Below are positions 1-64,000 of a stretch of DNA of 64,000 bases, one piece after another. The DNA is from Alphaproteobacteria bacterium (GTDB lineage: Bacteria; Pseudomonadota; Alphaproteobacteria; Rickettsiales; SXRF01). Each line of letters opens with the position of its first letter. Positions within the stretch are counted from its first letter, which is position 1. The notes under the pieces were generated by a model. The model saw only the letters and a program-made list of their open reading frames with translations, was not told the DNA's origin and did not search any database. The DNA lies in contig JAGVLW010000107.1 of NCBI GenBank assembly GCA_020054105.1, positions 4,645 through 68,644 on the forward strand, given 5' to 3'. The translations under genes and the position numbers were made by a program.

Positions 1-1020
1 GCCCAGAAAACTGCCGATAACGGTGGCTACGAAACCGTAAAGCTTCACCACGTTAGCGATATCGGTTTTCGCAAAACCGATATCGAGCAGAAACGGCCCG
101 GTCATAATGCCAAGGAATGCATCGCCGAGCTTATAGACAATGACGAAGAGCAACAACAGCCACCAGCGCTCGCGCTGCATGAATTCGGAAAAAGGCGCGA
201 CCACGCGCTGGGCGAGCCAGCCGCTTTTCGCAGGTCGGCGATAAAAGCGGGCGATGACAAATCCCAGTATGATGACGGGAAATATCATCGTCGCGTCGAC
301 GACGAGGGCATGACGCGTTTGCACATAGGCAAGGGATGCACCCACCGCCATGAGCAGCGCCACATAGCCCAGGAAGCCTTTGGCCTGCATAGGCGCGCGG
401 TTTTGCCCGTCCTCGTGCAAAGGCTCGGGGCTGCACAGCACGGTAACCATGCCGACGGCCATGATCGCCGCCATCGTCAGATACGCCACATGCCAATTGA
501 AAAACTCCGCCAGGTAAAGCGCTCCGGCACCGGATACCACCATGGCGATGCGGTAGCCAAGCGTCACCATCGCCGCGCCCCTGGGTTGCTGCTCATCGTC
601 TAGAATCTCAACGCGGTAAGCATCGATCGCAATGTCCTGCGTCGCAGAAGCGATGGCCACACACACGGCGAGCAGCGCAAAATACCAGCCGTCCGAATTG
701 GGTGAAGCGATGCCCATGGCGGCAATGGCAATCATGAGCACCGCCTGTGCGGCAATCATCCAGCCGCGGCGCTGGCCGAACACGCGCGTCAGCAATAACA
801 AAGGCGCGCCGTCGACCAGCGGCGACCATAAAAACTTGAGCGCATAGGGAATCGCCACCGCGCCGAACAAGCCGATGGTCGTGCGATCAACCCCTATATC
901 GGCCAGCCGGATATAAAGCGTCGCGCCGGTCAGCGCCAGCGGCAGGCCGCTGGAAAATCCCAGCAGCAAAATGGCAATCAGGCGCGGCTGGGCATAAAGT
1001 TTCAGCCACCACGCCGTCAC
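1..1020 (-). CDS. ampG: AmpG-family MFS muropeptide permease (3' end runs off window)
   Basis: My own minus-strand translation is open from the GTG at 1020 to the window edge. It is absent from the ORF track because no stop lies in the window. The sequence reads VTAWWLKLYAQPRLIAILLLGFSSGLPLALTGATL...FSEFMQRERWWLLLLFVIVYKLGDAFLGIMTGPFLLDIGF, the AmpG pattern. The GTG overlaps the upstream stop as GTGA. Confidence 0.75.
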   Translation of the reverse strand, partial: MTAWWLKLYAQPRLIAILLLGFSSGLPLALTGATLYIRLADIGVDRTTIGLFGAVAIPYALKFLWSPLVDGAPLLLLTRVFGQRRGWMIAAQAVLMIAIAAMGIASPNSDGWYFALLAVCVAIASATQDIAIDAYRVEILDDEQQPRGAAMVTLGYRIAMVVSGAGALYLAEFFNWHVAYLTMAAIMAVGMVTVLCSPEPLHEDGQNRAPMQAKGFLGYVALLMAVGASLAYVQTRHALVVDATMIFPVIILGFVIARFYRRPAKSGWLAQRVVAPFSEFMQRERWWLLLLFVIVYKLGDAFLGIMTGPFLLDIGFAKTDIANVVKLYGFVATVIGSFLG

Positions 1021-1994
1021 GCCACCAGTTCCTTCAGCGGCTTGAGGCTGCGCGCGCCCAGATGCTGGATGATTTCGCCGGCGCAACGATTGCCGAGCTC
1101 GGCGCATTGCGGCAAGGCCAGCGCGCGCGCATGGCCGTGCAAAAATCCGGCGGCGAACAAATCGCCGGCGCCGGTCGTGTCGACAAGCTTGGCCACCGGC
1201 GGCGTGGGCACGCGGTGCACATGCTCGCCGGCAACGACGATGCTGCCTTTTTCGCTGCGGGTGATGGCGACGATGGGGCACAGGCCGCGTACAGCCGCAA
1301 TCGCCTCGTCGATGTCCATGGATGCGGTCAGCGCCATGATCTCCGCTTCGTTGGCGAATAAAATATCGAGATCGCTCAACAACGCCAAAAATGCGTCGCG
1401 GTGGGCGTGCACGCAAAACGTGTCGGACAGCGTGAAGGCGACTTTTTTGCCGTGGGCGCGAGCGATGCTCATCGCCTTGCGGATGGCCGCCTTATTATGC
1501 TCGCCGTTCCACAAATAGCCTTCGATGTATAAAATATCGCCGCGAGCGATAACGGTTTCGTCGATGTCGCCTTCGTTCAGCAGCGCGCAAGCGCCGATAT
1601 AGGTCGCCATCGTGCGCTGGGCGTCGGGCGTGATGAACACCAGGCAATTGGCGGTCGATGGCGCGCCTTGCGGTGCCGGCGGCGTATGGTAGCGCACGCC
1701 GACCGATTGTAGATCGTGCGTAAAAATCTTGCCGAGCTGGTCGCCCGCGACCTTGCCGATAAAGGCAACCTGGCTGCCCAGCGACGCCATGCCCGCCAGC
1801 GTGTTGGCGACCGAGCCGCCGGAACATTCGGTGCTCGGACCGATCATTTTGTAAAGCGCCTGCGAGCGCGCCTCGTCGACCAGCGTCATCGTGCCTTTAT
1901 CCAGCCCCTGCGCTTTCAAAAACGCGTCCTCGCAATAGCTGAGCACATCGACAATGGCATTGCCCAGCCCTACGACGTCATAGTGTTTTTTCAT
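1017..1994 (-). CDS. PfkB-family carbohydrate/nucleoside kinase (adenosine kinase-like)
   Basis: 325-aa ORF with N-terminal VVGLGNAIVDV and C-terminal DTTGAGDLFAAGFL, the ribokinase/PfkB signatures. Confidence 0.8.
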   Translation of the reverse strand: MKKHYDVVGLGNAIVDVLSYCEDAFLKAQGLDKGTMTLVDEARSQALYKMIGPSTECSGGSVANTLAGMASLGSQVAFIGKVAGDQLGKIFTHDLQSVGVRYHTPPAPQGAPSTANCLVFITPDAQRTMATYIGACALLNEGDIDETVIARGDILYIEGYLWNGEHNKAAIRKAMSIARAHGKKVAFTLSDTFCVHAHRDAFLALLSDLDILFANEAEIMALTASMDIDEAIAAVRGLCPIVAITRSEKGSIVVAGEHVHRVPTPPVAKLVDTTGAGDLFAAGFLHGHARALALPQCAELGNRCAGEIIQHLGARSLKPLKELVA

Positions 1995-2734
1995 ATGTTT
2001 TCTCCAATGATCGATCTTGCCCTCTCGAGCCCCTCCAGCGTATCGACGCCCAGCGGCACCGTATCGACCACCGCCACCTCGATGCGCATCCCCGCCTCCA
2101 TCGCCCGCAATTGCTCCAGCTTTTCGCGCTGCTCGAGCGGGCTGGGCGGCAGGCTCACGAATTTTTCCAGCGCGGCGCGGCGATAGACGTAAATGCCAAT
2201 ATGGTGGAATGCGCCGGAGCTGTAGGTGCGGGAAAAAGAAAGCGCCTTGCCAGTTTTTTGCTTTTTTTCGCCGGCGACTGACGACTCATGACTAACGACT
2301 ACCTTCACCACCGCCGAATTATTTTTTTCCGCCTCGTCCGTTATTTCCGCCGCCAGCGTCGCGATGTCGACCTGCGGGTTTTGCATCAGCGCCACCGCAT
2401 GTCGCAAAATGGCCGGGTCGAGTGTCGGCATGTCGCCTTGCACGTTGATGACGATGTCGTATTTTTTTTCGGGATCGAGCAGTTGCAGCGCCTGATGGAT
2501 GCGGTCGGAACCGGAAGGCAAATCGCAATCGGTGAGCACCGCGCGGCCGCCCGCCGCCGTCACCGCATCGACGATCTCCTGATCGCCCGCCGCCACCACC
2601 ACCTCGCCGACGCCCGCTTGCAGCGCGTACTGCATCACGCGCACCACCATCGGCACGCCGCCGATAGGCGCGAGCGGCTTGTTTGGCAAACGGGTGGAGG
2701 CCATCCGCGCCGGGATGAGAATGATAGATTTCAT
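1991..2734 (-). CDS. kdsB: 3-deoxy-manno-octulosonate cytidylyltransferase
   Basis: MKSIILIPARMASTRLPNKPL matches the KdsB N-terminus. I moved the start to the internal ATG at 2734, because the track start at 2851 adds 39 non-homologous residues. The gene contains a family D heptamer array. Confidence 0.85.
   Translation of the reverse strand: MKSIILIPARMASTRLPNKPLAPIGGVPMVVRVMQYALQAGVGEVVVAAGDQEIVDAVTAAGGRAVLTDCDLPSGSDRIHQALQLLDPEKKYDIVINVQGDMPTLDPAILRHAVALMQNPQVDIATLAAEITDEAEKNNSAVVKVVVSHESSVAGEKKQKTGKALSFSRTYSSGAFHHIGIYVYRRAALEKFVSLPPSPLEQREKLEQLRAMEAGMRIEVAVVDTVPLGVDTLEGLERARSIIGENI
2275..2302. repeat. Family D heptamer array (AGTCGTT type), single arm, in frame in kdsB
   Basis: On the coding strand: AGTCGTT AGTCATG AGTCGTC AGTCGCC, translated VVSHESSV. 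This is the same frame and peptide type as the leuS copies. Confidence 0.75.
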
Positions 2735-2958
2735 TGAATACTCATTACGGCATTTTTCGCTAGGCTGAATCAAATGCGTAGCTTTTTCGAGCATCGTAGC
2801 GCAAGTGTACGCTCGGGTACATGCGCAACGAAGCAGAGAAAAAGCAAGCAAGTTGGTCAGCCTAGTAGAAAAACATTCAGTCTTTTTTAATCATGTTGAT
2901 CGAATATGGCCAGCATATTATAAAGACGGCAAGTATCCTTTAATGTTTGGAATCGCGC

Positions 2959-3531
2959 ATGAATCAATCAGGGTTGGAACTCAATAAAATCGTTGCCGCC
3001 GTACTGCTCGCCGGCATTATCGCGCTGGTCGCGAGCTTCGCCAGCGACGGGCTCTATCAAGGCGGCAGCGGCCACGGGGAAAAAGATGCCAAGCGCGGCT
3101 ACACCATCGCCGGGGCGGAAAGCGCCGACAGCGCAGGGTCCGCAGCGCCCGCCGCCGAGGAAAAACCCGTCGACATCCTGCCGCTGCTTGCCGGCGCCGA
3201 CCTGACCGCCGGCGAAGCGCAGGTCAAGAAATGCGCCGCCTGCCATACGTTCGACAAGGGTGGCAAAAACGGCGTCGGCCCCAACCAGTGGAACCTGATC
3301 GGCAGCGATTTCGGCCATGTCGCGGGCTATGCCTATTCCGATGCGATCAAGGCGCTGCATGGCAGCAAAAAATGGGGATTCCAGGAGCTGTCCGATTTCC
3401 TCGCCGGCCCCAAAAAATACCTGCCCGGCAATAAAATGTCGTTTGCCGGCATCAAAAACCCGCAGGACCGCGCCAACCTGATCGCCTATCTCAACACCCT
3501 GTCCGACAAGCCGTTACCGCTGCCAAAATAA
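2959..3531 (+). CDS. membrane-anchored class I cytochrome c (CycM-like)
   Basis: An N-terminal TM helix (IVAAVLLAGIIALVASF) and an Ala/Glu-rich linker are followed by a CAACH haem motif and a mitochondrial-type cytochrome c fold sequence (GPNQWNLIG...KMSFAGIKNPQDRANLIAYL). The start is set at ATG 2959; the track uses TTG 2947. Confidence 0.8.
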   Translation: MNQSGLELNKIVAAVLLAGIIALVASFASDGLYQGGSGHGEKDAKRGYTIAGAESADSAGSAAPAAEEKPVDILPLLAGADLTAGEAQVKKCAACHTFDKGGKNGVGPNQWNLIGSDFGHVAGYAYSDAIKALHGSKKWGFQELSDFLAGPKKYLPGNKMSFAGIKNPQDRANLIAYLNTLSDKPLPLPK

Positions 3532-3548
3532 TTATTGAAAGGCTGCTT

Positions 3549-4013
3549 ATGGAACTATCGATCGTCTATGTCTGGCTGATTGTCGGCGTGGTGCTCATGC
3601 TGCTCGAAGCGTTCGGCCTGCCCGGCATGGGCATGTTCTTTGCCGGGCTGGGCGCGCTGACCGTCGGATTGCTGGTGAGCTTCGATACCATCATCCCCGA
3701 AGACTCGCTCATGCAGTTCATTTTCTTTTTCGCCACGACCATCGTGTGGGCGGTGCTATTATGGAAACCGCTGCAGCAATTCAAGGTCGGGAAAAAAGCG
3801 CAGAGCTACGCCAACATCGTCGGCGACACCGCCTATGTCGGCAGCAGCGGCATCAGCAAAAAAGACGGCGGCGAAGTCACCTGGTCGGGCACGATCATGA
3901 AAGCCCGCCTCGATGCCGCCAGCCTGCCGGAATGCCTGGAAGCCGGCGCGCAGGTCATCATCACCGAAATCACCGGCAATGTGCTGACGGTAAGGCCCAA
4001 AACAGGGAATTGA
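3549..4013 (+). CDS. NfeD-family membrane protein
   Basis: Three N-terminal TM helices and a C-terminal soluble beta domain lie directly upstream of an SPFH/stomatin gene, the classical nfeD-SPFH pairing. Its TGA stop lies in the first unit of repeat A1. Confidence 0.7.
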   Translation: MELSIVYVWLIVGVVLMLLEAFGLPGMGMFFAGLGALTVGLLVSFDTIIPEDSLMQFIFFFATTIVWAVLLWKPLQQFKVGKKAQSYANIVGDTAYVGSSGISKKDGGEVTWSGTIMKARLDAASLPECLEAGAQVIITEITGNVLTVRPKTGN

Positions 4014-4146
4014 GGAAGCGAAGGAACTGAAGAATTGAAGAAATAAGGAAGTGAAGTCATGGAATCTAAGATCGGGCCCATTTAGCTATCTTTTTAATTC
4101 CCCAGTTCTTCATTTCCTCATTTCCCCTTATTCCTCATTTCCTCTT
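4005..4146. repeat. Family A octamer inverted array (A1), intergenic nfeD/SPFH
   Basis: The left arm consists of GAGGAAGC/GAAGAATT/GAAGAAAT-type units. The right arm carries the complementary TTCTTCATTTCCTCATTTCC units. The nfeD TGA stop lies inside the first unit (GGAATTGAGG). Confidence 0.85.
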
Positions 4147-4158
4147 AGGAGAACCAAC

Positions 4159-5118
4159 ATGGAACCACTACTCGCACTGCTCGTCATCATCGTCATCAGC
4201 GTGTTCATGGGCGTCAAAACCGTGCCGCAGCAACAGGCATGGATCGTCGAAAGCCTGGGCAAGTTCGACAGCAAGCTCGAGCCGGGCCTTAACATCCTCA
4301 TCCCGTTCTACCAGAAAGTCGCCTACAAGCATTCGCTCAAGGAAATGGCGGTGGAAGTGCCCGAACAGGCCGGCATCACCCGCGACAACGTGACGCTCAA
4401 TCTCGACGGCATCCTCTATGTGCGCATCATCGACCCGGTCGCCGCGTCGTACGGCGTGTCCGACCCGATCTACGCCGTGCAGCTGCTCGCACAAACCACC
4501 ATGCGCTCGGAAATCGGCAAGCTCACGCTTGATAAAACCTTCGAGGAGCGCGAGACGCTCAACGCCAATATCGTTAGCGCCATCAATCAGGCGGCGCAAA
4601 GCTGGGGCATCCAGTGCATGCGCTACGAGATAAAAAACATCACACCGCCCAACTCGGTGCTCAAAGCCATGGAGCTTCAGATGGCCGCCGACCGCCAGAA
4701 ACGCGCCACCATCTTGGAATCGGAAGGCAAGCGCCAGGCACAGATCAACGTCGCCGAAGGCAAAAAACAGGAAATCGTGCTTGGCTCGGAAGGCGCGCTG
4801 ACCGACCAGGTCAACCGCGCCAAGGGCGAAGCCGAAGCGATCCTCGCCGTCGCCGAGGCGACCGCCAAAGGCATCGAGATGGTCTCGCAGGCGATCATGA
4901 AGCATGGCGGCTCGGAAGCCGTGGCGCTCAAAATCGCCGAGCAATATGTCGGCGCCTTCAAGGAAATCGCCAAGGAATCGACGACGCTGCTGCTGCCCGC
5001 CAATGCCCATGACGCCGGCTCGATGGTCGCGCAGGCGCTGACCGTGTTCGATTCCATCCGCAACAAAACCGCCGGCAATATCAAAGAAGGCGGCAAAGGC
5101 CCGTGGGGCGCCGCTTAG
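4159..5118 (+). CDS. SPFH/band-7 (stomatin/HflC-like) protein
   Basis: Single TM helix (MEPLLALLVIIVISVF) then an SPFH domain (QQQAWIVESLGKF...ITRDNVTLNLDGILYVRI). AGGAG lies 8 nt upstream of ATG 4159. The track start at 4051 lies inside repeat A1. Confidence 0.85.
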   Translation: MEPLLALLVIIVISVFMGVKTVPQQQAWIVESLGKFDSKLEPGLNILIPFYQKVAYKHSLKEMAVEVPEQAGITRDNVTLNLDGILYVRIIDPVAASYGVSDPIYAVQLLAQTTMRSEIGKLTLDKTFEERETLNANIVSAINQAAQSWGIQCMRYEIKNITPPNSVLKAMELQMAADRQKRATILESEGKRQAQINVAEGKKQEIVLGSEGALTDQVNRAKGEAEAILAVAEATAKGIEMVSQAIMKHGGSEAVALKIAEQYVGAFKEIAKESTTLLLPANAHDAGSMVAQALTVFDSIRNKTAGNIKEGGKGPWGAA

Positions 5119-5120
5119 GA

Positions 5121-5204
5121 GGTAACAGGGATCAGATAACAGGTAACAGACTATGGTCAGGCGCATTCTGCTCTCTTTACTGTTGTCCTTTTCCTGTCAC
5201 CTGC
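5121..5204. repeat. Family C heptamer inverted array (C1) spanning the yejA start
   Basis: GGTAACAGGGATCAGATAACAGGTAACAG, then ATG 5153, then CTGTTGTCCTTTTCCTGTCACCTG. The right arm encodes signal-peptide residues LLSFSCHLLP. Confidence 0.75.
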
Positions 5205-6946
5205 TTCCCGGCGCTGCTTACGCAGCGCCCTCCCACTGCCTCACCTATTACGGCGAATGCAAATATCCGGCGGGCTTTGCGCATTTCGACTATGTCAATC
5301 CCGATGCGCCCAAAGGCGGCGGCGTCAAGCTTGCCGAGACCGGCTCTTTCGATAATCTCAATCCGTTTATTTTAAACGGCGTCAAGGCGCCGGCCATCGC
5401 TGCCATGCTTTTCGAATCGCTGATGGCCGCCTCGCAAGACGAGCCGCAGACGCTTTATGGGCTGGTCGCGCAGAGCGTCGAGGTGGCCAAGGATGGCGGC
5501 TCGGTCGAATTTGTTTTGCGCAATGAAGCACGCTTTCATGACGGCTCAAAAATCACGCCCGACGACGTGGTGTTTTCGTTTGCGACGCTGAAGGAAAAAG
5601 GCGACCCGACTTACAAGATTCTCTACGCCGCCATCGCGTCGGCGGAAAAAACCGGCGAGCACACGGTGCGGTTTACTTTCACCGACGGCAAGAACCGCGA
5701 GCTGCCGCTGATCGCCGCATCGATGCCGATCTTATCGAAAGTCTACTATGACAAAGTCGATTTTTCCAAAACGACGCTGGAGGCGCCGGTCGGCAGCGGG
5801 CCTTACAAGGTCGAAAGCGTCGAACAGGGCCGCCAGATCACCTACAGGCGCGACCCGGATTACTGGGGCAAGGATTTGCCGGTCAATCGCGGCCAGTATA
5901 ATTTCGCGACATTCCGCTACGATCTCTACCGCGACGAAAACGTCGCCATGCAGGGGCTGTTCGCCGGAGAATATGATTTCCGCCGCGAATATATCGCGCG
6001 CAACTGGGCGACCGCCTACGACGTGCCGGCGGTGCGCGACGGGCGCATCGTCAAGCGCAACATCCCCGATGAAACACCGCAAGGCATGCAGGCGTTCATT
6101 TTCAACACGCGCAAACCGCAATTCGCCGACCGCCGCGTGCGCGAGGCGATCGACCTCGCGCTCGATTACGAATGGGTGAATAAAACCATTTTCTACGGCG
6201 CGTATGAGCGCAACCATAGCTATTTCCAAAACACCGAATTCGAAGCCAAGGGCCTGCCGCAAGGCAAGGAGCTGGCGCTGTTGAAACCGCTTGCCGATGA
6301 GCTGCCCCCTGCCCTGTTCACGCAGCCGTTCAAAAACCCGACGACCGACGGCTCCGGCAACGCCCGCGACAATTTGCTAAAGGCGCAAAAGCTGCTCGAA
6401 GAGGCGGGCTGGCAGGTCAAAGACGGCAAGCGTGTCGATGCGAAAGGCGCGCCGCTAAATATCGAGTTCATGCTGCGCCAGCCGACGATGGAGCGCGTCA
6501 TCGGCCCGATGCGCAAGAATCTGGAGCGGCTCGGCATCGCTTCCTCCATCCGCATGGTCGACGATTCGCAATACCAAAAACGTCTCGACGACAAGGATTT
6601 CGACATCGTCTCCATCTGGATCAACCGCGGTAATTTCTTTCCCGGCAACGAGCAGGTGGCGCTGTGGCACTCGGCGCAGGCCGAGGTGAAAGGCGGCAAT
6701 AACCTGGGCGGAACGCAAAGCAAGGCCGTCGATGCGCTGCTGGGCGCCTTGGTCAATGCCAAGGATTACGACGATTACCGCGCCGCCGGCCGCGCGCTCG
6801 ACCGCGTGCTGCTGTGGGAGCATTACGTCATCCCCAACTGGAATTCGGGCAGCTACCGCGTCGCCTATTGGGATAAGTTCGGCCTGCCGAAAATCCAGGC
6901 GAAATACAACCTGGCGTTCCAGGCGTGGTGGGTGAAGCCAAGGTAA
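5153..6946 (+). CDS. yejA: ABC transporter periplasmic substrate-binding protein, family 5 (YejA-like peptide/microcin C type)
   Basis: 597 aa with a signal peptide ending AAYA. Size and sequence fit YejA-type SBPs, and it is followed by yejB/E/F homologues. Confidence 0.8.
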   Translation: MVRRILLSLLLSFSCHLLPGAAYAAPSHCLTYYGECKYPAGFAHFDYVNPDAPKGGGVKLAETGSFDNLNPFILNGVKAPAIAAMLFESLMAASQDEPQTLYGLVAQSVEVAKDGGSVEFVLRNEARFHDGSKITPDDVVFSFATLKEKGDPTYKILYAAIASAEKTGEHTVRFTFTDGKNRELPLIAASMPILSKVYYDKVDFSKTTLEAPVGSGPYKVESVEQGRQITYRRDPDYWGKDLPVNRGQYNFATFRYDLYRDENVAMQGLFAGEYDFRREYIARNWATAYDVPAVRDGRIVKRNIPDETPQGMQAFIFNTRKPQFADRRVREAIDLALDYEWVNKTIFYGAYERNHSYFQNTEFEAKGLPQGKELALLKPLADELPPALFTQPFKNPTTDGSGNARDNLLKAQKLLEEAGWQVKDGKRVDAKGAPLNIEFMLRQPTMERVIGPMRKNLERLGIASSIRMVDDSQYQKRLDDKDFDIVSIWINRGNFFPGNEQVALWHSAQAEVKGGNNLGGTQSKAVDALLGALVNAKDYDDYRAAGRALDRVLLWEHYVIPNWNSGSYRVAYWDKFGLPKIQAKYNLAFQAWWVKPR

Positions 6947-7012
6947 CAGGTGACAGGTGACAGGCGGCAGATATAATGTTTTGTCCGTAACCTGTTTCCT
7001 GTCGCCTGTTGC
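6941..7012. repeat. Family C heptamer inverted array (C2) at the yejA/yejB junction
   Basis: AGGTAACAGGTGACAGGTGACAGGCGGCAG - loop - GTCCGTAACCTGTTTCCTGTCGCCTGTTGCC. The yejA TAA stop is the TAA of the first GGTAACA unit. Confidence 0.9.
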
Positions 7013-7015
7013 CTT

Positions 7016-8119
7016 ATGTCTGCTTACATAATCCGCCGCCTCCTGCTCATGATCCCCACTTTGTTTGGGATCATGGTGCTGAATTTCGCCATCGTCCAGG
7101 CGGCGCCCGGCGGGCCGGTGGAGCGGCTGGTGGCGAGCCTCACCGACATCACCTCGCAAGACGCCACCGCCCGCATCTCCGGCAGCGGCGGCGACATGGC
7201 CGGCAAGATCGACAGCAACGCCAACGCCATAAACTCCGCCTATCGCGGCGGGCGCGGGCTCGACCCGGAAATCATCGCCGGCATCGAGAAAATGTACGGC
7301 TTCGACAAGCCGCCGCTGGAGCGTTTTTTGCAGATGATCGGCAATTACCTGCGCTTTGATTTCGGCGAGAGTTTTTTCCGCAATCAGCGCGTCATCGACC
7401 TGATCGGGCAAACCCTGCCGGTAACGATTTCGCTGGGGCTGTGGACGACGCTTCTGGTCTATCTCATCTCGATCCCGCTTGGCATCCGCAAGGCTGTCGC
7501 CGACGGTTCGCGCTTCGATGTCGCCAGCAGCTGGGTCATCATCGTCGGCTACGCGATACCGAGTTTTTTATTCGCGATCCTGCTCATCATCTTGTTCGCC
7601 GGCGGCAATTACTGGCAGATTTTTCCGCTTAAAGGCCTGGTCTCCGATAACTGGGCCGAGCTGGGATTTTTTCAGAAAATCACCGATTATTTCTGGCATA
7701 TTACCCTGCCGGTGCTGGCGATGGTGCTGTCGGGCTTCGCCGCGCTGACCATGCTCACCAAAAACTATTTTCTCGACGAGATCGGCAAGCAGTATGTGCT
7801 TACCGCCCGCGCCAAGGGGCTTTCCGAACGACAGGTGCTCTATAACCATGTATTCCGCAACGCCATGCTGATTATCATCGCCGGGCTGCCGGGGGCGCTG
7901 CTGCGCATTTTGCTGACCAGTGCGCTGCTCATCGAGATTATTTTTTCGCTAAACGGCCTGGGGCTGCTCGGCTACGAAGCTGTCATCAACCGCGACTATC
8001 CGGTGATGTTCGGCACGCTCTATATTTTCACCCTGCTCGGGCTGGTCTTCAACCTGATCGGCGACATCGTCTATATGCTCGTCGATCCCAGAATCGATTT
8101 CGAGCGGAGGGAGGTGTAA
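7016..8119 (+). CDS. yejB: ABC transporter permease YejB
   Basis: [34 protein letters not shown] is the DppB/YejB N-terminus. It also has the long periplasmic insert typical of YejB. Confidence 0.85.
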
Positions 8120-9216
8120 TGGAAGGTAACAGGTATCAGGTGGCGGGTGACGGAAAGAATGATGGCAATCTGCCACCTGTCACCTGTCACCTGTCACCTT
8201 TAACCCGCCGCAGGCTTAGCCTTTTTCGCGCCAATAGGCGCGGTTATTGGAGCCTGTGGATTTTCCTGCTGTTGTTTTTCCTGAGTCTGTTTGCGGAGCT
8301 CATCGCCAACGACAAGCCGATCTTGCTGCGCTATCAGGGCGCGTTTTATTTCCCGGTCGTCGCGACCTACAGCGAAAAAACCTTCGGCGGCGATTTCGAT
8401 ACCGAGGCGGTTTACCGGGACGCTTTCGTGCGCCAGCGCATCGAATCCGAAGGCGGCTGGATGCTCTGGCCGCCCATCCGCTACAGCTATTCCACCATCA
8501 ATTACGATCTCGGCCGCCCCGCCCCCTCGCCGCCGACGCGCGAAAACTGGCTGGGCACCGACGACCAGGGGCGCGACGTATTGGCGCGGCTGATTTACGG
8601 CTTCAGGCTGTCGGTGTGTTTCGGCCTGCTGCTGACCAGCTTCAGCGCCGTCTTCGGCATAATGGCCGGGGCGGTGCAGGGATTTTTCGGCGGCTGGATC
8701 GATTTGGCTTTTCAGCGTTTCATCGAGATCTGGTCGGGCCTGCCGGAACTGTTTCTACTCATCATCCTGGCCAGCCTCATCACCCCGAATTTCTGGTGGT
8801 TGCTGGCCATCTTGCTGCTGTTCACATGGATGTCGCTGGCCGGCGTCGTGCGCGCCGAATTCCTGCGCGCGCGCAATTTCGATTATGTGAAAGCCGCCCG
8901 CGCGCTGGGCGTGTCGGAGCTTCGCATCATGGTGCGTCACGTGCTGCCCAATGCGCTGGTGTCGGCAATGACGGTGATCCCGTTCATGATGAGCGGCGCG
9001 GTGGCGGCGCTGACCACGCTCGATTTCCTGGGCTTCGGCCTGCCGCCCGGCTCGGCGAGCCTGGGCGAGTTGCTGCTGCAGGGCAAGAATAATCTGCAGG
9101 CGCCGTGGCTGGGCTTTGCCGGCTTCATGGTGATTTCGCTGCTGCTGGTGCTCATCATTTTCATCAGCGAGGCGGTGCGCGACGCGTTCGACCCGCGCAA
9201 GGAGCTGATGCGATGA
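8119..9216 (+). CDS. yejE: ABC transporter permease YejE
   Basis: [39 protein letters not shown] closely matches the E. coli YejE N-terminal region as I recall it. The ATG overlaps the yejB stop (TAATG). The first ~25 codons are encoded by repeat C3. Confidence 0.8.
8125..8199. repeat. Family C heptamer inverted array (C3) at the yejB/yejE junction, translated as the YejE N-terminus
   Basis: GGTAACAGGTATCAGGTGGCGGGTGACGG - loop - TGCCACCTGTCACCTGTCACCTGTCACC, encoding ...NRYQVAGDG...[12 protein letters not shown]. Confidence 0.9.
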
Positions 9217-10784
9217 CCCTGCTTTCCATCCAGAATCTCAGCCTTTCCTTCGGCGATGCGACCGTCGTCAACCGCATCAGCCTCGATATCGGCAAGGGCG
9301 AAATGGTGGCGCTGGTCGGCGAGTCCGGCTCCGGAAAATCGCTCACCGCCCTTTCCTGCCTTGGGCTGCAACCCAGATCGGCGGCCGTTTCCGGCAGCAT
9401 CGTGTTTGACGGCCAAGAAATCGTCGGTACGCGCGAAGCGACGCTGCGGGCCTTGCGCGGCAAGCGCATCGGCATGATTTTCCAGGAGCCGATGACCGCG
9501 CTCAACCCGCTCCATACGATCGGCCGGCAGATCGGGGAGATGTTAAGCGGAAATGAGGAAAAAAATTCCTCGATTCAATCCTTACTCGACCAGGTCGGCC
9601 TCACCCATTTCAAGCACCGGCTCGATGCCTACCCGCACCAGCTTTCCGGCGGCGAGCGCCAGCGCGTGATGATCGCCATGTCCATTGCCAACCGGCCCGA
9701 TTTGCTGATCGCCGATGAGCCGACCACCGCCGTCGACGTCACCGTCCAGGCCAAGATCCTGCTGCTGCTCAAAGAGCTTCAGCAATCGCTGGGCATGGCG
9801 ATTTTGTTCATTACCCACGACCTCACGGTGGTCAGGCGCCTGTGCGACAAGGTGGCGGTGATGAAGCAAGGCGCGCTCGTCGAGCAGGGAAAAGTCGCCG
9901 AGATTTTTGCCAACCCGCAACATGCCTATACCAAGCTGCTGCTTGCCAGCGAGCCCAAAGGCAGCCCCCTGCCCGTCCCTTATGATGCGCGCCCGCTGAT
10001 CGGATGCACCGATCTGCGCGTATGGTTCCCGATCAAAAAAGGCCTGCTTAAACGCACAGTCGCTTATACAAAAGCCGTCGACGGCGTGACCGTGACGATC
10101 CCGCAAGGATCGACGCTGGGCGTGGTCGGCGAGTCGGGATCGGGGAAAACCACGCTGGGCTTCGCCCTGATGCGGTTGATTAAAAGCGAAGGGGAGATCG
10201 TATTTACGCCCGAAAACGCGGAAGAAATAATGTTGAGCCGCCTGCCCGCCTTTGCCATGCGGCCGCTGCGTAAGCAGATGCAGCCGGTGTTCCAGGACCC
10301 GTTTTCCAGCCTCAACCCGCGCATGAGCGTGGCGCAGATCATCGAGGAAGGGCTGCGCGTGCATTTCCCGATGCCGGCGGCCAAGCGCGAACGGGCGATC
10401 GACGACATATTGCGCGAGGTCGGCCTGTCGCCCGACATGAAGCCGCGCTACCCGCATGAATTTTCCGGCGGCCAGCGCCAACGCATTTCCATCGCCCGCG
10501 CCATGGTGCTGAAACCCCGCTTCGTCGTGCTCGACGAGCCGACCTCGGCACTCGACCTTACCGTACAGACGCAGATCATCGAGCTGCTAAAGAGCCTCCA
10601 GCAAAAATATGGCCTGAGCTACATGTTCATCAGCCACGATTTGCGCGTGGTGCGCGCCATTGCGCATCGCATCATCGTCATGAAAGACGGCGTCATCGTC
10701 GAGCACGGCGCCACGCAGGATATTTTCGAGCGCCCGCAGCAGGACTACACCAAGGCGCTGATCGCGGCAGCGTTTTTGAAATAA
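9213..10784 (+). CDS. yejF: ABC transporter ATP-binding protein YejF (two fused ATPase domains)
   Basis: Two Walker A motifs ([16 protein letters not shown]) and two LSGG signatures. The start is moved to ATG 9213, which overlaps the yejE stop as ATGA. Confidence 0.85.
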
Positions 10785-10838
10785 TGGTTGTATAAAATAG
10801 ATTTTGCTTATATTAACCGATATTAACAATATTCCGGG

Positions 10839-11288
10839 GTGAAAATGCCAAATCCGCTCGATCCGCTCGACTTGCCGTTGGGAGAAGATAGCGCCTCCTC
10901 TGCTATAAGGGAAGCCTTGCTGACGCAACTAAGCAAGCTGGATGAAATCCAGCTTCGCGCCAAGCTCGCGGCCACGCGAACGCGCGCCGAAGAAATCACA
11001 AAGGCGCAAGGCGGCAGATTTGCCGGCGGCCTGTGGAAGGGTGTCGATGCCATCGCCGGACGGCTGCGCGAGCTCTCGCTGGAGAAAACACACATGCGCC
11101 CGATAGGTCAACTCGATGACGAGGAAGTATGGGCGGCATTGCAGGAAACCATGCAAGAAGGCGCCGGGCTGGAGGATAAAAGAGGCGAGAAAGCGGCCAA
11201 TTGCCTGTCGGAGATGAAATTCCTCATCGGAGTGCTCGAAGAGCGCCTGCACCGCCGGGCGCGCGGCCCCGAAGGCCGGGGGCATTGA
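10839..11288 (+). CDS. hypothetical protein (orphan, helical, charged)
   Basis: 149-aa ORF preceded by an AT-rich spacer. I recognise no motif. The start could be GTG 10839 or ATG 10845. Confidence 0.45.
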   Translation: MKMPNPLDPLDLPLGEDSASSAIREALLTQLSKLDEIQLRAKLAATRTRAEEITKAQGGRFAGGLWKGVDAIAGRLRELSLEKTHMRPIGQLDDEEVWAALQETMQEGAGLEDKRGEKAANCLSEMKFLIGVLEERLHRRARGPEGRGH

Positions 11289-11289
11289 T

Positions 11290-11916
11290 ATGGCCGAATC
11301 TCGCCGCCGCCGTAGCCCTATCCCGCCCAAGCTGGGCGAAAAAAAGCTCAAGGATCTGACCGCCGGCGAAATGCGCGAGGTCATAAACAGCCTGGTCCCG
11401 CGCGATGAAATGCATGCCGGTATTCAATTCCTCAACCTCTTACTCGATAAAAAAGGCATTCCCGGCGTGATCGCTTTTGTCGAGAAAGCGAAAAAAATTC
11501 TCGATGAAGAAGGTAAGCTGCTCGATTACGATTTCGATGCATCGGAAAAAGAATTGCTGAAGAAAGCCTGGCCGGACTTGATGGCGCGGCGCAATGCGCT
11601 GGGCATTATCGGCGCGGCTGTCAGCGGCGCTATCTTTGCGGGTGTGGCAGGGATCGATTCGGCGGTCACCGCCAAGAAAATCATGAATCCGCCCCCTGCC
11701 CCGCCGCCACAGGCACAAGGAGTCCTGGAGCAGGCGCAGGAACTTGCCCATCGTTATGCCTATCCGGTGGCCGAGATCATGATCGGCGCGGTATTGATGA
11801 ATGAAGGCGTGGAAAACTGGCGCAAGGAAAAGCTCGAGGGCGTGGCCAATGCAGTAGCAGACCTAGCCGAAGCCGCAAAAAAACAGCAGCAGCAAAAAGA
11901 ATCCCCTGCCCCTTAG
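11290..11916 (+). CDS. hypothetical membrane protein (orphan)
   Basis: 208-aa ORF starting 2 nt after the previous stop. It has two hydrophobic segments (ALGIIGAAVSGAIFAGVAGI, VAEIMIGAVLM), a PPPAPPPQ linker and a KKQQQQK tail. Confidence 0.5.
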   Translation: MAESRRRRSPIPPKLGEKKLKDLTAGEMREVINSLVPRDEMHAGIQFLNLLLDKKGIPGVIAFVEKAKKILDEEGKLLDYDFDASEKELLKKAWPDLMARRNALGIIGAAVSGAIFAGVAGIDSAVTAKKIMNPPPAPPPQAQGVLEQAQELAHRYAYPVAEIMIGAVLMNEGVENWRKEKLEGVANAVADLAEAAKKQQQQKESPAP

Positions 11917-11964
11917 GCGCCGGCTGACGTTGCTAACCCTGGACGTTCGCTGTAATAACAATTC

Positions 11965-13305
11965 ATGCATCAGCAAAACACCATCTTCGCCCTTGCCACG
12001 CCCCCTGTCCGCTCCGGCGTGGCGGTCATACGCATTTCCGGCGACCGCGCCCTGCCCGCCCTCGCCCAGCTCACCGGCAAAGCCGACTGGCAGCCCAACC
12101 TCGCCCGCTATACTTCCTTTTCACGAGCCACGAATCACGAGCCACGAGCCACGATCGATAGCGGCCTCGCCTTTTATTTCAAAGCCCCAAAGAGCTTCAC
12201 CGGCGAGGATGTCGCCGAGCTGCATTGTCATGGCAGCCTCGCCGTCATACGCGAGCTGCTGGAGGCACTGGCGGCGATTGAAGGGCTGCGCCCCGCCGAG
12301 CCGGGCGAATTCACCCGCCGCGCCTTTCTAAACGGTAAAATGGATCTGGTCGAGGCCGAGGGGCTGGCCGACCTCATCGAGGCGGAAACGCCAGCGCAGC
12401 GCAAGCAGGCGCTGTCGCAAATGCAGGGCGAGGCAAGCCGGCGCTACGAAGCGTTGCGCGGCCAGATCGTCCAGGCGCTGGCCCATCTCGAAGCGTTCAT
12501 CGATTTTCCCGAGGAGGAGATACCGGCATCGCTGCTGGATGGCATCAAGCGGCAAATCGAAACTTTGACGGCGGCGATCGAAACCGCGCTGGCCGACGAT
12601 CGGCGCGGCGAGCGCGTGCGCGGCGGCATCCGCGTCGTCATCCTGGGCGCGCCCAATGTCGGCAAGTCGAGTTTGCTCAACCGGCTGGCCGGGCGCGACG
12701 CCGCCATCGTATCGGCCAGGGCAGGGACGACGCGTGACGTCATCGAGGTGCATATGGAGTTGGGCGGCTTCCCGGTCATCCTCACCGATACGGCGGGCCT
12801 GCGCGAAAGCGGCGACGATATCGAGGAAGAGGGGATCCGTCGCGCCATGGCCCGCGCTGAGGAGGCCGACATCAAGCTGGTGCTGTTCGATGCCAGCCAG
12901 GGCGGGCAGGACGAGCAGAGCAGGGGACTAATTGGAGATAATACATTGATAATTAATAATAAAGCAGATTTATTGCAATCACGAATCACGAACCACGAAT
13001 CACGAACCACGTTCTTCATCTCCACCCAAACCGGCCACGGGCTAGAAGAGATGCTTTCGGCGCTGGAGCAAAAAATCAGCGCCATGTTTCATACGGCCAA
13101 TGCACCGCTCATCACCCGCAGCCGGCACCGTGCCTTGCTTACCGAGGCACTTGCCTGCCTTGAGCGCCTTAATTGGCACGCGCCGCTGGAGCTGACCTGC
13201 GAGGAGCTGCGGCTGGCCGGGCGCGCCATCGGCAAAATCACTGGCAAAATCGCGGTGGATGATGTATTGGACGTCATCTTTAAGCAGTTTTGCATAGGGA
13301 AGTGA
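11965..13305 (+). CDS. mnmE: tRNA uridine-5-carboxymethylaminomethyl modification GTPase MnmE (TrmE)
   Basis: IFALATPPVRSGVAVIRISG, GAPNVGKSSLLN, DTAGLRE and NKADL G-motifs, plus the diagnostic C-terminal FCIGK. Contains heptamer arrays B1 and B2. Confidence 0.95.
   Translation: MHQQNTIFALATPPVRSGVAVIRISGDRALPALAQLTGKADWQPNLARYTSFSRATNHEPRATIDSGLAFYFKAPKSFTGEDVAELHCHGSLAVIRELLEALAAIEGLRPAEPGEFTRRAFLNGKMDLVEAEGLADLIEAETPAQRKQALSQMQGEASRRYEALRGQIVQALAHLEAFIDFPEEEIPASLLDGIKRQIETLTAAIETALADDRRGERVRGGIRVVILGAPNVGKSSLLNRLAGRDAAIVSARAGTTRDVIEVHMELGGFPVILTDTAGLRESGDDIEEEGIRRAMARAEEADIKLVLFDASQGGQDEQSRGLIGDNTLIINNKADLLQSRITNHESRTTFFISTQTGHGLEEMLSALEQKISAMFHTANAPLITRSRHRALLTEALACLERLNWHAPLELTCEELRLAGRAIGKITGKIAVDDVLDVIFKQFCIGK
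12122..12155. repeat. Family B heptamer array (B1), single arm, in frame in mnmE
   Basis: CACGAGC CACGAAT CACGAGC CACGAGC CACGATC, encoding SRATNHEPRAT. Confidence 0.85.
12979..13011. repeat. Family B heptamer array (B2), single arm, in frame in mnmE
   Basis: CACGAAT CACGAAC CACGAAT CACGAAC CACG, encoding SRITNHESRTT. The orientation and frame match B1. Confidence 0.85.
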
Positions 13306-13309
13306 CGGT

Positions 13310-13417
13310 AAGCCTTAGTGGCTATGCCACTTAGGCTCCCGTCATCCTCCGAAGCTCGAAGAGCGAAGGGGGATCTCGCGCAAATGGATGAAGACCCCGC
13401 AACAAGTGCGGGGTGAC
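13310..13417. repeat. cluster of three hairpins after mnmE (REP-like composite)
   Basis: AGCCTTAGTGG-CTATG-CCACTTAGGCT (11-bp stem with one mismatch), then GTCATCCTCCGAAGCTCGAAGAGCGAAGGGGGATC, then CCCCGCA-ACAAG-TGCGGGG. A related GTCATCCTCGCGAAGCGGAGCG occurs in inverted orientation at 13925-13960. Confidence 0.6.
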
Positions 13418-13427
13418 AAAGGGGTTT

Positions 13428-13964
13428 ATGAAGCCGCGCTATTTTGACGAAACACCAGCCAATAGGGTGCTTATCGACCCTTCCTATCAGGTTGGAGCTA
13501 CTTATTATCCACCTACGCTCGATCACTGTGATCCCGCCTTGTATATCAGCCGCGATTTAGAGTCAGGCATGCGCATTTCAGGGGAACATCACAGTGTGTA
13601 TATTGGCGGAAAAATGTTAGATAATTCTTATATTTCAGTCCGGGAAGGCTGCGTCTCTGCTTCGTCCCTAGGAAAAGATTCCGATATACGCGCCGGCATG
13701 TTCATCCTTATCAGCGATATTAATTTATCTAGAAATTCCAGGAATTTCCAGAGTGCTTCCGGCACGGATCCACTTATCATCGTGGTTCCCGAAGAGAAAA
13801 GGGCGGAAATTTTCGATTTTCTGATGAAAAAATTCTATCGAGATTATAAAAAATTTATAGATCCGGAATTGCCGGAGACCATGAAACTTTTAGAGCACGC
13901 GTTTCCAACTGTCCCTATACAGGCGATCAGAGGCGGTTCCGCGCGCTCCGCTTCGCGAGGATGA
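13428..13964 (+). CDS. hypothetical protein (AT-rich orphan between mnmE and mnmG)
   Basis: ORF with AAAGGGG upstream of ATG 13428 (the track uses GTG 13413). It is visibly AT-richer than its neighbours, and its stop overlaps the mnmG start (ATGA). I recognise no motif. Confidence 0.5.
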
Positions 13965-15898
13965 CAATGTTCAACTTCGACGTCATTGTCATCGGCGGCG
14001 GCCACGCGGGCACGGAAGCGGCGGCGGCATCGGCGCGCCTGGGCGCTAAGACCGCGCTGGTGACCCAGAAGGCGACGACCATCGGCGAGATGTCGTGCAA
14101 CCCGGCCATCGGCGGCATCGCCAAGGGCACGCTGGTTCGCGAAATCGACGCGCTCGACGGGGTGATGGGACGCGCCATCGACCGCGCCGGCATCCATTAC
14201 AAAATGCTCAATGCCAGCAAGGGCCCGGCGGTGCGCGGGCCGCGGGCCCAGGCCGACCGCAAGCTCTATCGCCAGGCCGTCCAATCCATCCTCGGCGAAT
14301 ACGAATCCCTGACCGTCATCGAAGATTCGGTGGAGGATTTGCTCATTAAACCCTCCCCCTTTGGGGGGGAGGGAAGGGTGGGGGGTAGGGATAATTGGGT
14401 GGGGGGTGAGGCGTACGGCATCATCTGCGCCTCCGGCCGCACCATCACGGCCGGCCGCGTCGTCCTTACCACCGGGACATTCCTCAACGGCCTGATCCAT
14501 ATGGGCGAGACAAAAATCCGCGCCGGCAGGGTAGGGGAGGCGCCGTCAATCGGCCTGTCCAATACGCTGAAACGGTTGAATTTTATGGTCGGCCGCCTCA
14601 AGACAGGCACGCCGCCGCGCCTGGATGGCACCACCATCGACTGGCCGGGCCTGACCCGCCAGCCCGGCGACAACCCGCCCGTACCTTTTTCCTATTTGAC
14701 GACGAAAGTGACCGTCCCGCAGATCGATTGCTTCATCACACACACCAACGAAAAAACCCACGAAATCATCCGCGCCAACCTCCACCGCGCACCCATGTAT
14801 TCTGGCCAAATCGAAAGCACCGGCCCACGCTATTGCCCCTCCATCGAAGACAAAGTCGTCCGCTTCGCGCAAAAAATCAGCCACCAGATTTTCCTCGAAC
14901 CGGAAGGGCTGGACGACGATACCGTCTACCCCAACGGCATCTCGACTTCGCTCCCCGAAGAGGTCCAGCTCGAACTGCTAAAGACGATCCCGGGACTGGA
15001 ACATGCGCGCGTCATCCGCCCCGGCTATGCGATTGAATATGATTATGTCGATCCGCGGGAACTGGCGGCCACACTGGAAACTAAGAAGGTCAAAGGGCTT
15101 TATTTCGCCGGCCAGATCAACGGCACCACCGGCTATGAAGAGGCGGGCGGGCAGGGCATCGTCGCCGGGCTCAACGCCGCTTTAGCCGCCGTCGGCTCAC
15201 CGCCTTTCATCATCGACAGGGCCGATGCCTATATCGGCGTGATGATCGACGACCTCATCACCCACGGCACCAGCGAGCCTTACCGTATGTTCACCTCGCG
15301 TTCGGAATACCGGCTGTCGCTTCGCGCCGACAATGCCGACCGTCGCCTGACCGGTAAGGGAATCGCCATCGGATGCGTCGGCAGCACCCGCGCCAACGCG
15401 TTTAAAAACAAGGAATGCGAGATCGAAATTTCCCGTGGAACTCTCGATAGCCTAACCATTACCCCCAACCAGGCCAAGCTTCATGACATCATGTTAAACC
15501 AGGATGGCATCCGCCGTAGCGCTTTTGAACTCTTGAAATACCCGACCATCGGGTTTGACGATATTATAAAAATATGGCCAGAGCTGGATGCCATCTCCGC
15601 CAATGCCGCCGAGCAGTTGGAAATAGATGCGCTGTATTTTTCCTACCTGCAACGTCAGGAAGAAGACATCGCCCTGTTCAAAAAAGAGGAGGGGGTCGCC
15701 ATCCCGGCCGATTTCGATTATAATGGTTTACCCTCCCTATCGACCGAGATGAAAGCCAAGCTAAATCATGCCCGTCCGCAAACCATCGGGTCGGCATCGC
15801 GTATACAAGGGATGACCCCGGCGGCGATTTTGGCCTTGTTGGGGAAATTACGGAAATCGGCAAACCAACATACCAACCATGACAAAGCATGTGCCTAA
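13961..15898 (+). CDS. mnmG: tRNA uridine 5-carboxymethylaminomethyl modification enzyme MnmG (GidA)
   Basis: [30 protein letters not shown] is the FAD-binding motif, and there is full-length GidA-like sequence ([26 protein letters not shown]). Contains the G-rich insert E1. Confidence 0.95.
14351..14411. repeat. Family E element (E1): CCCTCCCCC/GGGGGGAGGG hairpin plus G-run tail, in frame in mnmG
   Basis: CCCTCCCCCTTTGGGGGGGAGGGAAGGGTGGGGGGTAGGGATAATTGGGTGGGGGGTGAGG, encoding [20 protein letters not shown]. Confidence 0.85.
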
Positions 15899-16514
15899 CG
15901 ATGCATTTCGTTTGCTAAATGCACATTGTGAGGTTTCCTATGAAACCTTCGAGAAATTATCTTTATATCATGATCTGCTCATTAAATGGCAAAACGCTGT
16001 CAATTTGGTAAGCAACGACTCTCTCACCGATAGCTGGAACCGTCATTTCCTCGATTCTCTTCAACTCCTAAAATATCTTGACGGCGAGAAGGGCGCTATC
16101 GTTGATATCGGCTCCGGGGCTGGCTTTCCCGGTATGGCGCTGGCGATTTGTGGAGTAAAAAATATTCATCTAATCGAAAGCGATTCCAAAAAAACCACTT
16201 TCCTCAAAGAAGTTTCCAGGATCACAAAGACCGATATTTTTATCCGTAATGAACGCGTAGAAAAAATAAAAAATCTTGATCCGGTCAACATAATTTTATC
16301 ACGCGCGTTTGCCGATCTGAATACACTTCTCGGCTGTTCATCTTCGTTAATTTCACAGGAAACAAAATGTCTCTTCCACAAAGGAAAAAATTACTCTAAA
16401 GAATTAGAGGACGCAAAAAAATCATGGTCGTTCGATGCGATTATGTTTCCCAGCGTCACCGATGAAAACGGTGTGATTGTCAAACTTTCCAATATCCATA
16501 GGCGGATGCCATGA
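15879..16514 (+). CDS. rsmG: 16S rRNA (guanine527-N7)-methyltransferase RsmG (GidB)
   Basis: [15 protein letters not shown] is the SAM motif, and the position after mnmG fits. It is markedly AT-richer than its flanks. Confidence 0.85.
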
Positions 16515-17335
16515 CACAGAAAAATTCTTCACATCACCCCTTAGAAACGCGTATTATTTCGATCGTCAACCAGAAGGGTGGCGTCGGCAAAACCACGACC
16601 ACCGTCAATTTGGCGACGGCGCTGGCCGCCGTCGGCAGAAGGGTTCTGCTCGTCGATTTCGATCCGCAGGGTAATGCCAGCACCGGCCTTGGCGTCGAAT
16701 CGAACCAAAGAAATATCACTTCTTATGACATTATTTTGAACGATACCGACATCAAAGAAGCCATTCAAAAAAGCGCCGTGCCCAACCTGTCGGTCATTCC
16801 CGCCACAATCGATTTATCCGGCGCCGAAATCGAACTGGTAAGCCTGGAGCGACGCGAATTTCGCCTGAAAGAAACACTGGAAAATCTCGATGCGCATTAC
16901 GATTATATCTTGATCGATTGCCCGCCGTCACTGGGGCTTCTGACCCTCAATGCCCTCGCCGCTTCCAACGCCGTGCTAATCCCATTGCAATGCGAATTCT
17001 ACGCGCTGGAAGGGCTTAGCCACCTGATGCGCACCATCACGCTGGTACAAACCAATCTCAACCCGCAGCTGGCCATCCAGGGCATCGTCCTGACCATGTA
17101 TGACCGCCGCAATAAATTCACCGAGCAAATCGAAAACGACGTGCGCGGCTATTTCGGCAAGCTCGTTTATCGCTCGGTCATCCCACGCAACATCCGCATG
17201 TCGGAAGCGCCGTCGCATGGTAAGCCGGCGCTGATTTACGACATGCATTGCGCCGGCTCGAAAGCCTATATCCAATTGGCAAGCGAGCTGCTCAAACGCG
17301 AGCGTGTCCGCACCCAAGAACTCACCGCAGCCTAA
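16511..17335 (+). CDS. parA: chromosome partitioning ATPase ParA (Soj)
   Basis: IISIVNQKGGVGKTTTTVNLATALA is the deviant Walker A motif. Start overlaps the rsmG stop (ATGA). Confidence 0.9.
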   Translation: MTQKNSSHHPLETRIISIVNQKGGVGKTTTTVNLATALAAVGRRVLLVDFDPQGNASTGLGVESNQRNITSYDIILNDTDIKEAIQKSAVPNLSVIPATIDLSGAEIELVSLERREFRLKETLENLDAHYDYILIDCPPSLGLLTLNALAASNAVLIPLQCEFYALEGLSHLMRTITLVQTNLNPQLAIQGIVLTMYDRRNKFTEQIENDVRGYFGKLVYRSVIPRNIRMSEAPSHGKPALIYDMHCAGSKAYIQLASELLKRERVRTQELTAA

Positions 17336-17347
17336 AGGAGAAAACGC

Positions 17348-18286
17348 ATGGCCACCGCAACGAAAAACAAAGGACTCGGCAAAGGATTATCGGCGCTGAT
17401 TTCCGAAAATTATGTCGAGACGCAATCGACAAAGAAAGCCTCAAAACCCGCTGATTCCGGTATCAATTCCGTATCCGTAACGAAATTGCACAGCGGCAAG
17501 TACCAGCCGCGCACCGCCTTCGACGAAGGCTTGCTCACCGAGCTTGCCGAATCGATCAGCAAGAACGGCATCATGCAGCCGATCATCGTGCGCCCGTCGT
17601 CGAAATTCGCCGGAAAATTCGAGATCATCGCCGGCGAGCGCCGCTGGCGCGCCGCCAAAATCGCCGGGCTCGAAGAAGCGCCGGTCATTGTCCGCGAAGT
17701 CACCGACAAGCAGGCGCTCGAGCTGGCGCTGGTCGAAAACATTCAGCGGCACGATCTTTCCGCCCTCGAGGAAGCGGGCGGCTATCAGCGCCTCATCGAG
17801 GAATTCGATTATACCCAGGAAGCACTGGCGGAAACCGTCGGCAAAAGCCGCAGCCACATCGCCAATTTGCTGCGGCTGCTGTCGCTGCCGGAAGAGATCA
17901 AGACCATGCTCAATGAAGGCCAGCTCACCGCCGGCCATGCCCGCGCCATCCTCAACGCGCCCAACGCGGTCGAACTCGCGCATCTCATCGTCAAGCGCGG
18001 CCTCAACGTCCGCCAGGCCGAGGATGCCAGCCGCACCCTGCAGGGCCACGCCAAACGCTCGGCGCCGCGCGCCGGCAGCCAGAACCGCCAGGCGAACTCG
18101 CCCTTTAGCATGCCCAAGGACCCGGACATTCTCGCGCTCGAGGAATCGCTGTCGGAAAATCTCGGCGTGCGCGTGGCGATCAATGACCGCGGCCAGAGCG
18201 GCGAGATCGTGCTCGCCTACGATTCGCTGAGCCAGCTCGACGAAATCCTCCGCCGCCTCAGCGCCAATACCGACGAGCTGATTTAG
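17348..18286 (+). CDS. parB: chromosome partitioning protein ParB (Spo0J)
   Basis: GLGKGLSALI, IIAGERRWRAAK, and an HTH region (QEALAETVGKSRSHIANLLRLL). Confidence 0.9.
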   Translation: MATATKNKGLGKGLSALISENYVETQSTKKASKPADSGINSVSVTKLHSGKYQPRTAFDEGLLTELAESISKNGIMQPIIVRPSSKFAGKFEIIAGERRWRAAKIAGLEEAPVIVREVTDKQALELALVENIQRHDLSALEEAGGYQRLIEEFDYTQEALAETVGKSRSHIANLLRLLSLPEEIKTMLNEGQLTAGHARAILNAPNAVELAHLIVKRGLNVRQAEDASRTLQGHAKRSAPRAGSQNRQANSPFSMPKDPDILALEESLSENLGVRVAINDRGQSGEIVLAYDSLSQLDEILRRLSANTDELI

Positions 18287-18454
18287 CGTATTTTTGCTTC
18301 TTTCCTTGTTGTTCCTGCGAAATCGGTTTCATCCGGTTTATAGTAATATTACAGCAATTTAGCAATCTTCACAAAAGCTTAATAATAATTAGAAATTGAT
18401 AGGGTAGAATCGGCAGTTGGTAGCAACGCCGAAGAAACTCGCACAGGAGTATTT

Positions 18455-19282
18455 ATGGGTTTATTTAAAAGAGGGGAGTCCGCCCCTAAATTCCGGGAAC
18501 CAAAAGGCATAGAGTTTGGCGTCGTTCCCAAAACCGCTTTTGACAAGATGGAGGTCGCCGACATCCAGCATTGGTTAGACGGCCGCTTTCATGATGCATG
18601 GGACGATTATTGCCCCAGCGTCGTCGATATTGGCGGACAAACCAGTTGGGTCCGCGAGAAATACACGGAGTTTTCGCCGGACGTACGGCAACGTTTTGCA
18701 GACGCGCTTCTAAACCTGTTCGATGAACTTGCTGCTGAGCCGAAGAAATGGAAAGACAAGCCGGTCACGGAACAATCGCCCGAACCCCACAGCCCTTCAA
18801 CGAAGTTGTTTATTTTTGCTGCAAATACCTTGCTAGAACATACCCTGCCGGAAACGCAACAAAAGCTTCAGCCTAAAATGCTGGCAATCATGGAGAGCGC
18901 ATCCACCACGCCTAACCAAAAAATCATGGCCGCAAATATGCTGGTTGGCTTGGAATACGAAGCGGAGGACAGATTTTGGCTAGAATTGGGCAAGCGCATT
19001 CCCGACTCGGCCGAGATCGTCTTTAGCGGCATTGCCATCCAGCACCCGCAGGCCGCCTTCGCATTTCTCGCCGAGCAGCCGTGGCATACTGATCCGAGCA
19101 AGGGCACGTTTGCCTTGATAGCCGCCTTCGCCGAAACCGCAGAGCGGCATGGCGAAGAAGTGGTAGATAAAGGCATCGCTTTACTGGCCGAAAAACATCC
19201 CGAAGCGAAAAGCCAGATCGCTGAAATTAAAAATCGCTATAAAGGAATAATGCGCGAAATGGCCAAAGAGGGTAGACAATAG
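18455..19282 (+). CDS. hypothetical protein (orphan, helical)
   Basis: 275-aa ORF with AGGAG 7 nt upstream, preceded by an AT-rich 170-nt spacer. I recognise no motif. Confidence 0.5.
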   Translation: MGLFKRGESAPKFREPKGIEFGVVPKTAFDKMEVADIQHWLDGRFHDAWDDYCPSVVDIGGQTSWVREKYTEFSPDVRQRFADALLNLFDELAAEPKKWKDKPVTEQSPEPHSPSTKLFIFAANTLLEHTLPETQQKLQPKMLAIMESASTTPNQKIMAANMLVGLEYEAEDRFWLELGKRIPDSAEIVFSGIAIQHPQAAFAFLAEQPWHTDPSKGTFALIAAFAETAERHGEEVVDKGIALLAEKHPEAKSQIAEIKNRYKGIMREMAKEGRQ

Positions 19283-19297
19283 CTTCCTCATATTGCT

Positions 19298-20311
19298 CTA
19301 ACGCAGCTGCGTCAGGCGCATGAGCTTGCGGTGGCTGGCGGGGGCGGGGGGCAGATCACTGGTTTTGCTGGCAAGCTCGGCTTCGATCAGCAGCTTCAGC
19401 GCCTTGGCGATCTGCTCCACATTCCATTGCTGCACATGCCGCGCCAGTATCGGCGCTTGCCGGAAAAATACCGGCGGGCGCAGCGACGCGATCACCTGTT
19501 CGGCGGGCACACCCGCATCCACCTGTGATCGCAGCATGTAAAGCCGGTTGAAATAGCGCTGCAGCGCGCGCAGATAGCCCACCGGCTGGGCACCCTCGCG
19601 CAGCAGGCGCGTGAGCGTCTGGTCGAGCGTTTGCAGGTTTTTATCGGCCACGGCATTGACCACGTCGTCGAAATGCGTGTCGCGGTTATAATCGACCAGT
19701 GCCTGCACATCTTCAAGCGCCACGCGCTTGCTTTCGCCGGCATAGGTGATGATCTTTTCCAGCTCCTGCAAAGTGACGTAGCGGTCGTTGCCGAGCTGTG
19801 CGGCGAGATAGTCGGTAGCATCGCGGTCGGCGCGCACGCCCACCGCCTCAAAGCTTTTGCGGATGACCTCGTGGACGTCGCGCGCTTCGTCTTTATAGCA
19901 GGCGATGGCGGCAGCCAACGGCTCTTTCTCGGCCCAGGCGCGCAAGCTTGAGCGCGTGCCCAGCTCGCCGGCCATGAGCAGCAAAAACACGTCCGGGTGA
20001 AAAAACGCCGCGGCGGCCTCGACGGTTTTGGTGAGCTTGTCGGTGGCGTCGCGGATGACGATGACGCGCTTGCCGCCCATCAGGCTTACCGCCGACAGCT
20101 CGTCGGCAAGCAGGGCGGGGTCGGCGGCGAGCTTCGCCTCATCCATCTCCACCAGGGCGAACGGATCGTCGCTTGCGGCCAGAATCGTTTTTTTGATGCG
20201 CTGCATGCGCTCGCGCACCAAGCCCGAATCGGGCCCGTATAGCAGCGCGCAGCGATATTGCGCATCGGGCCTGGCAAGGACGGACTCGGCGGCTTTGGGC
20301 GCTATTTTCAT
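19298..20311 (-). CDS. holA: DNA polymerase III delta subunit
   Basis: 337 aa with CALLYGPDSGLVRERMQRI at the N-terminus. Conserved leuS-lptE-holA synteny supports the call. Confidence 0.8.
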   Translation of the reverse strand: MKIAPKAAESVLARPDAQYRCALLYGPDSGLVRERMQRIKKTILAASDDPFALVEMDEAKLAADPALLADELSAVSLMGGKRVIVIRDATDKLTKTVEAAAAFFHPDVFLLLMAGELGTRSSLRAWAEKEPLAAAIACYKDEARDVHEVIRKSFEAVGVRADRDATDYLAAQLGNDRYVTLQELEKIITYAGESKRVALEDVQALVDYNRDTHFDDVVNAVADKNLQTLDQTLTRLLREGAQPVGYLRALQRYFNRLYMLRSQVDAGVPAEQVIASLRPPVFFRQAPILARHVQQWNVEQIAKALKLLIEAELASKTSDLPPAPASHRKLMRLTQLR

Positions 20312-20979
20312 AGCAGACTGTCGAAAATGCCCTTGTTGCCCTTGGGCACCGGCCTGATCGTCGGCACCTCGTTCTCGTCGGGAATCTTGTTGGTTTTTTC
20401 TTCCAGCGGCAGGGGTTCTTCGGGCAGGGGCTGCTTGCGCGGCGGCGCGACATAGCCAGCAGTCAGGAAAGGCGCCAGCCGCTGGCGGTACATCTCGCCC
20501 AGTTCGCCGATGCCACGCTTGACGGCGTCTTCCTCGGAAATATAGGTCGAGAAATAGGCGCCGGTGACGTTGTTATAGCTGCTGACATGACGGACATTGC
20601 CGGTGGTGACGACCGCATCGTCGCTGTTGCGTATCAGCTTATATTGCGAATAGAGATGGACGTTATAGCGCGACACTGTGCCGTCGCGGGCGATGCCGAT
20701 GGGGCTGGCGGTACTGGTAAGGCTCGCATTCAGGCGATAGGCGGGATTGACCGGCACCGCGCCGCCGGGGTTGAGATTATCTTCCAGCGCGAATTTGAGG
20801 AGCTGGCTGTCGCGGTCGCGCCCGACAGGCTCGATACTCACCCCGGCCAGCGACTTGGGAACCGCGCCGTCTTTCTTGCCGTAGACCGGCTGGAAGCCGC
20901 AGGCGGTAAACCAGAAAACAGGCAACAGGTAACAGGTTACGGAAAATATCTTTCTTATCCGCCACCTGACACCTGACAC
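20308..20979 (-). CDS. lptE: LPS-assembly lipoprotein LptE
   Basis: Lipobox FWFTAC followed by GFQPVYG, and the position between leuS and holA fits. The track ORF (to 21060) overlaps the leuS 3' end. I favour GTG 20979, 8 nt after the leuS stop, with ATG 21003 as the alternative. The start and signal peptide are encoded by repeat C4. Confidence 0.65.
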   Translation of the reverse strand: MSGVRWRIRKIFSVTCYLLPVFWFTACGFQPVYGKKDGAVPKSLAGVSIEPVGRDRDSQLLKFALEDNLNPGGAVPVNPAYRLNASLTSTASPIGIARDGTVSRYNVHLYSQYKLIRNSDDAVVTTGNVRHVSSYNNVTGAYFSTYISEEDAVKRGIGELGEMYRQRLAPFLTAGYVAPPRKQPLPEEPLPLEEKTNKIPDENEVPTIRPVPKGNKGIFDSLL

Positions 20980-20988
20980 CTGTAACCT
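20917..20988. repeat. Family C heptamer inverted array (C4) at the leuS/lptE junction
   Basis: AACAGGCAACAGGTAACAGGTTACGG - loop - CCGCCACCTGACACCTGACACCTGTAACC. It contains the leuS stop and the lptE start and signal-peptide codons. Confidence 0.85.
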
Positions 20989-23707
20989 AATTTGCGACCA
21001 CATTGACGATCCTGTTGGGCACGACGATGATTTTAACGACCGTTTTATCTTTAAGCGCATCCTTGACGGCTTGCAACTCCAATGCGGCGCGCTCGGCTCC
21101 GGCCTTATCCATATCCCTGGGCAAATTCAGGGTGCCCTTGAGCTTGCCGTTGATCTGCACCGCCACCGTCACCTCGTCATCGGCAAGCAGCGCGGCATCG
21201 GCCACCGGCCAGGCCGACTGGGTCAACGATTCCTTATGGCCGAGCTGCTGCCATAATTCCTCGGCCAGATGCGGCATGAAGGGCGCGATGAGGCGAACTA
21301 CGGCATCGATGGTTTCCGCGATTGCAAAGGCCGTTTCCGGGGCAGGGGCGGCGTTATTTGCCGTCATCTCCCCCAGCAGGTTCGTCAGCTCGCGGATACG
21401 CGCGATCGCCTTGTTGAAATGGAACCGCTCGATGTCGTCGGTGACGGCGGCGATGGTTTGGTGGGTGGCCTTGCGTAGGCGCAAGGAGTCGTTAGTCGTT
21501 AGTTGTGAGTCGTTAGTATTTTCCTTGCTAACGACTAGCGACTTATGACTAACGACTAACTTCCACAATCTTTGGATATAGCGCCAAGCGCCTTCGATGC
21601 CGGCGTCGGTCCATTCCAAATCGCGCTCGGGCGGGCTGTCGGAAAGCATGAATAGCCGCGCCGCGTCGGCGCCGTAGCTTTCCATGATATGGCGCGGGTC
21701 GACGGTGTTTTTCTTCGATTTGCTCATTTTTTCAACGCGGCCGACGGTGACGGGCTTGCCGGTTTTTAATTCGATAACGATAGGTGACAGGTGACGGGTA
21801 ACAGGTGACAGAGGAGTATCTTCTGTTGCCTGTTGCCTGTTATCTGTTTCCTCTATCCTCACTTCCTCCGGCGAGAGCCACTTGCCGTCCGCCGATTTAT
21901 AGGTCTCGTGGCAGATCATGCCCTGGGTTTCCAGCCGCTTGAACGGCTCGGGAGGAACCGAAAACCCGCACTTCGCCAAAGCGCGGCAAAAAAACCGCGA
22001 ATAGAGCAAATGCAGCACCGCATGCTCGATGCCGCCGATATAGCAATCGACCGGCAACCATTTTTCCACCGCTTTTGGCTCGAGCGGGTCGGGCGAGGGC
22101 AGTGTGGCGAAACGGGCGAAATACCAGGAAGATTCGAAGAAGGTGTCGAACGTGTCGGTCTCGCGCCGGGCAGGCTTGTCGCAGGCCGGGCAGGCCACAT
22201 GCTTCCAGGTCGGGTGGCGCTCCAGCGGGTTGCCGGGCTTGTCGAACGTTACGTCGCGCGGCAACTCCACCGGCAGGTCTTTTTCGGGAACGGGAACCGC
22301 GCCGCAGCCGTCGCAATAAATAATCGGGATCGGGCAGCCCCAGTAACGCTGGCGGGAAATGCCCCAGTCGCGCAGGCGGTAGTTGATTTTAGCCTTGCCG
22401 GCGCCGCGTTTTTCCAGCTCGGCGATGGCTTTTTGCTTGGCCTCTTCGACAGAAAGACCGTTTAGGAAATCGGAATTGATGAGGGTGCCGTCGCCTAAGT
22501 AAGGTAAGTCCTTAGTCGTAAGTCGTGAGTCGTTAGTAGTATTTTCGCTAACGACTAACGACTCAGGACTAACGACCGGAAGTATAGGCAGCCCATATTT
22601 CACCGCGAATTCATAGTCGCGCTGGTCGTGGGCCGGGCAGCCGAAAATCGCGCCGGTGCCGTAATCCATCAGCACGAAATTGGCAACGTATAGCGGTACT
22701 TCCCGCCCGTCGAACGGATGGATGATTTTCAGGCCGGTATCGAAGCCTTTTTTCTCGGCCTTCTCGATCGCCTCCTGGCTGGTGCCGAGCTGGTTGCATT
22801 CGGCGATGAAAGCAGAGAGTCTAGAGTCTAGAGTCGAGAGTCGAGTAGACAAAGGATGGTTTGACGCAATAGCGCAAAAGGACATGCCGAAAATAGTATC
22901 CGGCCGGGTGGTATAAATTTCTAAGTCCTTAGTCGTTAGTCCATAGTCGTAAGTGGAATCTTGGTTACTAACGACTAACGACTCACCACTAACGACTTGA
23001 AGACGTAATGTTGCGCCGGAGGACTTACCAATCCATTTCTCCTGCATGAGGCGAACTTTTTCCGGCCAGGCGTCAAGCGACGCCAGGCTTTGCAAAAGCT
23101 CCTCGGCGTAATCGGTGATGCGCAAGAACCACTGCGATAATTTGCGCCGCTCCACCGGCGCGCCGGAGCGCCAGCCGCGCCCGTCGATCACCTGCTCGTT
23201 GGCCAGCACCGTGTTATCTACCGGGTCCCAATTCACCTCGGCTTCTTTGCGGTAGGCAAGGCCGGCTTCGAGGAATTTCAGGAAAAAACGCTGCTCATGC
23301 TTGTAATAGTCCGGCAAGCACGTCGCCAGCTCGCGCGACCAGTCGTAGGACAGGCCGATCAGCCCCAGCTGTTCGCGCATGGTGTCGATATTGGCGAGCG
23401 TCCAGTCCTGCGGATGCGCGCCGCGCTCGATGGCGGCGTTCTCGGCGGGCAGGCCGAACGCGTCCCAGCCCATCGGGTGCAGCACCGCAAAGCCCTGCAT
23501 CTGCTTGGCGCGCGCCACCACGTCGCCCAGCGTGTAGTTGCGCACATGGCCCATATGGATGTTGCCGGAAGGGTAGGGGAACATCTCGAGCACATAATAG
23601 TTCGGCTTGCCGCCGGCGTTGCTTGCGGCAAAGCTTTGCGCCTGCCGCCAATGGCGCTGCCACTTTGCTTCGGTCTCGCGAAAATTATAGCGGGAAGGTT
23701 CGGTCAT
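20987..23707 (-). CDS. leuS: leucine--tRNA ligase
   Basis: [13 protein letters not shown] (HIGH) and KMSKSKKN (KMSKS) motifs within full-length LeuS sequence. Carries five heptamer-array segments in frame. Confidence 0.95.
21487..21560. repeat. Family D heptamer inverted array (D1), in frame in leuS
   Basis: AGTCGTTAGTCGTTAGTTGTGAGTCGTTAGT - ATTTTCCTTGC - TAACGACTAGCGACTTATGACTAACGACTAAC, encoding [25 protein letters not shown]. Confidence 0.9.
21782..21851. repeat. Family C heptamer inverted array (C5), in frame in leuS
   Basis: AGGTGACAGGTGACGGGTAACAGGTGACAG - loop - CTGTTGCCTGTTGCCTGTTATCTGTTTCC, encoding [23 protein letters not shown]. Confidence 0.9.
22496..22576. repeat. Family D heptamer inverted array (D2), in frame in leuS
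   Basis: TAAGTAAGGTAAGTCCTTAGTCGTAAGTCGTGAGTCGTTAGT - AGTATTTTCGC - TAACGACTAACGACTCAGGACTAACGAC, encoding [27 protein letters not shown]. Confidence 0.9.
22814..22850. repeat. heptamer array AGAGTCT/AGAGTCG (D4), single arm, in frame in leuS
   Basis: AGAGTCT AGAGTCT AGAGTCG AGAGTCG AGTAGAC, encoding [11 protein letters not shown]. Confidence 0.8.
22921..22996. repeat. Family D heptamer inverted array (D3), in frame in leuS
   Basis: CTAAGTCCTTAGTCGTTAGTCCATAGTCGTAAGT - GGAATCTTGGT - TACTAACGACTAACGACTCACCACTAACGAC, encoding [26 protein letters not shown]. Confidence 0.9.
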
Positions 23708-23715
23708 GTTTAATA

Positions 23716-23839
23716 GGAGAATTGAAGAAATGAGGAATTGAAGAATTGAGGAAATATAGTGCAGTTATAAAATGCGATTGTCTTATTCTTCATTTCTTCA
23801 TTTCTTCAGTTCCTCATTTCTTCAGTTCCTCATTTCCCC
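23716..23839. repeat. Family A octamer inverted array (A2), between the DUF3576 gene and leuS
   Basis: GGAGAATTGAAGAAATGAGGAATTGAAGAATTGAGGAAAT - 29-nt loop - ATTCTTCATTTCTTCATTTCTTCAGTTCCTCATTTCTTCAGTTCCTCATTTCCCC. Confidence 0.9.
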
Positions 23840-23842
23840 TTC

Positions 23843-24352
23843 TTATCTCCCCTGGTTCACCCTTAGCTGCCTTGCGCGCGTCAGGATCGTGTCTTCCAGC
23901 GAGCGTTCCAGCTTGGTATCGACCTTCTGGTCGCGCCAGACATTCTTGTCGAACTTCTGCTTGAACACGCTGATTTTTACCCCGTCGGCGCGCAGGGTTT
24001 TATCGAGGATGATCGCGTTGATCTTGAAGCGTTCGCCGAGCGTTTTCGGGTCTTCGTACCAATCGGTGATAATCACCCCGCCAAACGGATCGGCCGAGGC
24101 CAGAGGCATGAAGGAAAGCGTGTCGAGCGTAGCGCGCCACAAATAGCTGTTGACGCCCAGCGGCGAGGCCGTGGCCTTGCCTTCGTCGCTGCCGCCAAAC
24201 ATCACCAGCCCCTCTTCGCCGGTAAGTTTACCCCGGCTATCTTTGCGCGCCTTTTTATGGTCCTGAGGTGTGCCAGCGCTCTCGGTTTTGATGCCGTCCG
24301 CGCAGGCGCAAAGCGTAAAAGCGCAGGCAAGAAGGATGAGGTATCGTTTCAT
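23843..24352 (-). CDS. DUF3576-type lipoprotein
   Basis: Lipobox LCAC. NSYLWRATLDTLSFMPLASADPFGGVIITDWYE is the DUF3576 signature as I remember it. Confidence 0.7.
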   Translation of the reverse strand: MKRYLILLACAFTLCACADGIKTESAGTPQDHKKARKDSRGKLTGEEGLVMFGGSDEGKATASPLGVNSYLWRATLDTLSFMPLASADPFGGVIITDWYEDPKTLGERFKINAIILDKTLRADGVKISVFKQKFDKNVWRDQKVDTKLERSLEDTILTRARQLRVNQGR

Positions 24353-24391
24353 GTAAAAGCTCCGTAATGCGAAGCCGGAGTCTACACAAAG

Positions 24392-24419
24392 AAAAAGGGC
24401 GGTGCAAGCACCGCCCTTT
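24392..24419 (-). terminator. Rho-independent terminator of the porin gene
   Basis: GGGCGGTG-CAAG-CACCGCCC stem-loop. On the minus strand it is followed by a T-run (TTTTTC), 25 nt after the porin stop. Confidence 0.8.
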
Positions 24420-24443
24420 AGAGTCTCTAGAGTATTTTCTAGA

Positions 24444-25613
24444 TTAGAAGCTCAGCTGAGTACCAGCAATGAACACCGTGCCGTCATTGTCTGCGGCAGC
24501 AGTTGCAACATCGTTGTCGATGAAGCTAACTTCAGCATACGGCGTCAGGCCGGGTGCCAGTTTGTAGTCCACGCCAACTGAGATGTTCTGGAATTCGTTA
24601 TCAACAGTAGCGGTGCTTTGGTAGGTGCTATCCAAATAGGTAACACTTACGCCGAAGGGACCGGTTTCGTAAGCAGCGCCTACCGTGAAGTAGTCGTTGT
24701 CATCGAACGCAGATTCGCCGGTTACACGGAGTGAATCACCCCAATCGCCATACGAACCAGCAACGCTGAAGCCCATGTAGCTGAACTTCACGCCGGCGTT
24801 CCAAGCCTGCAGATCTTCGGTGGTGGCAACAGTTGCATCGCCGGTGGTGCCGGTTACTGCAGCCGCGAAGCCAACATCGCTGAACTTGCCTTCGTAGCTG
24901 ATACCGCCTTCAAACACGTTCTCAACCAGAGAATCGGTAGCAGCCGTAGCACCGATATCATTACGGTTAACGGTCTGGCCACGCTGCGTATCAACCAGGT
25001 AGCTTACGCCGAGCTGGAAGCCAGCGAAGCGCGGGGTGTAGTAGCTTACCTTGTTGGCATTCTCTAAACCTTCGTCACCGAAAGTGCCACTGTTGGTGTA
25101 TACGCCGTCAAAGCCGTAATCAAGCGGCAGCTCCGGAGTAGCAATGACATGCGTGCCAACGGCGTTGGTAGCTGAATCGAGGAAATAGCGGAAATCGCCA
25201 TCGATACCGCCGGTCGCACGAGCGATGCGCGAAGCATCTACTTTCATAGCGGCAGCAACACCGGTGGTCGAACCACCTTCAAAACGGCCCCAATTGTCGC
25301 CGCTCAAGTACACGAAAGTCTTGGAAGCGTTGGTGCCTTGATTGTCAGAATCAGCCGTGGTATCGGTCTCAACATCGACGCCACCGCCGTAGCCGAGGCC
25401 ACCATCGGTTTTGCCGTCAACGCGGAAGGTCAGTTCCGTATCGCTACGGAAAGCTTGCGAACGTTGGTTGGTATCCAGATCTTCGTTAACGACGCCGACT
25501 TGGAAGTCAGCAACGCCACCGAGAGTCACTTTCGGCCCGTCGGCGAGAGCAGCGCCTGCGAACAGGCCGGTTGCGCCGATGAGGGTCGTCGTACCGAGGA
25601 GAATTTTTTTCAT
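24444..25613 (-). CDS. outer-membrane porin (alphaproteobacterial general porin type)
   Basis: Signal peptide ending ALA, alternating beta-strand pattern, Gly/Asp/Thr-rich loops, and a C-terminal aromatic residue (LSF). Confidence 0.8.
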   Translation of the reverse strand: MKKILLGTTTLIGATGLFAGAALADGPKVTLGGVADFQVGVVNEDLDTNQRSQAFRSDTELTFRVDGKTDGGLGYGGGVDVETDTTADSDNQGTNASKTFVYLSGDNWGRFEGGSTTGVAAAMKVDASRIARATGGIDGDFRYFLDSATNAVGTHVIATPELPLDYGFDGVYTNSGTFGDEGLENANKVSYYTPRFAGFQLGVSYLVDTQRGQTVNRNDIGATAATDSLVENVFEGGISYEGKFSDVGFAAAVTGTTGDATVATTEDLQAWNAGVKFSYMGFSVAGSYGDWGDSLRVTGESAFDDNDYFTVGAAYETGPFGVSVTYLDSTYQSTATVDNEFQNISVGVDYKLAPGLTPYAEVSFIDNDVATAAADNDGTVFIAGTQLSF

Positions 25614-25878
25614 ACGTTGTTCCCTTTTGAGTTAAAAAACTGTGACTTAATAATTGCTTATAAAGACACTTCAGGATACATAAAGCATGACACTTTATGC
25701 ATTTACCTGGGGCTATTTATGTGCAAACTGGGCGGTGTTGCAAGTCGTAAGGTCGTTGACAGGGGGAAAAAGGGGGCTTTTCACCCTGTCTGTTGCAATA
25801 TGGCAACAAAACAGGGGCTAAAACCTTGAAATTTTAATTGTTTGTTAATTATCAAAGGCATTTTTGAGGCATAAGGCG

Positions 25879-26607
25879 ATGACACTGGCGGCAGCGGTGG
25901 AAACAATCCGTAAAACCATAGAAAAAACAGCTAAAAACAGGCTGTTGTCCACGGATTCCGTCACCTTGCTGGCCGCCAGCAAAGGGCAGTCGGCGGCGCG
26001 TATCGAGGAAGCCATCGCCCTGGGCGTAGCGGTTTTCGGGGAAAACAAGGTGCAGGAGGCGGCCGAGAAATGGCCGGCCATCAAGCAACGCCACCAGAAT
26101 GTGGCGCTCCATCTCATCGGCCCGCTGCAAACCAACAAGGTGAAAGACGCGCTGGCACTGTTTGACGTGATTCAAACGCTGGATAGGCCTTCGCTAGCGA
26201 ATTCGCTAGCGAAGGAATTGAAGAATTGGGGAAATGAAGAATTGAAGAAAAAAGAATCTTCAATTCCTCAATTCTTCAATTCCTCAATTCCCACTTTCTA
26301 CATCCAAATCAACACCGGCGAAGAGCCGCAGAAAGCCGGGGTTTTACCAAAAGACGCCGACGCCTTTATTGAAGATTGCGTTACAGGATTGAAGCTACCG
26401 GTCGTCGGGTTGATGTGCGTGCCGCCGGCAGATCAGCCGCCGGCGCCGCATTTCGCGCTGCTGCGCACGATCGCGCTTCGTCATGGGTTGCGTGAACTCA
26501 GCATGGGCATGAGCGGCGATTATGAAACGGCGATTCGGATGGGCAGCACATGCGTGCGGGTGGGGACGGCGTTGTTTGGGGAGAGGAAGCGGGAATTGGA
26601 GAAATGA
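25879..26607 (+). CDS. yggS: YggS-family pyridoxal-phosphate homeostasis protein
   Basis: LLAASKGQS (PLP lysine), FGENKVQEA, HLIGPLQTNKVK and LSMGMSGDYETAI motifs. The start is set at ATG 25879 with AAGG upstream; the track uses TTG 25864. Contains repeat A3, and the stop lies inside repeat A4. Confidence 0.85.
   Translation: MTLAAAVETIRKTIEKTAKNRLLSTDSVTLLAASKGQSAARIEEAIALGVAVFGENKVQEAAEKWPAIKQRHQNVALHLIGPLQTNKVKDALALFDVIQTLDRPSLANSLAKELKNWGNEELKKKESSIPQFFNSSIPTFYIQINTGEEPQKAGVLPKDADAFIEDCVTGLKLPVVGLMCVPPADQPPAPHFALLRTIALRHGLRELSMGMSGDYETAIRMGSTCVRVGTALFGERKRELEK
26191..26292. repeat. perfect 22-bp palindrome plus Family A octamer inverted array (A3), in frame in yggS
   Basis: TCGCTAGCGAATTCGCTAGCGA is a perfect palindrome. 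It is followed by AGGAATTGAAGAATTGGGGAAATGAAGAATTGAAGAA - AAAAGAAT - CTTCAATTCCTCAATTCTTCAATTCCTCAATTCCC. Together they encode SLANSLAKELKNWGNEELKKKESSIPQFFNSSIP. Confidence 0.92.
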
Positions 26608-26671
26608 GGAATTGGGGAAAAATCGATCCTCTCTTGATTCTTCATTTCCTCATTTCTTCAATTCCCCATTT
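26591..26671. repeat. Family A octamer inverted array (A4) containing the yggS stop
   Basis: GGGAATTGGAGAAATGAGGAATTGGGGAAAAA - loop - GATTCTTCATTTCCTCATTTCTTCAATTCCCCATTTC. The yggS TGA is the TGA of a GAAATGAGG unit. Confidence 0.88.
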
Positions 26672-26675
26672 CAAG

Positions 26676-27056
26676 CTACGAAAGCCCGTTTGCCTCTTCG
26701 TACTTCCCACTCGCCGCCGCAAACAGGCTGCCGCCAATATCCTTGCCGCTATCGCTTTGGATAATTTCATTGGCCAGCGCCACTAAAAACCCGAACGGCC
26801 CGCCAAACAGCGTGCCACCGAGCAGGCGGGCGCCGCTGGAAATCGTGTCGCCGCTGAGTTCGCGATAGGCGGTGGAAATGCCGGGTAGTTGCTGGAGCGG
26901 ATTGACGATGTCGAGCAGATCGGCAAAGCCTGCGAAAAAATCGTCATTGACGATGTCGGGCGCTTTATTCATGCGCTGCTGATAAGGCGAGAGATTCGCC
27001 TGCGGCGGATAAATGGTGATTTCGGTAGTCATGCCAACCAGGAGAGCAAGAACCAT
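26676..27056 (-). CDS. hypothetical protein downstream of atpC
   Basis: 126-aa ORF starting 13 nt after the atpC stop on the same strand. Contains DLLDIVNPLQQLPGIS...GGTLFGGPFGF. I cannot name a family, and the start is uncertain. Confidence 0.45.
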   Translation of the reverse strand: MVLALLVGMTTEITIYPPQANLSPYQQRMNKAPDIVNDDFFAGFADLLDIVNPLQQLPGISTAYRELSGDTISSGARLLGGTLFGGPFGFLVALANEIIQSDSGKDIGGSLFAAASGKYEEANGLS

Positions 27057-27071
27057 GCCGCCTACTATTCT

Positions 27072-27326
27072 TCAGGCCGTCTCGACCAATAACGTACAAC
27101 GCTCGGGCACGATCTCGGCGACGCCGCCGGAGATCGCAAATTCGCGCTTCTCGCCGTTTTCCAGCTCGACGCCGACGATGCCAGGCTGGAGCATGGCTAC
27201 CGTCGGCGCGTGTCCCGTCAGCACGCCGAACTCGCCTTCGGCGCCGGGAATCTGGACATAGGCCGCTTCGCCTTCGAAGAGGATTTTTTCGGGAGTGATT
27301 ATTTGGGTAGTGATACTATTCGTCAT
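27072..27326 (-). CDS. atpC: F1 ATP synthase epsilon subunit, N-terminal beta-sandwich domain only (84 aa)
   Basis: ITPEKILFEGEAAYVQIPGAEGEFGVLTGHAP...ISGGVAEIVPERCTLLVETA matches the epsilon N-terminal domain. The start is moved to ATG 27326. The stop falls where the C-terminal helical hairpin normally begins. Confidence 0.8.
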   Translation of the reverse strand: MTNSITTQIITPEKILFEGEAAYVQIPGAEGEFGVLTGHAPTVAMLQPGIVGVELENGEKREFAISGGVAEIVPERCTLLVETA

Positions 27327-27328
27327 AA

Positions 27329-27406
27329 TGCCTCGTAATCGTGCCTTGTGCCTAGTGCCTTGTGCTTCGTATTTCGAGGCACGAGACACGAAACACTAGG
27401 CACTCG
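27329..27406. repeat. Family B-related heptamer inverted array (B3), fills the atpD/atpC intercistronic gap
   Basis: The left array is GTGCCTT GTGCCTA GTGCCTT GTGCTTC GTATTTC. The right array is GAGGCAC GAGACAC GAAACAC TAGGCAC. There is a perfect 10-bp pairing, GTGCCTAGTG/CACTAGGCAC. Confidence 0.85.
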
Positions 27407-27407
27407 C

Positions 27408-28856
<1,449 letters not shown>

Positions 28857-28957
28857 CTATGGAGGCGTTTTCTCTACAATAGCACCGCCCGCCTGTCAAT
28901 GCAGGAAGCAGCCTTCGTGTAAAGGCGGATTATTCGGGAGCCAAAGCGGGATATGGA

Positions 28958-29989
28958 CTAGAAACGCCGGCCGCCAAAGCCGCCATCGCCAGGGTAGCGC
29001 CTTCGATAGCCGGCATGAGGAGTGTCCCGCTTGGTTTTGTCATCGCGCATCCGCTGGCTATAATAAGCCATGTCAACGCTGGCGACCTCTTCAGTGCCGG
29101 TGCTGATGGCTTTTTCCCAATGGCCCATCAACCGCCCTTCCCATAATGGCCCAAGCAGGCGCTCCAGGGTGGAATATTTGAATTCCTTCCGGCCCTTGCT
29201 GTCTTTGACGTCGTTTAAATCCGCGTCCTTGGCTCTTTGCAGATTATAAATATCATCATGGTTCGGTGGGAAATCGGCCACATGCTCCATGAGCCGGGCC
29301 TTGGACAGGTAATAGCGGCGCTCGCCGCCGCCCGGCTGCTCGTCATAGGCGCACACCAAATAGCCCAGCCTGTGGCTAAAAGAGAAGCCTCTCCCACGGG
29401 GAGGAGCATAAGGCTCTAATTGCTTCTCGGTAAGGCGATAGGCGATTTGTCCCGCCATGCCCGGCACGTCTCTTACGACTGCCGCGTTTTTTATGAGCGC
29501 CTCCAGATCGGAGCGATCAAGCGACGGGCGGATGGCGGCCATCTCCGGCATGGGCTGTATGGCCCCCGGCTCAAGCGCATCGAGCCGTTCCCACAGCCTG
29601 GCTTCCGAAAGATAAAAACGGCGGGGGTGAGGTGAGGTGCGCAGATGTATCTCGTCCCATTTGGCGCCCGGCCGATCCCAGCCGACGATTGAATTACCCA
29701 GCGCTATCTCTTCGGGGGTAAACATCGTATCTCTCGGGATAGGCTTGCTGGCCGCAGCCGACTCTTCGACCAGCTTGCGAATATCCGCCTCATCCACGCG
29801 TATGATGGCATCGCCCTCGGCAGTCCGAGGACGATGACCGGGGAAATTATCAATGAGCAAGGCGAGGGGAGGCTCATTGAATAATATTTTCTCCAGCTGT
29901 TTATGGCCGAGCGCCGGCGGCACCATATCTAAATAAGCGGCGCGGCATTCTTGCAAATGTTTCAATTCTGCTTCGCTGAGTTTTGCCAT
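28958..29989 (-). CDS. hypothetical protein inserted between atpG and atpD (internal duplication)
   Basis: 343-aa ORF with AT-rich flanking spacers. It has two related modules (PRRFYLSEARLWERLDAL and ERRYYLSKARLMEHVADF) and an Arg/Gly-rich tail. No signal peptide and no motif I recognise. Confidence 0.55.
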   Translation of the reverse strand: MAKLSEAELKHLQECRAAYLDMVPPALGHKQLEKILFNEPPLALLIDNFPGHRPRTAEGDAIIRVDEADIRKLVEESAAASKPIPRDTMFTPEEIALGNSIVGWDRPGAKWDEIHLRTSPHPRRFYLSEARLWERLDALEPGAIQPMPEMAAIRPSLDRSDLEALIKNAAVVRDVPGMAGQIAYRLTEKQLEPYAPPRGRGFSFSHRLGYLVCAYDEQPGGGERRYYLSKARLMEHVADFPPNHDDIYNLQRAKDADLNDVKDSKGRKEFKYSTLERLLGPLWEGRLMGHWEKAISTGTEEVASVDMAYYSQRMRDDKTKRDTPHAGYRRRYPGDGGFGGRRF

Positions 29990-30079
29990 ACCATCCCAAA
30001 AAAATTATGATCGATCGGCCCATTTTAGCCGAACGGGATAGAATTGCCAACATTTATTAAAAAATATTTATGATTGCGG

Positions 30080-31036
30080 TTAAACAGCCTCGGCGCCGGA
30101 GATAATCTCGATGAGTTCCTTGGTGATGCTGGCCTGGCGGGTGCGGTTATATTTCAGGTTCAGCTTCTTGATCATCTCGCCGGCATTGCGCGTGGCATTG
30201 TCCATCGCGCTCATGCGCGCGCCTTGTTCGCTGGCCGCGTTTTCCAGCAGCGCGCGATAAATCTGCACGCCGAGATTACGCGGCAATAAATCGGCGAGGA
30301 TCTCGCCTTCTTCGGGTTCGTAGTCGTAGGGGATGTCGTTCGTCGCTCGTCGCTCGCCGCTCGCATTGCCGAGCGACGAATCGCTAGCGACGAGCAGCGG
30401 AATTAATTGCTGCCAGGTCACCACCTGCGAGATGGCGGATTTGAACGTGTTATAGACGATATGGGCGACGTCGAACTCGCCGGCGGCGAATTTTTCGGCG
30501 ACAAGCGTCGAGATGGCCTGCGCGTCGCCGTAGCCAATCTTCTTTTTGGCAAGCTCGGATTTATGGACGATGAGCTTGGAAAATTCGAGCTGTAGCTGCT
30601 CGGCGCCCTTGCGGCCGACGCACATCAGCTTCACCGTTTTTCCCTGCACCTGCAGCTCGCGGATCTTGCGGCGCGCCGCGCGCACGATCGAGCTGTTGAA
30701 ACCGCCGCACAGGCCGCGGTCGCCGGTCGCGACAATGACCAGATGCGTGTTGTTTTTGCCAGTGCCGGAAAGAAGAGGATGGGAAGAATTGAGGAATTGA
30801 GGAATTGAAGAATCGCCTTTTTCTTCAGTTCCCCAATTCTTCATTTCTTCATTTCGCTGGGAAGCAGCTAAGCTTACCAGCAACCGCTCCATCGCCACGG
30901 AATAAGGACGCGCCGCCTCGGCGGCTTCCTTGGCCCGGCGCAGTTTCGCCGCCGCCACCATCTTCATCGCCTTGGTGATCTTCTGCGTCGATTTGACCGA
31001 CTTGATGCGGTTTTTAAGGTCTTTTAAGCTGGGCAT
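30080..31036 (-). CDS. atpG: F1 ATP synthase gamma subunit
   Basis: [35 protein letters not shown] at the N-terminus and [21 protein letters not shown] at the C-terminus. Two repeat-encoded segments (A5, D5) make it about 25 residues longer than usual. Confidence 0.92.
30336..30395. repeat. heptamer inverted array CGTCGCT type (D5), in frame in atpG
   Basis: GTCGTTCGTCGCTCGTCGCTCGCCGCTCGC - ATTGCC - GAGCGACGAATCGCTAGCGACGAGC, encoding [21 protein letters not shown]. Confidence 0.85.
30775..30856. repeat. Family A octamer inverted array (A5), in frame in atpG
   Basis: GAAGAATTGAGGAATTGAGGAATTGAAGAAT - CGCCTTTT - TCTTCAGTTCCCCAATTCTTCATTTCTTCATTTC, encoding [24 protein letters not shown]. Confidence 0.9.
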
Positions 31037-31474
31037 TTATTGTTCCGACACCACTTTCGAAGTTACGATATAAAAGACACCATCTTTTTGCCCGATGAGG
31101 GCTGTCATGCTGTTTGCTTGAGCTTTTTCATTTGTTTTTGCAAAAGAGACTTTCATACTATTTATCGGCGTAAGGGTCAGGGCATACGTCTTCCCATTGT
31201 ATGAAAAAGGCTGTGTCGAAGCTGGATCTACCGGCTGAAATTCTATGCTTGCAACCGGGAGTGACATAAAATCACACATCTGGGTTTTTACTAGGGCCAG
31301 ATGTTCGGCGCTCACACCTTCCGTGTAGACAAGCGAGAGGATGCCGTCGCAATTGTTCTGTTCACGAAATTGGCGATAGGAAGCCGCTAATTCCTCCTGA
31401 GTCTTAGGGGCTGCCTGAGCCGCCGCCGGCATGGCCATGACCAGGATGGCGATCACATAAAATAATTTCTGCAT
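31037..31474 (-). CDS. hypothetical secreted protein inserted between atpA and atpG
   Basis: 145-aa ORF with a Sec signal peptide (MQKLFYVIAILVMAMPAAAQA/AP). It is AT-richer than its flanks. It starts 3 nt after the atpA stop, and its own stop abuts the atpG ATG. Confidence 0.6.
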   Translation of the reverse strand: MQKLFYVIAILVMAMPAAAQAAPKTQEELAASYRQFREQNNCDGILSLVYTEGVSAEHLALVKTQMCDFMSLPVASIEFQPVDPASTQPFSYNGKTYALTLTPINSMKVSFAKTNEKAQANSMTALIGQKDGVFYIVTSKVVSEQ

Positions 31475-31477
31475 AAT

Positions 31478-33004
31478 CTACCCGAACCTCTTCACCAGCG
31501 TTTCGATCATCGCCTTGAGCTTGGCCTCGTCGGTGTCGGTGAGCACGGATTTGGCGGTGATTTCGGCGATCACATCCTTGTCGGCGCGCAGCTCCGTAAG
31601 CAGCGCCGTTTCGAATTTTCCGACATCTTTGGTGCCAATCTTATCGAGATAGCCCTTCACGCCGGCGTAAATCACGCAGACCTGCTCGGCGGTCGAAAGC
31701 GGCGAATATTGCGGCTGCTTGAGCAGCTCGGTCAGGCGCGCGCCGCGGGCGAGCAGCTTTTGCGTCGCCGCGTCGAGGTCGCTTCCGAACTGCGCGAACG
31801 CTTCCATTTCGCGGTATTGCGCGAGCTCGAGCTTGATCGAGCCTGCGACTTGTTTCATCGCCTTGATCTGCGCCGCCGAACCTACGCGCGACACGGAAAG
31901 ACCCACGTTTACCGCCGGGCGCACGCCCTTATAGAAAAGTTCGGTTTCCAAAAATATCTGGCCGTCGGTGATCGAGATCACGTTGGTGGGAATATAGGCC
32001 GACACGTCGCCCGCCTGGGTCTCGATGACCGGCAGCGCCGTCATCGACCCGGCGCCTTGCGCGTCGGACATTTTGGCGGCGCGCTCGAGCAGGCGCGAAT
32101 GGATGTAAAATACGTCGCCGGGATAGGCTTCGCGTCCGGGCGGGCGGCGCAGCAGCAACGACATCTGGCGGTAAGCGACCGCCTGTTTGGAAAGATCGTC
32201 GTAAATGATGAGTGCATGCATGCCGTTATCGCGGAAGAATTCGCCCATGGTCGCGCCCGTATATGGCGCCAGGAATTGCAGCGGCGCCGGTTCCGACGCG
32301 GTGGCGGCGACGACGATAGTATATTGCAGCGCGCCGGCCTCTTCGAGTTTCTTGACGACTTGCGCGACCGTCGAGCGTTTCTGGCCGATGCAGACATAGA
32401 TGCAATAAAGTTTTTTGCTTTCGTCGCTGCCGGCATTGATCGCCTTTTGATTTAAAATCGCGTCGATGGCGATCGCAGTTTTGCCGGTCTGGCGGTCGCC
32501 GATGATGAGCTCGCGCTGGCCGCGGCCGATGGGGATGAGCGCGTCGATGGCCTTGATGCCGGTCGACATCGGCTCATGCACGGATTTGCGCGCGATGATG
32601 CCCGGCGCCTTCACTTCCACGCGCGAACGTTTGACGTCTTTGAGCGGCCCTTTGCCGTCGATGGGATTGCCCAGCCCGTCGACCACGCGGCCAAGCAAAC
32701 CTTTGCCGATGGGGCAGTCCATGATGGTGTTGGTGCGCTTTACCGTGTCGCCTTCTTTGACTGAGCGGTCGTCGCCGAAAATCACCACGCCGACATTGTC
32801 GGCAGCCAGATTGAGCGCCATGCCTTTCATCCCGCCGGCAAATTCGACCATCTCACCGGCCTGGATGTTTTCCAGCCCGTAGACGGTGGCGATACCGTCG
32901 CCCACCGCCACTACCTGACCGGTTTCCGAAAGCTCGGCATCGGCGGCGAAATTAGCGATCTGTTTTTTCAGAATGTCTGAAATTTCCGAAGGGCGGATGT
33001 CCAT
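31478..33004 (-). CDS. atpA: F1 ATP synthase alpha subunit
   Basis: GDRQTGKT Walker A and full-length alpha sequence. Confidence 0.97.
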
Positions 33005-33027
33005 TTTAGTCTTTCTCCTTATTGTAA

Positions 33028-33114
33028 GAGGAAATGAAGAATTGAGGAATTGAAGATAATGAGGAAACGCTAACTTAAATTCCTCAATTCCTCAGTTCTT
33101 CATTTCCTCAATTC
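33028..33114. repeat. Family A octamer inverted array (A6), in the atpH/atpA spacer
   Basis: GAGGAAATGAAGAATTGAGGAATTGAAGATAATGAGGAAA - CGCTAACTTA - AATTCCTCAATTCCTCAGTTCTTCATTTCCTCAATTC. Confidence 0.9.
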
Positions 33115-33152
33115 ATCTATGCCGTTTTCAATTTCTGTCCCAATCTTTCGAG

Positions 33153-33668
33153 CTACCCGGCCAGCGAGCCGTCGAGCTGCTGGCTGCCGATGTTTATGAC
33201 GACGCCGCCGAGCAGGCTGGCATCCTGGCGCGTACTCAGCGCGATTTTCTTGCCGTAGAGCTTGCCGAGCTTGGCGGCAACCAGCGCGGCTTCGCTTTCG
33301 GCGGGCTTGCCGGCGGTGACCATCTCGGCTTTCATTTCGCCGCGTTCATGCGCCGCCATGTCGGAAAACAACTCCGCAGCTTCGGCCACCAGGGCAAGGC
33401 GCTTCTTGAGGGCGAGCAATGCGATAAAACGCGTGGTCAGCGGATGCGCGCCGAGGGTCTTGAGCAATTTTTCTATCGCTTCTTTCTGCTCTTCGCGGCT
33501 AATCACCGGGCTCATGGCCAGATCGTGCAGCTCCTCGCTATGCGCCATCATTTCGGCAAAGCTGCGCAAATCGCTTTCGATCACGGCGACGATTTTTTGT
33601 TCGCCGGCAATGTCAAACAACGCCTTCACATAGCGCTGGGCAATCTGTCTGGAACCGGAATTTTTCAT
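33153..33668 (-). CDS. atpH: F1 ATP synthase delta (OSCP) subunit
   Basis: IAQRYVKALFDIA at the N-terminus and LLGGVVINIGSQQLDGSLAG at the C-terminus are typical OSCP. The start is moved to ATG 33668. Confidence 0.85.
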   Translation of the reverse strand: MKNSGSRQIAQRYVKALFDIAGEQKIVAVIESDLRSFAEMMAHSEELHDLAMSPVISREEQKEAIEKLLKTLGAHPLTTRFIALLALKKRLALVAEAAELFSDMAAHERGEMKAEMVTAGKPAESEAALVAAKLGKLYGKKIALSTRQDASLLGGVVINIGSQQLDGSLAG

Positions 33669-33818
33669 GGGTTTGCGGCAGGGGTTGGTTCGGGGAGTCG
33701 GCAAATTAGGCAAATTTCCCCGCAAAGGCAATGGGAAAATAAGGGGACGGGATTCGGCGTGACAATGGTTTCCTTGCCTGCTATCAGTTAATTCATATTA
33801 ACTATACGGTAGGGGCAC

Positions 33819-34478
33819 ATGCCGGAAGCTTACGTCACCGAAGAGTCACTTTCCCCAGCCGAAAGGGAAGCCTGGAATTATTGCGGCCGGGCTTGTGAAC
33901 AGATAAAGAGCGCGCGTTCATGGCTGATCGACCATCTCTCCTCCATTGGAATCAATGTGGAGGAACGCTGGCAAAAAATATTGGCTAAGTCGGACGATCC
34001 TGAACGACTAATCATGCTAACCAAAATAATGCGGGGGATGGAACCGTTCACCGTTTATTCCGAAATGATCGATGAGGGCCATGCGCTTTGCGCCCATGTG
34101 CAAAAACTGGATGATATAGCAACTAACGCACTGCGTACTTTGGCTACCAATAGCTATGAAAATCCCTTCATCGCCATGAACGCGAACGTGCCGGACAAAG
34201 TGCATGAATTCTTGAGAGTATGCTCTCTTTACCTCACTGGCCAGTATCTTGCATCCACCCATGGGTTTGACGCCAACCCCAGACGCGCGGTCATCGACGC
34301 AGCACTGAAAATATTACGCAAATGCAAGGAAGATTTCGCCGCCGAACTGCCGGAAAATACGCCTATGCAAGTAGGCGAGAAAATAAAAGCGGCGGCACGC
34401 GCCATCGATAAGGCGATCGCGTCCATGGAACAGGTAAGCGCCGAGCCTGAAAAACCGGCGCGTCGAGAGCGCGTGTAA
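33819..34478 (+). CDS. hypothetical protein (orphan)
   Basis: 219-aa ORF of intermediate GC. I recognise no motif. Confidence 0.45.
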   Translation: MPEAYVTEESLSPAEREAWNYCGRACEQIKSARSWLIDHLSSIGINVEERWQKILAKSDDPERLIMLTKIMRGMEPFTVYSEMIDEGHALCAHVQKLDDIATNALRTLATNSYENPFIAMNANVPDKVHEFLRVCSLYLTGQYLASTHGFDANPRRAVIDAALKILRKCKEDFAAELPENTPMQVGEKIKAAARAIDKAIASMEQVSAEPEKPARRERV

Positions 34479-34481
34479 ATC

Positions 34482-34832
34482 CTACCGGCTTGGAACTGAC
34501 GTGCCAGCTCCGGGGTCTTTCTCAGGAGGATCGCCAAAAAGCTGAGAAGCCAGCGCCGCATCCCGAATGGCCAGAGATTCACGCACGCGAGCAATCTCAT
34601 CCTGATCCAGAAGCCTGTATCTATCAGGGTCGGTTATGTCGATGCTTTTAGGGGTAAATCCTTCATGGCAGAGCGAATAACTCTCACTTTTTCTTCTGAT
34701 ATCAGCCGCCAGCTCGTAAACCGATCCCGTGACGGAAATGCATTGGACATCAGGCAAAAAAATTACAAAACTACTATCAAATATAGTTTCCCCAGCTTGC
34801 CTTACCAAATATGCCTTGGGTTTCTCGGTCAT
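34482..34832 (-). CDS. hypothetical protein (orphan)
   Basis: 116-aa ORF convergent with the previous ORF, with stops 3 nt apart, and immediately upstream of priA on the same strand. I recognise no motif. Confidence 0.4.
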   Translation of the reverse strand: MTEKPKAYLVRQAGETIFDSSFVIFLPDVQCISVTGSVYELAADIRRKSESYSLCHEGFTPKSIDITDPDRYRLLDQDEIARVRESLAIRDAALASQLFGDPPEKDPGAGTSVPSR

Positions 34833-34846
34833 AGATTTTGATTAGA

Positions 34847-36982
34847 CTACAAAAACCCCACCGGATCAATATCCACCTTCACGCGCACGGAGGAGGGGGC
34901 TTTGACCGATTCCACCCAGCCCTTGACGAAATCCGGCAGGTTGATGCTGCGCGCGGCCTTGACGAGCAGGCGGTAGCGGTATTTGCCGCGCAGGCGGTAC
35001 AGCGGGGCGGGGGCGGGGCCGAGGAGGGTGACGGGTGACAGGTGACGGGTGACGGATAAGCCCTCCCCCTTGAGGGGGGAGGGTTGGGAGGGGGTGTGAG
35101 GTGGTTGGGAGGGGGTGACAGTGAAATTGGCCGCTAACAATTTAGTCGTGCGTATTACCGCGTCTTCTTTGGTGCCTTCGATGATGACGGCGGCGAGGCG
35201 CGAGAAAGGCGGCATATGGGCGTTTTCGCGGGCCTGTAATTCGGCTTGCAGGAAGGCCTCGCGGTCGCCCGACAGCAGCGCCTGCATCACCGGATGCTCG
35301 GGCAGGTAGCTTTGCAGATAGACCCGCCCGCGCACGCTCTCGCGCCCGGCGCGGCCCGAAAGCTGGTGTAAAAGCTGGTAGGTTTTTTCCGCCGCGCGCA
35401 GATCGCCGCCGCCCAGTCCCAAATCGGCATCGACGACACCGACCACGGCAAGACCGGCAAAATGATGCCCCTTGGCGATCATCTGCGTGCCGATGAGCAG
35501 GTCGATATTTCCTTCCTGCATGCCGGTGATGGCGTCTTTGAGTTCCTGGTAGCCGGAAAGCTGGTCGCTGGCCATGACGGCTACGCGCGCCTGCGGCAAA
35601 AACTCATGCACCTCCTCGAGCACGCGCTCGACGCCGGGACCGCACGCATGCAAACTATCCGCCGCGCCGCAGGACGGACAGGCGGGAGGAACGGGCTGGG
35701 TGTAGCCGCAATGATGACATTCCAGCCGCGGCTTGCCTTTATGGGCGACCAGCCAACTCGAACACTCAGCACATTCGAAGCGGTGGCCGCAATGGCGGCA
35801 GAGCACTAGCGGCGCATAGCCGCGGCGGTTGAGAAACAACATCGCCTGGTGGTTAGAGGCAATAGTTTGCGCGAGCGCGGCGCGCAGCTTGTCGGAAATA
35901 AACTTTCCGCGCTCGGTCGGCGCGCTGCGCATATCGAGCATTTCCACCTCCGGCAATACTGCATGGTTATGACGCGCCGGCAGCGACACTTCCTTATATT
36001 TTCCGGTTTTGACATTGTGATAGCTCTCGAGCGACGGCGTGGCCGACACCAGCACCACCGGCAATTTCTCGAAACGCCCGCGCGCCACCGCCATGTCGCG
36101 CGCATGGTAGATCGTGCCTTCTTCTTGCTTGTAAGAACCATCATGCTCCTCATCGACGACAATCAGCGATAAATTCCTGTATGGTAAAAACAACGCCGAG
36201 CGAGCGCCGACCACCACGCGCGCATCGCCCTTGGTAATGGCCTGCCAGCCGGCGCGTTTCTGGGCGGGTGTTACTTGCGAATTCCATACCACCGGCGCGA
36301 AACCGAAACGCTTCTCGAAACGCTCCAGCCATTGGACGGAAAGAGCGATTTCGGGCAGGAGGACGAGGATTTGGGAAGGAGGGAATTGAGGAATTGAGGA
36401 ATTGAGGAATTGAGGAATGGGAGCATCTTTTTTCTTCAATTCTTCATTTCTCCAATTCTTCATTTCTGTGCGCTGCAAAGCGCAAGCCACCGCGTCGAAA
36501 TACACTTCCGTTTTACCCGAGCCGGTAACGCCGTCGAGCAGCGTCACCGAAAATCCCTTGCCGATAGGTTCTTCCAAGGCGCTCGCGGCTTTTCGCTGCG
36601 CGTCCGAGAGTTTTGCCAGATGCAGATGATCGGTATCGATAGCGGTTTCAATCGTCGTGCGGCCGGTCTTGGCGATATCGGCAACCGGCAGCACCATCTT
36701 GAGCACAGCGCCCAGGGGCGCGCAATTATACCACGCCGCCCAGGCGATGAATTCGCGCATCGCAATCGATAGCGGCGGGAATTCGCTGTGATGGATTTTA
36801 ATTGGCTTTATTTTTTCGGAAGCGATCTTGGCTTTGCCTTCGCCCCACACCACGCCCAGCGATTGCCCGCGGCCAAACGGTACCGAGACGATGTCGCCGG
36901 GCGCCAGCGTCATGGTCTCGGGCACGACATAATCGAAGCCGTGGTCGAACGCGCCGGGCAGCAGGACTTCCAGTTGTTTCAT
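34847..36982 (-). CDS. priA: primosomal replication restart helicase PriA
   Basis: [14 protein letters not shown] Walker A, DEEHD box, and a Cys-rich zinc region ([21 protein letters not shown]...CHHCGY...CPSCG). Carries repeats A7, C6 and E2 in frame. Confidence 0.9.
35027..35055. repeat. Family C heptamer array (C6), single arm, in frame in priA
   Basis: GGTGACG GGTGACA GGTGACG GGTGACG G, encoding [10 protein letters not shown] on the minus strand. Confidence 0.85.
35061..35118. repeat. Family E element (E2), in frame in priA, adjacent to C6
   Basis: CCCTCCCCCTTGAGGGGGGAGGGTTGGGAGGGGGTGTGAGGTGGTTGGGAGGGGGTGAC, encoding [18 protein letters not shown] on the minus strand. The plus-strand orientation matches E1. 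Confidence 0.85.
36374..36466. repeat. Family A octamer inverted array (A7), in frame in priA
   Basis: GGGAATTGAGGAATTGAGGAATTGAGGAATTGAGGAAT - GGGAGCATCTTTT - TTCTTCAATTCTTCATTTCTCCAATTCTTCATTTC, encoding [29 protein letters not shown]. Confidence 0.92.
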
Positions 36983-37043
36983 ATTGCCAATCGCTACGCA
37001 ATTATACTATCGTCCCTTATCCATAAACCATCGAGTGCGATTT

Positions 37044-37700
37044 ATGAAATTTTTTGTCGATACCGCCGATATTGCGGAGATTCGCGAGCTGGCCGCCACG
37101 GGCCTGCTCGACGGCGTCACCACCAACCCGACGCTGGTGGCCAAATCCGGCCGCGATTTTTTCGAGGTGCTGAAGGAAATCTGCGCCGTCGTCTCCGGGC
37201 CGGTCTCGGCGGAAGTCACCGCCACCGACGCGCCGGGCATGATTAAGGAGGGCGAAAAGCTCGCCAAGATCGCAAAGAACATCGCCATCAAAGTGCCGCT
37301 TACCTGGGACGGGCTCAAAGCCTGCAAATATTTCACTGACAAAGGCACGATGGTCAATGTCACGCTGTGTTTTTCCGCAGCACAGGCGTTGCTTGCCGCC
37401 AAGGCGGGGGCGACGTTCGTGTCGCCGTTCGTCGGCCGCCTCGACGATATCGGCCAGGACGGCATGCAGCTCATCGCCGACATCTGCAAGATCTACGCAC
37501 AGTACGATAATCTGCGCACGCAGGTGCTGGTCGCTTCGGTGCGAAATCCGGTACATGTCGTCGACGCCGCCAAAATGGGTGCGCATGTGGCAACCATCCC
37601 ACCTTCCGTGCTCAAGCAACTGGTGCAGCATCCGCTGACCGATAAGGGCCTGGCCGCCTTCCTCGCCGACTGGCAGAAAACCGGGCAGAAGATCGCATGA
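37044..37700 (+). CDS. tal: transaldolase type 3B / fructose-6-phosphate aldolase family
   Basis: [31 protein letters not shown] and the [11 protein letters not shown] Schiff-base region. The start is moved to ATG 37044. Confidence 0.9.
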
Positions 37701-38434
37701 GCACGCAGCAAAAAGACAAGGCCAAAGCTACGCTGACCGCCGAACAGGTGCGCGGCTATCTGAAATCGCACCCGGACTTTCTCAAGAAAAACGCCGACAT
37801 GTTCGAAGGCCTGACGCCGCCTGCGCGCGAGCTCGGCGACGGCATCCTCGACTTCCAGCATTTCATGGTCAAGAACCTGCAAAAAGACAGCAAGGACCTC
37901 AAAGGCAAATACGAGCTGCTGATCGATTTTTGCCGCGACAACATGTCGGCGCAAAGCCAGGTGCACCAGGCGGCGCTGCGGCTGATCCGCGCGCGCAACC
38001 TCGAGCAATTGCTCGAAGCGGTGACGCAGGATTTGCTGAGCCTGTTCGACGTCGACGTCGTGCGCCTGGCCATGGAATCGGACATATTGCTCGACACCTC
38101 CTACGGCGACCAGGTCTATTCCGGCATCGTGTTCATCGAGCCGGGCACGAGCGTGGCGGCGTTGGGCGCTAAGAAGAACGTGCTGCTGGTCGATGATTGC
38201 ACCAAAAATCCGCCGCCGGGCTTCGAGCAGATTTTCGCCGACTGCGCCGGGCTGATCGAATCGTGCGCACTGCTCAAGCTCGAGCTCGAGATGGTCGATA
38301 AAAATATCCTGCTCGCTTTCGGCGTGCGCCACAAAGACCGTTTCCATAGCGGACAAGGCGTCGAGCTGCTGCATTTCCTGGCGCAAATCGTCGCGCACCA
38401 GCTCGATATTTACCTGGCGGATTTGACGGTGTGA
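37697..38434 (+). CDS. DUF484-family protein (YigA-like)
   Basis: 245 aa with N-terminal [12 protein letters not shown]. It lies immediately upstream of, and overlaps, xerC, which is the conserved DUF484-xerC pairing. Confidence 0.7.
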
Positions 38435-39357
38435 GTGAAAGGCTCCCGATCACCGGCGGATTGAACCAATCGGCGGAGGCATTTTTACACTGGCTGGAAA
38501 ACGTCAAGCGCGCCTCGCGCCACACGGTTATTTCCTATCAAAACGATCTCGGCCATTTTTTCACGTTCCTGTCTGGGCATTACGGCGCGAAAATCAACCT
38601 GTCGCATCTCAAGAAATTGCCGGCCCGGGACATCCGCGCCTGGCTGGCCTCGCGCCTGGCCGATTACGAGGCGGCGTCCAACGCCCGCGCGCTGTCGGCG
38701 ATTAAGCGGTTTTACCGCTGGCTGGAAAAAGAAGAGGGGGTGGAAAACGCCGCCATTTTCCACATACGCGGCCCCAAGCTCGGCAAGCCGCTGCCCAAGG
38801 CGCTGGGCGAGGCGCAGGCGGCGCAGGCGCTGGAATTCATCGCCACCCAGCATGAGGAAGCCTGGCTCAATGCCCGCGACCTCGCGCTGCTTTTGCTGAT
38901 GTATGGTTGCGGCCTGCGCATCGGCGAGGCGTTGTCGCTGTCGCCGGGCGACGTCCAGGGCGTCGATGCGCTGCGCATTACCGGCAAGGGCAATAAGCAG
39001 CGGCTGGTGCCGATGCTGCCGGTGGTCGCGCAGGCCATCGACACTTACAAATCTCTCTGCCCGCACCCGCTTTCCGCCAGCGCGCCGCTTTTTGTCGGCA
39101 AGCAGGGCAAGGCGCTCGATCCGGCTATTTTCCAGCTGCAGCTGCGCAAGCTGCGTACCGCCCTCAACCTGCCCGACAGCGCCACGCCGCACGCCTTCCG
39201 CCACAGCTTCGCCACCCACCTGCTTTCGGCCGGCGGTGATTTGCGCACCATCCAGGAATTGCTAGGCCACGCCTCGCTATCGACGACGCAACGCTATACG
39301 CATGTCGATAAGACCCGGCTGCTAAGCGCCTATCGCCAGGCGCATCCGAGAAAATAA
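38431..39357 (+). CDS. xerC: tyrosine site-specific recombinase XerC
   Basis: GLRIGEALSL, HAFRHSFATHLL and LLGHASLSTTQRYTHV contain the catalytic R..HxxR..Y set. GTGA overlap with the DUF484 gene. Confidence 0.9.
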   Translation: MSERLPITGGLNQSAEAFLHWLENVKRASRHTVISYQNDLGHFFTFLSGHYGAKINLSHLKKLPARDIRAWLASRLADYEAASNARALSAIKRFYRWLEKEEGVENAAIFHIRGPKLGKPLPKALGEAQAAQALEFIATQHEEAWLNARDLALLLLMYGCGLRIGEALSLSPGDVQGVDALRITGKGNKQRLVPMLPVVAQAIDTYKSLCPHPLSASAPLFVGKQGKALDPAIFQLQLRKLRTALNLPDSATPHAFRHSFATHLLSAGGDLRTIQELLGHASLSTTQRYTHVDKTRLLSAYRQAHPRK

Positions 39358-39393
39358 AAAAAGGGCGCAAACTACTTGTTCGCGCCCTTTTTA
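39356..39393. terminator. bidirectional terminator between convergent xerC and the dockerin-repeat gene
   Basis: A-run, then GGGCGCAAAC...GTTCGCGCCC stem (one bulge), then T-run. Confidence 0.7.
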
Positions 39394-39412
39394 GCGGAGG
39401 AAAATTACTTGG

Positions 39413-40240
39413 TTAGACGAACTCGTCCAGCAGCGACAGCTTGCCCGCCAATAGCTGGTTGGTCGGCTTATCGGTGCTGCCCGTCACGGCCGGGGGCTCC
39501 GGCTTGATCGGGGTGATGGTCACGCCGGCAAGAGGGCCGTCCGTTTTATCGGGCCCGCCCGCCAGGGCTACTTGCTTATTGGCCAGGCCGGCGATCGTGC
39601 CGACATTCTGGCCGAAATAGGCCTGGGCGATTTTTAAGTCGGCGCCGTCGACAGTGCCGTCATTGTTGATGTCGGACGCGCCGCCTTTAGCGCCATAATT
39701 GCTGAGAATGGCGGTGATGTCCTTGAAATTCACCTGGCCGTCGCCGTTGGCATCGCCGAAATCCTGGGTGGTGTATTGCTTGCGGGTGGCGTTGCCGACA
39801 TCGGTGCCGAAGCGGCTGAGCACGATGTTCTTGTCGGCATCGTTGATATTGCCGTCGCCATTGAGGTCGCCGTTGCCACCGGACTTGCCGTATTGGGCCA
39901 GCAGCGCGGTTACGTCGCTAAACGCTACCTTGCCGTCACCGTCTATGTCGCCAAGCAGGGCGTTCAACCCGGAGGCTTGCGGCGCCGGCTTTATTGGCAG
40001 CTGGGAAGTGATGGGTGGGGTGCGCACCGGCTGCGCAACGACAGGCGGCTCGGCGATGGGCGCGGTTGCCTGTGGCAGACGCGAAGCCTGCTTAACCACA
40101 TTGATATTCGCGGTAAGCGCCTGCGGCCTTACATTGGCAGAAAGCTGTTGCGGCGATTGCGCGGCGGTTTTGATTTTTAATCGCTTCAGGGAAGCGTAAG
40201 CCTGCGTGACCGCAGACAAAGATGCGATGGTATTTGACAT
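39413..40240 (-). CDS. dockerin-repeat (calcium-binding loop) protein, no Sec signal
   Basis: Two dockerin type I-like modules, each with paired DxNxDGxxxxxD loops: DIDGDGKVAFSDVTALL..DLNGDGNINDADKNIVL and DANGDGQVNFKDITAIL..DINNDGTVDGADLKIAQ. A Pro/Gln-rich linker is present. Confidence 0.6.
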   Translation of the reverse strand: MSNTIASLSAVTQAYASLKRLKIKTAAQSPQQLSANVRPQALTANINVVKQASRLPQATAPIAEPPVVAQPVRTPPITSQLPIKPAPQASGLNALLGDIDGDGKVAFSDVTALLAQYGKSGGNGDLNGDGNINDADKNIVLSRFGTDVGNATRKQYTTQDFGDANGDGQVNFKDITAILSNYGAKGGASDINNDGTVDGADLKIAQAYFGQNVGTIAGLANKQVALAGGPDKTDGPLAGVTITPIKPEPPAVTGSTDKPTNQLLAGKLSLLDEFV

Positions 40241-40532
40241 ATGATCCTCCTGATCGTCTTACTGTTGATACATTCAACCTAACAAATCTAATCCCGTTCT
40301 ACTTAAAAGTCAACCCGGCATATAGTTATTTAGCCGATAAATCCGTACGATATTCCTAAGAATTACTTAATGCGCCATGCTTATAGTAATAACATATATA
40401 TAGGGTATGCAACTACCGTGCCAGCCCACCGCACAGGAAATCCGCGGGTAATTTTAGGCAGGTAGGCAAGGAGCATAGGCAACGGATTCCTTCTTTGCAC
40501 AGCCCCGGCAAATAGTGTAATACACCTCCCAC

Positions 40533-40609
40533 GCACCCGTAGCTCAGCTGGATAGAGCGTTGCCCTCCGAAGGCAAAGGTCGCACGTTCGAATCGTGTCG
40601 GGTGCGCCA
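40533..40609 (+). tRNA. tRNA-Arg (anticodon CCG), CCA encoded
   Basis: Hand-folded cloverleaf: acceptor GCACCCG/CGGGTGC, D-arm GCTC..GAGC, anticodon stem TTGCC/GGCAA with loop CTCCGAA, T-arm GCACG-TTCGAAT-CGTGT, discriminator G plus CCA. Confidence 0.9.
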
Positions 40610-40810
40610 CCCTCCCAAACATAGCAAAACCTTAAATCACCATATATTGTGGTCAATATTTGTATTAATCTATATACAGTATGGCCGGATAAGAAATATG
40701 ACCGTTCCGACACGGAACTGTCATAGTAATGTAACAACTAAAACATTGTAATTTATATATATTTTTCATATAATGAGCATGTCTGGGATAGATTTCCTAT
40801 CGCAGATTAT

Positions 40811-40869
40811 GGTTCGCACATGACGGACTATGTTTTGTAAACATTAACTTATGGATGTGCGGTTTTTTT
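40811..40869 (+). promoter_or_regulatory. structured 5' leader / terminator-like stem upstream of virB2 paralog 1
   Basis: Outer stem CGCACAT...ATGTGCG enclosing inner hairpin ATGTTT-TGT-AAACAT, followed by T7. It lies 33 nt before the ATG. Confidence 0.55.
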
Positions 40870-40901
40870 AATTTAACAACAACAAAAAGAAGGGTGATTT
40901 T

Positions 40902-41330
40902 ATGAAGCCCCCAATTAAAGACCTAAGTACTAAAGACCTAAGCATCGCATGGCAATCTTGTTTGATGATCATGCTCTGCGCCGTCATCGCCATGATGCCG
41001 GATTTTGCCCTTGCACAGATTACTCCTAGAAATACACCGATGGGTAACGTATTGTGCTCCGTGGCTGGTTGGTTTACCGGCAACACGGGTAAGGGCCTTG
41101 CCACCATTGCCATCACCGTCATCGGTATCGGCGCACTCTTGGGTAAAGTATCCTGGGGTATGGCGATCATCGTCGGTGTCGGCGTTGCCATCGTGTTCGG
41201 CGCTGCCGGTATCGTCAGCGCGATGAACGCTGGCGCAGGCGATGTAAACACCACCTGCACTACAGGTGGCGGTGCAGGAGCTCTTCCCCCTCCCGGTGGA
41301 GATTTTATCCCGCCGATTGGAGCTGACTAA
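40902..41330 (+). CDS. virB2: VirB2/TrbC-family type IV secretion pilin, paralog 1
   Basis: A long signal peptide ends ALA/Q. Then NVLCSVAGWFTGNTGKGLATIAITVIGIGALLGKVSWGMAIIVGVGVAIVFGAAG parallels A. tumefaciens VirB2 (NNICTFILGPFGQSLAVLGIVAIGISWMFGRASLGLVAGVVGGIVIMFGA, from memory). Confidence 0.75.
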   Translation: MKPPIKDLSTKDLSIAWQSCLMIMLCAVIAMMPDFALAQITPRNTPMGNVLCSVAGWFTGNTGKGLATIAITVIGIGALLGKVSWGMAIIVGVGVAIVFGAAGIVSAMNAGAGDVNTTCTTGGGAGALPPPGGDFIPPIGAD

Positions 41331-41353
41331 TTTATATTATTTGGTGCAAAAAA

Positions 41354-41382
41354 ACCTTGCCGGAGCAATCCGGCAAGGTTTT
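41354..41382 (+). terminator. Rho-independent terminator after virB2 paralog 1
   Basis: ACCTTGCCGG-AGCAAT-CCGGCAAGGT followed by TTT. Confidence 0.75.
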
Positions 41383-41588
41383 ACAGACGGAAAATTCTAC
41401 GCGTAGTAGCGCTGAAGCCGTTATTATACGATATATAGCGGGAAAAAATTTAATTTAAGAAATATTCAGAAATATGCGCCGCCTATCACCGCCCACGGTC
41501 ACACAATTGTCACAAATAAAACTTTGTATTGGGTGAGTATTTTATCTAGACTGATCTTATCTGCTACAGATTTGTCTGTGACAGATAT

Positions 41589-41652
41589 GGTTCGCATATG
41601 ACGGTCTTCCTGCCTTTTTACAGGCACAGCCTATGGATATGCGGTTTTTTTT
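41589..41652 (+). promoter_or_regulatory. structured 5' leader / terminator-like stem upstream of virB2 paralog 2
   Basis: Outer stem CGCATAT...ATATGCG (a compensatory C>T/G>A change relative to copy 1) enclosing inner hairpin TGCCT-TTTTAC-AGGCA, followed by T8. Confidence 0.55.
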
Positions 41653-41683
41653 AATTGAAGTACAAGTCAAAGGGTAATTGTTT

Positions 41684-42037
41684 ATGAAAACCCAAACCAA
41701 AGACTTAAGCATCGCTTGGCAATCCTGCTTGATGGTCATGCTTGCTGCCGTCATCGCTATGATGCCGGACTTCGCTTACGCACAGATCGTTTCCCGCAAT
41801 ACGCCGATGGGTAACGTACTGTGCACCGTGGTTGGCTGGTTCACCGGCAACACCGGCAAGGGCCTTGCCACCATCGCTATCACCGTTATCGGTATCGGCG
41901 CACTCCTGGGTAAAGTATCCTGGGGTATGGCGATCATCGTCGGCGTTGGCGTTGCCATCGTATTCGGCGCTGCCGGTATCGTGGACAGCATGGGCGGCGG
42001 CGTCAACAACGCTTCCACCGGCGGTTGCACCACCTAA
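41684..42037 (+). CDS. virB2: VirB2/TrbC-family type IV secretion pilin, paralog 2
   Basis: The core is near-identical to paralog 1 (NVLCTVVGWFTGNTGKGLATIAITVIGIGALLGKVSWGMAIIVGVGVAIVFGAAG), but the C-terminal tail differs. The first ATG is at 41684; the track uses TTG 41678. Confidence 0.75.
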   Translation: MKTQTKDLSIAWQSCLMVMLAAVIAMMPDFAYAQIVSRNTPMGNVLCTVVGWFTGNTGKGLATIAITVIGIGALLGKVSWGMAIIVGVGVAIVFGAAGIVDSMGGGVNNASTGGCTT

Positions 42038-42064
42038 TCGCTTATTACTTGACTACAAAAAAAG

Positions 42065-42093
42065 CCTGCCGGAGCAATCCGGCAGGTTTTTTT
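42065..42093 (+). terminator. Rho-independent terminator after virB2 paralog 2 (also faces the convergent PEBP gene)
   Basis: CCTGCCGG-AGCAAT-CCGGCAGG followed by T7 and preceded by A7. The loop and inner stem match the paralog 1 terminator. Confidence 0.85.
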
Positions 42094-42108
42094 GTTGAGC
42101 TTGATGAA

Positions 42109-42777
42109 TTATTGTTTGTTGGTAAACGTGCCCACCATTTCGCCCCGGGCAAGCGTGTGCTTGTCGATCGCTTCCATCGCTTGCTTGCCGGTGAAATTTT
42201 CTTTCAGCCCCAGCGAAGGCACACCTAGCGCATAGACGATGAAATGATAATGATGCAGCCGCTCGTCGTTCCATGGCGGGCAGGGGCCGTCATAGCCGCC
42301 GAACGTGCCTTTCAAGAAACTCGCAAAGTCGTTTTGCCCGTTGATACCGTAAGCGGTTTTGCCGGTGGGCTTGCCGTCCGGCACCAGGCCTTCGCTGTCT
42401 TGCCCTTCGGCGATGCCGGTCAATGTGGCGGGAATGTCGACCAGCGCCCAGTGATAAAAATCCTGGCGCGGAAAATCGCCGGCGATGATTTTGCCTTCTT
42501 TATTGGCATCGTCGAACTTTGCCGGAACATCTTTGTCCACCACGATAATGGCATAGGATTGCGTGCCCGCCGGCGCGCCCGACCAGCTGACGGCCGGATT
42601 CACGTTGCCGCCATCCTTGGTCTTGCCCTTGCCGTCGGGGGCGCAGAAGGCGAATTTTTCGGCAATAAGCTTGTCGTTTTCGATGCCGGCGACGTTGACC
42701 GTCATCGGCGCGGTTTGCGCGAAGGCGGTGGTGGATAAAAACGACGCGGATAGCGCCAATAATGCGGTTTTTTGCAT
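42109..42777 (-). CDS. YbhB/YbcL-family PEBP (Raf kinase inhibitor-like) periplasmic protein
   Basis: Signal peptide ending AFA/Q, GGYDGPCPPWNDERLHHYHFIVYAL (the PEBP GPxPP...HxYxF motif), and NPAVSWSGAP. Confidence 0.8.
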   Translation of the reverse strand: MQKTALLALSASFLSTTAFAQTAPMTVNVAGIENDKLIAEKFAFCAPDGKGKTKDGGNVNPAVSWSGAPAGTQSYAIIVVDKDVPAKFDDANKEGKIIAGDFPRQDFYHWALVDIPATLTGIAEGQDSEGLVPDGKPTGKTAYGINGQNDFASFLKGTFGGYDGPCPPWNDERLHHYHFIVYALGVPSLGLKENFTGKQAMEAIDKHTLARGEMVGTFTNKQ

Positions 42778-42850
42778 GAAAAAGCCCTCCTGTGGTTGAA
42801 GTCAGACCAAGAAAGGACTATATACCACCCACGCAATGAAAGGAAAGCCC

Positions 42851-43399
42851 ATGTTCATCCAGACCGAAGCCACGCCCAATCCGCTGACGCTTAAATTCAT
42901 CCCCGGCGTTACGGTCATGGAAAGCGGCACGGCGTTTTATACCAACCGCGACGATGCGAAAGCCTCGCCGCTGGCCAGCGAGCTTTTTGCCATCGACGGC
43001 ATCACGGCGGTGTTCCTGGCCGCCGATTTCATCACCCTGACCAAGGACGAGCCAAGCCATTGGGAGGCCCTAAAGCCGATCGCACTGACGGTGATCATGG
43101 ATTTCTTCGTTGCCGGAAAAAAGGTGATGAGCGGCGCGGCCGCAAGCCAGGCCGGCAACGAAAACGACAGCGAGATCGCCAAGCAGATACGCGAGCTGAT
43201 CGACACCCGCGTGCGCCCCGCCGTGGCCCAGGATGGCGGCGATATCATCTTTCGCGGTTTTGAAGACGGCATCGTCCGCCTCGAGCTGCACGGCGCCTGC
43301 TCCGGCTGCCCAAGCTCCACCGCCACGCTCAAGGGCGGCATCGAAAACATGCTCAAACATTATGTGCCCGAGGTGATTGCCGTCGAGGCGGTTTCGTAG
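42851..43399 (+). CDS. Nfu/NifU-family Fe-S cluster scaffold/carrier protein
   Basis: MFIQTEATPNPLTLKFIPG is the Nfu_N domain, and the C-terminal NifU domain carries CSGCPSS. The start is set at the second ATG, with AGGAA upstream. Confidence 0.85.
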   Translation: MFIQTEATPNPLTLKFIPGVTVMESGTAFYTNRDDAKASPLASELFAIDGITAVFLAADFITLTKDEPSHWEALKPIALTVIMDFFVAGKKVMSGAAASQAGNENDSEIAKQIRELIDTRVRPAVAQDGGDIIFRGFEDGIVRLELHGACSGCPSSTATLKGGIENMLKHYVPEVIAVEAVS

Positions 43400-43443
43400 T
43401 AGTCGTTAGCCATCCTCTAATGACCTAATCACAAGGTACGCTC

Positions 43444-44622
43444 ATGCCATTGCAATTCTTCCCCAACAAGCCGCATTTCGATTTCATGGGCAAACGCTGG
43501 TATGGCTTTGCCGTTTCCATCGCACTGACATTGCTGTCGCTCGGGCTGGTCGCCACGAAAGGCCTGAATCTCGGTATCGATTTCACCGGCGGCATCTTGA
43601 TGGAAATCCATACGCAGGAGCCGGCGGATCTATCCAAGATGCGCGGCGCGCTCGACAACCAGGGCTTCGGCGAAGTCAGCCTGCAAAATATCGGCGGCGA
43701 ACACGAGGTGATGATTCGCATCCAGGTGTCGGAAGCCGACGATCAGGCGGTGCTCACCGCCAAGGTGAAAGAATTGCTGGCCGCACAGATCGGCGAGGGC
43801 ATCGACTACCGCAAGATCGATTATGTCGGCCCGACCGTAGGCCAGGAGCTCATCGAAAACGGCATCATCGCCGTGCTTTTATCCTTTCTCTCGATCATGG
43901 TCTATGTGTGGTTTCGCTTCGAATGGCAGTATGGTTTCGGCGCCGTCCTCGCGCTCCTTCACGATGCGATCATGGTGGTGGGATTTTTCGCGCTCACGCG
44001 CTTCGAATTCGGCCTGACGGCGATTGCCGCCATCCTCACCATCGTCGGCTATTCGATCAACGATACGGTGGTGATCTATGATCGCATCCGCGAGAATATG
44101 CGCCGCTTCAAAAAAATGCCGGTCTTCGAGCTGCTCAATCTCAGCATCAACGAAACCCTCTCGCGCACCATCCTCACCGCCTCGACGACGCTGCTGGCGG
44201 CGCTGGCCCTGGCCCTGTTCGGCGGGCCGGTGATCGAGGGCTTCGCCTGGGCGATGGCGTTCGGCGTCGCCGTCGGCACTTATTCCTCCGTCTATATTTC
44301 GGCGCCGACGCTCATTTATTTGAAATTAAAAGAGGAGCAAACACAAGGAGAGAGCAAATTATCCCTCGATCCTCTTATACGGATGTTCGGAGCGTTATGG
44401 GTTTTAATTATCCCCATGGAAGCAATGGCATCTTTATTTTTATCTTATTCTTTATTGCAAACCATATTGTCTGTTGCCGTGCTAATTGGAGCCAAGGTCT
44501 ATCAAAATTATTTAATAAGAAAAATAGGAGAGAAATATCGGGTTACTTACATAGACGCTTTGGGAAGAATAGGATCCGTTTGCCTGATTCTTAAGCCGTT
44601 ATTTTGGTTTTTCCTGCAATGA
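43444..44622 (+). CDS. secF: protein translocase subunit SecF with ~95-aa AT-rich C-terminal extension
   Basis: FDFMGKRWYGFAVSIAL, LGIDFTGG and INDTVVIYDRIRE are SecF motifs. Homology ends near YISAPTLIYLK (about nt 44330). After that, composition drops and three extra hydrophobic segments follow. Confidence 0.85.
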   Translation: MPLQFFPNKPHFDFMGKRWYGFAVSIALTLLSLGLVATKGLNLGIDFTGGILMEIHTQEPADLSKMRGALDNQGFGEVSLQNIGGEHEVMIRIQVSEADDQAVLTAKVKELLAAQIGEGIDYRKIDYVGPTVGQELIENGIIAVLLSFLSIMVYVWFRFEWQYGFGAVLALLHDAIMVVGFFALTRFEFGLTAIAAILTIVGYSINDTVVIYDRIRENMRRFKKMPVFELLNLSINETLSRTILTASTTLLAALALALFGGPVIEGFAWAMAFGVAVGTYSSVYISAPTLIYLKLKEEQTQGESKLSLDPLIRMFGALWVLIIPMEAMASLFLSYSLLQTILSVAVLIGAKVYQNYLIRKIGEKYRVTYIDALGRIGSVCLILKPLFWFFLQ

Positions 44623-44627
44623 GCTAA

Positions 44628-45278
44628 TTGATGTCCTATATTTTCATGGATGAAAGCGGTTGCCTGGGATTTGATTTTAGTAAAAAAGGCACATCCGATT
44701 ATTTTATCGTCACTTTTTTATGCACCCCGCATAAACGGCCAATCGAAAAAATCGTCCGGCGTATTTTCGAGGGCATGTCGAAAGCAGAAAGAAATCGCTT
44801 AGGCGGCTCGCTCCATTCAAGCAAGGCATCGCCACGCACGCGCATGAAGCTTTTACACCAGCTTCACAAAAAAGAAGACGCCGTGATTATGCTGGTTCGG
44901 TTGAATAAACGCAAAGTCTATACGAAATTACACGACGAAAAACATGTGCTCTATAATTATGTTACCAATATCCTGCTCGACCGGATATTCAGCAAAAAAC
45001 TCGTTCCCTTAGACGAAACGGTACATTTAGTAGCCTCGCGCAGAGAAACCAATCGTTTCTTAAACGACAATTTTAAAGGCTATTTAAGCAAACAAATTAC
45101 CCGCAACCACCAATGCAAGATTACCGTGTCCATCCTCCCGCCTTCAGCAGAAAAGGGACTACAAGTTGTCGATTTTGCGAGTTGGGCGGCTTTCAGGAAA
45201 TACGAGCATGGTGACGCGAGCTATCTCGACATCATTAAACAGCTTATTATAGAAGACAATACCTTGTTCGGAGGGTGA
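44628..45278 (+). CDS. DUF3800-family protein
   Basis: The N-terminal YIFMDESGCLGFDF (DESG motif) and length fit DUF3800 as I recall it. The gene is AT-rich. Confidence 0.65.
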   Translation: MMSYIFMDESGCLGFDFSKKGTSDYFIVTFLCTPHKRPIEKIVRRIFEGMSKAERNRLGGSLHSSKASPRTRMKLLHQLHKKEDAVIMLVRLNKRKVYTKLHDEKHVLYNYVTNILLDRIFSKKLVPLDETVHLVASRRETNRFLNDNFKGYLSKQITRNHQCKITVSILPPSAEKGLQVVDFASWAAFRKYEHGDASYLDIIKQLIIEDNTLFGG

Positions 45279-45395
45279 GCAAAACGCCTGAAGCGCTTAT
45301 ATCGAGGAACCTACGGAACCCCACGCAATAGGACTTACTTTTGCTCACTTACCAGTATAAGCTAATATGCTTGGGCTAGCAAGCATTGTAATATA

Positions 45396-45857
45396 TTGTT
45401 ATTATTATATATTAGGATTATATGGAACATCCCGGCATTTACGGTTTTTTTTTTCGAGGAGCTGACACTCGGCCAGCACGCCACCGTCTCGCGCACCATC
45501 ACCGAAACCGACCTGCGCAATTTCTCCGGCGTGTCCGGCGATACCAACCCGATGCATCTCAACGAGGAGTTCGCCAAGGCCACGCAATTCGGCGGCATCA
45601 TCGTCCATGGCATGCTCACCGCCAGCCTGATCTCCGCCGTCATCGGCACCAAGCTGCCCGGCCCCGGCTGCATCTATATGAGCCAGACGCTGAAATTCCT
45701 CGCCCCCGTACGCGTCGGCGACACGGTCTACGCCACCGCGACAATCAAGGAACTGATTCCCGAAAAAAAGCGCGCGCGGCTCGAGACGCGCTGCTACGTC
45801 AAGGACACGCTGGTCATCGACGGTGAGGCGCTCATCAAGGTCCCCGCAAAGTCATAA
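45396..45857 (+). CDS. MaoC-like (R)-specific enoyl-CoA hydratase / hot-dog dehydratase (start uncertain)
   Basis: FSGVSGDTNPMHLNEEFAKATQFGGIIVHGML is the MaoC hydratase motif. The in-frame start offered by the track is a TTG without an SD. The only SD-preceded ATG (45422) is out of frame across a T10 tract. Confidence 0.75.
   Translation: MLLLYIRIIWNIPAFTVFFFEELTLGQHATVSRTITETDLRNFSGVSGDTNPMHLNEEFAKATQFGGIIVHGMLTASLISAVIGTKLPGPGCIYMSQTLKFLAPVRVGDTVYATATIKELIPEKKRARLETRCYVKDTLVIDGEALIKVPAKS
45445..45454 (+). repeat. T10 homopolymer at the 5' end of the maoC-like gene
   Basis: Counted directly: ACGG + 10 T + CGAGG. Confidence 0.9.
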
Positions 45858-45861
45858 TTTC

Positions 45862-46809
45862 ATGCGTATCATCCGCGATTTCGATCACCTTCCGCCCGCC
45901 TTCAAAGGCGCGCATATCGCGCTGGGGAATTTCGACGGCGTGCATCTGGGCCATCGCGCCATCCTTAGCGCCTGCATTGCCGGCGCCAAGGCGCAAGGCG
46001 CCAAGGCGGCGGTGATGACGTTCGAGCCGCACCCGCGGGAATTTTTTGCCCGCAACCCGGAAAAATTGCGCATCTATCCGCTGGCGCGCAAGCTCGAATT
46101 GCTGCGCGATTGCGGCATCGATTGCGTTTACGTCGTACGTTTCAACGCACGCTTCGCCGCCACCAGCGCGCATGATTTCATCGAGACACTGCTGCATAAA
46201 AAACTGGCGGTGCGCCATGTGGTGACCGGCTATAATTTCGCCTTCGGCAACCACCGCCAGGGTAACACGGCGTTTCTGGCGCAGATGGCCGAAAGCCTCG
46301 GCTTCGGCTACAGCGCCGTCGATCCGGTGCATGACGCGCACGGCAACAGCATCTCGTCGAGCGCCGTGCGCGACGCGCTGGCGCAAGGCGACATGCAGGC
46401 AGCGAGCGGCATGCTCGGCCAGCCCTACACGATCACGGGCAGGGTGAAAAAAGGCGACGGGCGGGGCCGGGGGCTGGGATTTCCTACCGCCAACCTGGCA
46501 CTTTCCGGTTTGCTGTGGCCGCGTTTCGGCGTTTACGGCGTGCGCGTCGCGCTCGACGATCAAATCATCGACGGCGTCGCCAATCTCGGCGTCAAGCCGA
46601 CTTTTCCCGGAGCCGCGCCGCTTCTGGAGGTGCATTGCTTCGGCATTGACCGCGACCTGGTCGGTAAAAAAATCCGCGTGGAGTTGCGCGATTTCCTGCG
46701 CGAGGAACAGAAATTCGCCTCCCTCGACGCGCTCAAAACCCAGATCGCCCGTGACTGCGAGCAGGCGAAAGAACGCCTTTCACTCAACGCGTCAAAAATT
46801 GGTGCCTAA
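45862..46809 (+). CDS. ribF: bifunctional riboflavin kinase / FMN adenylyltransferase
   Basis: IALGNFDGVHLGHRAIL, MTFEPHPREFF, and the C-terminal kinase domain (GRGLGFPTANL...LEVHCFG...RVELRDFLREEQKF). The start is moved to ATG 45862. Confidence 0.9.
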   Translation: MRIIRDFDHLPPAFKGAHIALGNFDGVHLGHRAILSACIAGAKAQGAKAAVMTFEPHPREFFARNPEKLRIYPLARKLELLRDCGIDCVYVVRFNARFAATSAHDFIETLLHKKLAVRHVVTGYNFAFGNHRQGNTAFLAQMAESLGFGYSAVDPVHDAHGNSISSSAVRDALAQGDMQAASGMLGQPYTITGRVKKGDGRGRGLGFPTANLALSGLLWPRFGVYGVRVALDDQIIDGVANLGVKPTFPGAAPLLEVHCFGIDRDLVGKKIRVELRDFLREEQKFASLDALKTQIARDCEQAKERLSLNASKIGA

Positions 46810-47034
46810 AAGAATGTTCGACCACATAGGTATCCATATCCCGCAAGTCAGCAAAAATAGATAAATAAGGGCCCAGGCGATGAAAGAGAGGAAGCCTCGG
46901 AAATAGCGGTTCTTAGGCCAGGGAGGTCTTCCTGATTTTTTTCTGCGCGAGCTGTGAAAAAGCCAGCCTGCGCCCGCCAAACAGCCCATAACCAAAACTG
47001 CGTTGATAAAAAGTAGCCCTGCGCCTAATCCCAT
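46792..47034 (-). CDS. possible small two-TM membrane protein
   Basis: 80-aa ORF in an AT-rich spacer, overlapping the ribF 3' end by 18 nt. It has two hydrophobic segments but no SD or homology that I can see. Confidence 0.25.
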   Translation of the reverse strand: MGLGAGLLFINAVLVMGCLAGAGWLFHSSRRKKSGRPPWPKNRYFRGFLSFIAWALIYLFLLTCGIWIPMWSNILLGTNF

Positions 47035-47167
47035 GAGAAAATCCCAGCGTTCGGTTAATGACGTTGAAGTGTGAGAGCTTTTTTGATTTAGTCTTGTATT
47101 GCTGCCGTCCTCGTCAGCAAATGTATTTAAATCAAAAATGCGAAAAACACTACTTTAAAGCACAGTT

Positions 47168-47653
47168 ATGACACGATATTTTCCCAAACCCGCGTTTTTT
47201 GGCCTCTTTATCGCCATCGCCGCCTTGGCCTTCGACCAGCTGCATAAATGGTGGATGCTGGAGATTGTGTCCATCGGCACGCAGGACGCCATCGCGGTCG
47301 CGCCGTTTTTCAACCTGGTGCTGGTGTGGAACCGCGGGGTCAGCTTCGGCCTGTTCGCCGGGCACAACCAGCCTTACCTACTCGTCGCCATCGCACTGGT
47401 CCTGGTTGCGGTGCTGAGCGTCTGGCTCAGGAAAATCACCGTGCCGGCGGAAGCGGCCGCCATCGGGCTGGTGATCGGCGGGGCGCTGGGCAACGTCATC
47501 GACCGGCTGCGCTTTGGCGCCGTGGCCGATTTTTTCGACCTGCACGCGGCAGGCTATCACTGGCCGGCCTTCAACATCGCCGATAGCTGCATCTTTATAG
47601 GGGTTGTAGTTTTATGCGCGCGCAGTATGTTTACCGGGTCAAAATCTGCATAA
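47168..47653 (+). CDS. lspA: lipoprotein signal peptidase II
   Basis: LVWNRGVSFG, GNVIDRLRFGAVADF and AFNIADSCI are the LspA conserved boxes. Confidence 0.9.
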   Translation: MTRYFPKPAFFGLFIAIAALAFDQLHKWWMLEIVSIGTQDAIAVAPFFNLVLVWNRGVSFGLFAGHNQPYLLVAIALVLVAVLSVWLRKITVPAEAAAIGLVIGGALGNVIDRLRFGAVADFFDLHAAGYHWPAFNIADSCIFIGVVVLCARSMFTGSKSA

Positions 47654-47667
47654 CGAGGAAAAGCCTT

Positions 47668-48300
47668 ATGAACCATGCACGTTATCTGGTGTTCGCGGCG
47701 CTGGCGCTTGGCGCCTGCGACGGCGGCTCCGTCAAGGACACGCTGGGGCTGAGCAAAAAAGCGCCCGATGAATTCCGCGTGGTTTCGCGGCCGGCGCTGT
47801 CGGTGCCGCCGCAATTCAACCTGCGCCCGCCGAGCATTTCCGACGTCTCCCCCACCCACACACCCGCCGACCGCCAGGCGCAATCGCTGGTGCTGGGCAC
47901 GCCGCTTAACAGCCAATCGGGCGATACCTATTCGCTGGAGCCTCCTACCGACGCCGCCGTCATGCCGGTGCAGGCCGGCCCGGTCGGTAGCGCCAAGCCT
48001 CTTGGCGCCGCCACGCCCGGCGAATCGCAGCTGCTCAAAAACGCCGGCGCCGCGCAGGCCGACCCGAGAGTGCGGCAGCAGCTGACGGAAGAAAAAAACA
48101 GCATCGTGACGCAGGAGGAAGAAAGCAGCTGGTGGGACATCATGGGCAGCAAGCAGCAAAAAGAGCCGCTGGTGGACGCCAAGGGCGAGGCCAACCGCAT
48201 CGAGCAAAACAAAGCCCAGGGCAAGCCGGTGACCGAAGGCGAAACGCCGGAAACTAAGGGCCGCGATACCGGAACGCTGGGCAGGATTTTGGGATATTGA
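47668..48300 (+). CDS. DUF3035-family lipoprotein (BamF-like)
   Basis: Lipobox LGAC followed by LGLSKKAPDEFRVVSRPALSVPPQFNLRPP, the DUF3035 signature as I recall it. The start is moved to ATG 47668. Confidence 0.65.
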   Translation: MNHARYLVFAALALGACDGGSVKDTLGLSKKAPDEFRVVSRPALSVPPQFNLRPPSISDVSPTHTPADRQAQSLVLGTPLNSQSGDTYSLEPPTDAAVMPVQAGPVGSAKPLGAATPGESQLLKNAGAAQADPRVRQQLTEEKNSIVTQEEESSWWDIMGSKQQKEPLVDAKGEANRIEQNKAQGKPVTEGETPETKGRDTGTLGRILGY

Positions 48301-49661
48301 CCGTGAGTGCTTGCGCAAAAAAATGGCCGGCACTGATGCTTCTGGCCGCCGGATTATTTTCTACGCCGCTTAGCGCACAGACCGCGCCGGTTGTCGAGAG
48401 CTTCACGCTTAGCAACGGCATGGAGGTCATCGTCATCGAGAACCACCGCATTCCCGCCGTCAGCCACACGCTGTGGTTTCGCGTCGGCGCCGCCGACGAT
48501 CCGCCGGGAAAATCCGGCATCGCGCATTACCACGAGCATATGATGTTCCAGGGCGCACAAAAATATCCCGCCGGCAAATATGAGGAGCTGGTCGCCCGCT
48601 ATGGCGGCGAGCAAAACGCCTTCACCGGCCGCGACACCACCGCCTATTACATCCATATCGGCAAAGACCGCCTGCCGATGGCGATGGAGCTGGAAGCCGA
48701 CCGGATGCGCGGCCTGACCGCCAGCGACGCCGGCAGCGACAAGGAAAAACAGGTCATCATCGAAGAGCGCCGCCAGCGCATCGAAAACAACCCGGAGGCA
48801 CTGCTCGACGAACAGATCGACGCCGCACTTTTCCGCCATCATCCTTACCGCATCCCGGTCATCGGCTGGATGCATGAAATGGCCGGGCTGACCAAAAAAG
48901 ACGTGCTCGATTTCCACCAACGCTACTACCATCCCAACAACGCCATCTTGATCGTCAGCGGCGACATCACCGCCAAAGAGCTGCGGCCATTGGCGCAGAA
49001 ATATTACGGCGGGCTGGCGCGGGGAAAATTGCCCGAGCGGCGCTGGAACGCCGAGCCGCCGCAAAATAACGCGCGGCGCATCACCATGCATCATCCCAAC
49101 GTCAAGCAGCCGCTGCTCAAGCGCAGCTACATGGCGTCGAGCCTCGGCTATGGCAGCAAGGAAGACGCGCTGCCGCTGATGGCGCTGTCGCAGATGCTGG
49201 GCAGCGGCAAAACCAGCCGCCTCTACCAGGCGCTGGTAGTCGAGGAGAAACTCGCCAGCAACGCCGACGTGTCCTATAATGGTTTTTCGATCGGCCCGGC
49301 GGTATTCGCCATCGAAGTCACGCCGGAAAAAGATGTTGATCCGGCGGCGGTGGAAAAGGCGCTCGACAAAGCCCTGGCGAAGCTGATTGCGGAGGGCATC
49401 ACCGATGCCGAGCTCATCCGCGCCAAAACCCAGCTCAAGGCCGAGGCAATTTATGCGCGCGACGGGCTGGCCGGCATGGCGCGCATCATGGGCTGGCTGC
49501 GTATCGCCGGATTGGATGCCGACTATTTTGCCCGCTGGCCGGCGCTCATCGACGGCATCACCAAGGAGCAGATCGTCAACGGCGCCAAGCATAGCTGGCA
49601 GATCAACCAGTCGGTGACCGCGCTGCTATTGCCGCCGGTCGCGCAGGAGAAAACGCCATGA
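48297..49661 (+). CDS. M16-family zinc peptidase (active subunit)
   Basis: Signal peptide, and an HYHEH inverted zincin motif (HxxEH) in IAHYHEHMMFQG. Confidence 0.85.
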   Translation: MTVSACAKKWPALMLLAAGLFSTPLSAQTAPVVESFTLSNGMEVIVIENHRIPAVSHTLWFRVGAADDPPGKSGIAHYHEHMMFQGAQKYPAGKYEELVARYGGEQNAFTGRDTTAYYIHIGKDRLPMAMELEADRMRGLTASDAGSDKEKQVIIEERRQRIENNPEALLDEQIDAALFRHHPYRIPVIGWMHEMAGLTKKDVLDFHQRYYHPNNAILIVSGDITAKELRPLAQKYYGGLARGKLPERRWNAEPPQNNARRITMHHPNVKQPLLKRSYMASSLGYGSKEDALPLMALSQMLGSGKTSRLYQALVVEEKLASNADVSYNGFSIGPAVFAIEVTPEKDVDPAAVEKALDKALAKLIAEGITDAELIRAKTQLKAEAIYARDGLAGMARIMGWLRIAGLDADYFARWPALIDGITKEQIVNGAKHSWQINQSVTALLLPPVAQEKTP

Positions 49662-51016
49662 TCCGCAAACTTGCTTTTGCTTTGGCCCTGTGCGTGTGCA
49701 CGTCCGCCGCTTACGCGAGCTCGGTGCAAGAGGTGATAAGCCCGAAAGGGTTCAAGGCCTGGCTGGTGGAAGAGCATAGCCTGCCGCTGGTCGCCATCCG
49801 CATCGCCTTCAAAGGCAGCGGCTTCGCCTACGACCCGAAAGGCCGCGAGGGCCGCGCCAGCCTGACGGCGGCGATGCTGATGGAAGGCGCCGGCGACATG
49901 AACCAGCTGGCCTGGAGCGAGGCGCTGGAATCGCACGCCATGCAGATGAATACGAGCGCCGACGAAGACACGCTCGATTTGAGCATGGAAACGCTTGGCG
50001 AGCATAAAGACCTCGCCTTTTCCTATCTCGGCCTGGCCATGACGAAGCCGCGTTTCGACGGCAGCGCCATCGAACGCGGCCAGAAACAATTCATTTCGCT
50101 ACTGACGAAAAAAGAGCAGCAGCCCGGCTATCTGCTCGAAAAAGCCTGGAAGAAAGCGGCGTTCGGCAGCCATCCTTATGCCAACGATCAGTTGGGAAAT
50201 CCCGATTCCGTGGATGATCTTTCCGCTTCGGATTTGCGCTATGTTACCGAACATTACTTGACCAAGGAAAATATCGTGATCGCCGTTGTCGGCGACATCA
50301 CGCCCGCCGATCTCAGCCGGCTGATGGATGCGCATTTCTCCGGCCTGCCGGAAAAATACGCGCCCGACGTCACGCTGACCGACGTGCAGATCGCCGGCGA
50401 CGACGGGCCGATCGTCATCGAGCACGGCATCCCGCAGACCATCGTGTTTTTCGGCGGGCAGGGACTCAAGCGCAACGACCCCGACTATTTCACCGGCTAC
50501 GTCATGAACCATATTTTAGGCGGCGGCAGCCTGACTTCGCTGCTGGCAACCGAGATACGCGAGCGGCGCGGACTGACCTATTCGGTGTCGTCGCAAATGC
50601 AACCGCTCAAACATGCCAGCACTTGGCGCGGCGCTTTTTCCACCCGCAACGACCAGCTGCGCACCGCCGTCAACGTGATGCTGGCCACGCTCGAAGCCTT
50701 CGCGGCAAAAGGCCCGACCGACGACGAGGTGCGCGATGCCAAAAGCTACATCGTCGATTCCTTCGCGCTTAATCTCGACGGCAATGCCGACCTCGCCAAC
50801 TTCCTCATCAACATGCAGGTCAATAACCTCGGCATCGATTACATGGAGCGCCGTAAATCGCTGATAGAGGCGGTGCGCAAGGAAGATATCGAGGACATGG
50901 CCAAGCGCCTCATCGACACGGAAAAAATGCTGCTGCTGATGATCGGCAAGCCGCCGCCCGCCGCGCCGCTGGCGATACAAATTGCGCCGGCATCCGCAGA
51001 CGAAAAGCCGCAATAA
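49658..51016 (+). CDS. M16-family peptidase (non-catalytic partner, no HxxEH)
   Basis: Signal peptide and an M16-like fold sequence lacking HxxEH. ATGA overlap with the upstream M16 gene. Confidence 0.8.
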   Translation: MIRKLAFALALCVCTSAAYASSVQEVISPKGFKAWLVEEHSLPLVAIRIAFKGSGFAYDPKGREGRASLTAAMLMEGAGDMNQLAWSEALESHAMQMNTSADEDTLDLSMETLGEHKDLAFSYLGLAMTKPRFDGSAIERGQKQFISLLTKKEQQPGYLLEKAWKKAAFGSHPYANDQLGNPDSVDDLSASDLRYVTEHYLTKENIVIAVVGDITPADLSRLMDAHFSGLPEKYAPDVTLTDVQIAGDDGPIVIEHGIPQTIVFFGGQGLKRNDPDYFTGYVMNHILGGGSLTSLLATEIRERRGLTYSVSSQMQPLKHASTWRGAFSTRNDQLRTAVNVMLATLEAFAAKGPTDDEVRDAKSYIVDSFALNLDGNADLANFLINMQVNNLGIDYMERRKSLIEAVRKEDIEDMAKRLIDTEKMLLLMIGKPPPAAPLAIQIAPASADEKPQ

Positions 51017-51019
51017 GCC

Positions 51020-52270
51020 ATGTATTTCAGTCATCGCATCAACGATGGTTTCGAGAAAACGCGGACGGACGCGCTGCTGGCGCAGCTGCAGCCGGCGCTT
51101 GCGCGCCTGCAATCGCGCCGCAACCTTGAGGCGACGCCGCTGCTGGAGTTGCCGTTTCGCAGCGACGACATAGCCGCGCTGGAAACATTGGCGGCAAAAA
51201 TACGCGGCCGCTACAAGCATGTCGTCATCGCCGGCGCCGGCGGCTCCGGGCTTGGCGGCAAGGCGCTATGCGCCTTTGCGCCTACGCATTTGTCGCCGCG
51301 CCTGCATTTTCTCGAAAATATCGACCCCGACAGTATCGCGCAGACGCTGGCGCAGATCGACGCGAAAGACACCTGCTTTATCGTCATCAGCAAATCGGGA
51401 AGCACCGTCGAGACGCTCGGCCATTTCCACGTGCTGCTCGAACATGCGAAAGCGGCGATAGGCGAAGCGCATTTCGCCGAACAGTTCATCGTCATTACCA
51501 CGGCGGCACATAATCCGATGCGCGCCACCGCCAGCCATTACGGCATGCCTGTGCTCGATCATGCGGATAATATCGGCGGGCGTTTTTCCGTGCTCACCAA
51601 TGTTGGATTGCTACCCGCCGCCATCGCCGGGCTCGACATACGCTCCCTGCGCAAAGGCGCTGCCGCCATTGTCAAAATGCTCGACGCGGCAACAACGCCC
51701 GCCGATTGCGAAAGCGCGCTGGGCGCTGCCTTGCAATATGGCTTCATGGAAAAAGGCTGCAACGTCAGCGTCATGATTCCCTATAGCGAACGACTGTCCG
51801 GTTTTTCGAGTTGGTACCGGCAAAGCTGGGCCGAAAGCCTCGGCAAGGCCGGCAAGGGCACGACGCCGATCCGCGCCGTCGGCACCACCGACCAGCACAG
51901 CCAGCTCCAGCTTTATCTCGACGGGCCCAAGGACAAGCTCTTTCACCTCATCACCGTAAAACGCGCCGGCACCGGCCAGTGCATTCGCCTTCCCGGCCCG
52001 TCGGAATTTTCCTATCTCGACGGCAAAACCACCGGCGACATCATGGAAGCGCAGCAGCAGGCCACCCTCGCAACACTGATCCAGCACCGCTGCCCGGTGC
52101 GCCATTTCGCGCTGGAGAAACTCGACGAAGAACATCTGGGCGCGCTGTTCATGCATTTCACGCTGGAAATTATTTTCATGGCCGAGCTGTTGGGTTGCAA
52201 CCCGTTCGACCAGCCCGCCGTCGAGGAAAGCAAGCGCCTGTCGCGCCAACATATGCAGGGCGGCCTATGA
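51020..52270 (+). CDS. pgi: glucose-6-phosphate isomerase (short bacterial type)
   Basis: VIAGAGGSGLGGKAL, IVISKSGSTVETL, GGRFSVL, and the TDQHSQLQLYLDGP motif. Confidence 0.85.
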   Translation: MYFSHRINDGFEKTRTDALLAQLQPALARLQSRRNLEATPLLELPFRSDDIAALETLAAKIRGRYKHVVIAGAGGSGLGGKALCAFAPTHLSPRLHFLENIDPDSIAQTLAQIDAKDTCFIVISKSGSTVETLGHFHVLLEHAKAAIGEAHFAEQFIVITTAAHNPMRATASHYGMPVLDHADNIGGRFSVLTNVGLLPAAIAGLDIRSLRKGAAAIVKMLDAATTPADCESALGAALQYGFMEKGCNVSVMIPYSERLSGFSSWYRQSWAESLGKAGKGTTPIRAVGTTDQHSQLQLYLDGPKDKLFHLITVKRAGTGQCIRLPGPSEFSYLDGKTTGDIMEAQQQATLATLIQHRCPVRHFALEKLDEEHLGALFMHFTLEIIFMAELLGCNPFDQPAVEESKRLSRQHMQGGL

Positions 52271-54072
52271 GCAACATCCGCATCCTGCCGCCCACCTTGG
52301 TCAACCGCATCGCCGCCGGCGAGGTGATCGAGCGCCCGGCCTCGGCCCTCAAGGAGCTGGTGGAAAACGCCATCGATGCCGGCGCCACGCGCATCGACAT
52401 CCGCATCGAGCAGGCCGGGAAAAACCGCATCGTCGTGCAGGATAACGGCAAGGGCATGAGCAAGGAAGAGCTGGCGCTGTGCGTCGCCCGCCACGCCACC
52501 TCGAAGCTGCCCGGCGACGATCTGCTCGACATACAATTTCTCGGCTTCCGCGGCGAGGCGCTGCCGTCCATCGGCTCTGTCAGCCGCATGCGCATCGAAA
52601 GCCGCACGGCAAGCGCCGAGCATGGCTGGGGCATCCGCATCGAAGGCGGCGATGTCGGCGCCACTTTACCGTCGTCGATAGCGTCGGGCACGCGCGTCGA
52701 AGTCAGCGATTTATTTTACGCAACGCCGGCGCGGCTCAAATTCCTCAAAAGCGACCGCACGGAAATTGCAAGCGCGCTCGACATCGCAAGCCGCCTGGCG
52801 ATGGCGCATCCGCATATCGCTTTCACGCTCATCTCCGACGAGAAAACATTGCTCAATGTCGAAAGCGGCCAGGGCGATCTACTCGATAGCCGCCTGCACC
52901 GGCTGCGCGCGCTGATGGGAAATGGCTTTGCCGAAAACGCCCTGCCGCTCGACGCTACGCGCGAGACCATCCGCCTGACCGGTTTTGCGGCGCTGCCGAC
53001 CTACAATCGCGGCACGTCGGCGGAACAATATCTGTTCGTCGGCGGCCGGCCGGTGCGCGACCGCATGCTGCTTGGTATCGTCCGCGCCGCCTACCAGGAC
53101 GTGCTGGCGCATGACCGCCATCCGGTCGTGGTGCTGTTTCTCGAATTGCCGTCATCGGACGTCGACGTCAACGTCCATCCCGCCAAGGCCGAGGTGCGCT
53201 TCCGCGACAACCAATTGCTGCGCGGCCTGATGATCGGCGCCATCAAGCATGCGCTCGCCGATGCCGGATTTCGCGCCTCGTCGAGCGTCAGCGCGCAGGC
53301 ACTGGAGCATTTTGCCGTGCCGCACGGCGCGCCGCCGCAATACGCCTATGCCATGCCGCAGCACGGTTTCCAGGAAGCGCCGATGCGCAGCTTCCAACCG
53401 CTAGGCCAAACCCAGACGGCCTTGCTCGACCCGGCGCCGCCACTGGCCAGGCCGGCGCAGGAAACAACGACCGCCCAGGACTATACGCTGTATCCGCTGG
53501 GCGCGGCGCGTTGCCAATTGCACCAGACCTATATCGTCGCCGAGACCGTCGATGGATTGGTGGTTGTCGACCAGCACGCGGCGCATGAACGGCTGGTGCA
53601 TGAGACGATCAAGGCGTCGCTGGCACAAAACGGCATCGCGCGCCAGAAATTGCTGATTCCGGAAGTGGTGGCGATCGGCGACGCGGCCACGGAAGCGTTG
53701 CTCGCCAGGAGCGAGGAGCTGCTCGCGTTCGGGCTGGCCATCGAAGGTTTCGGCCACGGCACGGTGATGGTGCGCGAGATTCCGGCGATGCTGGGCGGCC
53801 TCGACGTGGCGGGCCTGGTGCGCGAGCTGGCCGATAATATCGGCGAGTTCGGCGAGGCCCTGGCGCTTAAGGATCGCATCGAGAAACTCTCCGGCACCAT
53901 CGCCTGCCACGGCAGCGTGCGCGCGGGCCGCAGCCTCAACGTCGCCGAAATGAACGCGCTGCTGCGCCAGATGGAGCGCACGCCGAACTCCGGCCAATGC
54001 AATCATGGACGGCCGACCTATATTGAACTAAAACGAAAAGACATCGAAAAACTATTTGGGAGAAGGGGATGA
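52267..54072 (+). CDS. mutL: DNA mismatch repair protein MutL
   Basis: MSNIRILPPTLVNRIAAGEVIERPASALKELVENAIDAG is the GHKL N-terminus, and CNHGRPT lies at the C-terminus. The start is set at ATG 52267 (ATGA overlap with pgi). The track's 753-aa ORF extends spuriously upstream through pgi. Confidence 0.92.
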   Translation: MSNIRILPPTLVNRIAAGEVIERPASALKELVENAIDAGATRIDIRIEQAGKNRIVVQDNGKGMSKEELALCVARHATSKLPGDDLLDIQFLGFRGEALPSIGSVSRMRIESRTASAEHGWGIRIEGGDVGATLPSSIASGTRVEVSDLFYATPARLKFLKSDRTEIASALDIASRLAMAHPHIAFTLISDEKTLLNVESGQGDLLDSRLHRLRALMGNGFAENALPLDATRETIRLTGFAALPTYNRGTSAEQYLFVGGRPVRDRMLLGIVRAAYQDVLAHDRHPVVVLFLELPSSDVDVNVHPAKAEVRFRDNQLLRGLMIGAIKHALADAGFRASSSVSAQALEHFAVPHGAPPQYAYAMPQHGFQEAPMRSFQPLGQTQTALLDPAPPLARPAQETTTAQDYTLYPLGAARCQLHQTYIVAETVDGLVVVDQHAAHERLVHETIKASLAQNGIARQKLLIPEVVAIGDAATEALLARSEELLAFGLAIEGFGHGTVMVREIPAMLGGLDVAGLVRELADNIGEFGEALALKDRIEKLSGTIACHGSVRAGRSLNVAEMNALLRQMERTPNSGQCNHGRPTYIELKRKDIEKLFGRRG

Positions 54073-55046
54073 TTCTCTCGATCATCATGACCATCGCCGC
54101 TTTCCTGCTGACGCTGCTGGGCACGCGCGTGGCGATCCTGGCGCGGCGCAATCGCGCAGCGCCGCTGGATATCGCGGCGCTGCGCAAAAAGCAATCGGCG
54201 GCGCCTCGGGGCGGCGGCATCGTCATGGCATTTGCCATCGTCATCTGCCTGCTGATCGCCGATGTCGGCTATCCGCTGATCCTGTGCCTGCTGCTGCTTA
54301 CCGCCATCTCGCTGCTGCACAGTATCATTGCCGTAGCGAAACCCATCCGGCTGCTCGTGCAGTTGCTGGCGGTAATGATTGCAATGAGCGCCATGCCGCA
54401 CGGGCTTTTTAGCACCTTCCTGCCGCAGGCGGCGGACAAAACGCTGACCGCTTTAGTTTGGCTGTGGTTCATCCATTCCTTCCGCGTGCTCGACAAGGCC
54501 GACGGATTATGCGCGTCGGTGACGGCCGCCATCGGCGCCGGGCTGGTGCTGGTGCTGGCCATGGCCGGGCAGTTTCCCAACATCGTCTCGACCATCGGCC
54601 TGGTCACAGCCGGCAGCGGCGTCGGGTTTTTGTGGTGGAACTGGCATCCCGCCCGGATTTTCATGAACGATGTCGGCAGCATTCCGGTCGGCTTCCTGCT
54701 CGGCTACGCGCTGCTGCTGACCGCCGGCGGCGGCTATCTCGCCGCTTCGGCGATTCTTGCCGCCTATGTGCTGTGCGATAGCAGCATCACCTTTATCCGC
54801 AAGCTGTATTCCAAATCGGCGCATGGCGACCATTATTACCGGCGCGCCATGGCATCCGGCCGGTCGCAAGGGTCGATCGTGCGCTATGTCGTCGGCGTGC
54901 ATATGTTGCTGATGGCGCTGGCCATCTATGCGATCATTGCTCCCGAAATCGCCATGCTGCCAGTGGCGCTGGCCTATTTCGCCGTCTTCATGCTACTGGG
55001 TTTTTTTGCGCATACCTCCCATGATGCTTTCCGACACACGCTTTAA
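54069..55046 (+). CDS. glycosyltransferase family 4 (WecA/WbpL/MraY-like polyprenyl-phosphate sugar-1-phosphate transferase)
   Basis: Polytopic membrane protein with NWHPARIFMNDVGSIPVGFLLG (the FMGD/NDxGS motif) and VLDKADGL. Confidence 0.8.
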   Translation: MILSIIMTIAAFLLTLLGTRVAILARRNRAAPLDIAALRKKQSAAPRGGGIVMAFAIVICLLIADVGYPLILCLLLLTAISLLHSIIAVAKPIRLLVQLLAVMIAMSAMPHGLFSTFLPQAADKTLTALVWLWFIHSFRVLDKADGLCASVTAAIGAGLVLVLAMAGQFPNIVSTIGLVTAGSGVGFLWWNWHPARIFMNDVGSIPVGFLLGYALLLTAGGGYLAASAILAAYVLCDSSITFIRKLYSKSAHGDHYYRRAMASGRSQGSIVRYVVGVHMLLMALAIYAIIAPEIAMLPVALAYFAVFMLLGFFAHTSHDAFRHTL

Positions 55047-56905
55047 CCGCAACGTCATCGCCGCCCTGTTCGACGCGACGATGGCGGCGGCGAGCTTCAT
55101 CCTGTCGATCTATATCCGCCTGGGCGAAGACCGGCTGGACATGGCGGAAACTTTCATACGCCAGGGCACGGTCTTGTTCACTGTCATCTGCATCGGCGTC
55201 TTCGTCTATATGCGGTTTTACCGCGGGCTGTGGCGCTATGCTTCGCTGCGCGATTTAGTGACCATCGCCCAGTCGGTGACGCTGGCCATCCTGATTTTCG
55301 CGGTCGTGCTGTTTGCGATCAACCGGCTGGAGAATGTGCCGCGCTCGTTGTTTTTCATCAACTGGATGCTGCTGGTGTTCCTGCTCGGCGGGCCGCGCTT
55401 TCTCTACCGCGCCGTCAAGGATCGCACGCTTAAATGGGAGCTGCGCCTCGACGAGACCGTCAAAATCCCGGTGCTGCTCATCGGCGCCAACGACAATGCC
55501 GAGCAGTTCATCCGCGACATGGCGCGCGACCACGGCGCACCGTACGAAGTCGTGGGCATCGTCGATGACGACCCCAGCCGCAAGGGCCGTTCGATCCACG
55601 GGGTGATGATTTTCGGCGCGGCGGATATCCTGCCGACCATCGTGCGCAAGCTGACGCGCAAGGGTAAGCAGCCGCAAAAAATGATCCTCGCCGACGACAA
55701 GGCCAGCGGCAGCAGCGTGCGCTCGCTGCCTGGCGTCGCCGACGAGCTGGGCATTCCGCTGGCGCGCCTGCCCAAGCTCAGCCAGTTCAAGGCCGGCGTC
55801 AGCGAGAAGCCCGACATCCAGCCGATCGCCATCGAAGATTTGCTCGGGCGCCCGCAAAACGTGCTCGACCGCGACGCCATGCGCCGCCTCGTCGAGGGCA
55901 AGATCGTCCTGGTGACCGGCTGCGGCGGCACCATCGGCGGCGAGCTTTCGCGCCAGATCGCCTCGTACGGCCCGGCCAAACTGGTGCTGGTCGAGATGGG
56001 CGAATTCAACCTCTACCAGATCGAGCGCGAGATACGCGGCACGTTTCCCGGCCTGCCGCTTTCGGCCCTGTTATGCGACGTGCGCAACGTCGCCCATATC
56101 GACGCGATTTTCACGCAGCACCGCCCGCAGCTCGTCTTGCACGCCGCCGCCATCAAACACGTTCCGCTATCGGAACAAAATATCGAGGAGGCGGTGTTGA
56201 CCAACGTGTTCGGCACGCGCTGCATCGCCCAGGCCTGCGCGGCTCATAAGGTCGAGGCGATGGTGATGATCTCAACCGACAAGGCCGTCAACCCCACCAA
56301 CGTCATGGGCGCCAGCAAACGCCTGGCCGAGAGTTTCTGCCAGGCGCTGGGGCAATCGCAAAAAGACGAGGGGCAGACGAAATTCATCACCGTGCGTTTC
56401 GGCAACGTGCTTGGCTCCACCGGCTCGGTCGTGCCGCTCTTTCAGGAACAAATCAGCAAGGGCGGGCCGATCACCGTCACCCATCCCGACGTCACCCGCT
56501 ATTTCATGACCGTGCGCGAGGCCGTCGAGTTGGTACTGCAGGCGGCGGCGCTCGGCCGGGCCATGGCGGGGCGCAACGAGGTCATTTTCGTGCTCGATAT
56601 GGGCCAGCCCGTGCGCATCGCCGACCTGGCGATGCAGATGATCCGCCTGACCGGGCTGCGGCCGGACGAGGACATCAAAATCGCCTATACCGGCCTGCGC
56701 CCCGGCGAGAAGCTCTATGAAGAGCTGTTCCATTTCTCGGAAAACGCCGCTAAAACCGATCATGCGAGCATTTTCCTGGCCTCGCCGCGCTTTGTCGAGA
56801 TGAGCGGCTTGCATAAAAGCCTGGATCGGTTATTTTCCGCCTGCTGCGAGCGCAATGCCGCCGAGGCCCTCGCCGTCTTGAAACAATTGGTGCCCGAATT
56901 TTCCC

Positions 56906-56919
<14 letters not shown>
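55021..56919 (+). CDS. CapD/WbpM/PglF-like membrane-anchored NDP-sugar 4,6-dehydratase/epimerase
   Basis: Four N-terminal TM helices, [14 protein letters not shown] Rossmann motif, [17 protein letters not shown] catalytic region, and a [13 protein letters not shown] motif. Confidence 0.85.
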
Positions 56920-58477
<1,558 letters not shown>

Positions 58478-58484
58478 GAATAAA

Positions 58485-61400
58485 TTAAACCGTCCGCACC
58501 ACGCGTAGCGCCACCATCAGCTTGGCGACGTCGTGGCTTTCGCCGGTCTTGATGTCGCCCATGCTGTGGTCGAAGCGCGCCAGGCTGTCGGCATGGGCTT
58601 GCGTCCATTTGGCGACGTCGGCGACGTCGCCCAGAATCGCCAGCGTCAAGCGCCGCTGCTCGTCATAGGCGTCGTGGATGATCGCCTGCACGGCGAGGCG
58701 CTCCCAATGGGTATTGGTCGGTGATTGTGCAGCCTTTTCGCGCAGCCAGTCGAGCGAGAAACGCTCACCGGTTTCGAAATACAGCTTGCCGGCCTGGCGC
58801 AGCGGCGTCTTGCCTTTCCCCGCCACCGCGATGATGTCCAGCGCGCCGGCCATGATGTCCAGCGCGGTGATTTTTTCCGCCAGCGCCTCGGGCACGTCCT
58901 GCGATGTGAGCTGCTCCATCTGCTCAAGCTGGCGGCTGCGAATCAGGGCGGTGGGCAGCGAGGCTTTGAACCCGTCAATATCGGCGATGGCCGGCACGAT
59001 TTCCTTGCTGATCTTATCGAGATTGAGCGGTCGCGGCAGGTTGCGCAGCAGCCACACGCAGGCGCGCTCCAGGAAACGGTTGATGCGCACGATCAACTCC
59101 ACCTGCGCCTGCGCGCTGACGACGCCTTCGAGCGCTTCGATGTCTTTCCACAGGCCGCGCAGGCCGAATGCATCGCGCGCAATCGTGTACGCCGCCACCA
59201 CGTCGCGGGCGGAGGCGTTCATGTCCTGCGCAAGGTCGTTGAAAAACGTGATGCCGACGCGGTTAACTATGCTGTTGGTGGCGACCGTGGCGATGATCTC
59301 GCGCTTGAGGCGGTGGCCGGCGATGGAATCGGCGAAGTCGTCTTGCATGACATGCGGGAAATAACGCTTGAGGTCGGCGATGAAATAGGCCTCGTCGGGC
59401 AGCGTCGATTCCAGCAGCTGCCTGTAAAGCTCCATCTTGCTGTAGGAAAGCAGCACGGCGATTTCCGGCCGGGTCAAGCCTCTTTTGGCGGCGATCATGT
59501 CGGCGATCTGCTTGTCGGCCGGCAGGAACTCGATGGCGCGGTCGAGCAGCCCGGTGCGCTCGAGCGTATGCATCAGCCGCTGCTGCGATTCGAGCAGCGT
59601 AGCACCTTGCAGCTGCGCGATGGTGATGGCCTGCGTCTGGAGGATATTGTCCTTGAGCACGAGGCGCGCCACCTCGTCGGTCATTGCCGCCAGCAGCTTG
59701 TCGCGCTCCTTCATGGGCAGCTTGCCCGACGCCGCCAGCGGGCTCAGGGCGATCTTGATGTTGACCTCATGGTCGGAGCAATCGACGCCCGCCGAATTGT
59801 CGATGGCGTCGGTATTGATGCGTCCGTTATTGCGTGCATATTCGATGCGGCCTTTTTGCGTAAAGCCGAGATTGCCGCCTTCGCCGACCACCTTGCAGCG
59901 TAGATCCTTGCCGCCCACGCGCAGCGTGTTATTGGCGCGGTCGCCGACCTGGTCGTGGGTTTCGTCCTCGGCCTTCACATAGGTGCCGATGCCGCCGTTC
60001 CACAGCAAATCCACCGGCGCCAGCAAAATGGCGCGGATCAGCTCGTCGGGCGTGTGTCTGGCTTTACTCACGCCCAGCGCCGCCTGCGCTTCCTTGGAAA
60101 GCTCGATGGTTTTGGCGCTGCGCTCATAGATGCCGCCGCCCTTGGAGATGAGCTTCTCGTCGTAATCCTTCCAGCTCGAGCGCGGCAGGCGGAAGAGGCG
60201 CTTGCGCTCCTCGAAGCCGTGTTTCGCATCCGGGCTGGGATCGATGAAAATATGCAGATGGTTGAAGGCGGCGACCAGGCGGATATGTTTCGACAGCAGC
60301 ATGCCGTTGCCGAACACGTCGCCGGCCATGTCGCCGATGCCCGCCACCGTGAAATCCTCCTTGCCGATATCCACACCCATCTCGCGGAAATGCCGCACGA
60401 CCGACACCCAGCCGCCGCGCGCGGTGATCGCCATTTCCTTATGGTCGTAACCGACCGAGCCGCCGGAAGCGAACGCATCGCCCAGCCAGAAGCCGTAATC
60501 GGCGGAGACGCCGTTGGCGATGTCGGAGAAGCTTGCCGTGCCTTTATCGGCGGCGACCACCAGGTAGGGGTCGTCCTCGTCGTGGCGCACCACCTGCGCC
60601 GGCGGCGTGATTTTCCCGGCGACGATGTTGTCGGTGATGTCGAGCAGGCCGGAGAGATAGAGCTTGTAGCAGGCAATGCCCTCTTCCAGGAACGCCTCGC
60701 GCGAAGCGGTCGGGGTTTTGACCACGAAGCCGCCCTTGGAGCCGACCGGCACGATCACCGAATTCTTGACCATCTGCGCCTTCATCAGCCCGAGCACTTC
60801 GGTGCGAAAATCGTCGTGGCGGTCCGACCAGCGCAGCCCGCCGCGCGCGACTTTGCCGCCGCGCAGATGGATGCCCTCGACGCGCGGGCTGTAGACAAAA
60901 ATCTCGGCGTAGGGCACCGGCTTGGGCAGGTCGGGCACCTGGTGCGAATTGAACTTGAAGGAGATCACCGGCTTGCATTCGCCGTCTTCGCGGCATTGGA
61001 AATAGTTGGTGCGCAGGCTGGCATGAATCACTTCGACATAGCGGCGCAAGATGCGGTCTTCGCTGGCGTTGCTGACCTCGGCAAGCTGTTCCTCAAATTT
61101 TGCCTGCAGTTTTTTGGTCTTGGCGTCGCGGTCTTTTTCCTGAACATCAAACCGCGCCGCAAACAGCGCGACGATGGTGCGCGCGATGTCGGGATGCTGG
61201 TTGAAGGCCTGCTCGATGCTCGTCTGGCCCTGGGAAAACCCGGCCTGCTTCAAATATTTCGCATAGGCGCGCAGCATGGTCACCTGCCGCCAATTAAGCT
61301 GGGCTTTGAGCGCTAAGGCGTTGAAGCGGTCGTTTTCCACTTCGCGATGCCAGACTTTGAGCAGCAGCTCTTCGATCAGCGCCTTGACCGGCTCCAGCGC

Positions 61401-63239
61401 CACCGCCTGGCCGCCCGAGCTTTCCAGCTTGAAATCGCGGATCCACACGCGCGCACCGTCATGCTGGGTAATAAGAAACGGATGCTCTTCCATCGCCCTA
61501 AAGCCGGCATTTTCCAGCATGGGCAAAATGTCGGAGATGGCGATCTCTTCCTTGGGATTGTAAATCTTCAGATGCACGCAGCAATCCGCCTCGCCCTTGA
61601 TGCGAAACAGCTCCAGCGCGAGGCTGCCGGCGCGCGTGGCCTCCTCGATTTTTTCGATATCGTAGACGGCGGCACCGGCATTGTAATGGTTGATGTAATG
61701 CTGCGGAAAGGCGGTGCCGTAGACGCGCTGCACCTGCTCCGCCTTATGCTCGCCGTATTTGATGAGCAGCTCCTCGAACAGCAGGTCGCTCCACAGATAG
61801 GCGCGCTTGGCGATTTCCTTTTCGACCGCGGCGACGTCCACCGACGGAATATCGCCGGGCGTGGTTTTGATGATGAGATGCAGCCGCGCCAACGGCGCTT
61901 CGGTGATCTGCGTGGAGAATGCCGAGGCGCTGCCGTTATATACCTGCTCGGTGATCTGCTGGATCTGATGGCGCAGATCGGTGGAGAACTGCTCCCTGGG
62001 CACGAACACCATGCAGCTGACGAAGCGCTCGAACCCGTCACGGCGCACGAACATGCGCACGCCCGGCTTGGCTTCGAGCGCCAAGATGCCCATGCTGGTC
62101 TCGAACAGCTCGTCCGTCGACATCTGGAAAATCTCGTCGCGCGGCAAAAATTCCAGGATGGTTTTCAGCGATTTGCCGTCATGGCTCGCCGGATCGAAAT
62201 TCGAACGCTCCAGCACCTGCGCCACTTTGTGGCGCACCAGCGGAATGCCTTCGGTGCTCTGGTAATAGACGTTGGAGGTGAACAGGCCGAGCAGGCGCAG
62301 CTCGCCGGTGACCTTGCCTTTCGCGTCGGTGCGCTTGAGCGCGATGTAATCCATCGGCACCGGGCGGTGCACGGCGCTGCGCCGGCTCGATTTGGTAATC
62401 TCGATCAGCGGGCTCGCCAGAAGCTGATCGAGATTTTGCAGCGTGTTTTCCTCGGTGATTTTCGTAATGCCCAGGCGTGAGGCCGGCAAGGCATGAACCG
62501 ATTCGCGATGTTTGGCATCGTAAAAATCATATTCGCTGTAACCGAGAAACACGAAATTGCGCGCGCTCAGCCAACGCAGGAAATGCCCGACTTCCGCCAC
62601 CGTTTCCTTATCGAAGGTTTTTTTCGCCGGCTCGAGCTGGTCGATATAGGTGTTGATTTTTTTGACGATGGCCTGCCAGTCGGCGACGCAGGTGCGGATA
62701 TGCGAAAGCACCCATTCCAGGTCGGTCTGCAACTGCTCGGCCGGCAGGCTGTCCGGCAGGGCAGAGATCTCGAAATGGATGAGCGATTCGTTGTGGCCCG
62801 GCGCTTTTTTATCGCTACCGGAAGTCAGCGACGTCAGCACGCCTTTCTTATCGCGCACGACGCGGAAAATCGGGTGGAGGGTCTCGCGGATGGCAAGGCC
62901 GTGGCGCATCAGCTCGTTGGTCAGCGAATCGACCAGAAACGGCATGTCGGTGTTGAGCAGCTCGACTACCGTGTATTTGCCGTCATAGCCGTGGTCTTTT
63001 TTCGTCGGGGTGAAAATGCGTATCCTGGGCGCGTCGCCGTCGCGCTTCTGCATGAACTCGAACGCCGAAAGCGCCAGCTCCACCGCCTGTTTTGGCTCCA
63101 TGCGCTCCAGGTCGGGCACCGGCATTTTGGCGTAAAATTCCTGGATGAAGGCATGCGCCACGTCACCGGCCTCGCGCGGGCGGGCGGCCAGGATTTTATC
63201 CATTTGGCTGGCGTGATGTTGCTTATAGGCAATTTTCAT
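58485..63239 (-). CDS. gdhB: NAD-specific glutamate dehydrogenase, giant (~180 kDa) class
   Basis: 1584-aa ORF. The central catalytic region (RGGLRWSDRHDDFRTEVLGLMKAQMVKNSVIVPVGSKGGF, VVAADKGTA, GGSVGYDHK) is typical of the 1600-aa NAD-GDH family. Confidence 0.92.
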   Translation of the reverse strand: MKIAYKQHHASQMDKILAARPREAGDVAHAFIQEFYAKMPVPDLERMEPKQAVELALSAFEFMQKRDGDAPRIRIFTPTKKDHGYDGKYTVVELLNTDMPFLVDSLTNELMRHGLAIRETLHPIFRVVRDKKGVLTSLTSGSDKKAPGHNESLIHFEISALPDSLPAEQLQTDLEWVLSHIRTCVADWQAIVKKINTYIDQLEPAKKTFDKETVAEVGHFLRWLSARNFVFLGYSEYDFYDAKHRESVHALPASRLGITKITEENTLQNLDQLLASPLIEITKSSRRSAVHRPVPMDYIALKRTDAKGKVTGELRLLGLFTSNVYYQSTEGIPLVRHKVAQVLERSNFDPASHDGKSLKTILEFLPRDEIFQMSTDELFETSMGILALEAKPGVRMFVRRDGFERFVSCMVFVPREQFSTDLRHQIQQITEQVYNGSASAFSTQITEAPLARLHLIIKTTPGDIPSVDVAAVEKEIAKRAYLWSDLLFEELLIKYGEHKAEQVQRVYGTAFPQHYINHYNAGAAVYDIEKIEEATRAGSLALELFRIKGEADCCVHLKIYNPKEEIAISDILPMLENAGFRAMEEHPFLITQHDGARVWIRDFKLESSGGQAVALEPVKALIEELLLKVWHREVENDRFNALALKAQLNWRQVTMLRAYAKYLKQAGFSQGQTSIEQAFNQHPDIARTIVALFAARFDVQEKDRDAKTKKLQAKFEEQLAEVSNASEDRILRRYVEVIHASLRTNYFQCREDGECKPVISFKFNSHQVPDLPKPVPYAEIFVYSPRVEGIHLRGGKVARGGLRWSDRHDDFRTEVLGLMKAQMVKNSVIVPVGSKGGFVVKTPTASREAFLEEGIACYKLYLSGLLDITDNIVAGKITPPAQVVRHDEDDPYLVVAADKGTASFSDIANGVSADYGFWLGDAFASGGSVGYDHKEMAITARGGWVSVVRHFREMGVDIGKEDFTVAGIGDMAGDVFGNGMLLSKHIRLVAAFNHLHIFIDPSPDAKHGFEERKRLFRLPRSSWKDYDEKLISKGGGIYERSAKTIELSKEAQAALGVSKARHTPDELIRAILLAPVDLLWNGGIGTYVKAEDETHDQVGDRANNTLRVGGKDLRCKVVGEGGNLGFTQKGRIEYARNNGRINTDAIDNSAGVDCSDHEVNIKIALSPLAASGKLPMKERDKLLAAMTDEVARLVLKDNILQTQAITIAQLQGATLLESQQRLMHTLERTGLLDRAIEFLPADKQIADMIAAKRGLTRPEIAVLLSYSKMELYRQLLESTLPDEAYFIADLKRYFPHVMQDDFADSIAGHRLKREIIATVATNSIVNRVGITFFNDLAQDMNASARDVVAAYTIARDAFGLRGLWKDIEALEGVVSAQAQVELIVRINRFLERACVWLLRNLPRPLNLDKISKEIVPAIADIDGFKASLPTALIRSRQLEQMEQLTSQDVPEALAEKITALDIMAGALDIIAVAGKGKTPLRQAGKLYFETGERFSLDWLREKAAQSPTNTHWERLAVQAIIHDAYDEQRRLTLAILGDVADVAKWTQAHADSLARFDHSMGDIKTGESHDVAKLMVALRVVRTV

Positions 63240-63274
63240 GATGGTTCTCTTGAAATATTAGCTATGATACCGTT

Positions 63275-64000
63275 ATGATTACCATTAGTTTTTCACAATA
63301 TCTAGCCCCATGCTGCGCCATCGCCAAAGAGGCGGGCGAGATCATCATGGGCTATTTTCCCGGCGATTTTGCAACGCAGCATAAAGCCGACGAAAGCCCG
63401 GTCACCGACGCCGATATCGCCGCCAACCGCTATATTACCCAGGCGCTGGCGGCGCTTACGCCGATGATTCCCGTGATCGCCGAGGAGGACGAGGTGCCAA
63501 GCGGCGGCGGCCACGCGCTGTTCTGGCTGGTCGATCCGCTCGACGGCACCCGCGCCTTTGTGAGGGGCGAGCCGGAATTTACCGTCAATATCGGGCTGAT
63601 CAAAAACCATATCCCGGTGCTCGGGGTGATCTACGCGCCGCCGCAGCAATTGCTGTATTATGCCAGCGCCGGCAAAGGCGCTTTCCGCAGCGAAGGCTTA
63701 GCGCCGCCGGAGGCGATCCATGTGCGCGTGCCTTCCGAGGATGGGCTGGTGGTGGTGAAAAGCAAATCGCATCCCTCGCCGGCAACGCAGGAATTTTTAA
63801 ACACGCTTCCCATCAAGCAGATGGTCGCCGGCTCGAGCTCGATCAAATTCTGCCAGGTAGCCGAAGGCAGCGCCGATCTCTATCCGCGCTTCGGACGCAC
63901 GATGGAGTGGGACACCGCCGCCGGGCATGCGATTTTAAGCGAGGCGGGCGGGCGCGTGGAAACCGCCGACGGCAAGCCGTTCCTCTACGGCAAGCCCGGC
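63275..64000 (+). CDS. cysQ: 3'(2'),5'-bisphosphate nucleotidase CysQ (inositol monophosphatase family; 3' end off window)
   Basis: My own translation from ATG 63275 is open to the window end, so it is absent from the track. It reads ...HKADESPVTDADIAANRYI...IAEED...FWLVDPLDGTRAFV...MEWDTAAGHAIL, the IMPase/CysQ motifs. Confidence 0.8.
   Translation, partial: MITISFSQYLAPCCAIAKEAGEIIMGYFPGDFATQHKADESPVTDADIAANRYITQALAALTPMIPVIAEEDEVPSGGGHALFWLVDPLDGTRAFVRGEPEFTVNIGLIKNHIPVLGVIYAPPQQLLYYASAGKGAFRSEGLAPPEAIHVRVPSEDGLVVVKSKSHPSPATQEFLNTLPIKQMVAGSSSIKFCQVAEGSADLYPRFGRTMEWDTAAGHAILSEAGGRVETADGKPFLYGKPG

Follow-up and report, generated by a model that had tools for sequence, protein, structure and literature searches.

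Rickettsia palindromic elements, which are 100-150 bp long and have a conserved full-length consensus, reportedly reside in frame in housekeeping genes. Among the STRR repeats of cyanobacteria, STRR1 has the unit CCCCAGT and STRR3 the unit CAACAGT. Heptamer arrays are a known slippage-prone class, and non-triplet units are rare inside genes, according to Mrazek (2007) as summarised in PMC4679880. Direct heptamer repeats of the unit TAACTGA occur in Beggiatoaceae, some Cyanobacteria and Bacteroidetes (PMC4679880). Here, we describe an alphaproteobacterial locus in which inverted micro-arrays reside in frame in core genes, a combination for which we found no description in the literature, in line with what a sequence-only reading had supposed.

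Between positions 2275 and 36467 of the window, i.e., the whole 64-kb stretch of DNA analysed, there are about 24 arrays whose unit is 7 or 8 nt long (Table 1). Tandem Repeats Finder returned about 45 period-7/8 rows in this interval and none of these array families past 36467 in the 64-kb window. The density is strongly regional, with the last 27.5 kb of the window being copy-free (P about 1e-6). A strict detector found nine period-7 and five period-8 arrays, compared to 0.05 and 0 in codon-block shuffles, and periods 5, 6, 9 and 10 showed no enrichment in the same comparison. By inverted-repeat detection, the facing arms are 21-37 nt long, 75-93% complementary and 6-56 nt apart. Thus, the arrays are real, as had been claimed, and non-random. 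The reverse-complement array described as following most copies is indeed present at most but not at six, which lack a partner arm nearby (kdsB, the two mnmE arrays, and those at 5120, 22815 and 35026). The elements have folding z-scores of -2.4 to -9.7 and a GC content of 45% (background 57%), and they account for 4.4% of the first 36.5 kb. With few exceptions, the 5' arm is the G-richer one and contains AG(T/G).

Families A and C have seven loci each in the window, family D six or more and family B three. A 16-nt higher-order unit pattern is common to several family A loci. Two of the families had been misdescribed: the supposed octamer of family B, CACGA(A/G)NN, is the heptamer CACGARN, and family E is not a tandem array but a G-rich hairpin of about 60 nt with G-runs, whose two copies (mnmG and priA) have the same chromosomal orientation and opposite orientations relative to the host gene. 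Some 14 of the 24 arrays are internal to intact kdsB, mnmE, mnmG, leuS, yggS, atpG and priA, and others lie on start or stop codons or exactly at cistron boundaries; the host genes are those named in the earlier reading. The family C copy of yejE was correctly placed after the start codon, and the NCBIfam YejE match begins at aa 24 of the product. The apparent coding overlap with an hflK-like gene is an artefact of ORF extension, and the likely ATG of this gene is near 4158.

Table 1. Repeat elements in the window (positions are those of the window; L081 and L085 are genomes used for comparison).
Element	Positions	Strand	Location and remarks
Family D single arm (AGTCGTT-type on coding strand)	2275..2301	-	kdsB aa 184-193, VVVSHESSVA
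Family A hairpin (GARGAAWT arrays, ~55-nt loop)	4007..4147	.	Intergenic, upstream of hflK-like gene
Family C single array (AGGTAAC)	5120..5149	.	Intergenic, hflK-like gene/yejA
Family C hairpin	6941..7010	+	yejA/yejB boundary; yejA TAA stop inside first unit (CCA AGG TAA)
Family C hairpin	8124..8199	+	Right behind yejE start codon, aa 2-27, ...PPVTCHLSP
Family B heptamer array (CACGAGC/CACGAAT)	12122..12154	+	mnmE aa 53-64, +4 aa vs L085
Family B heptamer array	12977..13011	+	mnmE aa 338-349; length change of only a few residues vs L085
Family E G-rich hairpin and G-runs	14350..14410	+	mnmG aa 130-150; clean 17-aa insertion vs L085
Family C hairpin	20917..20982	-	lptE N-terminal (signal-peptide) region, adjoins leuS stop
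Family D hairpin, leuS site 4	21487..21560	-	aa 716-741
Family C hairpin, leuS site 3	21782..21852	-	aa 619-642; in place of 8-10-aa loop
Family D hairpin, leuS site 2	22504..22576	-	aa 378-402; orthologous to L081 AGTCTCT/AGCGACT hairpin
Orphan arm (GACTCTN on coding strand)	22815..22845	-	leuS aa 288-298
Family D hairpin, leuS site 1	22924..22997	-	aa 237-262
Family A hairpin	23718..23837	.	Intergenic, upstream of leuS; every unit junction TGA
Family A hairpin, KELKNWGNEELKKKESSIPQFFNSSIP	26212..26291	+	yggS; 13-22-aa insertion vs relatives, which have other arrays in the matching loop
Family A hairpin	26591..26672	+	yggS 3' end; last five codons and TGA stop come from element
Heptamer hairpin GTGCCTT / AGGCAC(N), complementary to family B	27341..27403	.	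Intergenic, downstream of atpD
GTCGCTC-type hairpin	30335..30393	-	atpG aa 215-234, ~+10 aa vs Paracoccus gamma subunit
Family A hairpin	30783..30855	-	atpG aa 61-85; ~21-aa insertion between residues 65 and 68 of 5dn6_G
Family A hairpin	33028..33114	.	Intergenic, atpA/atpH
Family C array (GGGTGAC x4), then second family E copy	35026..35130	-	priA aa 618-653
Family A hairpin	36382..36467	-	priA aa 172-201

No reading frame is broken by the arrays, which occupy essential genes in frame or coincide exactly with cistron boundaries, as had been noticed from the letters alone. Across the 1139 nt of coding elements, there are no in-frame stops, whereas the two remaining sense frames contain 17 and 31. 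The repeat units carry stops in every frame, yet the coding copies are free of in-frame stops, and the fix differs copy by copy (SPE, SGE, SHK or SHE in family D; TGG in family A). The reported change of TGA to TGG in family A was found in all three coding copies, where, as read from the sequence, TGG stands at the in-frame unit junction alone and TGA is retained at the other three. The stop codons of yejA (TAA) and yggS (TGA) are each part of a repeat unit. That each family uses a single reading frame, which had been offered as evidence, is a matter of arithmetic: since the unit length is coprime to 3, the three frames all spell a single cyclic peptide from different starting points.

LeuS is modelled with confidence by AlphaFold (pLDDT 85.5), and the model's segments below pLDDT 50 are all in inserts, except for the N-terminal three residues. 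By comparison with orthologues, the AtpG, MnmG and YggS copies are insertions in variable loops. The segments are missing from distant orthologues, which counts against ancestral linkers. The arrays are best read as being tolerated as short, mostly disordered translated loops, and the sites that they have long occupied within genes are found in variable surface loops, at the N- or C-terminus, and at start or stop codons.

The gene content of the window is alphaproteobacterial, and its LeuS relatives are Alphaproteobacteria MAGs. Period-7/8 arrays are present at 2.6-23.6 per 10 kb in the window and five relatives, about 25-fold above distant loci (5.5 vs 0.23 per 10 kb in 1.58 Mb of distant alphaproteobacterial leuS loci), and other periods are not enriched in this comparison. 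Similar arrays, GAGGAATT among them, were observed in Desulfobacterales-like and viral contigs. Unlike the arrays of this clade, of which 47 of 68 (69%) are deep inside long ORFs, those arrays avoid ORFs (16% deep inside ORFs in other array-rich contigs).

The five related genomes have arrays at the same LeuS loops as the window, with different units. At site 2, where the hairpin can be aligned with that of L081, the unit is AGTCGTT in the window and AGTCTCT in L081; at site 3, the same boundaries enclose arrays of the AGGATTC and AGGGGTC types in L084 and L087. The site-3 insert is patchy among LeuS lineages; this would mean that it was gained repeatedly with identical boundaries or that the lineages have recombined. 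Close relatives differ in units, in loop lengths and even in whether an array is present, and the arrays are often perfect (four identical units) despite 22-35% LeuS protein divergence. L081, L082 and L083 are identical, so these three carry no polymorphism signal among themselves.

In L081, L084 and L087, complementary arms bracket a conserved coding segment of LeuS (...NHPL), and the downstream arm flanking this segment adds no length relative to outgroups. The orphan arm at leuS aa 288-298 likewise leaves the length unchanged relative to outgroups. Complementarity between arm 1 and arm 2 is 0.93, 0.87 and 0.70 within genomes, compared to 0.53, 0.68 and 0.55 across genomes. The closest relative, L086, has an AGAGTCG arm to which the orphan arm of the window is 93% complementary, which indicates that a family D hairpin has taken the place of the orphan's partner arm.

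Could the repeats be non-autonomous mobile hairpins of the MITE or Rickettsia-palindromic-element type, inserted by an enzyme encoded elsewhere and surviving where an in-frame, stop-free insertion is tolerated? The sequence-only reading had taken them for such colonising elements, and the presence of several multi-copy families inside 36 kb, the clean insertions in atpG, mnmG and yggS, the shared 60 nt of family E at two loci in opposite gene orientation, the 16-nt pattern of family A, and the patchy presence among relatives would all fit, as the same units in other phyla and viral contigs would suit horizontal spread. However, the family A copies share the arrays alone, their loops being unrelated in sequence and length (8-55 nt), and comparison among these copies revealed no conserved termini beyond the arrays and no target-site duplications. 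No transposase, RAYT, reverse transcriptase or Y1 transposase is encoded in the 64-kb window. Moreover, the arms flank conserved host coding sequence, one arm adds no length, and the unit has changed in orthologous hairpins. Mobile hairpins are therefore unlikely, and the repeats are best explained as a DNA-level class rather than as discrete transposons.

It is a rather poor prospect that the repeats are under selection as structures or binding sites, be it as hairpins in DNA or RNA or as arrays bound by a heptad-reading protein. They would then serve to stabilise mRNA, to couple translation or make it pause, or to organise the chromosome, and the coding copies would be a side effect. Such selection could account for arm complementarity being kept within genomes as the sequence changes, the long-range pair included, for the many copies that coincide exactly with a cistron boundary or with a start or stop codon, and for the regional density; in Beggiatoaceae and Nostoc, heptamer arrays have been suggested to act in regulation (PMC4679880; bioRxiv 10.1101/2022.06.06.494920). 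The hairpin potential, however, is symmetric between strands, the sense RNA hairpin having no advantage over the antisense and folding more weakly on average in coding copies, which does not point to selection on the transcript. Units, loop lengths and presence differ among close relatives, six arrays are partnerless, and an Rfam search gave no family match. That the arrays were produced by assembly or binning, or are ordinary low-complexity linkers inherited from an ancestor and repetitive in appearance only, is hardly credible: the window does come from a metagenome-type contig, and its element-free second half could hint at a chimera, but the arrays recur at the same gene positions in independent NCBI, ENA, JGI and Logan assemblies, the ORFs are intact, the tetranucleotide signature and GC3 are uniform along the window, and the segments are missing from distant orthologues.

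We lean, by a modest degree, toward STRR-like palindromic microsatellites that slippage, templating from one arm to the other and ectopic conversion maintain and that are translated as disordered loops; the best explanation is that such microsatellites are endemic to an uncultured alphaproteobacterial lineage. Replication slippage would make and resize the arrays. Intrastrand template switching between the arms, which would be the same process as known quasipalindrome mutagenesis, could keep them complementary as the unit drifts. Ectopic copying or conversion among arrays would maintain a handful of genome-specific unit families, and now and then may overwrite or seed a site. Purifying selection on the host protein would discard variants with in-frame stops or frameshifts, so that the survivors are translated, and the arrays themselves would probably have no dedicated function. 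Arm complementarity could equally mean selection for structure. The clean 17-22-aa insertions of families A and E, as a mobile element would give, and the roughly 60 nt of non-array sequence common to two loci of family E count against the microsatellite reading, as does the patchy site-3 insert. Slippage and conversion also leave unexplained the restriction to periods 7 and 8, the bias toward a G-richer AG(T/G) 5' arm, and the copy-free last 27.5 kb.

More speculatively, and with little probability in our judgment, a lineage-specific, family-directed "rewriting" of DNA may return again and again to the same permissive positions in essential genes and write tandem 7/8-mer palindromes there, in some cases replacing native codons and placing paired arms on either side of conserved segments. 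This could proceed by templated synthesis from a short trans-acting template or by targeted conversion. If so, the loop sequences of core proteins would be set by a genome-wide repeat-homogenising machine and not by point mutation. Because the units share an AG(T/G)/(A/C)CT core, such machinery may also underlie the STRR-type arrays in cyanobacteria, Desulfobacterales and their phages.

Among known systems, the TAACTGA repeats (PMC4679880) are likewise tandem heptamers with stops in all frames of one orientation, with occasional copies on ORF ends or within ORFs in the stop-free orientation, and with a scattered phylogenetic distribution. They are, however, overwhelmingly intergenic, a few nucleotides upstream of starts, whereas only some copies here abut start codons; they also have a single unit and, genome-wide, one inverted example, whereas the units here differ. 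REP/BIME/REPIN sequences and MITEs (Correia, ERIC, Nezha) are likewise short, dispersed, hairpin-forming and often located between cistrons. Their defined consensus and dependence on a RAYT or transposase have no counterpart in the 64-kb window; REP/REPIN sequences are extragenic and have a conserved 5' GTAG-type motif and an associated RAYT gene, whereas most copies here are intragenic with unconserved flanks and loops in family A, and the terminal inverted repeats and target duplications of MITEs are absent here. Rickettsia palindromic elements are likewise palindromes in frame in alphaproteobacterial housekeeping genes, preserving the ORF and giving rise to additional translated segments at the surface that the protein tolerates. 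In place of their full-length consensus, micro-arrays alone align here, and the arms can bracket host sequence or replace it with length unchanged. The AGT.../...ACT core of STRR1 and STRR3 is held in common with many units here. STRR is a good analogue, as had been suggested: in STRR and the wider class of long simple sequence repeats of 5-11 nt (Mrazek 2007, as summarised in PMC4679880), as here, a 7-nt (or 8-nt) unit is repeated 3-6 or more times in tandem, with several dispersed, lineage-specific unit families at many loci per genome, and arrays of the window octamer GAGGAATT are found in other phyla too. STRR in the strict sense belong to heterocystous cyanobacteria and are predominantly intergenic, whereas the arrays here are alphaproteobacterial, mostly intragenic and mostly in facing complementary pairs. 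The locus would thus represent a coding-region counterpart of the cyanobacterial STRR repeats and offers a handle on the origin and persistence of such repeats.

The short tandem arrays that the sequence-only reading had described were borne out by period counts against shuffles, by inverted-repeat pairing and by folding. Tandem Repeats Finder returned about 45 rows of period 7, 8, 14 or 16 in the first part of the window and, in the rest, no row of families A-E beyond position 36467. With a stricter detector, nine period-7 and five period-8 arrays were found (0.05 and 0, respectively, in codon-block shuffles), and periods 5, 6, 9 and 10 were at background level only. Most arrays face a complementary array 6-56 nt downstream, the paired arms being 21-37 nt long and 75-93% complementary, and the hairpins fold much more stably than shuffles (z -2.4 to -9.7). 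Unit searches placed all copies of family A (GARGAAWT octamers), B (CACGARN and its complement GTGCCTT), C (AGGTGAC), D (AGTCGTT and variants) and E (a G-rich hairpin with G-runs) within the first 36.5 kb, of which they make up 4.4%, with a GC content of 45% vs. 57% in the background. Local clustering of same-family copies was marginal (P = 0.06).

The genes in the array-rich part were identified by NCBIfam and Pfam as kdsB, an hflK-like gene, yejABEF, mnmE, mnmG, rsmG, parAB, holA, leuS, a DUF3576 gene, a porin gene, yggS, atpHAGD and priA; lptE was assigned by synteny. About 14 arrays lie inside verified genes (kdsB, one; mnmE, two; mnmG, one; leuS, five; yggS, one; atpG, two; priA, two composite sites), four are at gene ends and five are intergenic. 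Repeat units provide the TAA stop of yejA and the TGA stop of yggS; among the gene-end hairpins, one comes just after the yejE start codon and another is in the lptE signal-peptide region. Inside yggS, the family A hairpin is immediately preceded on its upstream side by the 12-nt palindrome TTCGCTAGCGAA, present twice in tandem and translated within the same protein loop as the hairpin (SLANSLA).

No copy had been thought to break a reading frame and, consistently, the gene frame contains no stop over 1139 nt of coding copies, vs. 17 and 31 stops in the other two sense frames. The further claim that each family is read in one frame only does not carry the weight placed on it. Because the three frames of a 7- or 8-nt tandem unit are rotations of one cyclic peptide (EELRN*GI and NSSIPQFL for family A, R*QVTGD and VTCHLSP for C, SR*SLVV and ND*RLTT for D), recurring peptides are automatic and uninformative on frame choice. 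The stops themselves are more telling. A stop occurs once per three units in every frame of the first arms of families A, C and D and of the second arm of D, and exactly the in-frame stop is lost in each coding copy, by copy-specific changes. Three coding copies of family A have TGG in place of the in-frame TGA, a contrast already seen in the earlier reading, and in four coding copies of family D, SR* has become SPE, SGE, SHK or SHE; stops persist at out-of-frame unit junctions. The removal of stops is consistent with open frames surviving, or being selected for, in essential genes.

Coordinates of the features discussed (positions in the window unless another contig is named)
Feature	Positions	Strand
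Rows of period 7, 8, 14 or 16	2275-36467	
Family E copy	14350-14410	G-runs on +
Orphan arm in leuS (array without a partner of its own)	22815-22845	
Two tandem TTCGCTAGCGAA palindromes, yggS	26190-26213	
343-aa ORF between atpG and atpD	28958-29989	-
Family E copy	35068-35130	G-runs on +
Array-free region	37000-64000	
tRNA gene, the only Rfam match in the window	40533-40606	
Region with low-GC stretch	40533-45300	
TrbC/VirB2-type pilin gene	40902-41330	
DUF3800 protein gene	44628-45278	
GAACCCA array and complement GGGTTCA flanking glyQ, contig L135	9267-10241	

The view that the arrays are insertions holds partly. Relative to the gamma subunit of Paracoccus (5dn6_G), the window's AtpG is longer by about 21 residues where family A lies and by about 10 at its second site, and its total length is 318 aa vs. 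291 aa in a clade relative. Family E is a clean 17-aa insertion in MnmG relative to the related contig L085, and YggS is extended by 13-22 aa from family A, with other arrays occupying the same loop in L085 and in another relative, L081. The mnmE arrays change the length by a few residues only, the kdsB array probably by three residues or fewer, judging from NCBIfam match ranges, and at the LeuS arm at aa 288-298 the length is exactly that of the outgroups. LeuS of the window was modeled with AlphaFold2 from an alignment of 120 sequences, with high confidence (mean pLDDT 85.5, pTM 0.82). Apart from three N-terminal residues, pLDDT falls below 50 only within array-encoded inserts (253-257, 390-392, 625-627 and 631-639), and the inserts are thus predicted to be excursions from an intact fold; the insert at site 4 is modeled as a helix. 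Both family E copies have their G-runs, potential G-quadruplexes, on the same strand, and their host genes are on opposite strands. From these two copies, the orientation of family E might perhaps follow the chromosome, not transcription.

Since the arrays sit in conserved genes, alignments allow their gain and loss, the turnover of units and the co-variation of arms to be read directly, and this was done for five positions in LeuS (sites 1-4 and the orphan arm). LeuS homologues at 62-72% identity (825-923 aa) were found only in uncultured Alphaproteobacteria MAGs, some of them labeled Rickettsiales. The DNA of five relatives was compared (L081 and L084-L087), with 80 distant alphaproteobacterial leuS loci (1.58 Mb) as a control set. 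The relatives hold 2.6-23.6 period-7/8 arrays per 10 kb vs. 0.23 in the distant loci. A LeuS-based contig search with generic peptide patterns, which gave relatives at no more than 59% identity among the matches listed, was used as a negative control only. The array units differ genome by genome (AGTCTCC and GAGTTGT in L081; AGTGGCA and AGGATTC in L084; AGAGTCG in L086; GTTCAGA, AGGATTC and AGGGGTC in L087), and in the codon alignment the five positions hold arrays of different units in several genomes. At site 2, the window's hairpin can be aligned base for base with that of L081, but the units are AGTCGTT/AACGACT in the former and AGTCTCT/AGCGACT in the latter; at site 3, the window's family C arm still starts AGGATAGAGG, which resembles the AGGATTC arrays of L084, and the boundaries are identical.

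Arms also pair over long distances. In L081, L084 and L087, an arm at about aa 237 pairs with one at about aa 288, spanning an invariant segment that ends in NHPL, and in L084 both arms, (AGTGGCA)4 and (TGCCACT)4, are perfect. The complementarity of the two arms is 0.93, 0.87 and 0.70 within genomes vs. 0.53, 0.68 and 0.55 across genomes. The window's orphan arm matches the AGAGTCG arm of the closest relative, L086, with 93% complementarity, but the window's own upstream arm with only 61%; therefore, the partner arm has been replaced by a family D hairpin in the window's lineage. Among 120 LeuS proteins, repeat-like peptides occur in the same loops across many lineages with patchy presence; lag-7 self-similarity (7/120 vs. 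1/61) was too insensitive a measure. Polymorphism was sought among L081, L082 and L083, and these contigs are identical.

The arrays described by the sequence-only reading are thus confirmed, but its interpretation is supported only in part, as they are not a discrete element. When family A copies were aligned with their flanks, only the arrays were common; the loops (8-55 nt) are unrelated, and neither termini nor target duplications were seen. The 64-kb window encodes no transposase, RAYT or reverse transcriptase. A protein search with an idealized family A peptide gave five weak matches, all to tiny ORFs, missed the proteins of the window itself and is uninformative on copy number across the genome. 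Selection for mRNA structure is rejected as the main cause, since sense folds are not favored: summed folding energies are -607 kcal/mol for sense and -675 kcal/mol for antisense, with sense usually the weaker in coding copies; the palindrome therefore looks like a property at the DNA level. CRISPR is incompatible with head-to-tail 7- or 8-nt units that have no spacers, and frame bypass or splicing is unnecessary, the ORFs being open in the gene frame.

The most likely mechanism combines four steps. Arrays would be created and resized by replication slippage; template switching between arms, the process of quasipalindrome mutagenesis in E. coli, would carry changes from one arm to the other; ectopic copying among arrays would maintain a few unit families per genome and sometimes overwrite sites; and selection on the host protein would filter the outcome. 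Together, these steps would account for conserved positions, for units that turn over and for arms that co-vary, as well as for perfect arrays in diverged genes and missing MITE hallmarks. That heptamers are slippage-prone is Mrazek's proposal, as summarized in PMC4679880. The restriction to periods 7 and 8 is not accounted for by this mechanism, and neither are the polarity of the arms (the G-richer, AG(T/G)-containing arm is nearly always 5'), the clean family E insertions and the copy-free 37-64 kb in a window of uniform composition.

Arrays of all families are absent from the last 27.5 kb (P ~1e-6 under uniform placement). A chimeric contig is unsupported, as the tetranucleotide signature and GC3 of the second half match those of the first. 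The array-free part holds ordinary genes (transaldolase, DUF484, xerC-like, secF, ribF, lspA, M16 peptidases, pgi, mutL, purH and NAD-GDH), and the array-rich part includes mnmE-mnmG-rsmG-parAB, a cluster commonly located near oriC. A low-GC stretch (~45-50%) follows the tRNA gene and encodes a TrbC/VirB2-type pilin, with a DUF3800 protein downstream, past PBP, Nfu and secF; the region looks like what is left of an integrated conjugative element. The 343-aa ORF of the atp operon contains no arrays and has no Pfam or NCBIfam match. In a clade relative, atpG and atpD are adjacent, 25 nt apart, and the ORF is an unusual insertion into the operon.

Tandem heptamer arrays have been known since about 1990, and we know of no account of how they arise, spread or stay homogeneous. 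Arrays in universally conserved genes come with precise orthology anchors, with outgroups and with a protein clock. Essential enzymes (LeuRS, F1 gamma, PriA, MnmG) can accommodate non-triplet microsatellites, which are translated into loops that are mostly disordered; this is relevant for protein insertion tolerance, and the arrays also matter for how genes are called and MAG quality is controlled in the lineage.

The family A pattern occurs in at least 120 metagenome contigs (38-66% GC), many of which hold 5-12 period-7/8 arrays of other units, often as facing pairs. One such contig, L135, belongs to Desulfobacterales by its GlyQ (named matches 89-94% identical). There, an array and its complement stand on either side of the whole glyQ, about 900 nt apart, with further facing heptamer pairs between genes, which suggests that arrays pair over long range outside the alphaproteobacterial clade too. 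Viral contigs likewise contain (AGTCGTT)3 and the family A pattern, far more often than expected by chance, and a number of them are array-rich; four IMG/VR contigs classed as viral (L226, L232, L214 and L218) each have 9-14 arrays of period 7 or 8, with AGTCGTT and AATTGAGG among the units, and such contigs may be phages or prophages of array-rich hosts. The repeat kind is therefore not unique to this clade. Nearly all first-arm units in the window and in L081-L087 and L122 fit AG(T/G)NNNN (AGTCGTT, AGTCTCC, AGTGGCA, AGTGCCT, AGTTCAG, AGGTGAC, AGGATTC and AGTGAAG), and second arms then finish in (A/C)CT. We take the same core to be present in STRR1 and STRR3, and its complement in TAACTGA; it may be the signature of a shared mechanism.

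A literature search for the units and for in-frame heptamer palindromes found only work on STRR (the short tandemly repeated repetitive heptamers of cyanobacteria), TAACTGA and long simple sequence repeats (LSSR). The tandem heptamers of cyanobacteria, Beggiatoaceae and Bacteroidetes are overwhelmingly intergenic, and non-triplet units are rare in genes (PMC4679880). In other array-rich contigs, 32 of 205 arrays (16%) are deep inside long ORFs, which make up 61% of the sequence; in the alphaproteobacterial clade, 47 of 68 arrays (69%) are so placed, and qualifying ORFs cover 68% of the sequence. What sets this clade's arrays apart is their residence in coding sequence. The closest known kinds are STRR-type tandem heptamers and the Rickettsia palindromic elements, each lacking its match here in one defining feature: the former are alike in repeat architecture but intergenic, and the latter share the in-frame lifestyle but have a conserved full-length consensus.

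Follow-up and report, generated by a model that had tools for sequence, protein, structure and literature searches.

The nearest known cases to the repeats described here are the palindromic elements of Rickettsia (RPEs), reportedly described by Ogata et al. in Science in 2000 and in Genome Research in 2002, and the coding palindromes of nematomorphs. RPEs are dispersed hairpin repeats of an alphaproteobacterium that lie in frame in housekeeping genes and are translated, at surface positions predicted to tolerate them; they are 100-150 bp long, follow a family consensus throughout, lack a substructure of tandem 7- or 8-nt units, and are mentioned in PMC1779305 and PMC10969869. The nematomorph palindromes, found in animal mitochondria, are perfect inverted repeats of up to 284 bp in essential genes, have both arms coding but no tandem substructure, and reflect a compromise between structure and coding. 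Heptamer repeats such as the cyanobacterial STRR or 'long SSR' sequences and TAACTGA of Beggiatoaceae and Cyanobacteria form scattered 7-nt arrays of 2-6 copies, nearly all of them intergenic direct repeats, with one dominant unit and one inverted set in Beggiatoa; for TAACTGA, it has been explicitly noted that the stop content of the unit restricts the placement of arrays relative to ORFs (PMC4679880; PMC4692102). REP/BIME sequences, associated with RAYT transposases, are abundant short imperfect palindromes dispersed in proteobacterial genomes, extragenic and 20-40 bp long, with GTAG or CGTC tags and no tandem units (PMC3733652). Template switching, finally, is documented as creating and repairing stems (PMC8794818, PMC8604942, PMC5941160); it is known as a sporadic process and has not been described as shaping clade-wide tandem-unit hairpins at conserved positions of essential genes.

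The leuS gene in the 64-kb stretch of DNA that we analyzed (the window) is a single intact ORF whose product, a full-length LeuRS, has its best PDB matches in the enzymes from N. gonorrhoeae, E. coli, and T. thermophilus (E-values, 1e-252 to 1e-230). Arrays were located with TRF and by direct reading of the sequence, and at all five leuS sites TRF gave a period of 7 with 3.4-5.4 copies, corresponding to head-to-tail heptamer arrays (Table 1). A first-pass annotation of this DNA had reported five in-frame arrays in leuS (D1, D2, D3, C5, and D4); all five are indeed in frame and free of stops, and on translation their peptides read as it had given them. Its remark that the enzyme is longer than typical also holds, as the median among the 119 closest relatives is 857 aa, with lengths from 805 to 923 aa, which places this protein ~50 aa above the clade median. 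The sequence AGTCGTTAGTCGTT, allowing up to two mismatches, occurs 18 times in the window compared to 0.11 expected occurrences, and the hairpins D1, D2, D3, and C5 have predicted folding energies of -28 to -52 kcal/mol, compared to roughly -14 to -18 for shuffles.

Table 1. The leuS ORF and the tandem-unit arrays in and near it and in kdsB (positions in the window)
Feature	Positions	Strand	Units and coding
leuS ORF	20987..23707	-	906 aa; HMGH and KMSKS motifs
D1 hairpin array	21487..21560 (arms 21487-21517 and 21528-21560)	-	unit AGTCGTT/AACGACT; aa 716-742
C5 hairpin array	21782..21852 (arms 21782-21811 and 21823-21852)	-	+ strand GGTGACA x4.3 / CTGTTGC x4.3; aa 619-643
D2 hairpin array	22504..22576 (arms 22504-22541 and 22548-22576)	-	AGTCGTT/AACGACT; aa 378-402
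D4 single-arm array	22815..22845	-	GAGAGTC x4.4; sense CTCGACT/CTAGACT x4.4; aa 288-298
D3 hairpin array	22922..22997 (arms 22922-22954 and 22967-22997)	-	AGTCGTT/AACGACT; aa 237-262
D-family single-arm array in kdsB (CTP_transf_3)	2275..2301	-	in frame; encodes VVVSHESSVAG
C-family hairpin directly after leuS stop codon	20910..20985		in 5' end of lptE-like ORF
8-mer hairpin array	23714..23840		GAATTGAA/TTCTTCAT; fills 136-nt spacer, DUF3576 to leuS start

Compared with these systems, the arrays share with RPEs a predicted stable hairpin and an in-frame location in housekeeping ORFs compatible with the protein fold, but they show no whole-element consensus of ~100-150 bp; their arms are ~31 nt, their loops vary, D4 replaces native sequence, and the units turn over at fixed positions. 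The D3-D4 pair of related genomes is of the nematomorph type, with arms of 27-32 bp separated by ~90 nt of conserved coding sequence, although here the setting is bacterial, the arms are short and made of tandem heptamers, and many families are present, with intergenic DNA included. Head-to-tail 7-nt arrays are a trait in common with the STRR and TAACTGA repeats, but those are mainly intergenic direct repeats of few units, whereas the arrays described here are as a rule paired with an inverted arm, are built from many coexisting units, and in many cases appear to be translated. The makeup of a REP, an extragenic tagged palindrome of 20-40 bp, does not fit either: neither GTAG nor CGTC tags occur in the D, C, and 8-mer units, and many arrays are intragenic. 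In our search of the literature, hairpins made of tandem heptamers did not turn up for any coding gene of alphaproteobacteria, an absence that is no proof of novelty.

The first-pass annotation had proposed that the D arrays avoid stop codons through substitutions in their second unit, and the altered units that it listed (AGTCATA, AGTCCTG, and AGTGGTG in leuS, AGTCATG in kdsB) were all found. We compared coding and noncoding copies for stop removal. At the in-frame junctions of coding D copies, TAG or TAA survives in 0 of 16 cases, compared to 32 of 47 (68%) at out-of-frame junctions of the same copies (Fisher p = 8e-7) and 57 of 79 (72%) at unit junctions of noncoding D copies (p = 4e-8). 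The loss of TAG/TAA is thus specific to in-frame coding junctions. Other details of that proposal stood in part. The complementary arms read GAC TCA in D1 and D2, as claimed, but GAC TAT in D3; and the shared peptide pattern that ends in an LTT arm fits the leuS D copies but not kdsB, which has a single arm and lacks the LTT part. The arrays do stop after about the fourth unit (~4.4 units), but the next TAG is not what sets the arm length, since the stop-free units CTTGCCA, CTTGCAA, and CTCGACT also end at 4.3-4.6 units. An end at ~4.4 units is typical of nearly every array in the clade, whether the unit contains a stop or not, and the resulting arm of ~31 nt is independent of stop content. 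Nor does the fixed position of the substitution record repeated independent selection: the 'stop-fix' codons of D2 (AGT CCN, in 4 genomes) and D1 (AGT CAY, in 2) are inherited, so the fixed position reflects shared ancestry together with the register that arises when heptamers are translated in triplets.

A second route of stop avoidance had been overlooked, namely, the replacement of whole units within an arm. On the sense strand, one of the two C5 arms uses GGCAACA, which is stop free in every frame, while the perfect complement, GGTGACA, would contain TGA. Two routes therefore keep the frame open against a stop-generating repeat, a single junction fix or whole-unit replacement. Coding arrays in ten leuS genes and in kdsB, mnmE, a yggS-like gene, atpG, and priA all keep the frame and contain no in-frame stops.

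Comparisons between genomes were based on a protein table of 120 relatives and the DNA of 9 relatives; members of the clade carry the source labels 'Alphaproteobacteria', 'Rickettsiales', or 'Pseudomonadota bacterium'. Arms were aligned between genomes by hand, and protein-guided alignment misplaces gaps within the repeats. Among the matches listed from a LeuS search of contigs were outgroup alphaproteobacteria at 52-59% identity. In ten same-clade genomes with LeuS 64-78% identical, arrays of ~4.4 units lie at the same five positions with genome-specific units; in clade members such as P0060, the D3 and D4 arrays are both absent. The arrays are thus not five events restricted to this one copy of the gene, as a deep clade has arrays at all of these positions. 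Different but self-complementary units at the same positions point to old, co-evolving "coding palindromes" rather than recent insertions. The ten genomes are roughly equidistant, so the arrays could also have been re-created independently at the same permissive sites. One atpG site likewise has different units at the same position. An assembly artefact was considered and rejected, as the same architecture is present in independent JGI, ENA, NCBI, and Logan assemblies.

D2 gives the closest view of descent. It is orthologous in at least four genomes, including P0011, P0002, and P0037, and VVSPQS-type arrays occupy the D2 site also in P0005 (seen as peptide only) and P0060 (related unit AGTCGCC). 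In four genomes, the first arm is colinear (GTC GTT AGT CCT/CCA/CCC/CCG GAG/CAG), with an identical boundary and stop-fix codon, and drift at the Ser-Pro codon is synonymous; the free third position of the Pro codon suggests that the codon is read as protein. An orthologous copy of D1 is present in P0011, with the stop-fix CAT/CAC. The fourfold-site identity of the flanks is only 0.37-0.55. Units 3 and 4 of the first D2 arm are alike within a genome and different between genomes (AGTCGTT x2, AGTCTCT x2, AGTCGAT x2), and the units at the D3 site form a network of one- or two-step mutations (AGTCGCC, AGTTGCC, AGTTGCA, AGTGGCA, AGTCTCC, and AGTCGTT). In the D2 stem, 8 of 26 pairs show compensatory changes. 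The starts of arrays merge with native residues and codons (PVV-S, KLV-).

We placed the arrays in the protein by the confidence of an AF2 model (pLDDT) and by alignment to known LeuRS. D1 is located where the anticodon-binding domain begins, in the first inter-helix region, and is modelled as helical (pLDDT, 75-85). C5 lies in a variable insertion just before KMSKS, which we take to be the leucine-specific domain (pLDDT, 44-52). D2 occupies a variable loop within the CP1 editing domain, and D3 a beta-strand linker that leads into this domain just before TTRPDT. Confidence is 44-63 at D3, D2, and C5 within an otherwise confident LeuRS model, while D4 belongs to a helix-turn of the editing domain that is modelled with confidence and in which the conserved L, A, N/D, and L positions are kept. 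As judged from the model, the five positions appear to be permissive for arrays. Short stable hairpins inside an essential gene, together with low model confidence at D3, D2, and C5, might suggest that the segments are absent from the mature protein through mRNA removal, ribosome bypass, or protein excision; the byp elements of yeast mitochondria and T4 gene 60 are precedents for bypass. A bypassed segment is undecoded and may hold stops or shift the frame, but the coding arrays do neither, all being in frame and stop free where noncoding copies retain 72% of junction stops. The third-position drift at the D2 Pro codon and the conserved structural residues encoded by D4 also speak against removal, and no intein or intron signatures were found among Pfam domains or in Rfam. 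We consider removal highly improbable; on sequence grounds, the segments appear to be translated in frame as part of LeuS.

The first-pass annotation had suspected that D4 is a replacement rather than an insertion, and the alignments agree: indels are absent in comparison with E. coli, with Neisseria, and with nearly all 119 relatives, the alignment of D4 to E. coli HPLAQKAAENNPELAAFI is gap free, and the site has no length change in ~110 of 120 relatives. What had escaped notice is that, in relatives, D3 and D4 together make up an inverted repeat, with D4 as its distal arm. In P0011, P0008, P0110, P0017, P0115, and P0002, the two arms, 84-102 nt apart, have 24-31 Watson-Crick matches over 27-32 positions and form a stem of 27-32 bp that encloses the conserved TTRPDT-coding segment. 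Scores of D3 against the reverse complement of D4 are 19.5-29.5 in these six genomes, compared to an off-diagonal mean of 7.3 (permutation p ~1e-5), and the predicted stems have z-scores of -7.8 and -9.3. Because each arm keeps the reading frame and that of D4 codes for a conserved helix, the pair qualifies as a coding palindrome in all six relatives. The mirroring extends to irregular units; in P0011, the D4 stop-fix TGA>TGT is matched by TTC>TAC in the D3 arm, where no fix was needed. In P0008 and P0115, the D4 arm is able to pair with the D3-site or the D2-site arm, as alternative structures. In the window itself, D3 and D4 are weakly complementary (11 of 13 bases; score, 8), and D4 is an orphan whose best inverted match anywhere is 20 of 31. 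D4 would thus be the former distal arm of a D3-D4 coding palindrome, its partner lost through replacement by a D2-type hairpin copy that now occupies the D3 site. Co-occurrence of D3 and D4 as scored by 7-aa periodicity of the peptides in the 120 relatives is modest (OR 3.8, p = 0.004); since the native D4 helix is already LA..LA periodic, we relied on DNA and not on peptide periodicity.

Similar arrays occur well beyond leuS. Clade-wide, each arm is a tandem run of 4-5 heptamers (8-mers in other families) and usually has an inverted partner; arrays of 7/8-nt units are in 5- to 10-fold excess in this lineage. Within the window, roughly half of the arrays lie inside ORFs, most have an inverted arm, and more than 10 different units are present. 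A C-family hairpin is found at the same leuS/lptE-like junction in P0011 (L081, 3932-4003). A metagenome scan with 14-mers returned 120 loci, mostly chance single matches, with ~20 true hairpin arrays. These observations bear on the idea that the arrays are selfish, nonautonomous elements resembling RPEs or MITEs, of which only in-frame, stop-free insertions into surface loops of essential proteins survive, so that different lineages have the same loops hit independently, each by the family active in it. There is a precedent in the RPEs, and each family has several loci in one genome (D, 4; C, ~6; 8-mer, ~8). Upstream of leuS, the 8-mer hairpin occupies a spacer that L081 and L082 lack, DUF3576 and leuS being directly adjacent there. 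D1, D2, and D3 are 79-81% alike, as similar as D2 orthologues between genomes, and have the loop and end motifs GAAAATACT and ACGACTAAGGACTTA in common, the derived ACGACTAAGGACTTA end being common to D3 and D2 (~79% identical). D-type hairpins occur in taxonomically diverse contigs with GC contents of 0.40-0.68, and this spread, like the dispersal of single-unit families over many loci, is better fitted by a mobile element. However, the lack of length change at D4 means that D4 is not an insertion, and a mobile element does not account for D3 and D4 arms that mirror each other's irregular units. The identical D2 boundary and stop-fix codon in four genomes and the blending of array starts into native residues also argue against it. 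The elements are ~70-80 nt long, and copies of a family share the 7-nt unit only, with loops and termini not conserved. The arrays do not fit the MITE pattern of defined terminal inverted repeats, target-site duplications, and filled and empty sites that differ by a discrete element: D4 is as long as in array-free homologues, array starts blend into native codons, and no target-site duplications were noticed in a non-systematic look. Among the ORFs scanned in the window there is no transposase, only a XerC/D-type integrase. A mobile origin is therefore, in our assessment, a minority possibility.

Instead, we consider it probable, if far from certain, that these are translated arrays evolving in concert, by slippage or conversion and by template switches from arm to arm, while selection keeps the frame open. 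A point change arising in a single unit would spread to its neighbours by slipped or register-shifted conversion and pass to the opposite arm by template switching between the inverted repeats (quasi-palindrome correction), which would keep the arms complementary without a change in length. Purifying selection on the essential ORF would then filter the outcome: a 7-nt unit would yield an in-frame TAG, TAA, or TGA every 7 codons, to be removed by an in-frame junction change (D1-D3) or by fixing a unit that is stop free in all frames (GGCAACA in C5, CTCGACT in D4). Known template-switch events fit the mirrored irregular units of D3 and D4 and the indel-free D4 (PMC8794818, PMC8604942, PMC5941160, PMC7202029). 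Of the mismatches in the stems, 15 are G.U pairs when read on the antisense strand, 12 are G.U pairs when read on the sense strand, and 41 are of other kinds, which equals random expectation and suggests a process at the DNA level rather than the mRNA level. Under this model, the hairpins may have no required function. The uniform arm length of ~4.4 units falls outside what concerted evolution explains.

Conserved position and covariation are also expected of a selected nucleic acid structure in mRNA or DNA, such as a pause site at domain boundaries, an RNase III or stability element, or protein-binding DNA. Consistent with this, positions stay constant at 64-78% LeuS identity while the changing sequences remain complementary, fold z-scores are very negative, each of the five sites falls at a domain boundary or in a loop between domains, and the D4 arms of P0008 and P0115 have alternative partners. 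Yet G.U pairs are not enriched on the transcribed strand, and for several coding hairpins the antisense strand folds much better than the mRNA, as in C5 (-52.2 on the + strand, -25.1 on the sense strand) and D1 (-44 compared to -29 kcal/mol). Intergenic copies have no consistent orientation relative to flanking genes, P0060 does without the D3 and D4 arrays, and D3-D4 pairing is lost in the window. An Rfam scan of the window gave a single tRNA above the gathering score and no match to the arrays, and the formation of a stem does not require tandem periodicity in the arm. A selected structure is for these reasons rather unlikely. We also rejected an antisense-RNA structure, as the strand asymmetry of C5 stems from its stop-free GGCAACA arm and the pooled mismatches are random. 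A broader and likewise doubtful idea is that the hairpins are a 'second layer' of information in essential genes, fixed in position and free in sequence, with unit architecture and complementarity maintained by a homogenizing activity or by a function such as co-translational pausing or a DNA-level signal; the long-range D3-D4 stem would then be a conserved functional element and more than a tolerated by-product.

These arrays raise the question of how much remodelling by a mutational process conserved proteins can undergo and still work. They provide a clade-wide bacterial case in which stable hairpins coexist with protein coding in essential genes, and two ways of keeping an ORF open, junction fix and unit replacement, are on display. 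The natural comparisons are unusually clean, with constant positions, differing units in at least 10 genomes, and single irregular units that are mirrored, and this makes the locus a good system for testing the origin and upkeep of inverted-repeat complementarity, in which template switching can be tested against selection. For this lineage in particular, the arrays lengthen housekeeping proteins by ~5% and can mislead alignment, gene calling, and assembly.

leuS is a single intact gene on the minus strand (20987-23707), and its 906-aa product matches solved LeuRS structures over the full length (N. gonorrhoeae 6q89, E = 1e-252; E. coli 3zgz/4aq7; T. thermophilus 1h3n); LeuS has a median length of 857 aa among the 119 nearest relatives (range 805-923). 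By direct reading and Tandem Repeats Finder (TRF), we located five period-7 arrays in the gene, with the peptides given for them in the first-pass annotation. A two-unit probe of the D family (AGTCGTT/AACGACT, ≤2 mismatches) matched the window 18 times, where chance alone would give 0.11. The altered second units described there were recovered in leuS (AGTCATA, AGTCCTG and AGTGGTG) and in kdsB (AGTCATG), and D4 aligned gap-free to E. coli HPLAQKAAENNPELAAFI, as had been proposed. The GAC TCA reading of the complementary arms did not hold for D3, which has GAC TAT, and the kdsB array, which had been credited with a complementary arm, proved to be single-armed.

Period-7 arrays within leuS, in window coordinates
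Array	Positions	Location	Method
D1	21487-21517 + 21528-21560	inside leuS (minus)	TRF + direct reading
C5	21782-21811 + 21823-21852	inside leuS (minus)	TRF + direct reading
D2	22504-22541 + 22548-22576	inside leuS (minus)	TRF + direct reading
D4	22815-22845, one arm	inside leuS (minus)	TRF + direct reading
D3	22922-22954 + 22967-22997	inside leuS (minus)	TRF + direct reading

Such arrays are not confined to leuS but characterize the genome and the clade as a whole. In the window, 36 of 39 period-7/8 TRF rows fall in the first 37 kb (∼22 array loci), most commonly as an array, a loop of usually 10-40 nt and an inverted array; about half lie in frame within ORFs (kdsB, mnmE, a yggS-like gene, atpG, priA and leuS), and none matched an Rfam family. 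Array density was 3.7-12 per 10 kb at the leuS loci of related genomes versus 0.86 per 10 kb at 80 outgroup alphaproteobacterial leuS loci. The closest LeuS proteins, from uncultured alphaproteobacteria, are 61-72% identical overall and 64-78% in conserved columns. Many of these relatives carry 7-residue-period peptides at each of the five positions, built from many different units (for example, ESRESRV, SEYRVQ, GEWQVAS, SCQLPVAS, SGFRIQDS...PESRIPNPES and SVVSDQLPEE...TDNRQLTTDN), and heptamer arrays, nearly always 4.3-4.7 units long, were confirmed in the DNA of nine of them.

The last 27 kb of the window (37000-64000) is nearly array-free; housekeeping genes (secF, ribF, M16 peptidases, mutL, purH and NAD-GDH) lie there as well. 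A 48% GC segment within it (38431-42037) carries an XerC/D-type tyrosine recombinase (38431-39357), a tRNA (40533-40606) and two tandem TrbC/VirB2 pilin genes (40902-41330 and 41678-42037), and may be the remnant of an integrated conjugative element. In the longest MutL ORF (51811-54072, 753 aa), the ATPase domain begins only at residue ∼175: either the protein is extended at its N terminus, or its start codon has been placed too far upstream. This oddity could matter, given the role of mismatch repair in repeat stability.

Since 7 and 3 share no common factor, a single 7-codon cycle, V V S R * S L, is read in every frame of (AGTCGTT)n; the fixed position claimed for the stop-avoiding substitutions thus follows from geometry and not from frame choice. 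We counted TAG/TAA at unit junctions and found them kept at 57 of 79 junctions (72%) of noncoding D-type metagenome hairpins and, with no difference (p = 0.69), at 32 of 47 out-of-frame junctions (68%) of coding copies. None of the 16 in-frame junctions kept a stop (Fisher, p = 4e-8 versus noncoding and 8e-7 versus out-of-frame). The comparison of coding with noncoding copies, which the first-pass annotation had suggested, thus favors coding-specific selection, as an essential ORF requires; the stop-avoidance claim was correct but expected. A second route, which had been missed, is replacement of the whole unit. Every unit of the sense-strand arm of C5 reads GGCAACA, which has no stop in any frame, where the perfect complement GGTGACA would hold TGA; because of this substitution, the fold of the mRNA strand is weaker than that of the antisense strand (-25 versus -52 kcal/mol). 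Other stop-free units are CTCGACT in D4 and CTTGCCA and CTTGCAA in relatives. Arm length showed no dependence on the stop content of the unit, contrary to the idea that arrays end just before the next TAG would arise.

Judged by sequence conservation, the leuS segments are both translated and ancient. The window and the relatives P0011, P0002 and P0037 have a colinear first arm in D2, GTC GTT AGT CCN GAG/CAG TCN (N = T, A, C or G). The stop-avoiding second unit of the first-pass annotation encodes a conserved Ser-Pro here, and the Pro third position drifts synonymously. D1 shares AGT CAT/CAC AAG with P0011. Fourfold-degenerate sites in the leuS flanks are just 37-55% identical between the genomes sharing these arms, and the arrays and their stop fixes are therefore older than a deep divergence. 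Removal of the array segments from mRNA or protein is very unlikely. In an AlphaFold2 model of LeuS (mean pLDDT 85.5), D3, D2 and C5 are low-confidence loops (44-63), D1 is a helical stretch (75-85) and D4 lies within confident helices (88-93), where the array still provides the conserved L, A, N/D and L of HPLAxxLAxxNxxLxxF. At the C5 site, the leuS of P0002 (L082, aa 604-658) carries an unrelated, AT-rich insert of ∼35 aa without heptamer periodicity (…NWKVEDITTGEVPTYRVVTEKGIVNTLGFNPSSSQGMIYSDKLGNL), so this site also takes other kinds of insert.

The D3 and D4 arrays make up a coding palindrome, with D4 as its distal arm. Among the nine relatives with DNA, six have D3-site and D4-site arrays that are reverse complements, each genome with its own unit (AGTTCAG/CTGAACT in P0011, AGTGGCA/CTTGCCA in P0008, AAGTTGC/CTTGCAA in P0110, GTGGATG/ATCCAC in P0017, AGTTGCC/its complement in P0115 and AGTCTCC/GGAGACT in P0002), the D4 site lying 84-102 nt downstream. 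Complementarity was weak in P0037 and at background level in P0032, and P0060 had an array at neither site. On the diagonal, best ungapped scores ranged from 19.5 to 29.5, and off-diagonal scores averaged 7.3 (permutation p ∼1e-5). Predicted stems reached -64.5 and -76.6 kcal/mol (z = -7.8 and -9.3), with a loop encoding the conserved ...HPL segment. Irregular units are mirrored between the arms: in P0011, the D4 arm escapes an in-frame TGA via TGT, and the D3 arm carries the complementary TAC, where no fix is needed. Since the length of D4 is constant, its periodicity must have been gained by templated replacement, not insertion. In the window, D3-D4 pairing is down to 11/13 bases and D4 has no good inverted partner anywhere (best, 20/31); the D3 site there holds a local hairpin, 79% identical to D2 and with the derived ...ACGACTAAGGACTTA end of D2. 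In the leuS of P0008 (L205) and P0115 (L208), the D4 arm complements both the D3-site arm and the first D2-site arm (same unit, 219-233 nt away), making two alternative long-range pairings possible across the editing-domain coding region.

Hairpins of this kind also occur around leuS and in other genes. The 136-nt spacer that separates DUF3576 from the start of leuS is filled by an 8-mer hairpin array at 23714-23840 (GAATTGAA/TTCTTCAT, dG -55 kcal/mol). In the genomes of P0011 (L081) and P0002, both genes abut or overlap, and that of P0017 (L206) has a different 7-mer hairpin at this place (3926-3996). Right after the leuS stop codon, a C-family hairpin (20910-20985) lies within the 5′ part of an lptE-like ORF, before the lipoprotein signal, and lptE may in fact begin downstream of it; the same junction holds a C-family hairpin in L081 (3932-4003) and another unit in L206 (6644-6674). 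mnmE has two in-frame arrays of related units, CACGAGC/CACGAAT, ∼850 nt apart (12122-12154 and 12977-13011), which are direct rather than inverted and encode SRATNHEPRAT and SRITNHESRTT. In atpG, a 7-mer array and an 8-mer hairpin are in frame (30335-30364 and 30786-30855). The atpG of L084 lacks the 20-aa 8-mer insert and has a hairpin of a different unit, AGCGGGT/CTATCCG (4889-4968), at the loop of the 7-mer array; this loop thus behaves like the leuS sites, with position shared and unit different. priA carries in frame a GGGTGAC array beside a G-rich GGGAGGGG repeat and a translated 8-mer hairpin (35020-35135 and 36378-36470), and the yggS-like gene an in-frame 8-mer hairpin (26210-26295). 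AGTCGTT/AACGACT hairpins were also seen in metagenome contigs (L108, L160, L168, L170, L143, L163 and others), with noncoding runs of up to 13 perfect units; as their GC content spans 0.40-0.68, these contigs probably come from several unrelated taxa. Repeated insertion of mobile hairpin elements, a possible if unlikely origin, is favored by the spacer-filling hairpin upstream of leuS, the D-type hairpins in unrelated contigs and the dispersal of array families over loci.

Within an arm, units are identical inside one genome and different between genomes: units 3-4 of D2 are AGTCGTT, AGTCTCT or AGTCGAT, depending on the genome, and D3-site units are one or two steps apart from each other. The arms covary, with 8 of 26 D2 pairs compensated. 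Stem mismatches were not skewed toward G.U, whether on the sense strand (12) or the antisense strand (15), and with 41 others they stood in the random ratio, which points to a DNA-level process, not selection on mRNA structure; that the hairpins are themselves a selected structure seems improbable. We infer that the most economical account combines concerted evolution, template switching and purifying selection. Slipped or register-shifted conversion would homogenize the units of an arm. Template switching from one arm to the other, a process documented as creating and repairing stems (PMC8794818, PMC8604942, PMC5941160), would keep both complementary, and purifying selection would retain arrays that leave the frame open and encode a tolerable peptide. 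This model does not account for the uniform arm length of ∼4.4 units.

Among the closest precedents are Rickettsia palindromic elements (RPE) and the coding palindromes that nematomorphs carry in mitochondrial genes (PMC6649704). The heptamer tandem repeats STRR and TAACTGA are also similar, but these are intergenic and direct (PMC4679880). The leuS arrays lack defining features of RPE, MITE, REP and bypass elements. Like the leuS arrays, RPE are in-frame, translated palindromes, but they are long and without tandem structure, whereas the leuS arms are tandem heptamers. No account of tandem-heptamer hairpins that occupy conserved sites in essential genes of alphaproteobacteria was found in the literature searched. 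What is surprising in these arrays is that their positions are conserved, that their units turn over in concert and that the two arms of the D3-D4 coding palindrome covary.

Follow-up and report, generated by a model that had tools for sequence, protein, structure and literature searches.

The locus lies within a window of 64,000 nucleotides of an 80.5-kb contig, the whole stretch of DNA that was analysed, the rest of which carries ordinary genes of central metabolism and housekeeping. Its upstream landmark is a XerC-type recombinase gene (38431..39357, + strand) with a DUF484 gene on its 5' side, a housekeeping arrangement recognized by Pfam annotation and by its synteny in related genomes. 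This is followed by tRNA-Arg(CCG), which the initial annotation had reported at the locus and which ARAGORN and Rfam (RF00005, 66 bits) place at 40533..40609 on the + strand, by two tandem pilin genes, virB2a (40902..41330, +) and virB2b (41684..42037, +), and by a PEBP-family gene on the opposite strand (42109..42777, -; Pfam PF01161, E 1.4e-35), which is the conserved downstream neighbour and serves as a marker of the core chromosome. The virB2a gene encodes a prepilin of 142 amino acids. The virB2b reading frame may start at 41678 or at 41684, giving 119 or 117 amino acids; the ATG at 41684 is the start used in relatives, and the product is likewise called as 117 amino acids on the public contig.

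The HMM search that had been set beforehand as the test of family placement assigns both reading frames to TrbC/VirB2 (Pfam PF04956) with E values of 5.9e-19 for virB2a and 2e-19 for virB2b, at 68.5 and 70 bits, well above the curated cut-off of 27.9 bits. With scores of 17.2 and 19.4 bits, they fall short of the narrower NCBIfam model NF010431, an equivalog for the VirB2 of Ti plasmids whose cut-off is 103. Both proteins have the features of the family, namely a long signal peptide with an AxA site and two hydrophobic helices separated by a short polar loop. The signal peptides end in DFALA|Q in virB2a and DFAYA|Q in virB2b, as the initial annotation had read them, and the residue that follows the cleavage site is variable across the family. 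An AF2 model of virB2a contains helices at residues 11-38, 46-80 and 85-108, of which the latter two are hydrophobic and are joined by a GKVSWG loop, followed by a disordered tail. Two cysteines (Cys52 and Cys119 in virB2a), one at the start of helix 1 and the other after helix 2, are kept in 90/90 members of the family. The best sequence match in the PDB is the T-pilin of A. tumefaciens (8EXH), which aligns over the whole mature core with an E value of 0.006. The top three Foldseek matches are all pilins of type IV secretion systems (T4SS), from the T-pilus and the H-pilus, with a TM score to the target of 0.62, but with E values of only 0.7-6; weak values of this kind (0.7 for the T-pilin) are expected for a small helical hairpin.

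The two copies form units of approximately 780 bp, in agreement with the repeat length originally noted: their start codons are 782 nt apart, and in a DNA alignment of about 630-720 nt 81% of the columns are identical. The proteins are 83% identical over 114 residues, and differ, as had also been described, in their C-terminal tails. That of virB2a after the second cysteine, TTGGGAGALPPPGGDFIPPIGAD, is the longest among 90 relatives and contains a Gly/Pro-rich C-terminal extension of 23 residues, while virB2b has a short tail ending in GGCTT, a GC3 of 0.72 that resembles that of its neighbours, and the shorter branch in the pilin tree. These features make virB2b the canonical orthologue of the pair. 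Over the 95 shared codons dN/dS is 0.09 and dS is 0.57, and purifying selection on both copies at such a synonymous distance implies that the duplication is old. A search for gene conversion between the copies gave a longest identical run of 37 nt, which is not significant (P = 0.09). The members of pairs found in other genomes, such as P0089 and P0111, likewise diverge chiefly in the tail, and between species the pilin is 75-88% identical, as against 55-73% for PEBP, PriA and XerC.

Upstream of each copy lies a direct repeat consisting of two TGTMAY half-sites 11 bp apart. The repeat of copy a, TGTCATAGTAATGTAAC (40719..40735, +), matches the pattern TGTMAY-N5-TGTMAY perfectly, that of copy b, GGTCACACAATTGTCAC (41497..41513, +), matches it with one mismatch, and the distances from box to ATG are 183 and 187 nt respectively. 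Both have the composition by which a Pho box is recognized (at least two TGTCAT-like 7-bp repeats with a 4-bp spacer), and this is conserved in relatives. The same box occurs 5' of 59/92 virB2 genes of the family, including 41/52 of those linked to T4SS operons, and 5' of several virB4 genes, over a background of 0.09 per kb. Downstream of the box, copy a has a sigma-70-like promoter (TTGTAA, a 17-nt spacer and TATAAT; 40746..40774, +) that matches the consensus at 10/12 positions, and alignment with copy a and with relatives points to a corresponding promoter for copy b (TTGTAT, a 17-nt spacer and TAGACT; 41524..41552, +). The offset between promoter and box is identical in the two copies, and the -35 and -10 columns are conserved when the upstream regions of relatives are aligned.

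In a classical PhoB promoter the box takes the place of the -35 element and lies about 10 nt upstream of the -10 element. The boxes described here match PhoB-dependent promoters in the sequence of the half-sites and in their 11-bp phasing, but differ in layout, since in the window about 33 nt separate the box from the -10 element downstream of it, and there is a distinct -35-like TTG (TTGTAA in copy a). Some operon-linked promoters of the group have three to four phased repeats directly 5' of a -10-like hexamer (for example at locus L045). The core motif of the E. coli Pho box is composed of CTGTCAT direct repeats 11 bp apart (PMC4415409). The box is probably the site of a response regulator of the OmpR/PhoB type. 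No regulator gene was found linked to the pilin locus or adjoining the T4SS operons of relatives; the genes conserved upstream of those operons are RidA-like and TraX-like. Nearly all of the boxes found are associated with T4SS genes, so that a dedicated PhoB-like regulator is as possible as PhoB itself.

Between promoter and start codon each leader can fold into two hairpins. P1 (copy a, TCTG-GATAG...CTATC-CAGA, 40782..40806, +; copy b, 41560..41585, +) lies, in copy a, at or beside the likely 5' end of the mRNA. Transcript starts are predicted at about 40780 for copy a and about 41559 for copy b. The 3' arm of P1 falls out of register in MAFFT and covariance-model alignments, and it was therefore evaluated with an anchored-stem test: stems anchored at the conserved ATCT have a mean length of 7.0 bp in 24 leaders, compared to 4.2 in shuffled sequences (P<1e-4), and at the fourth pair 11 leaders have G-C whereas 10 have A-U. 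P2 (copy a, CGCACAT...ATGTGCG followed by G and U7, 40815..40869, +; copy b, CGCATAT...ATATGCG followed by G and U8, 41593..41652, +) is terminator-like in form, with U-runs at 40863-40869 (copy a) and 41645-41652 (copy b); its fifth pair is C-G in copy a and U-A in copy b, a compensatory change. RNAalifold recovers the P2 stem from a plain MAFFT alignment. In the covariation test of this stem 91% of cells are paired, covariation is found at all 6 pairs, and double changes occur in 21 cells, compared to 7.4 +/- 2.2 after shuffling, a count equalled in 0/500 shuffles. Leaders of the unlinked pilin clade are enriched in hairpins with a T-run behind them (-11.1 vs -4.5 kcal/mol), and no such enrichment of terminator-like hairpins is present in operon-linked leaders; the two-hairpin leader is specific to the unlinked clade. 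Within the window a covariance model of the leader (R1) matches only the P2 sites of copies a and b, and a scan of 758 kb recovered its 15 seed leaders and no new members, so the model is specific. In Rfam the leader matches no family, every match other than that of the tRNA being far below the gathering score.

Each unit closes with a strong terminator. That of copy a, read from the sequence, is CCTTGCCGG-AGCAAT-CCGGCAAGG-TTTT (41355..41382) with an A-run 5' of the stem; that of copy b, found in the sequence and by a terminator scan, is CCTGCCGG-AGCAAT-CCGGCAGG-T7 (42065..42093) and is bidirectional, serving the convergent PEBP gene too. The inner stem and loop CCGG-AGCAAT-CCGG that the initial annotation attributed to both terminators can be seen in each.

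The surroundings of the pilin genes are preserved far beyond this contig. About 20 species-level relatives have the order XerC - tRNA-Arg - virB2 - PEBP - Nfu - SecF, and the fuller order PriA-TAL-DUF484-XerC ... virB2 - PEBP - Nfu - SecF - RibF is found in 20 loci. The submitters of the related sequences have labelled them either 'Rickettsiales bacterium' or 'Alphaproteobacteria bacterium'. The tRNA-Arg(CCG) gene is the syntenic neighbour of XerC in seven of the relatives (L003, L005, L008, L010, L011, L012 and L027). In the pilin tree for which the initial annotation had asked, the PEBP-adjacent pilins form one clade. A gene order shared by about 20 relatives implies that the locus is a vertically inherited part of the core chromosome.

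The T4SS itself is not encoded nearby. As originally stated, no other T4SS gene is present in the 64-kb window, where tblastn with two divergent sets of VirB4/6/8/9/10/11/D4 proteins was negative; within it the pilin genes, which are tandem duplicates, have no linkage to any further T4SS gene. In three relatives that have the unlinked pilin, T4SS genes (virB2-virB4-virB6) are found elsewhere. The pilin locus L011 is paired with L076, a Pfam-confirmed operon that runs from three virB2 copies through virD4; L001 is paired with the T4SS locus L073; and L023 is paired with L108, which consists of virB2-B4-B6 only and shares a contig of 468 kb with it, at a distance of about 70 kb. In the relatives inspected the T4SS is mostly one contiguous operon, virB2-B4-B6-B8-B9-B10-B11-D4, and the operons L076, L022 and L073 are contiguous with single copies of virB4, virB6, virB8 and virB9. 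A metagenome scan by VirB4 alignment yielded at least 80 loci, and among the matches listed none is from the sample of the window, Ga0394682. Co-occurrence in relatives and the common box link the unlinked pilins to a T4SS, and one may be present in this genome as well.

The reading that we favour, with a probability of about 0.7, is that virB2a and virB2b are two functional, vertically inherited paralogues of the VirB2/TrbC major pilin of a T4SS, held at a fixed site beside PEBP-nfu-secF in a clade of uncultured Rickettsiales-like alphaproteobacteria. The initial annotation had instead described an islet at the tRNA, and a recently acquired islet bringing orphan pilins from a mobile conjugative element would account for the low overall GC of the segment, for the tRNA immediately upstream, for a tyrosine recombinase gene 1.2 kb from that tRNA, and for an interval between tRNA and virB2 that varies from 0.7 to 8 kb among relatives. 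The drop in composition is genuine, but it is limited to non-coding DNA: the GC contents of the virB2a and virB2b reading frames, 0.55 and 0.57, match the mean of the window (0.58), and the spacers at the pilin locus (0.30-0.43) are AT-rich like those elsewhere in the window (0.33-0.38). The absence of a tRNA-derived direct repeat and of an integrase, both remarked on from the start, speaks against acquisition as well, since the longest repeat of the tRNA within the 64 kb measures 11 nt, which is the chance level, and the sole tyrosine recombinase in the window is the DUF484-linked XerC, which is conserved and syntenic in relatives. In addition, virB2 adjoins PEBP in 20 related loci, some of which have no tRNA nearby, and the variable intervals of relatives contain transferases, HerA and a kinase and no integrase. 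Normal coding GC, the lack of an att-like repeat or island integrase and the kept gene order largely overturn the islet, which we regard as highly improbable. It is a shade more improbable still that the tandem pair is an artefact in which two strain variants of one gene were joined head to tail by the assembler. The sequence does come from a metagenome assembly, and one related MAG has two contigs broken inside virB2 (L025 and L027), but a dS of 0.57, differences in leaders, loop sequences and tails, and unique spacer DNA between the copies speak against such a joining, and tandem virB2 pairs exist independently in L009, L024, L026 and other contigs of relatives. In three other genomes the pairs had separate origins.

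The alternatives that deserve more weight concern function. The pilins could be relics of a lost T4SS, or could have a role independent of any T4SS, for example as small proteins of the membrane or envelope, with no matching machine in the cell. The unlinked clade is closer to the pilins of one operon type (whose VirB4 is about 31-35% identical to that of L076) and farther from the divergent virB2 copies in the coexisting operons L073, L076 and L108, and a virB2-virB4 pair that abuts secF at L059 suggests that more T4SS genes were once present at the site. This explanation is nevertheless unlikely, because the box is also present at both types of T4SS operon, which points to co-regulation, because the helical core shows strong conservation and can be aligned with the T-pilin, and because a T4SS is found in every relative in which both loci are visible. 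A further question is what P2 does. Its stem and U-run resemble a terminator, which makes it a putative attenuator, and it is the shape alone that suggests attenuation. P2 could instead stabilize the mRNA, bind a protein or form the 3' end of a short independent RNA, and expression of the pilin would then always depend on read-through; this is doubtful, although distinctly less so than a pilin without a machine. Inspection of the leader by eye revealed no obvious antiterminator pairing as an alternative to P2, P1 stands at the likely 5' end of the transcript as stabilizing hairpins do, and the nucleotides GACGG and YAKGGA are conserved within the P2 loop in several species; one may speculate about binding of a CsrA-type protein at the motifs AUGGAU/AGGGAC. 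Against these points, almost every member of the unlinked clade has a U-run behind the stem, even when the stem itself is unrelated in sequence, and this shape is what defines an intrinsic terminator.

If the pilins are functional paralogues as favoured above, each copy would constitute its own transcription unit, made up of the box, the sigma-70-like promoter, P1, P2 with its U-run, a Shine-Dalgarno sequence with the reading frame, and the strong terminator, and P2 with the U-run would probably gate or tune read-through into the pilin gene. The prepilin would enter the inner membrane and be cleaved behind AxA, the pair of invariant cysteines would probably form a disulfide bond that ties the ends together and stands in for the head-to-tail cyclisation of T-pilin and P-pilin, and the mature pilin would be passed to a T4SS whose genes lie elsewhere in the genome. 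The same helical core in both copies implies that both could use the same machine, and the difference in the presumably exposed C-terminal tail implies that they would offer a single pilus two alternative surfaces.

Among described systems, the scattered or tandem virB2 paralogues of Rickettsiales come closest. The parallel with the rvh systems of Anaplasmataceae that was drawn at the outset holds in part. Anaplasma phagocytophilum, A. marginale and Ehrlichia spp. have tandem virB2 copies apart from most T4SS genes, as is the case here, and the rvh-type feature of a virB2 unlinked from other T4SS genes is seen within the limits of the 64-kb window; in the relatives inspected, the T4SS operons are mostly contiguous, without split or duplicated virB4/6/8/9. 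The Anaplasmataceae paralogues adjoin virB4-2 and are about 26% identical, whereas the copies described here are 83% identical with no virB4 within 64 kb, and the present family is better conserved than its housekeeping neighbours and keeps a fixed chromosomal address across many species. In Anaplasmataceae the two hydrophobic helices are conserved, and variation is concentrated ahead of the N-terminal cysteine and towards the C-terminal end (PMC3556328, PMC7789307), and in Ehrlichia virB2-1 lies apart from the remaining virB2 copies (PMC7789307).

VirB2 of A. tumefaciens (8EXH, 8CUE) shares with these proteins the Pfam family, the two-helix hairpin and a long signal peptide, cut in its case at AAA|Q, and its cysteine at the start of helix 1 aligns with NVLC here. 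The T-pilin has one cysteine and belongs, with RP4 TrbC, to the pilins cyclised head to tail, whereas the present family adds an invariant C-terminal cysteine and a variable tail that extends past the T-pilin C-terminus; the T-pilin gene takes second place in the virB operon and is controlled by VirG and the vir box, whereas the pilin genes described here are unlinked. A further, tentative suggestion, which we consider less likely to be right than wrong, is that the unlinked pilins are a distinct kind of T4SS major pilin, closed by a disulfide rather than cyclised, with transcription separate from that of the machine but governed by a PhoB-type 'vir box' that the T4SS operons have as well, and gated in addition by a two-hairpin attenuator RNA that is new to description and confined to the clade.

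The main result is corrective, in that the locus is core chromosome and no acquired islet. What is new here is the Pho-box-like repeat, the covarying two-hairpin leader, the invariant cysteine pair and the tail of copy a, the longest of the family. Pathogenic Rickettsiales are characterized by scattered paralogues of virB2, and to our knowledge their regulation and the reason for their separation from the machine are poorly understood. The design with an unlinked virB2 is found here in genomes of free-living size belonging to uncultured relatives, with clear cis-elements. The common box ties the unlinked pilins to the T4SS operons, and the box, the leader terminator and the cysteine pair could together explain how the supply of pilin is uncoupled from synthesis of the machine. 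If the unlinked pilins are of the distinct kind suggested above, tandem copies such as the long-tailed copy a would allow the surface of the pilus to change while the machine is left untouched. The glycosyl- and sulfotransferase genes found near the pilin in relatives hint that the Ser/Thr-rich tail is modified too.

Downstream of tRNA-Arg(CCG) (40533-40609, forward strand; ARAGORN and Rfam agree) lie the two pilin genes that the initial annotation had placed there, copy a (virB2a, 40902-41330, 142 amino acids) and copy b (virB2b, 41684-42037, 117 amino acids). The start of copy b is placed at the ATG at 41684, as in the public gene call and in every relative, rather than at the TTG at 41678. 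A search with hidden Markov models, named in that annotation as the test of its assignment to the TrbC/VirB2 family, matches both ORFs to Pfam PF04956 with an E-value of about 1e-19, far over the curated cut-off, and on this profile evidence both are bona fide members of the family; both score below the cut-off of the Ti-plasmid VirB2 equivalog model. The proteins are 83% identical, and the DNA units, each made up of leader, ORF and terminator, can be aligned end to end. The other features described earlier are likewise present in the sequence: near-identical cores, signal peptides ending in ALA/Q and AYA/Q, C-terminal tails that differ, and the stem-loop CCGG-AGCAAT-CCGG common to both terminators. 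When the 64-kb window was searched by tblastn with two divergent sets of type IV secretion system (T4SS) proteins, no further T4SS gene came up, as had also been noted.

The description of the locus as an AT-rich islet at the tRNA has to be abandoned. Low GC content is limited to four spacers (0.30-0.43), while the pilin ORFs (0.55 and 0.57) are close to the window as a whole (0.58), and spacers in other, unrelated parts of the window are equally AT-rich (0.33-0.38). Repeats of the tRNA within the window do not exceed 11 nt, and the recombinase near the tRNA is XerC linked to DUF484. The window, which is scaffold Ga0394682_101496 of JGI metagenome 3300038435, carries housekeeping genes for ATP synthase, PriA, transaldolase, XerC, PEBP, Nfu, SecF, RibF and LspA, as well as M16 peptidases, PGI, MutL, PurH and a large glutamate dehydrogenase. 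With each species represented by one genome, a scan yielded 96 stretches encoding relatives, the best 80 of which were used as loci, all from MAGs labelled Rickettsiales, Alphaproteobacteria or Pseudomonadota. In 20 of these best 80 the pilin gene lies immediately 5' of PEBP and convergent with it, with Nfu, SecF and RibF following; PriA, DUF484 and XerC are found upstream wherever the contig extends that far, and tRNA-Arg(CCG) stands beside XerC in seven of the 20. Relatives differ in the stretch from the tRNA to virB2 (0.7 to 8 kb), which holds glycosyl-, sulfo- and arylsulfotransferases, a HerA-like ATPase and a hybrid histidine kinase, and in which no integrase was found. On these grounds the pilin locus is part of the core chromosome and has been inherited vertically.

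Between XerC and the tRNA, a gene at 39413-40240 (reverse strand) encodes a protein of 275 residues (Pfam Dockerin_1, E 6e-9) in which four calcium loops of the dockerin/EF-hand type can be recognised; tblastn gives no hit to it across the 80 related loci, and it is therefore specific to this genome. An AT-rich pocket at 44250-45300 (GC 0.36-0.45) holds a DUF3800 gene directly 3' of secF, the coding composition of which is atypical, in contrast to that of the pilin genes.

At least three relatives combine a PEBP-adjacent pilin with T4SS genes elsewhere. One MAG contains both the unlinked pilin of locus L011 and, at L076, three virB2 genes followed by virB4, B6, B8, B9, B10, B11 and virD4 (all Pfam-confirmed); a second contains L001 and L073; and in a third case L023 and L108 lie about 70 kb apart on a single 468-kb contig. 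The T4SS locus at L108:9556-13943 is limited to virB2-virB4-virB6, with no virB8 to virD4 within the next 8 kb; the T4SS of at least one relative is therefore split and comes nearer to the layout of the Rickettsiales vir homologue (rvh) system. Nearly all distant family members head a contiguous virB2-B4-B6-B8-B9-B10-B11-D4 operon, unlike the split, duplicated rvh arrangement. In the maximum-likelihood tree the PEBP-adjacent pilins form one clade, which branches from within the operon-linked pilins. L020 and L022, both in this clade, still precede virB4, and a more distant relative has virB2 and virB4 together next to secF (L059:9944-13793). These observations suggest that the unlinked pilin gene derived from an operon copy, and the last of them hints that the window's virB2-PEBP-nfu-secF site formerly held more T4SS genes. 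A TraX-like gene (F-pilin acetylase family) and a RidA/YjgF-like gene are conserved 5' of the contiguous T4SS operons, in divergent orientation (L045:7983-9540, L048:8537-9810).

Over 95 shared codons the window copies differ with dS 0.57, dN 0.053 and dN/dS 0.09; by this comparison purifying selection acts on both, and the duplication is no recent event. A check for gene conversion between them, which the initial annotation had called for, gave no significant tract (P = 0.09). The copies are sisters in the maximum-likelihood tree (support 99/87), and because the tandem pairs of L009, L024 and L026 are likewise sisters within each pair, duplication at the pilin locus has been repeated. Copy b looks like the canonical orthologue, given its short tail, its GC3 of 0.72, as in its neighbours, and its short branch. 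Copy a is the derived copy: its GC3 is 0.57, its branch is twice as long, its signal peptide contains the five-residue repeat KDLST-KDLSI, and a Gly/Pro-rich stretch of 23 residues past the C-terminal cysteine is the longest among 90 relatives. Paired pilins elsewhere also differ mainly in the tail, as in P0089 and P0111 on one 1.2-Mb contig. In MAG JAJTHB01 virB2 is cut by the ends of two contigs (L025, L027), one leading to XerC and the other to PEBP, probably where a tandem pilin pair split the assembly.

Alignment of the upstream regions reveals a conserved direct repeat, TGTCAY-N5-TGTMAY, which occurs 183 nt before the ATG of copy a (40719-40735, a perfect match) and 187 nt before that of copy b (41497-41513, one mismatch); the window has only one further match, at 5184, which is no more than chance would give. 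The background is 0.09 per kb over 2.3 Mb of retrieved loci. The box precedes 59 of 92 virB2 genes of the family, including 41 of the 52 operon-linked ones, and also the L073 and L076 operons that coexist with an unlinked pilin; at least nine of the 18 other perfect boxes precede virB2 or virB4. Its half-site and 11-bp phasing equal those of the Pho box, the core motif of which is CTGTCAT (PMC4415409). Some operon promoters have three or four phased repeats stopping just 5' of a -10-like hexamer; in the window the box stands about 33 nt 5' of the -10 element, and the promoter has a TTGTAA resembling a -35 element, so that the geometry is unlike that of a classical PhoB promoter. We read the box as a putative site for an OmpR/PhoB-type response regulator that would co-regulate the unlinked pilins and the T4SS. 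In one relative a hybrid histidine kinase gene (HisKA-HATPase-REC; L011:8272-9843) lies directly 5' of the unlinked virB2 and is read in the same direction, and its product is a possible sensor for such a regulator. Elsewhere a perfect box precedes the gene for a 440-residue protein with RTX repeats, a short way 5' of a T4SS operon (L063:8306-9731); this protein could be part of the regulon or a substrate for secretion.

Folding places two hairpins, P1 and P2, downstream of the promoter in both copies. P1 begins at a conserved ATCT motif just 3' of the inferred transcript start; its anchored stems average 7.0 bp in 24 leaders, compared with 4.2 in shuffles, and its fourth pair is G-C in 11 leaders and A-U in 10. 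P2 has a run of 7-8 U after it and ends 30-35 nt 5' of the start codon. Given a plain MAFFT alignment that covers 15 species, RNAalifold recovers the 6-bp stem of P2, with 91% of cells paired and compensatory changes at all six pairs; double changes occur in 21 cells (7.4 +/- 2.2 in shuffles, 0 of 500 as high), and copies a and b themselves differ by one C-G to U-A exchange. The hairpin with its T-run reaches -11.1 kcal/mol in leaders of the unlinked clade, where chance gives -4.5 (P < 1e-4), and is essentially absent from operon-linked leaders (-3.0 vs -1.8 kcal/mol; none in 30 of 47). No Rfam family matches the leader, and a covariance model built from it has 15 matches in 758 kb, all of them its own seeds and two of them in the window. 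P2 thus has the shape of an intrinsic terminator within a 5' UTR, and a role in attenuation or in the tuning of read-through would fit that shape; no antiterminator was evident on inspection of the leader, which favours the possible alternative of a stabilising or protein-binding element. Inside the otherwise variable P2 loop, GACGG and C(C/U)A(G/U)GGA are conserved in the window (40814-40861) and in L003, L007, L014, L017 and L018; these could form a ligand- or protein-binding motif or be pseudoknot partners.

The best solved relative of the pilins is the A. tumefaciens T-pilin, the alignment with which spans the whole mature core and brings its cysteine (NICTF) into register with that of the window pilin (NVLCTV). 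In an AF2 model (pLDDT 69) the signal helix is followed by two long helices, and the tail is disordered; its top fold matches, with weak E-values, are the T-pilus and the cyclised H-pilus. All 90 family members have an N-proximal cysteine and a second one 0-23 residues from the C-terminus, and the residue past the signal cleavage site is not conserved; a disulfide may join both ends of the hairpin and replace cyclisation. The variable segments lie ahead of the first cysteine and around the last, the same two regions that are reported as hypervariable in Anaplasma VirB2 paralogues (PMC3556328), and conserved helices with divergent termini are also found in Ehrlichia paralogues (PMC7789307). The proposed rvh analogy is partly supported: the window locus would function in the manner of the scattered virB2 paralogues of Rickettsiales and may belong to an rvh-type system, and the relatives' operons are mostly contiguous rather than split and duplicated. 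Three things are new here: a chromosomal address that is fixed and conserved in many relatives, a box that the pilins share with the T4SS operons, and, third, the clade-specific leader together with the pair of cysteines. Confirmation of the regulatory RNA and of the disulfide would add to the significance of the locus. The window has no transferase gene between the tRNA and virB2; in several relatives, genes for a GT1 glycosyltransferase, a sulfotransferase or an arylsulfotransferase lie directly 5' of the unlinked virB2 (L003:8828-9769, L005:8017-9754, L010:7846-8805, L012:7249-8901), and since the pilin tails are rich in Ser, Thr, Asn and Gly, modification of the pilin is possible.
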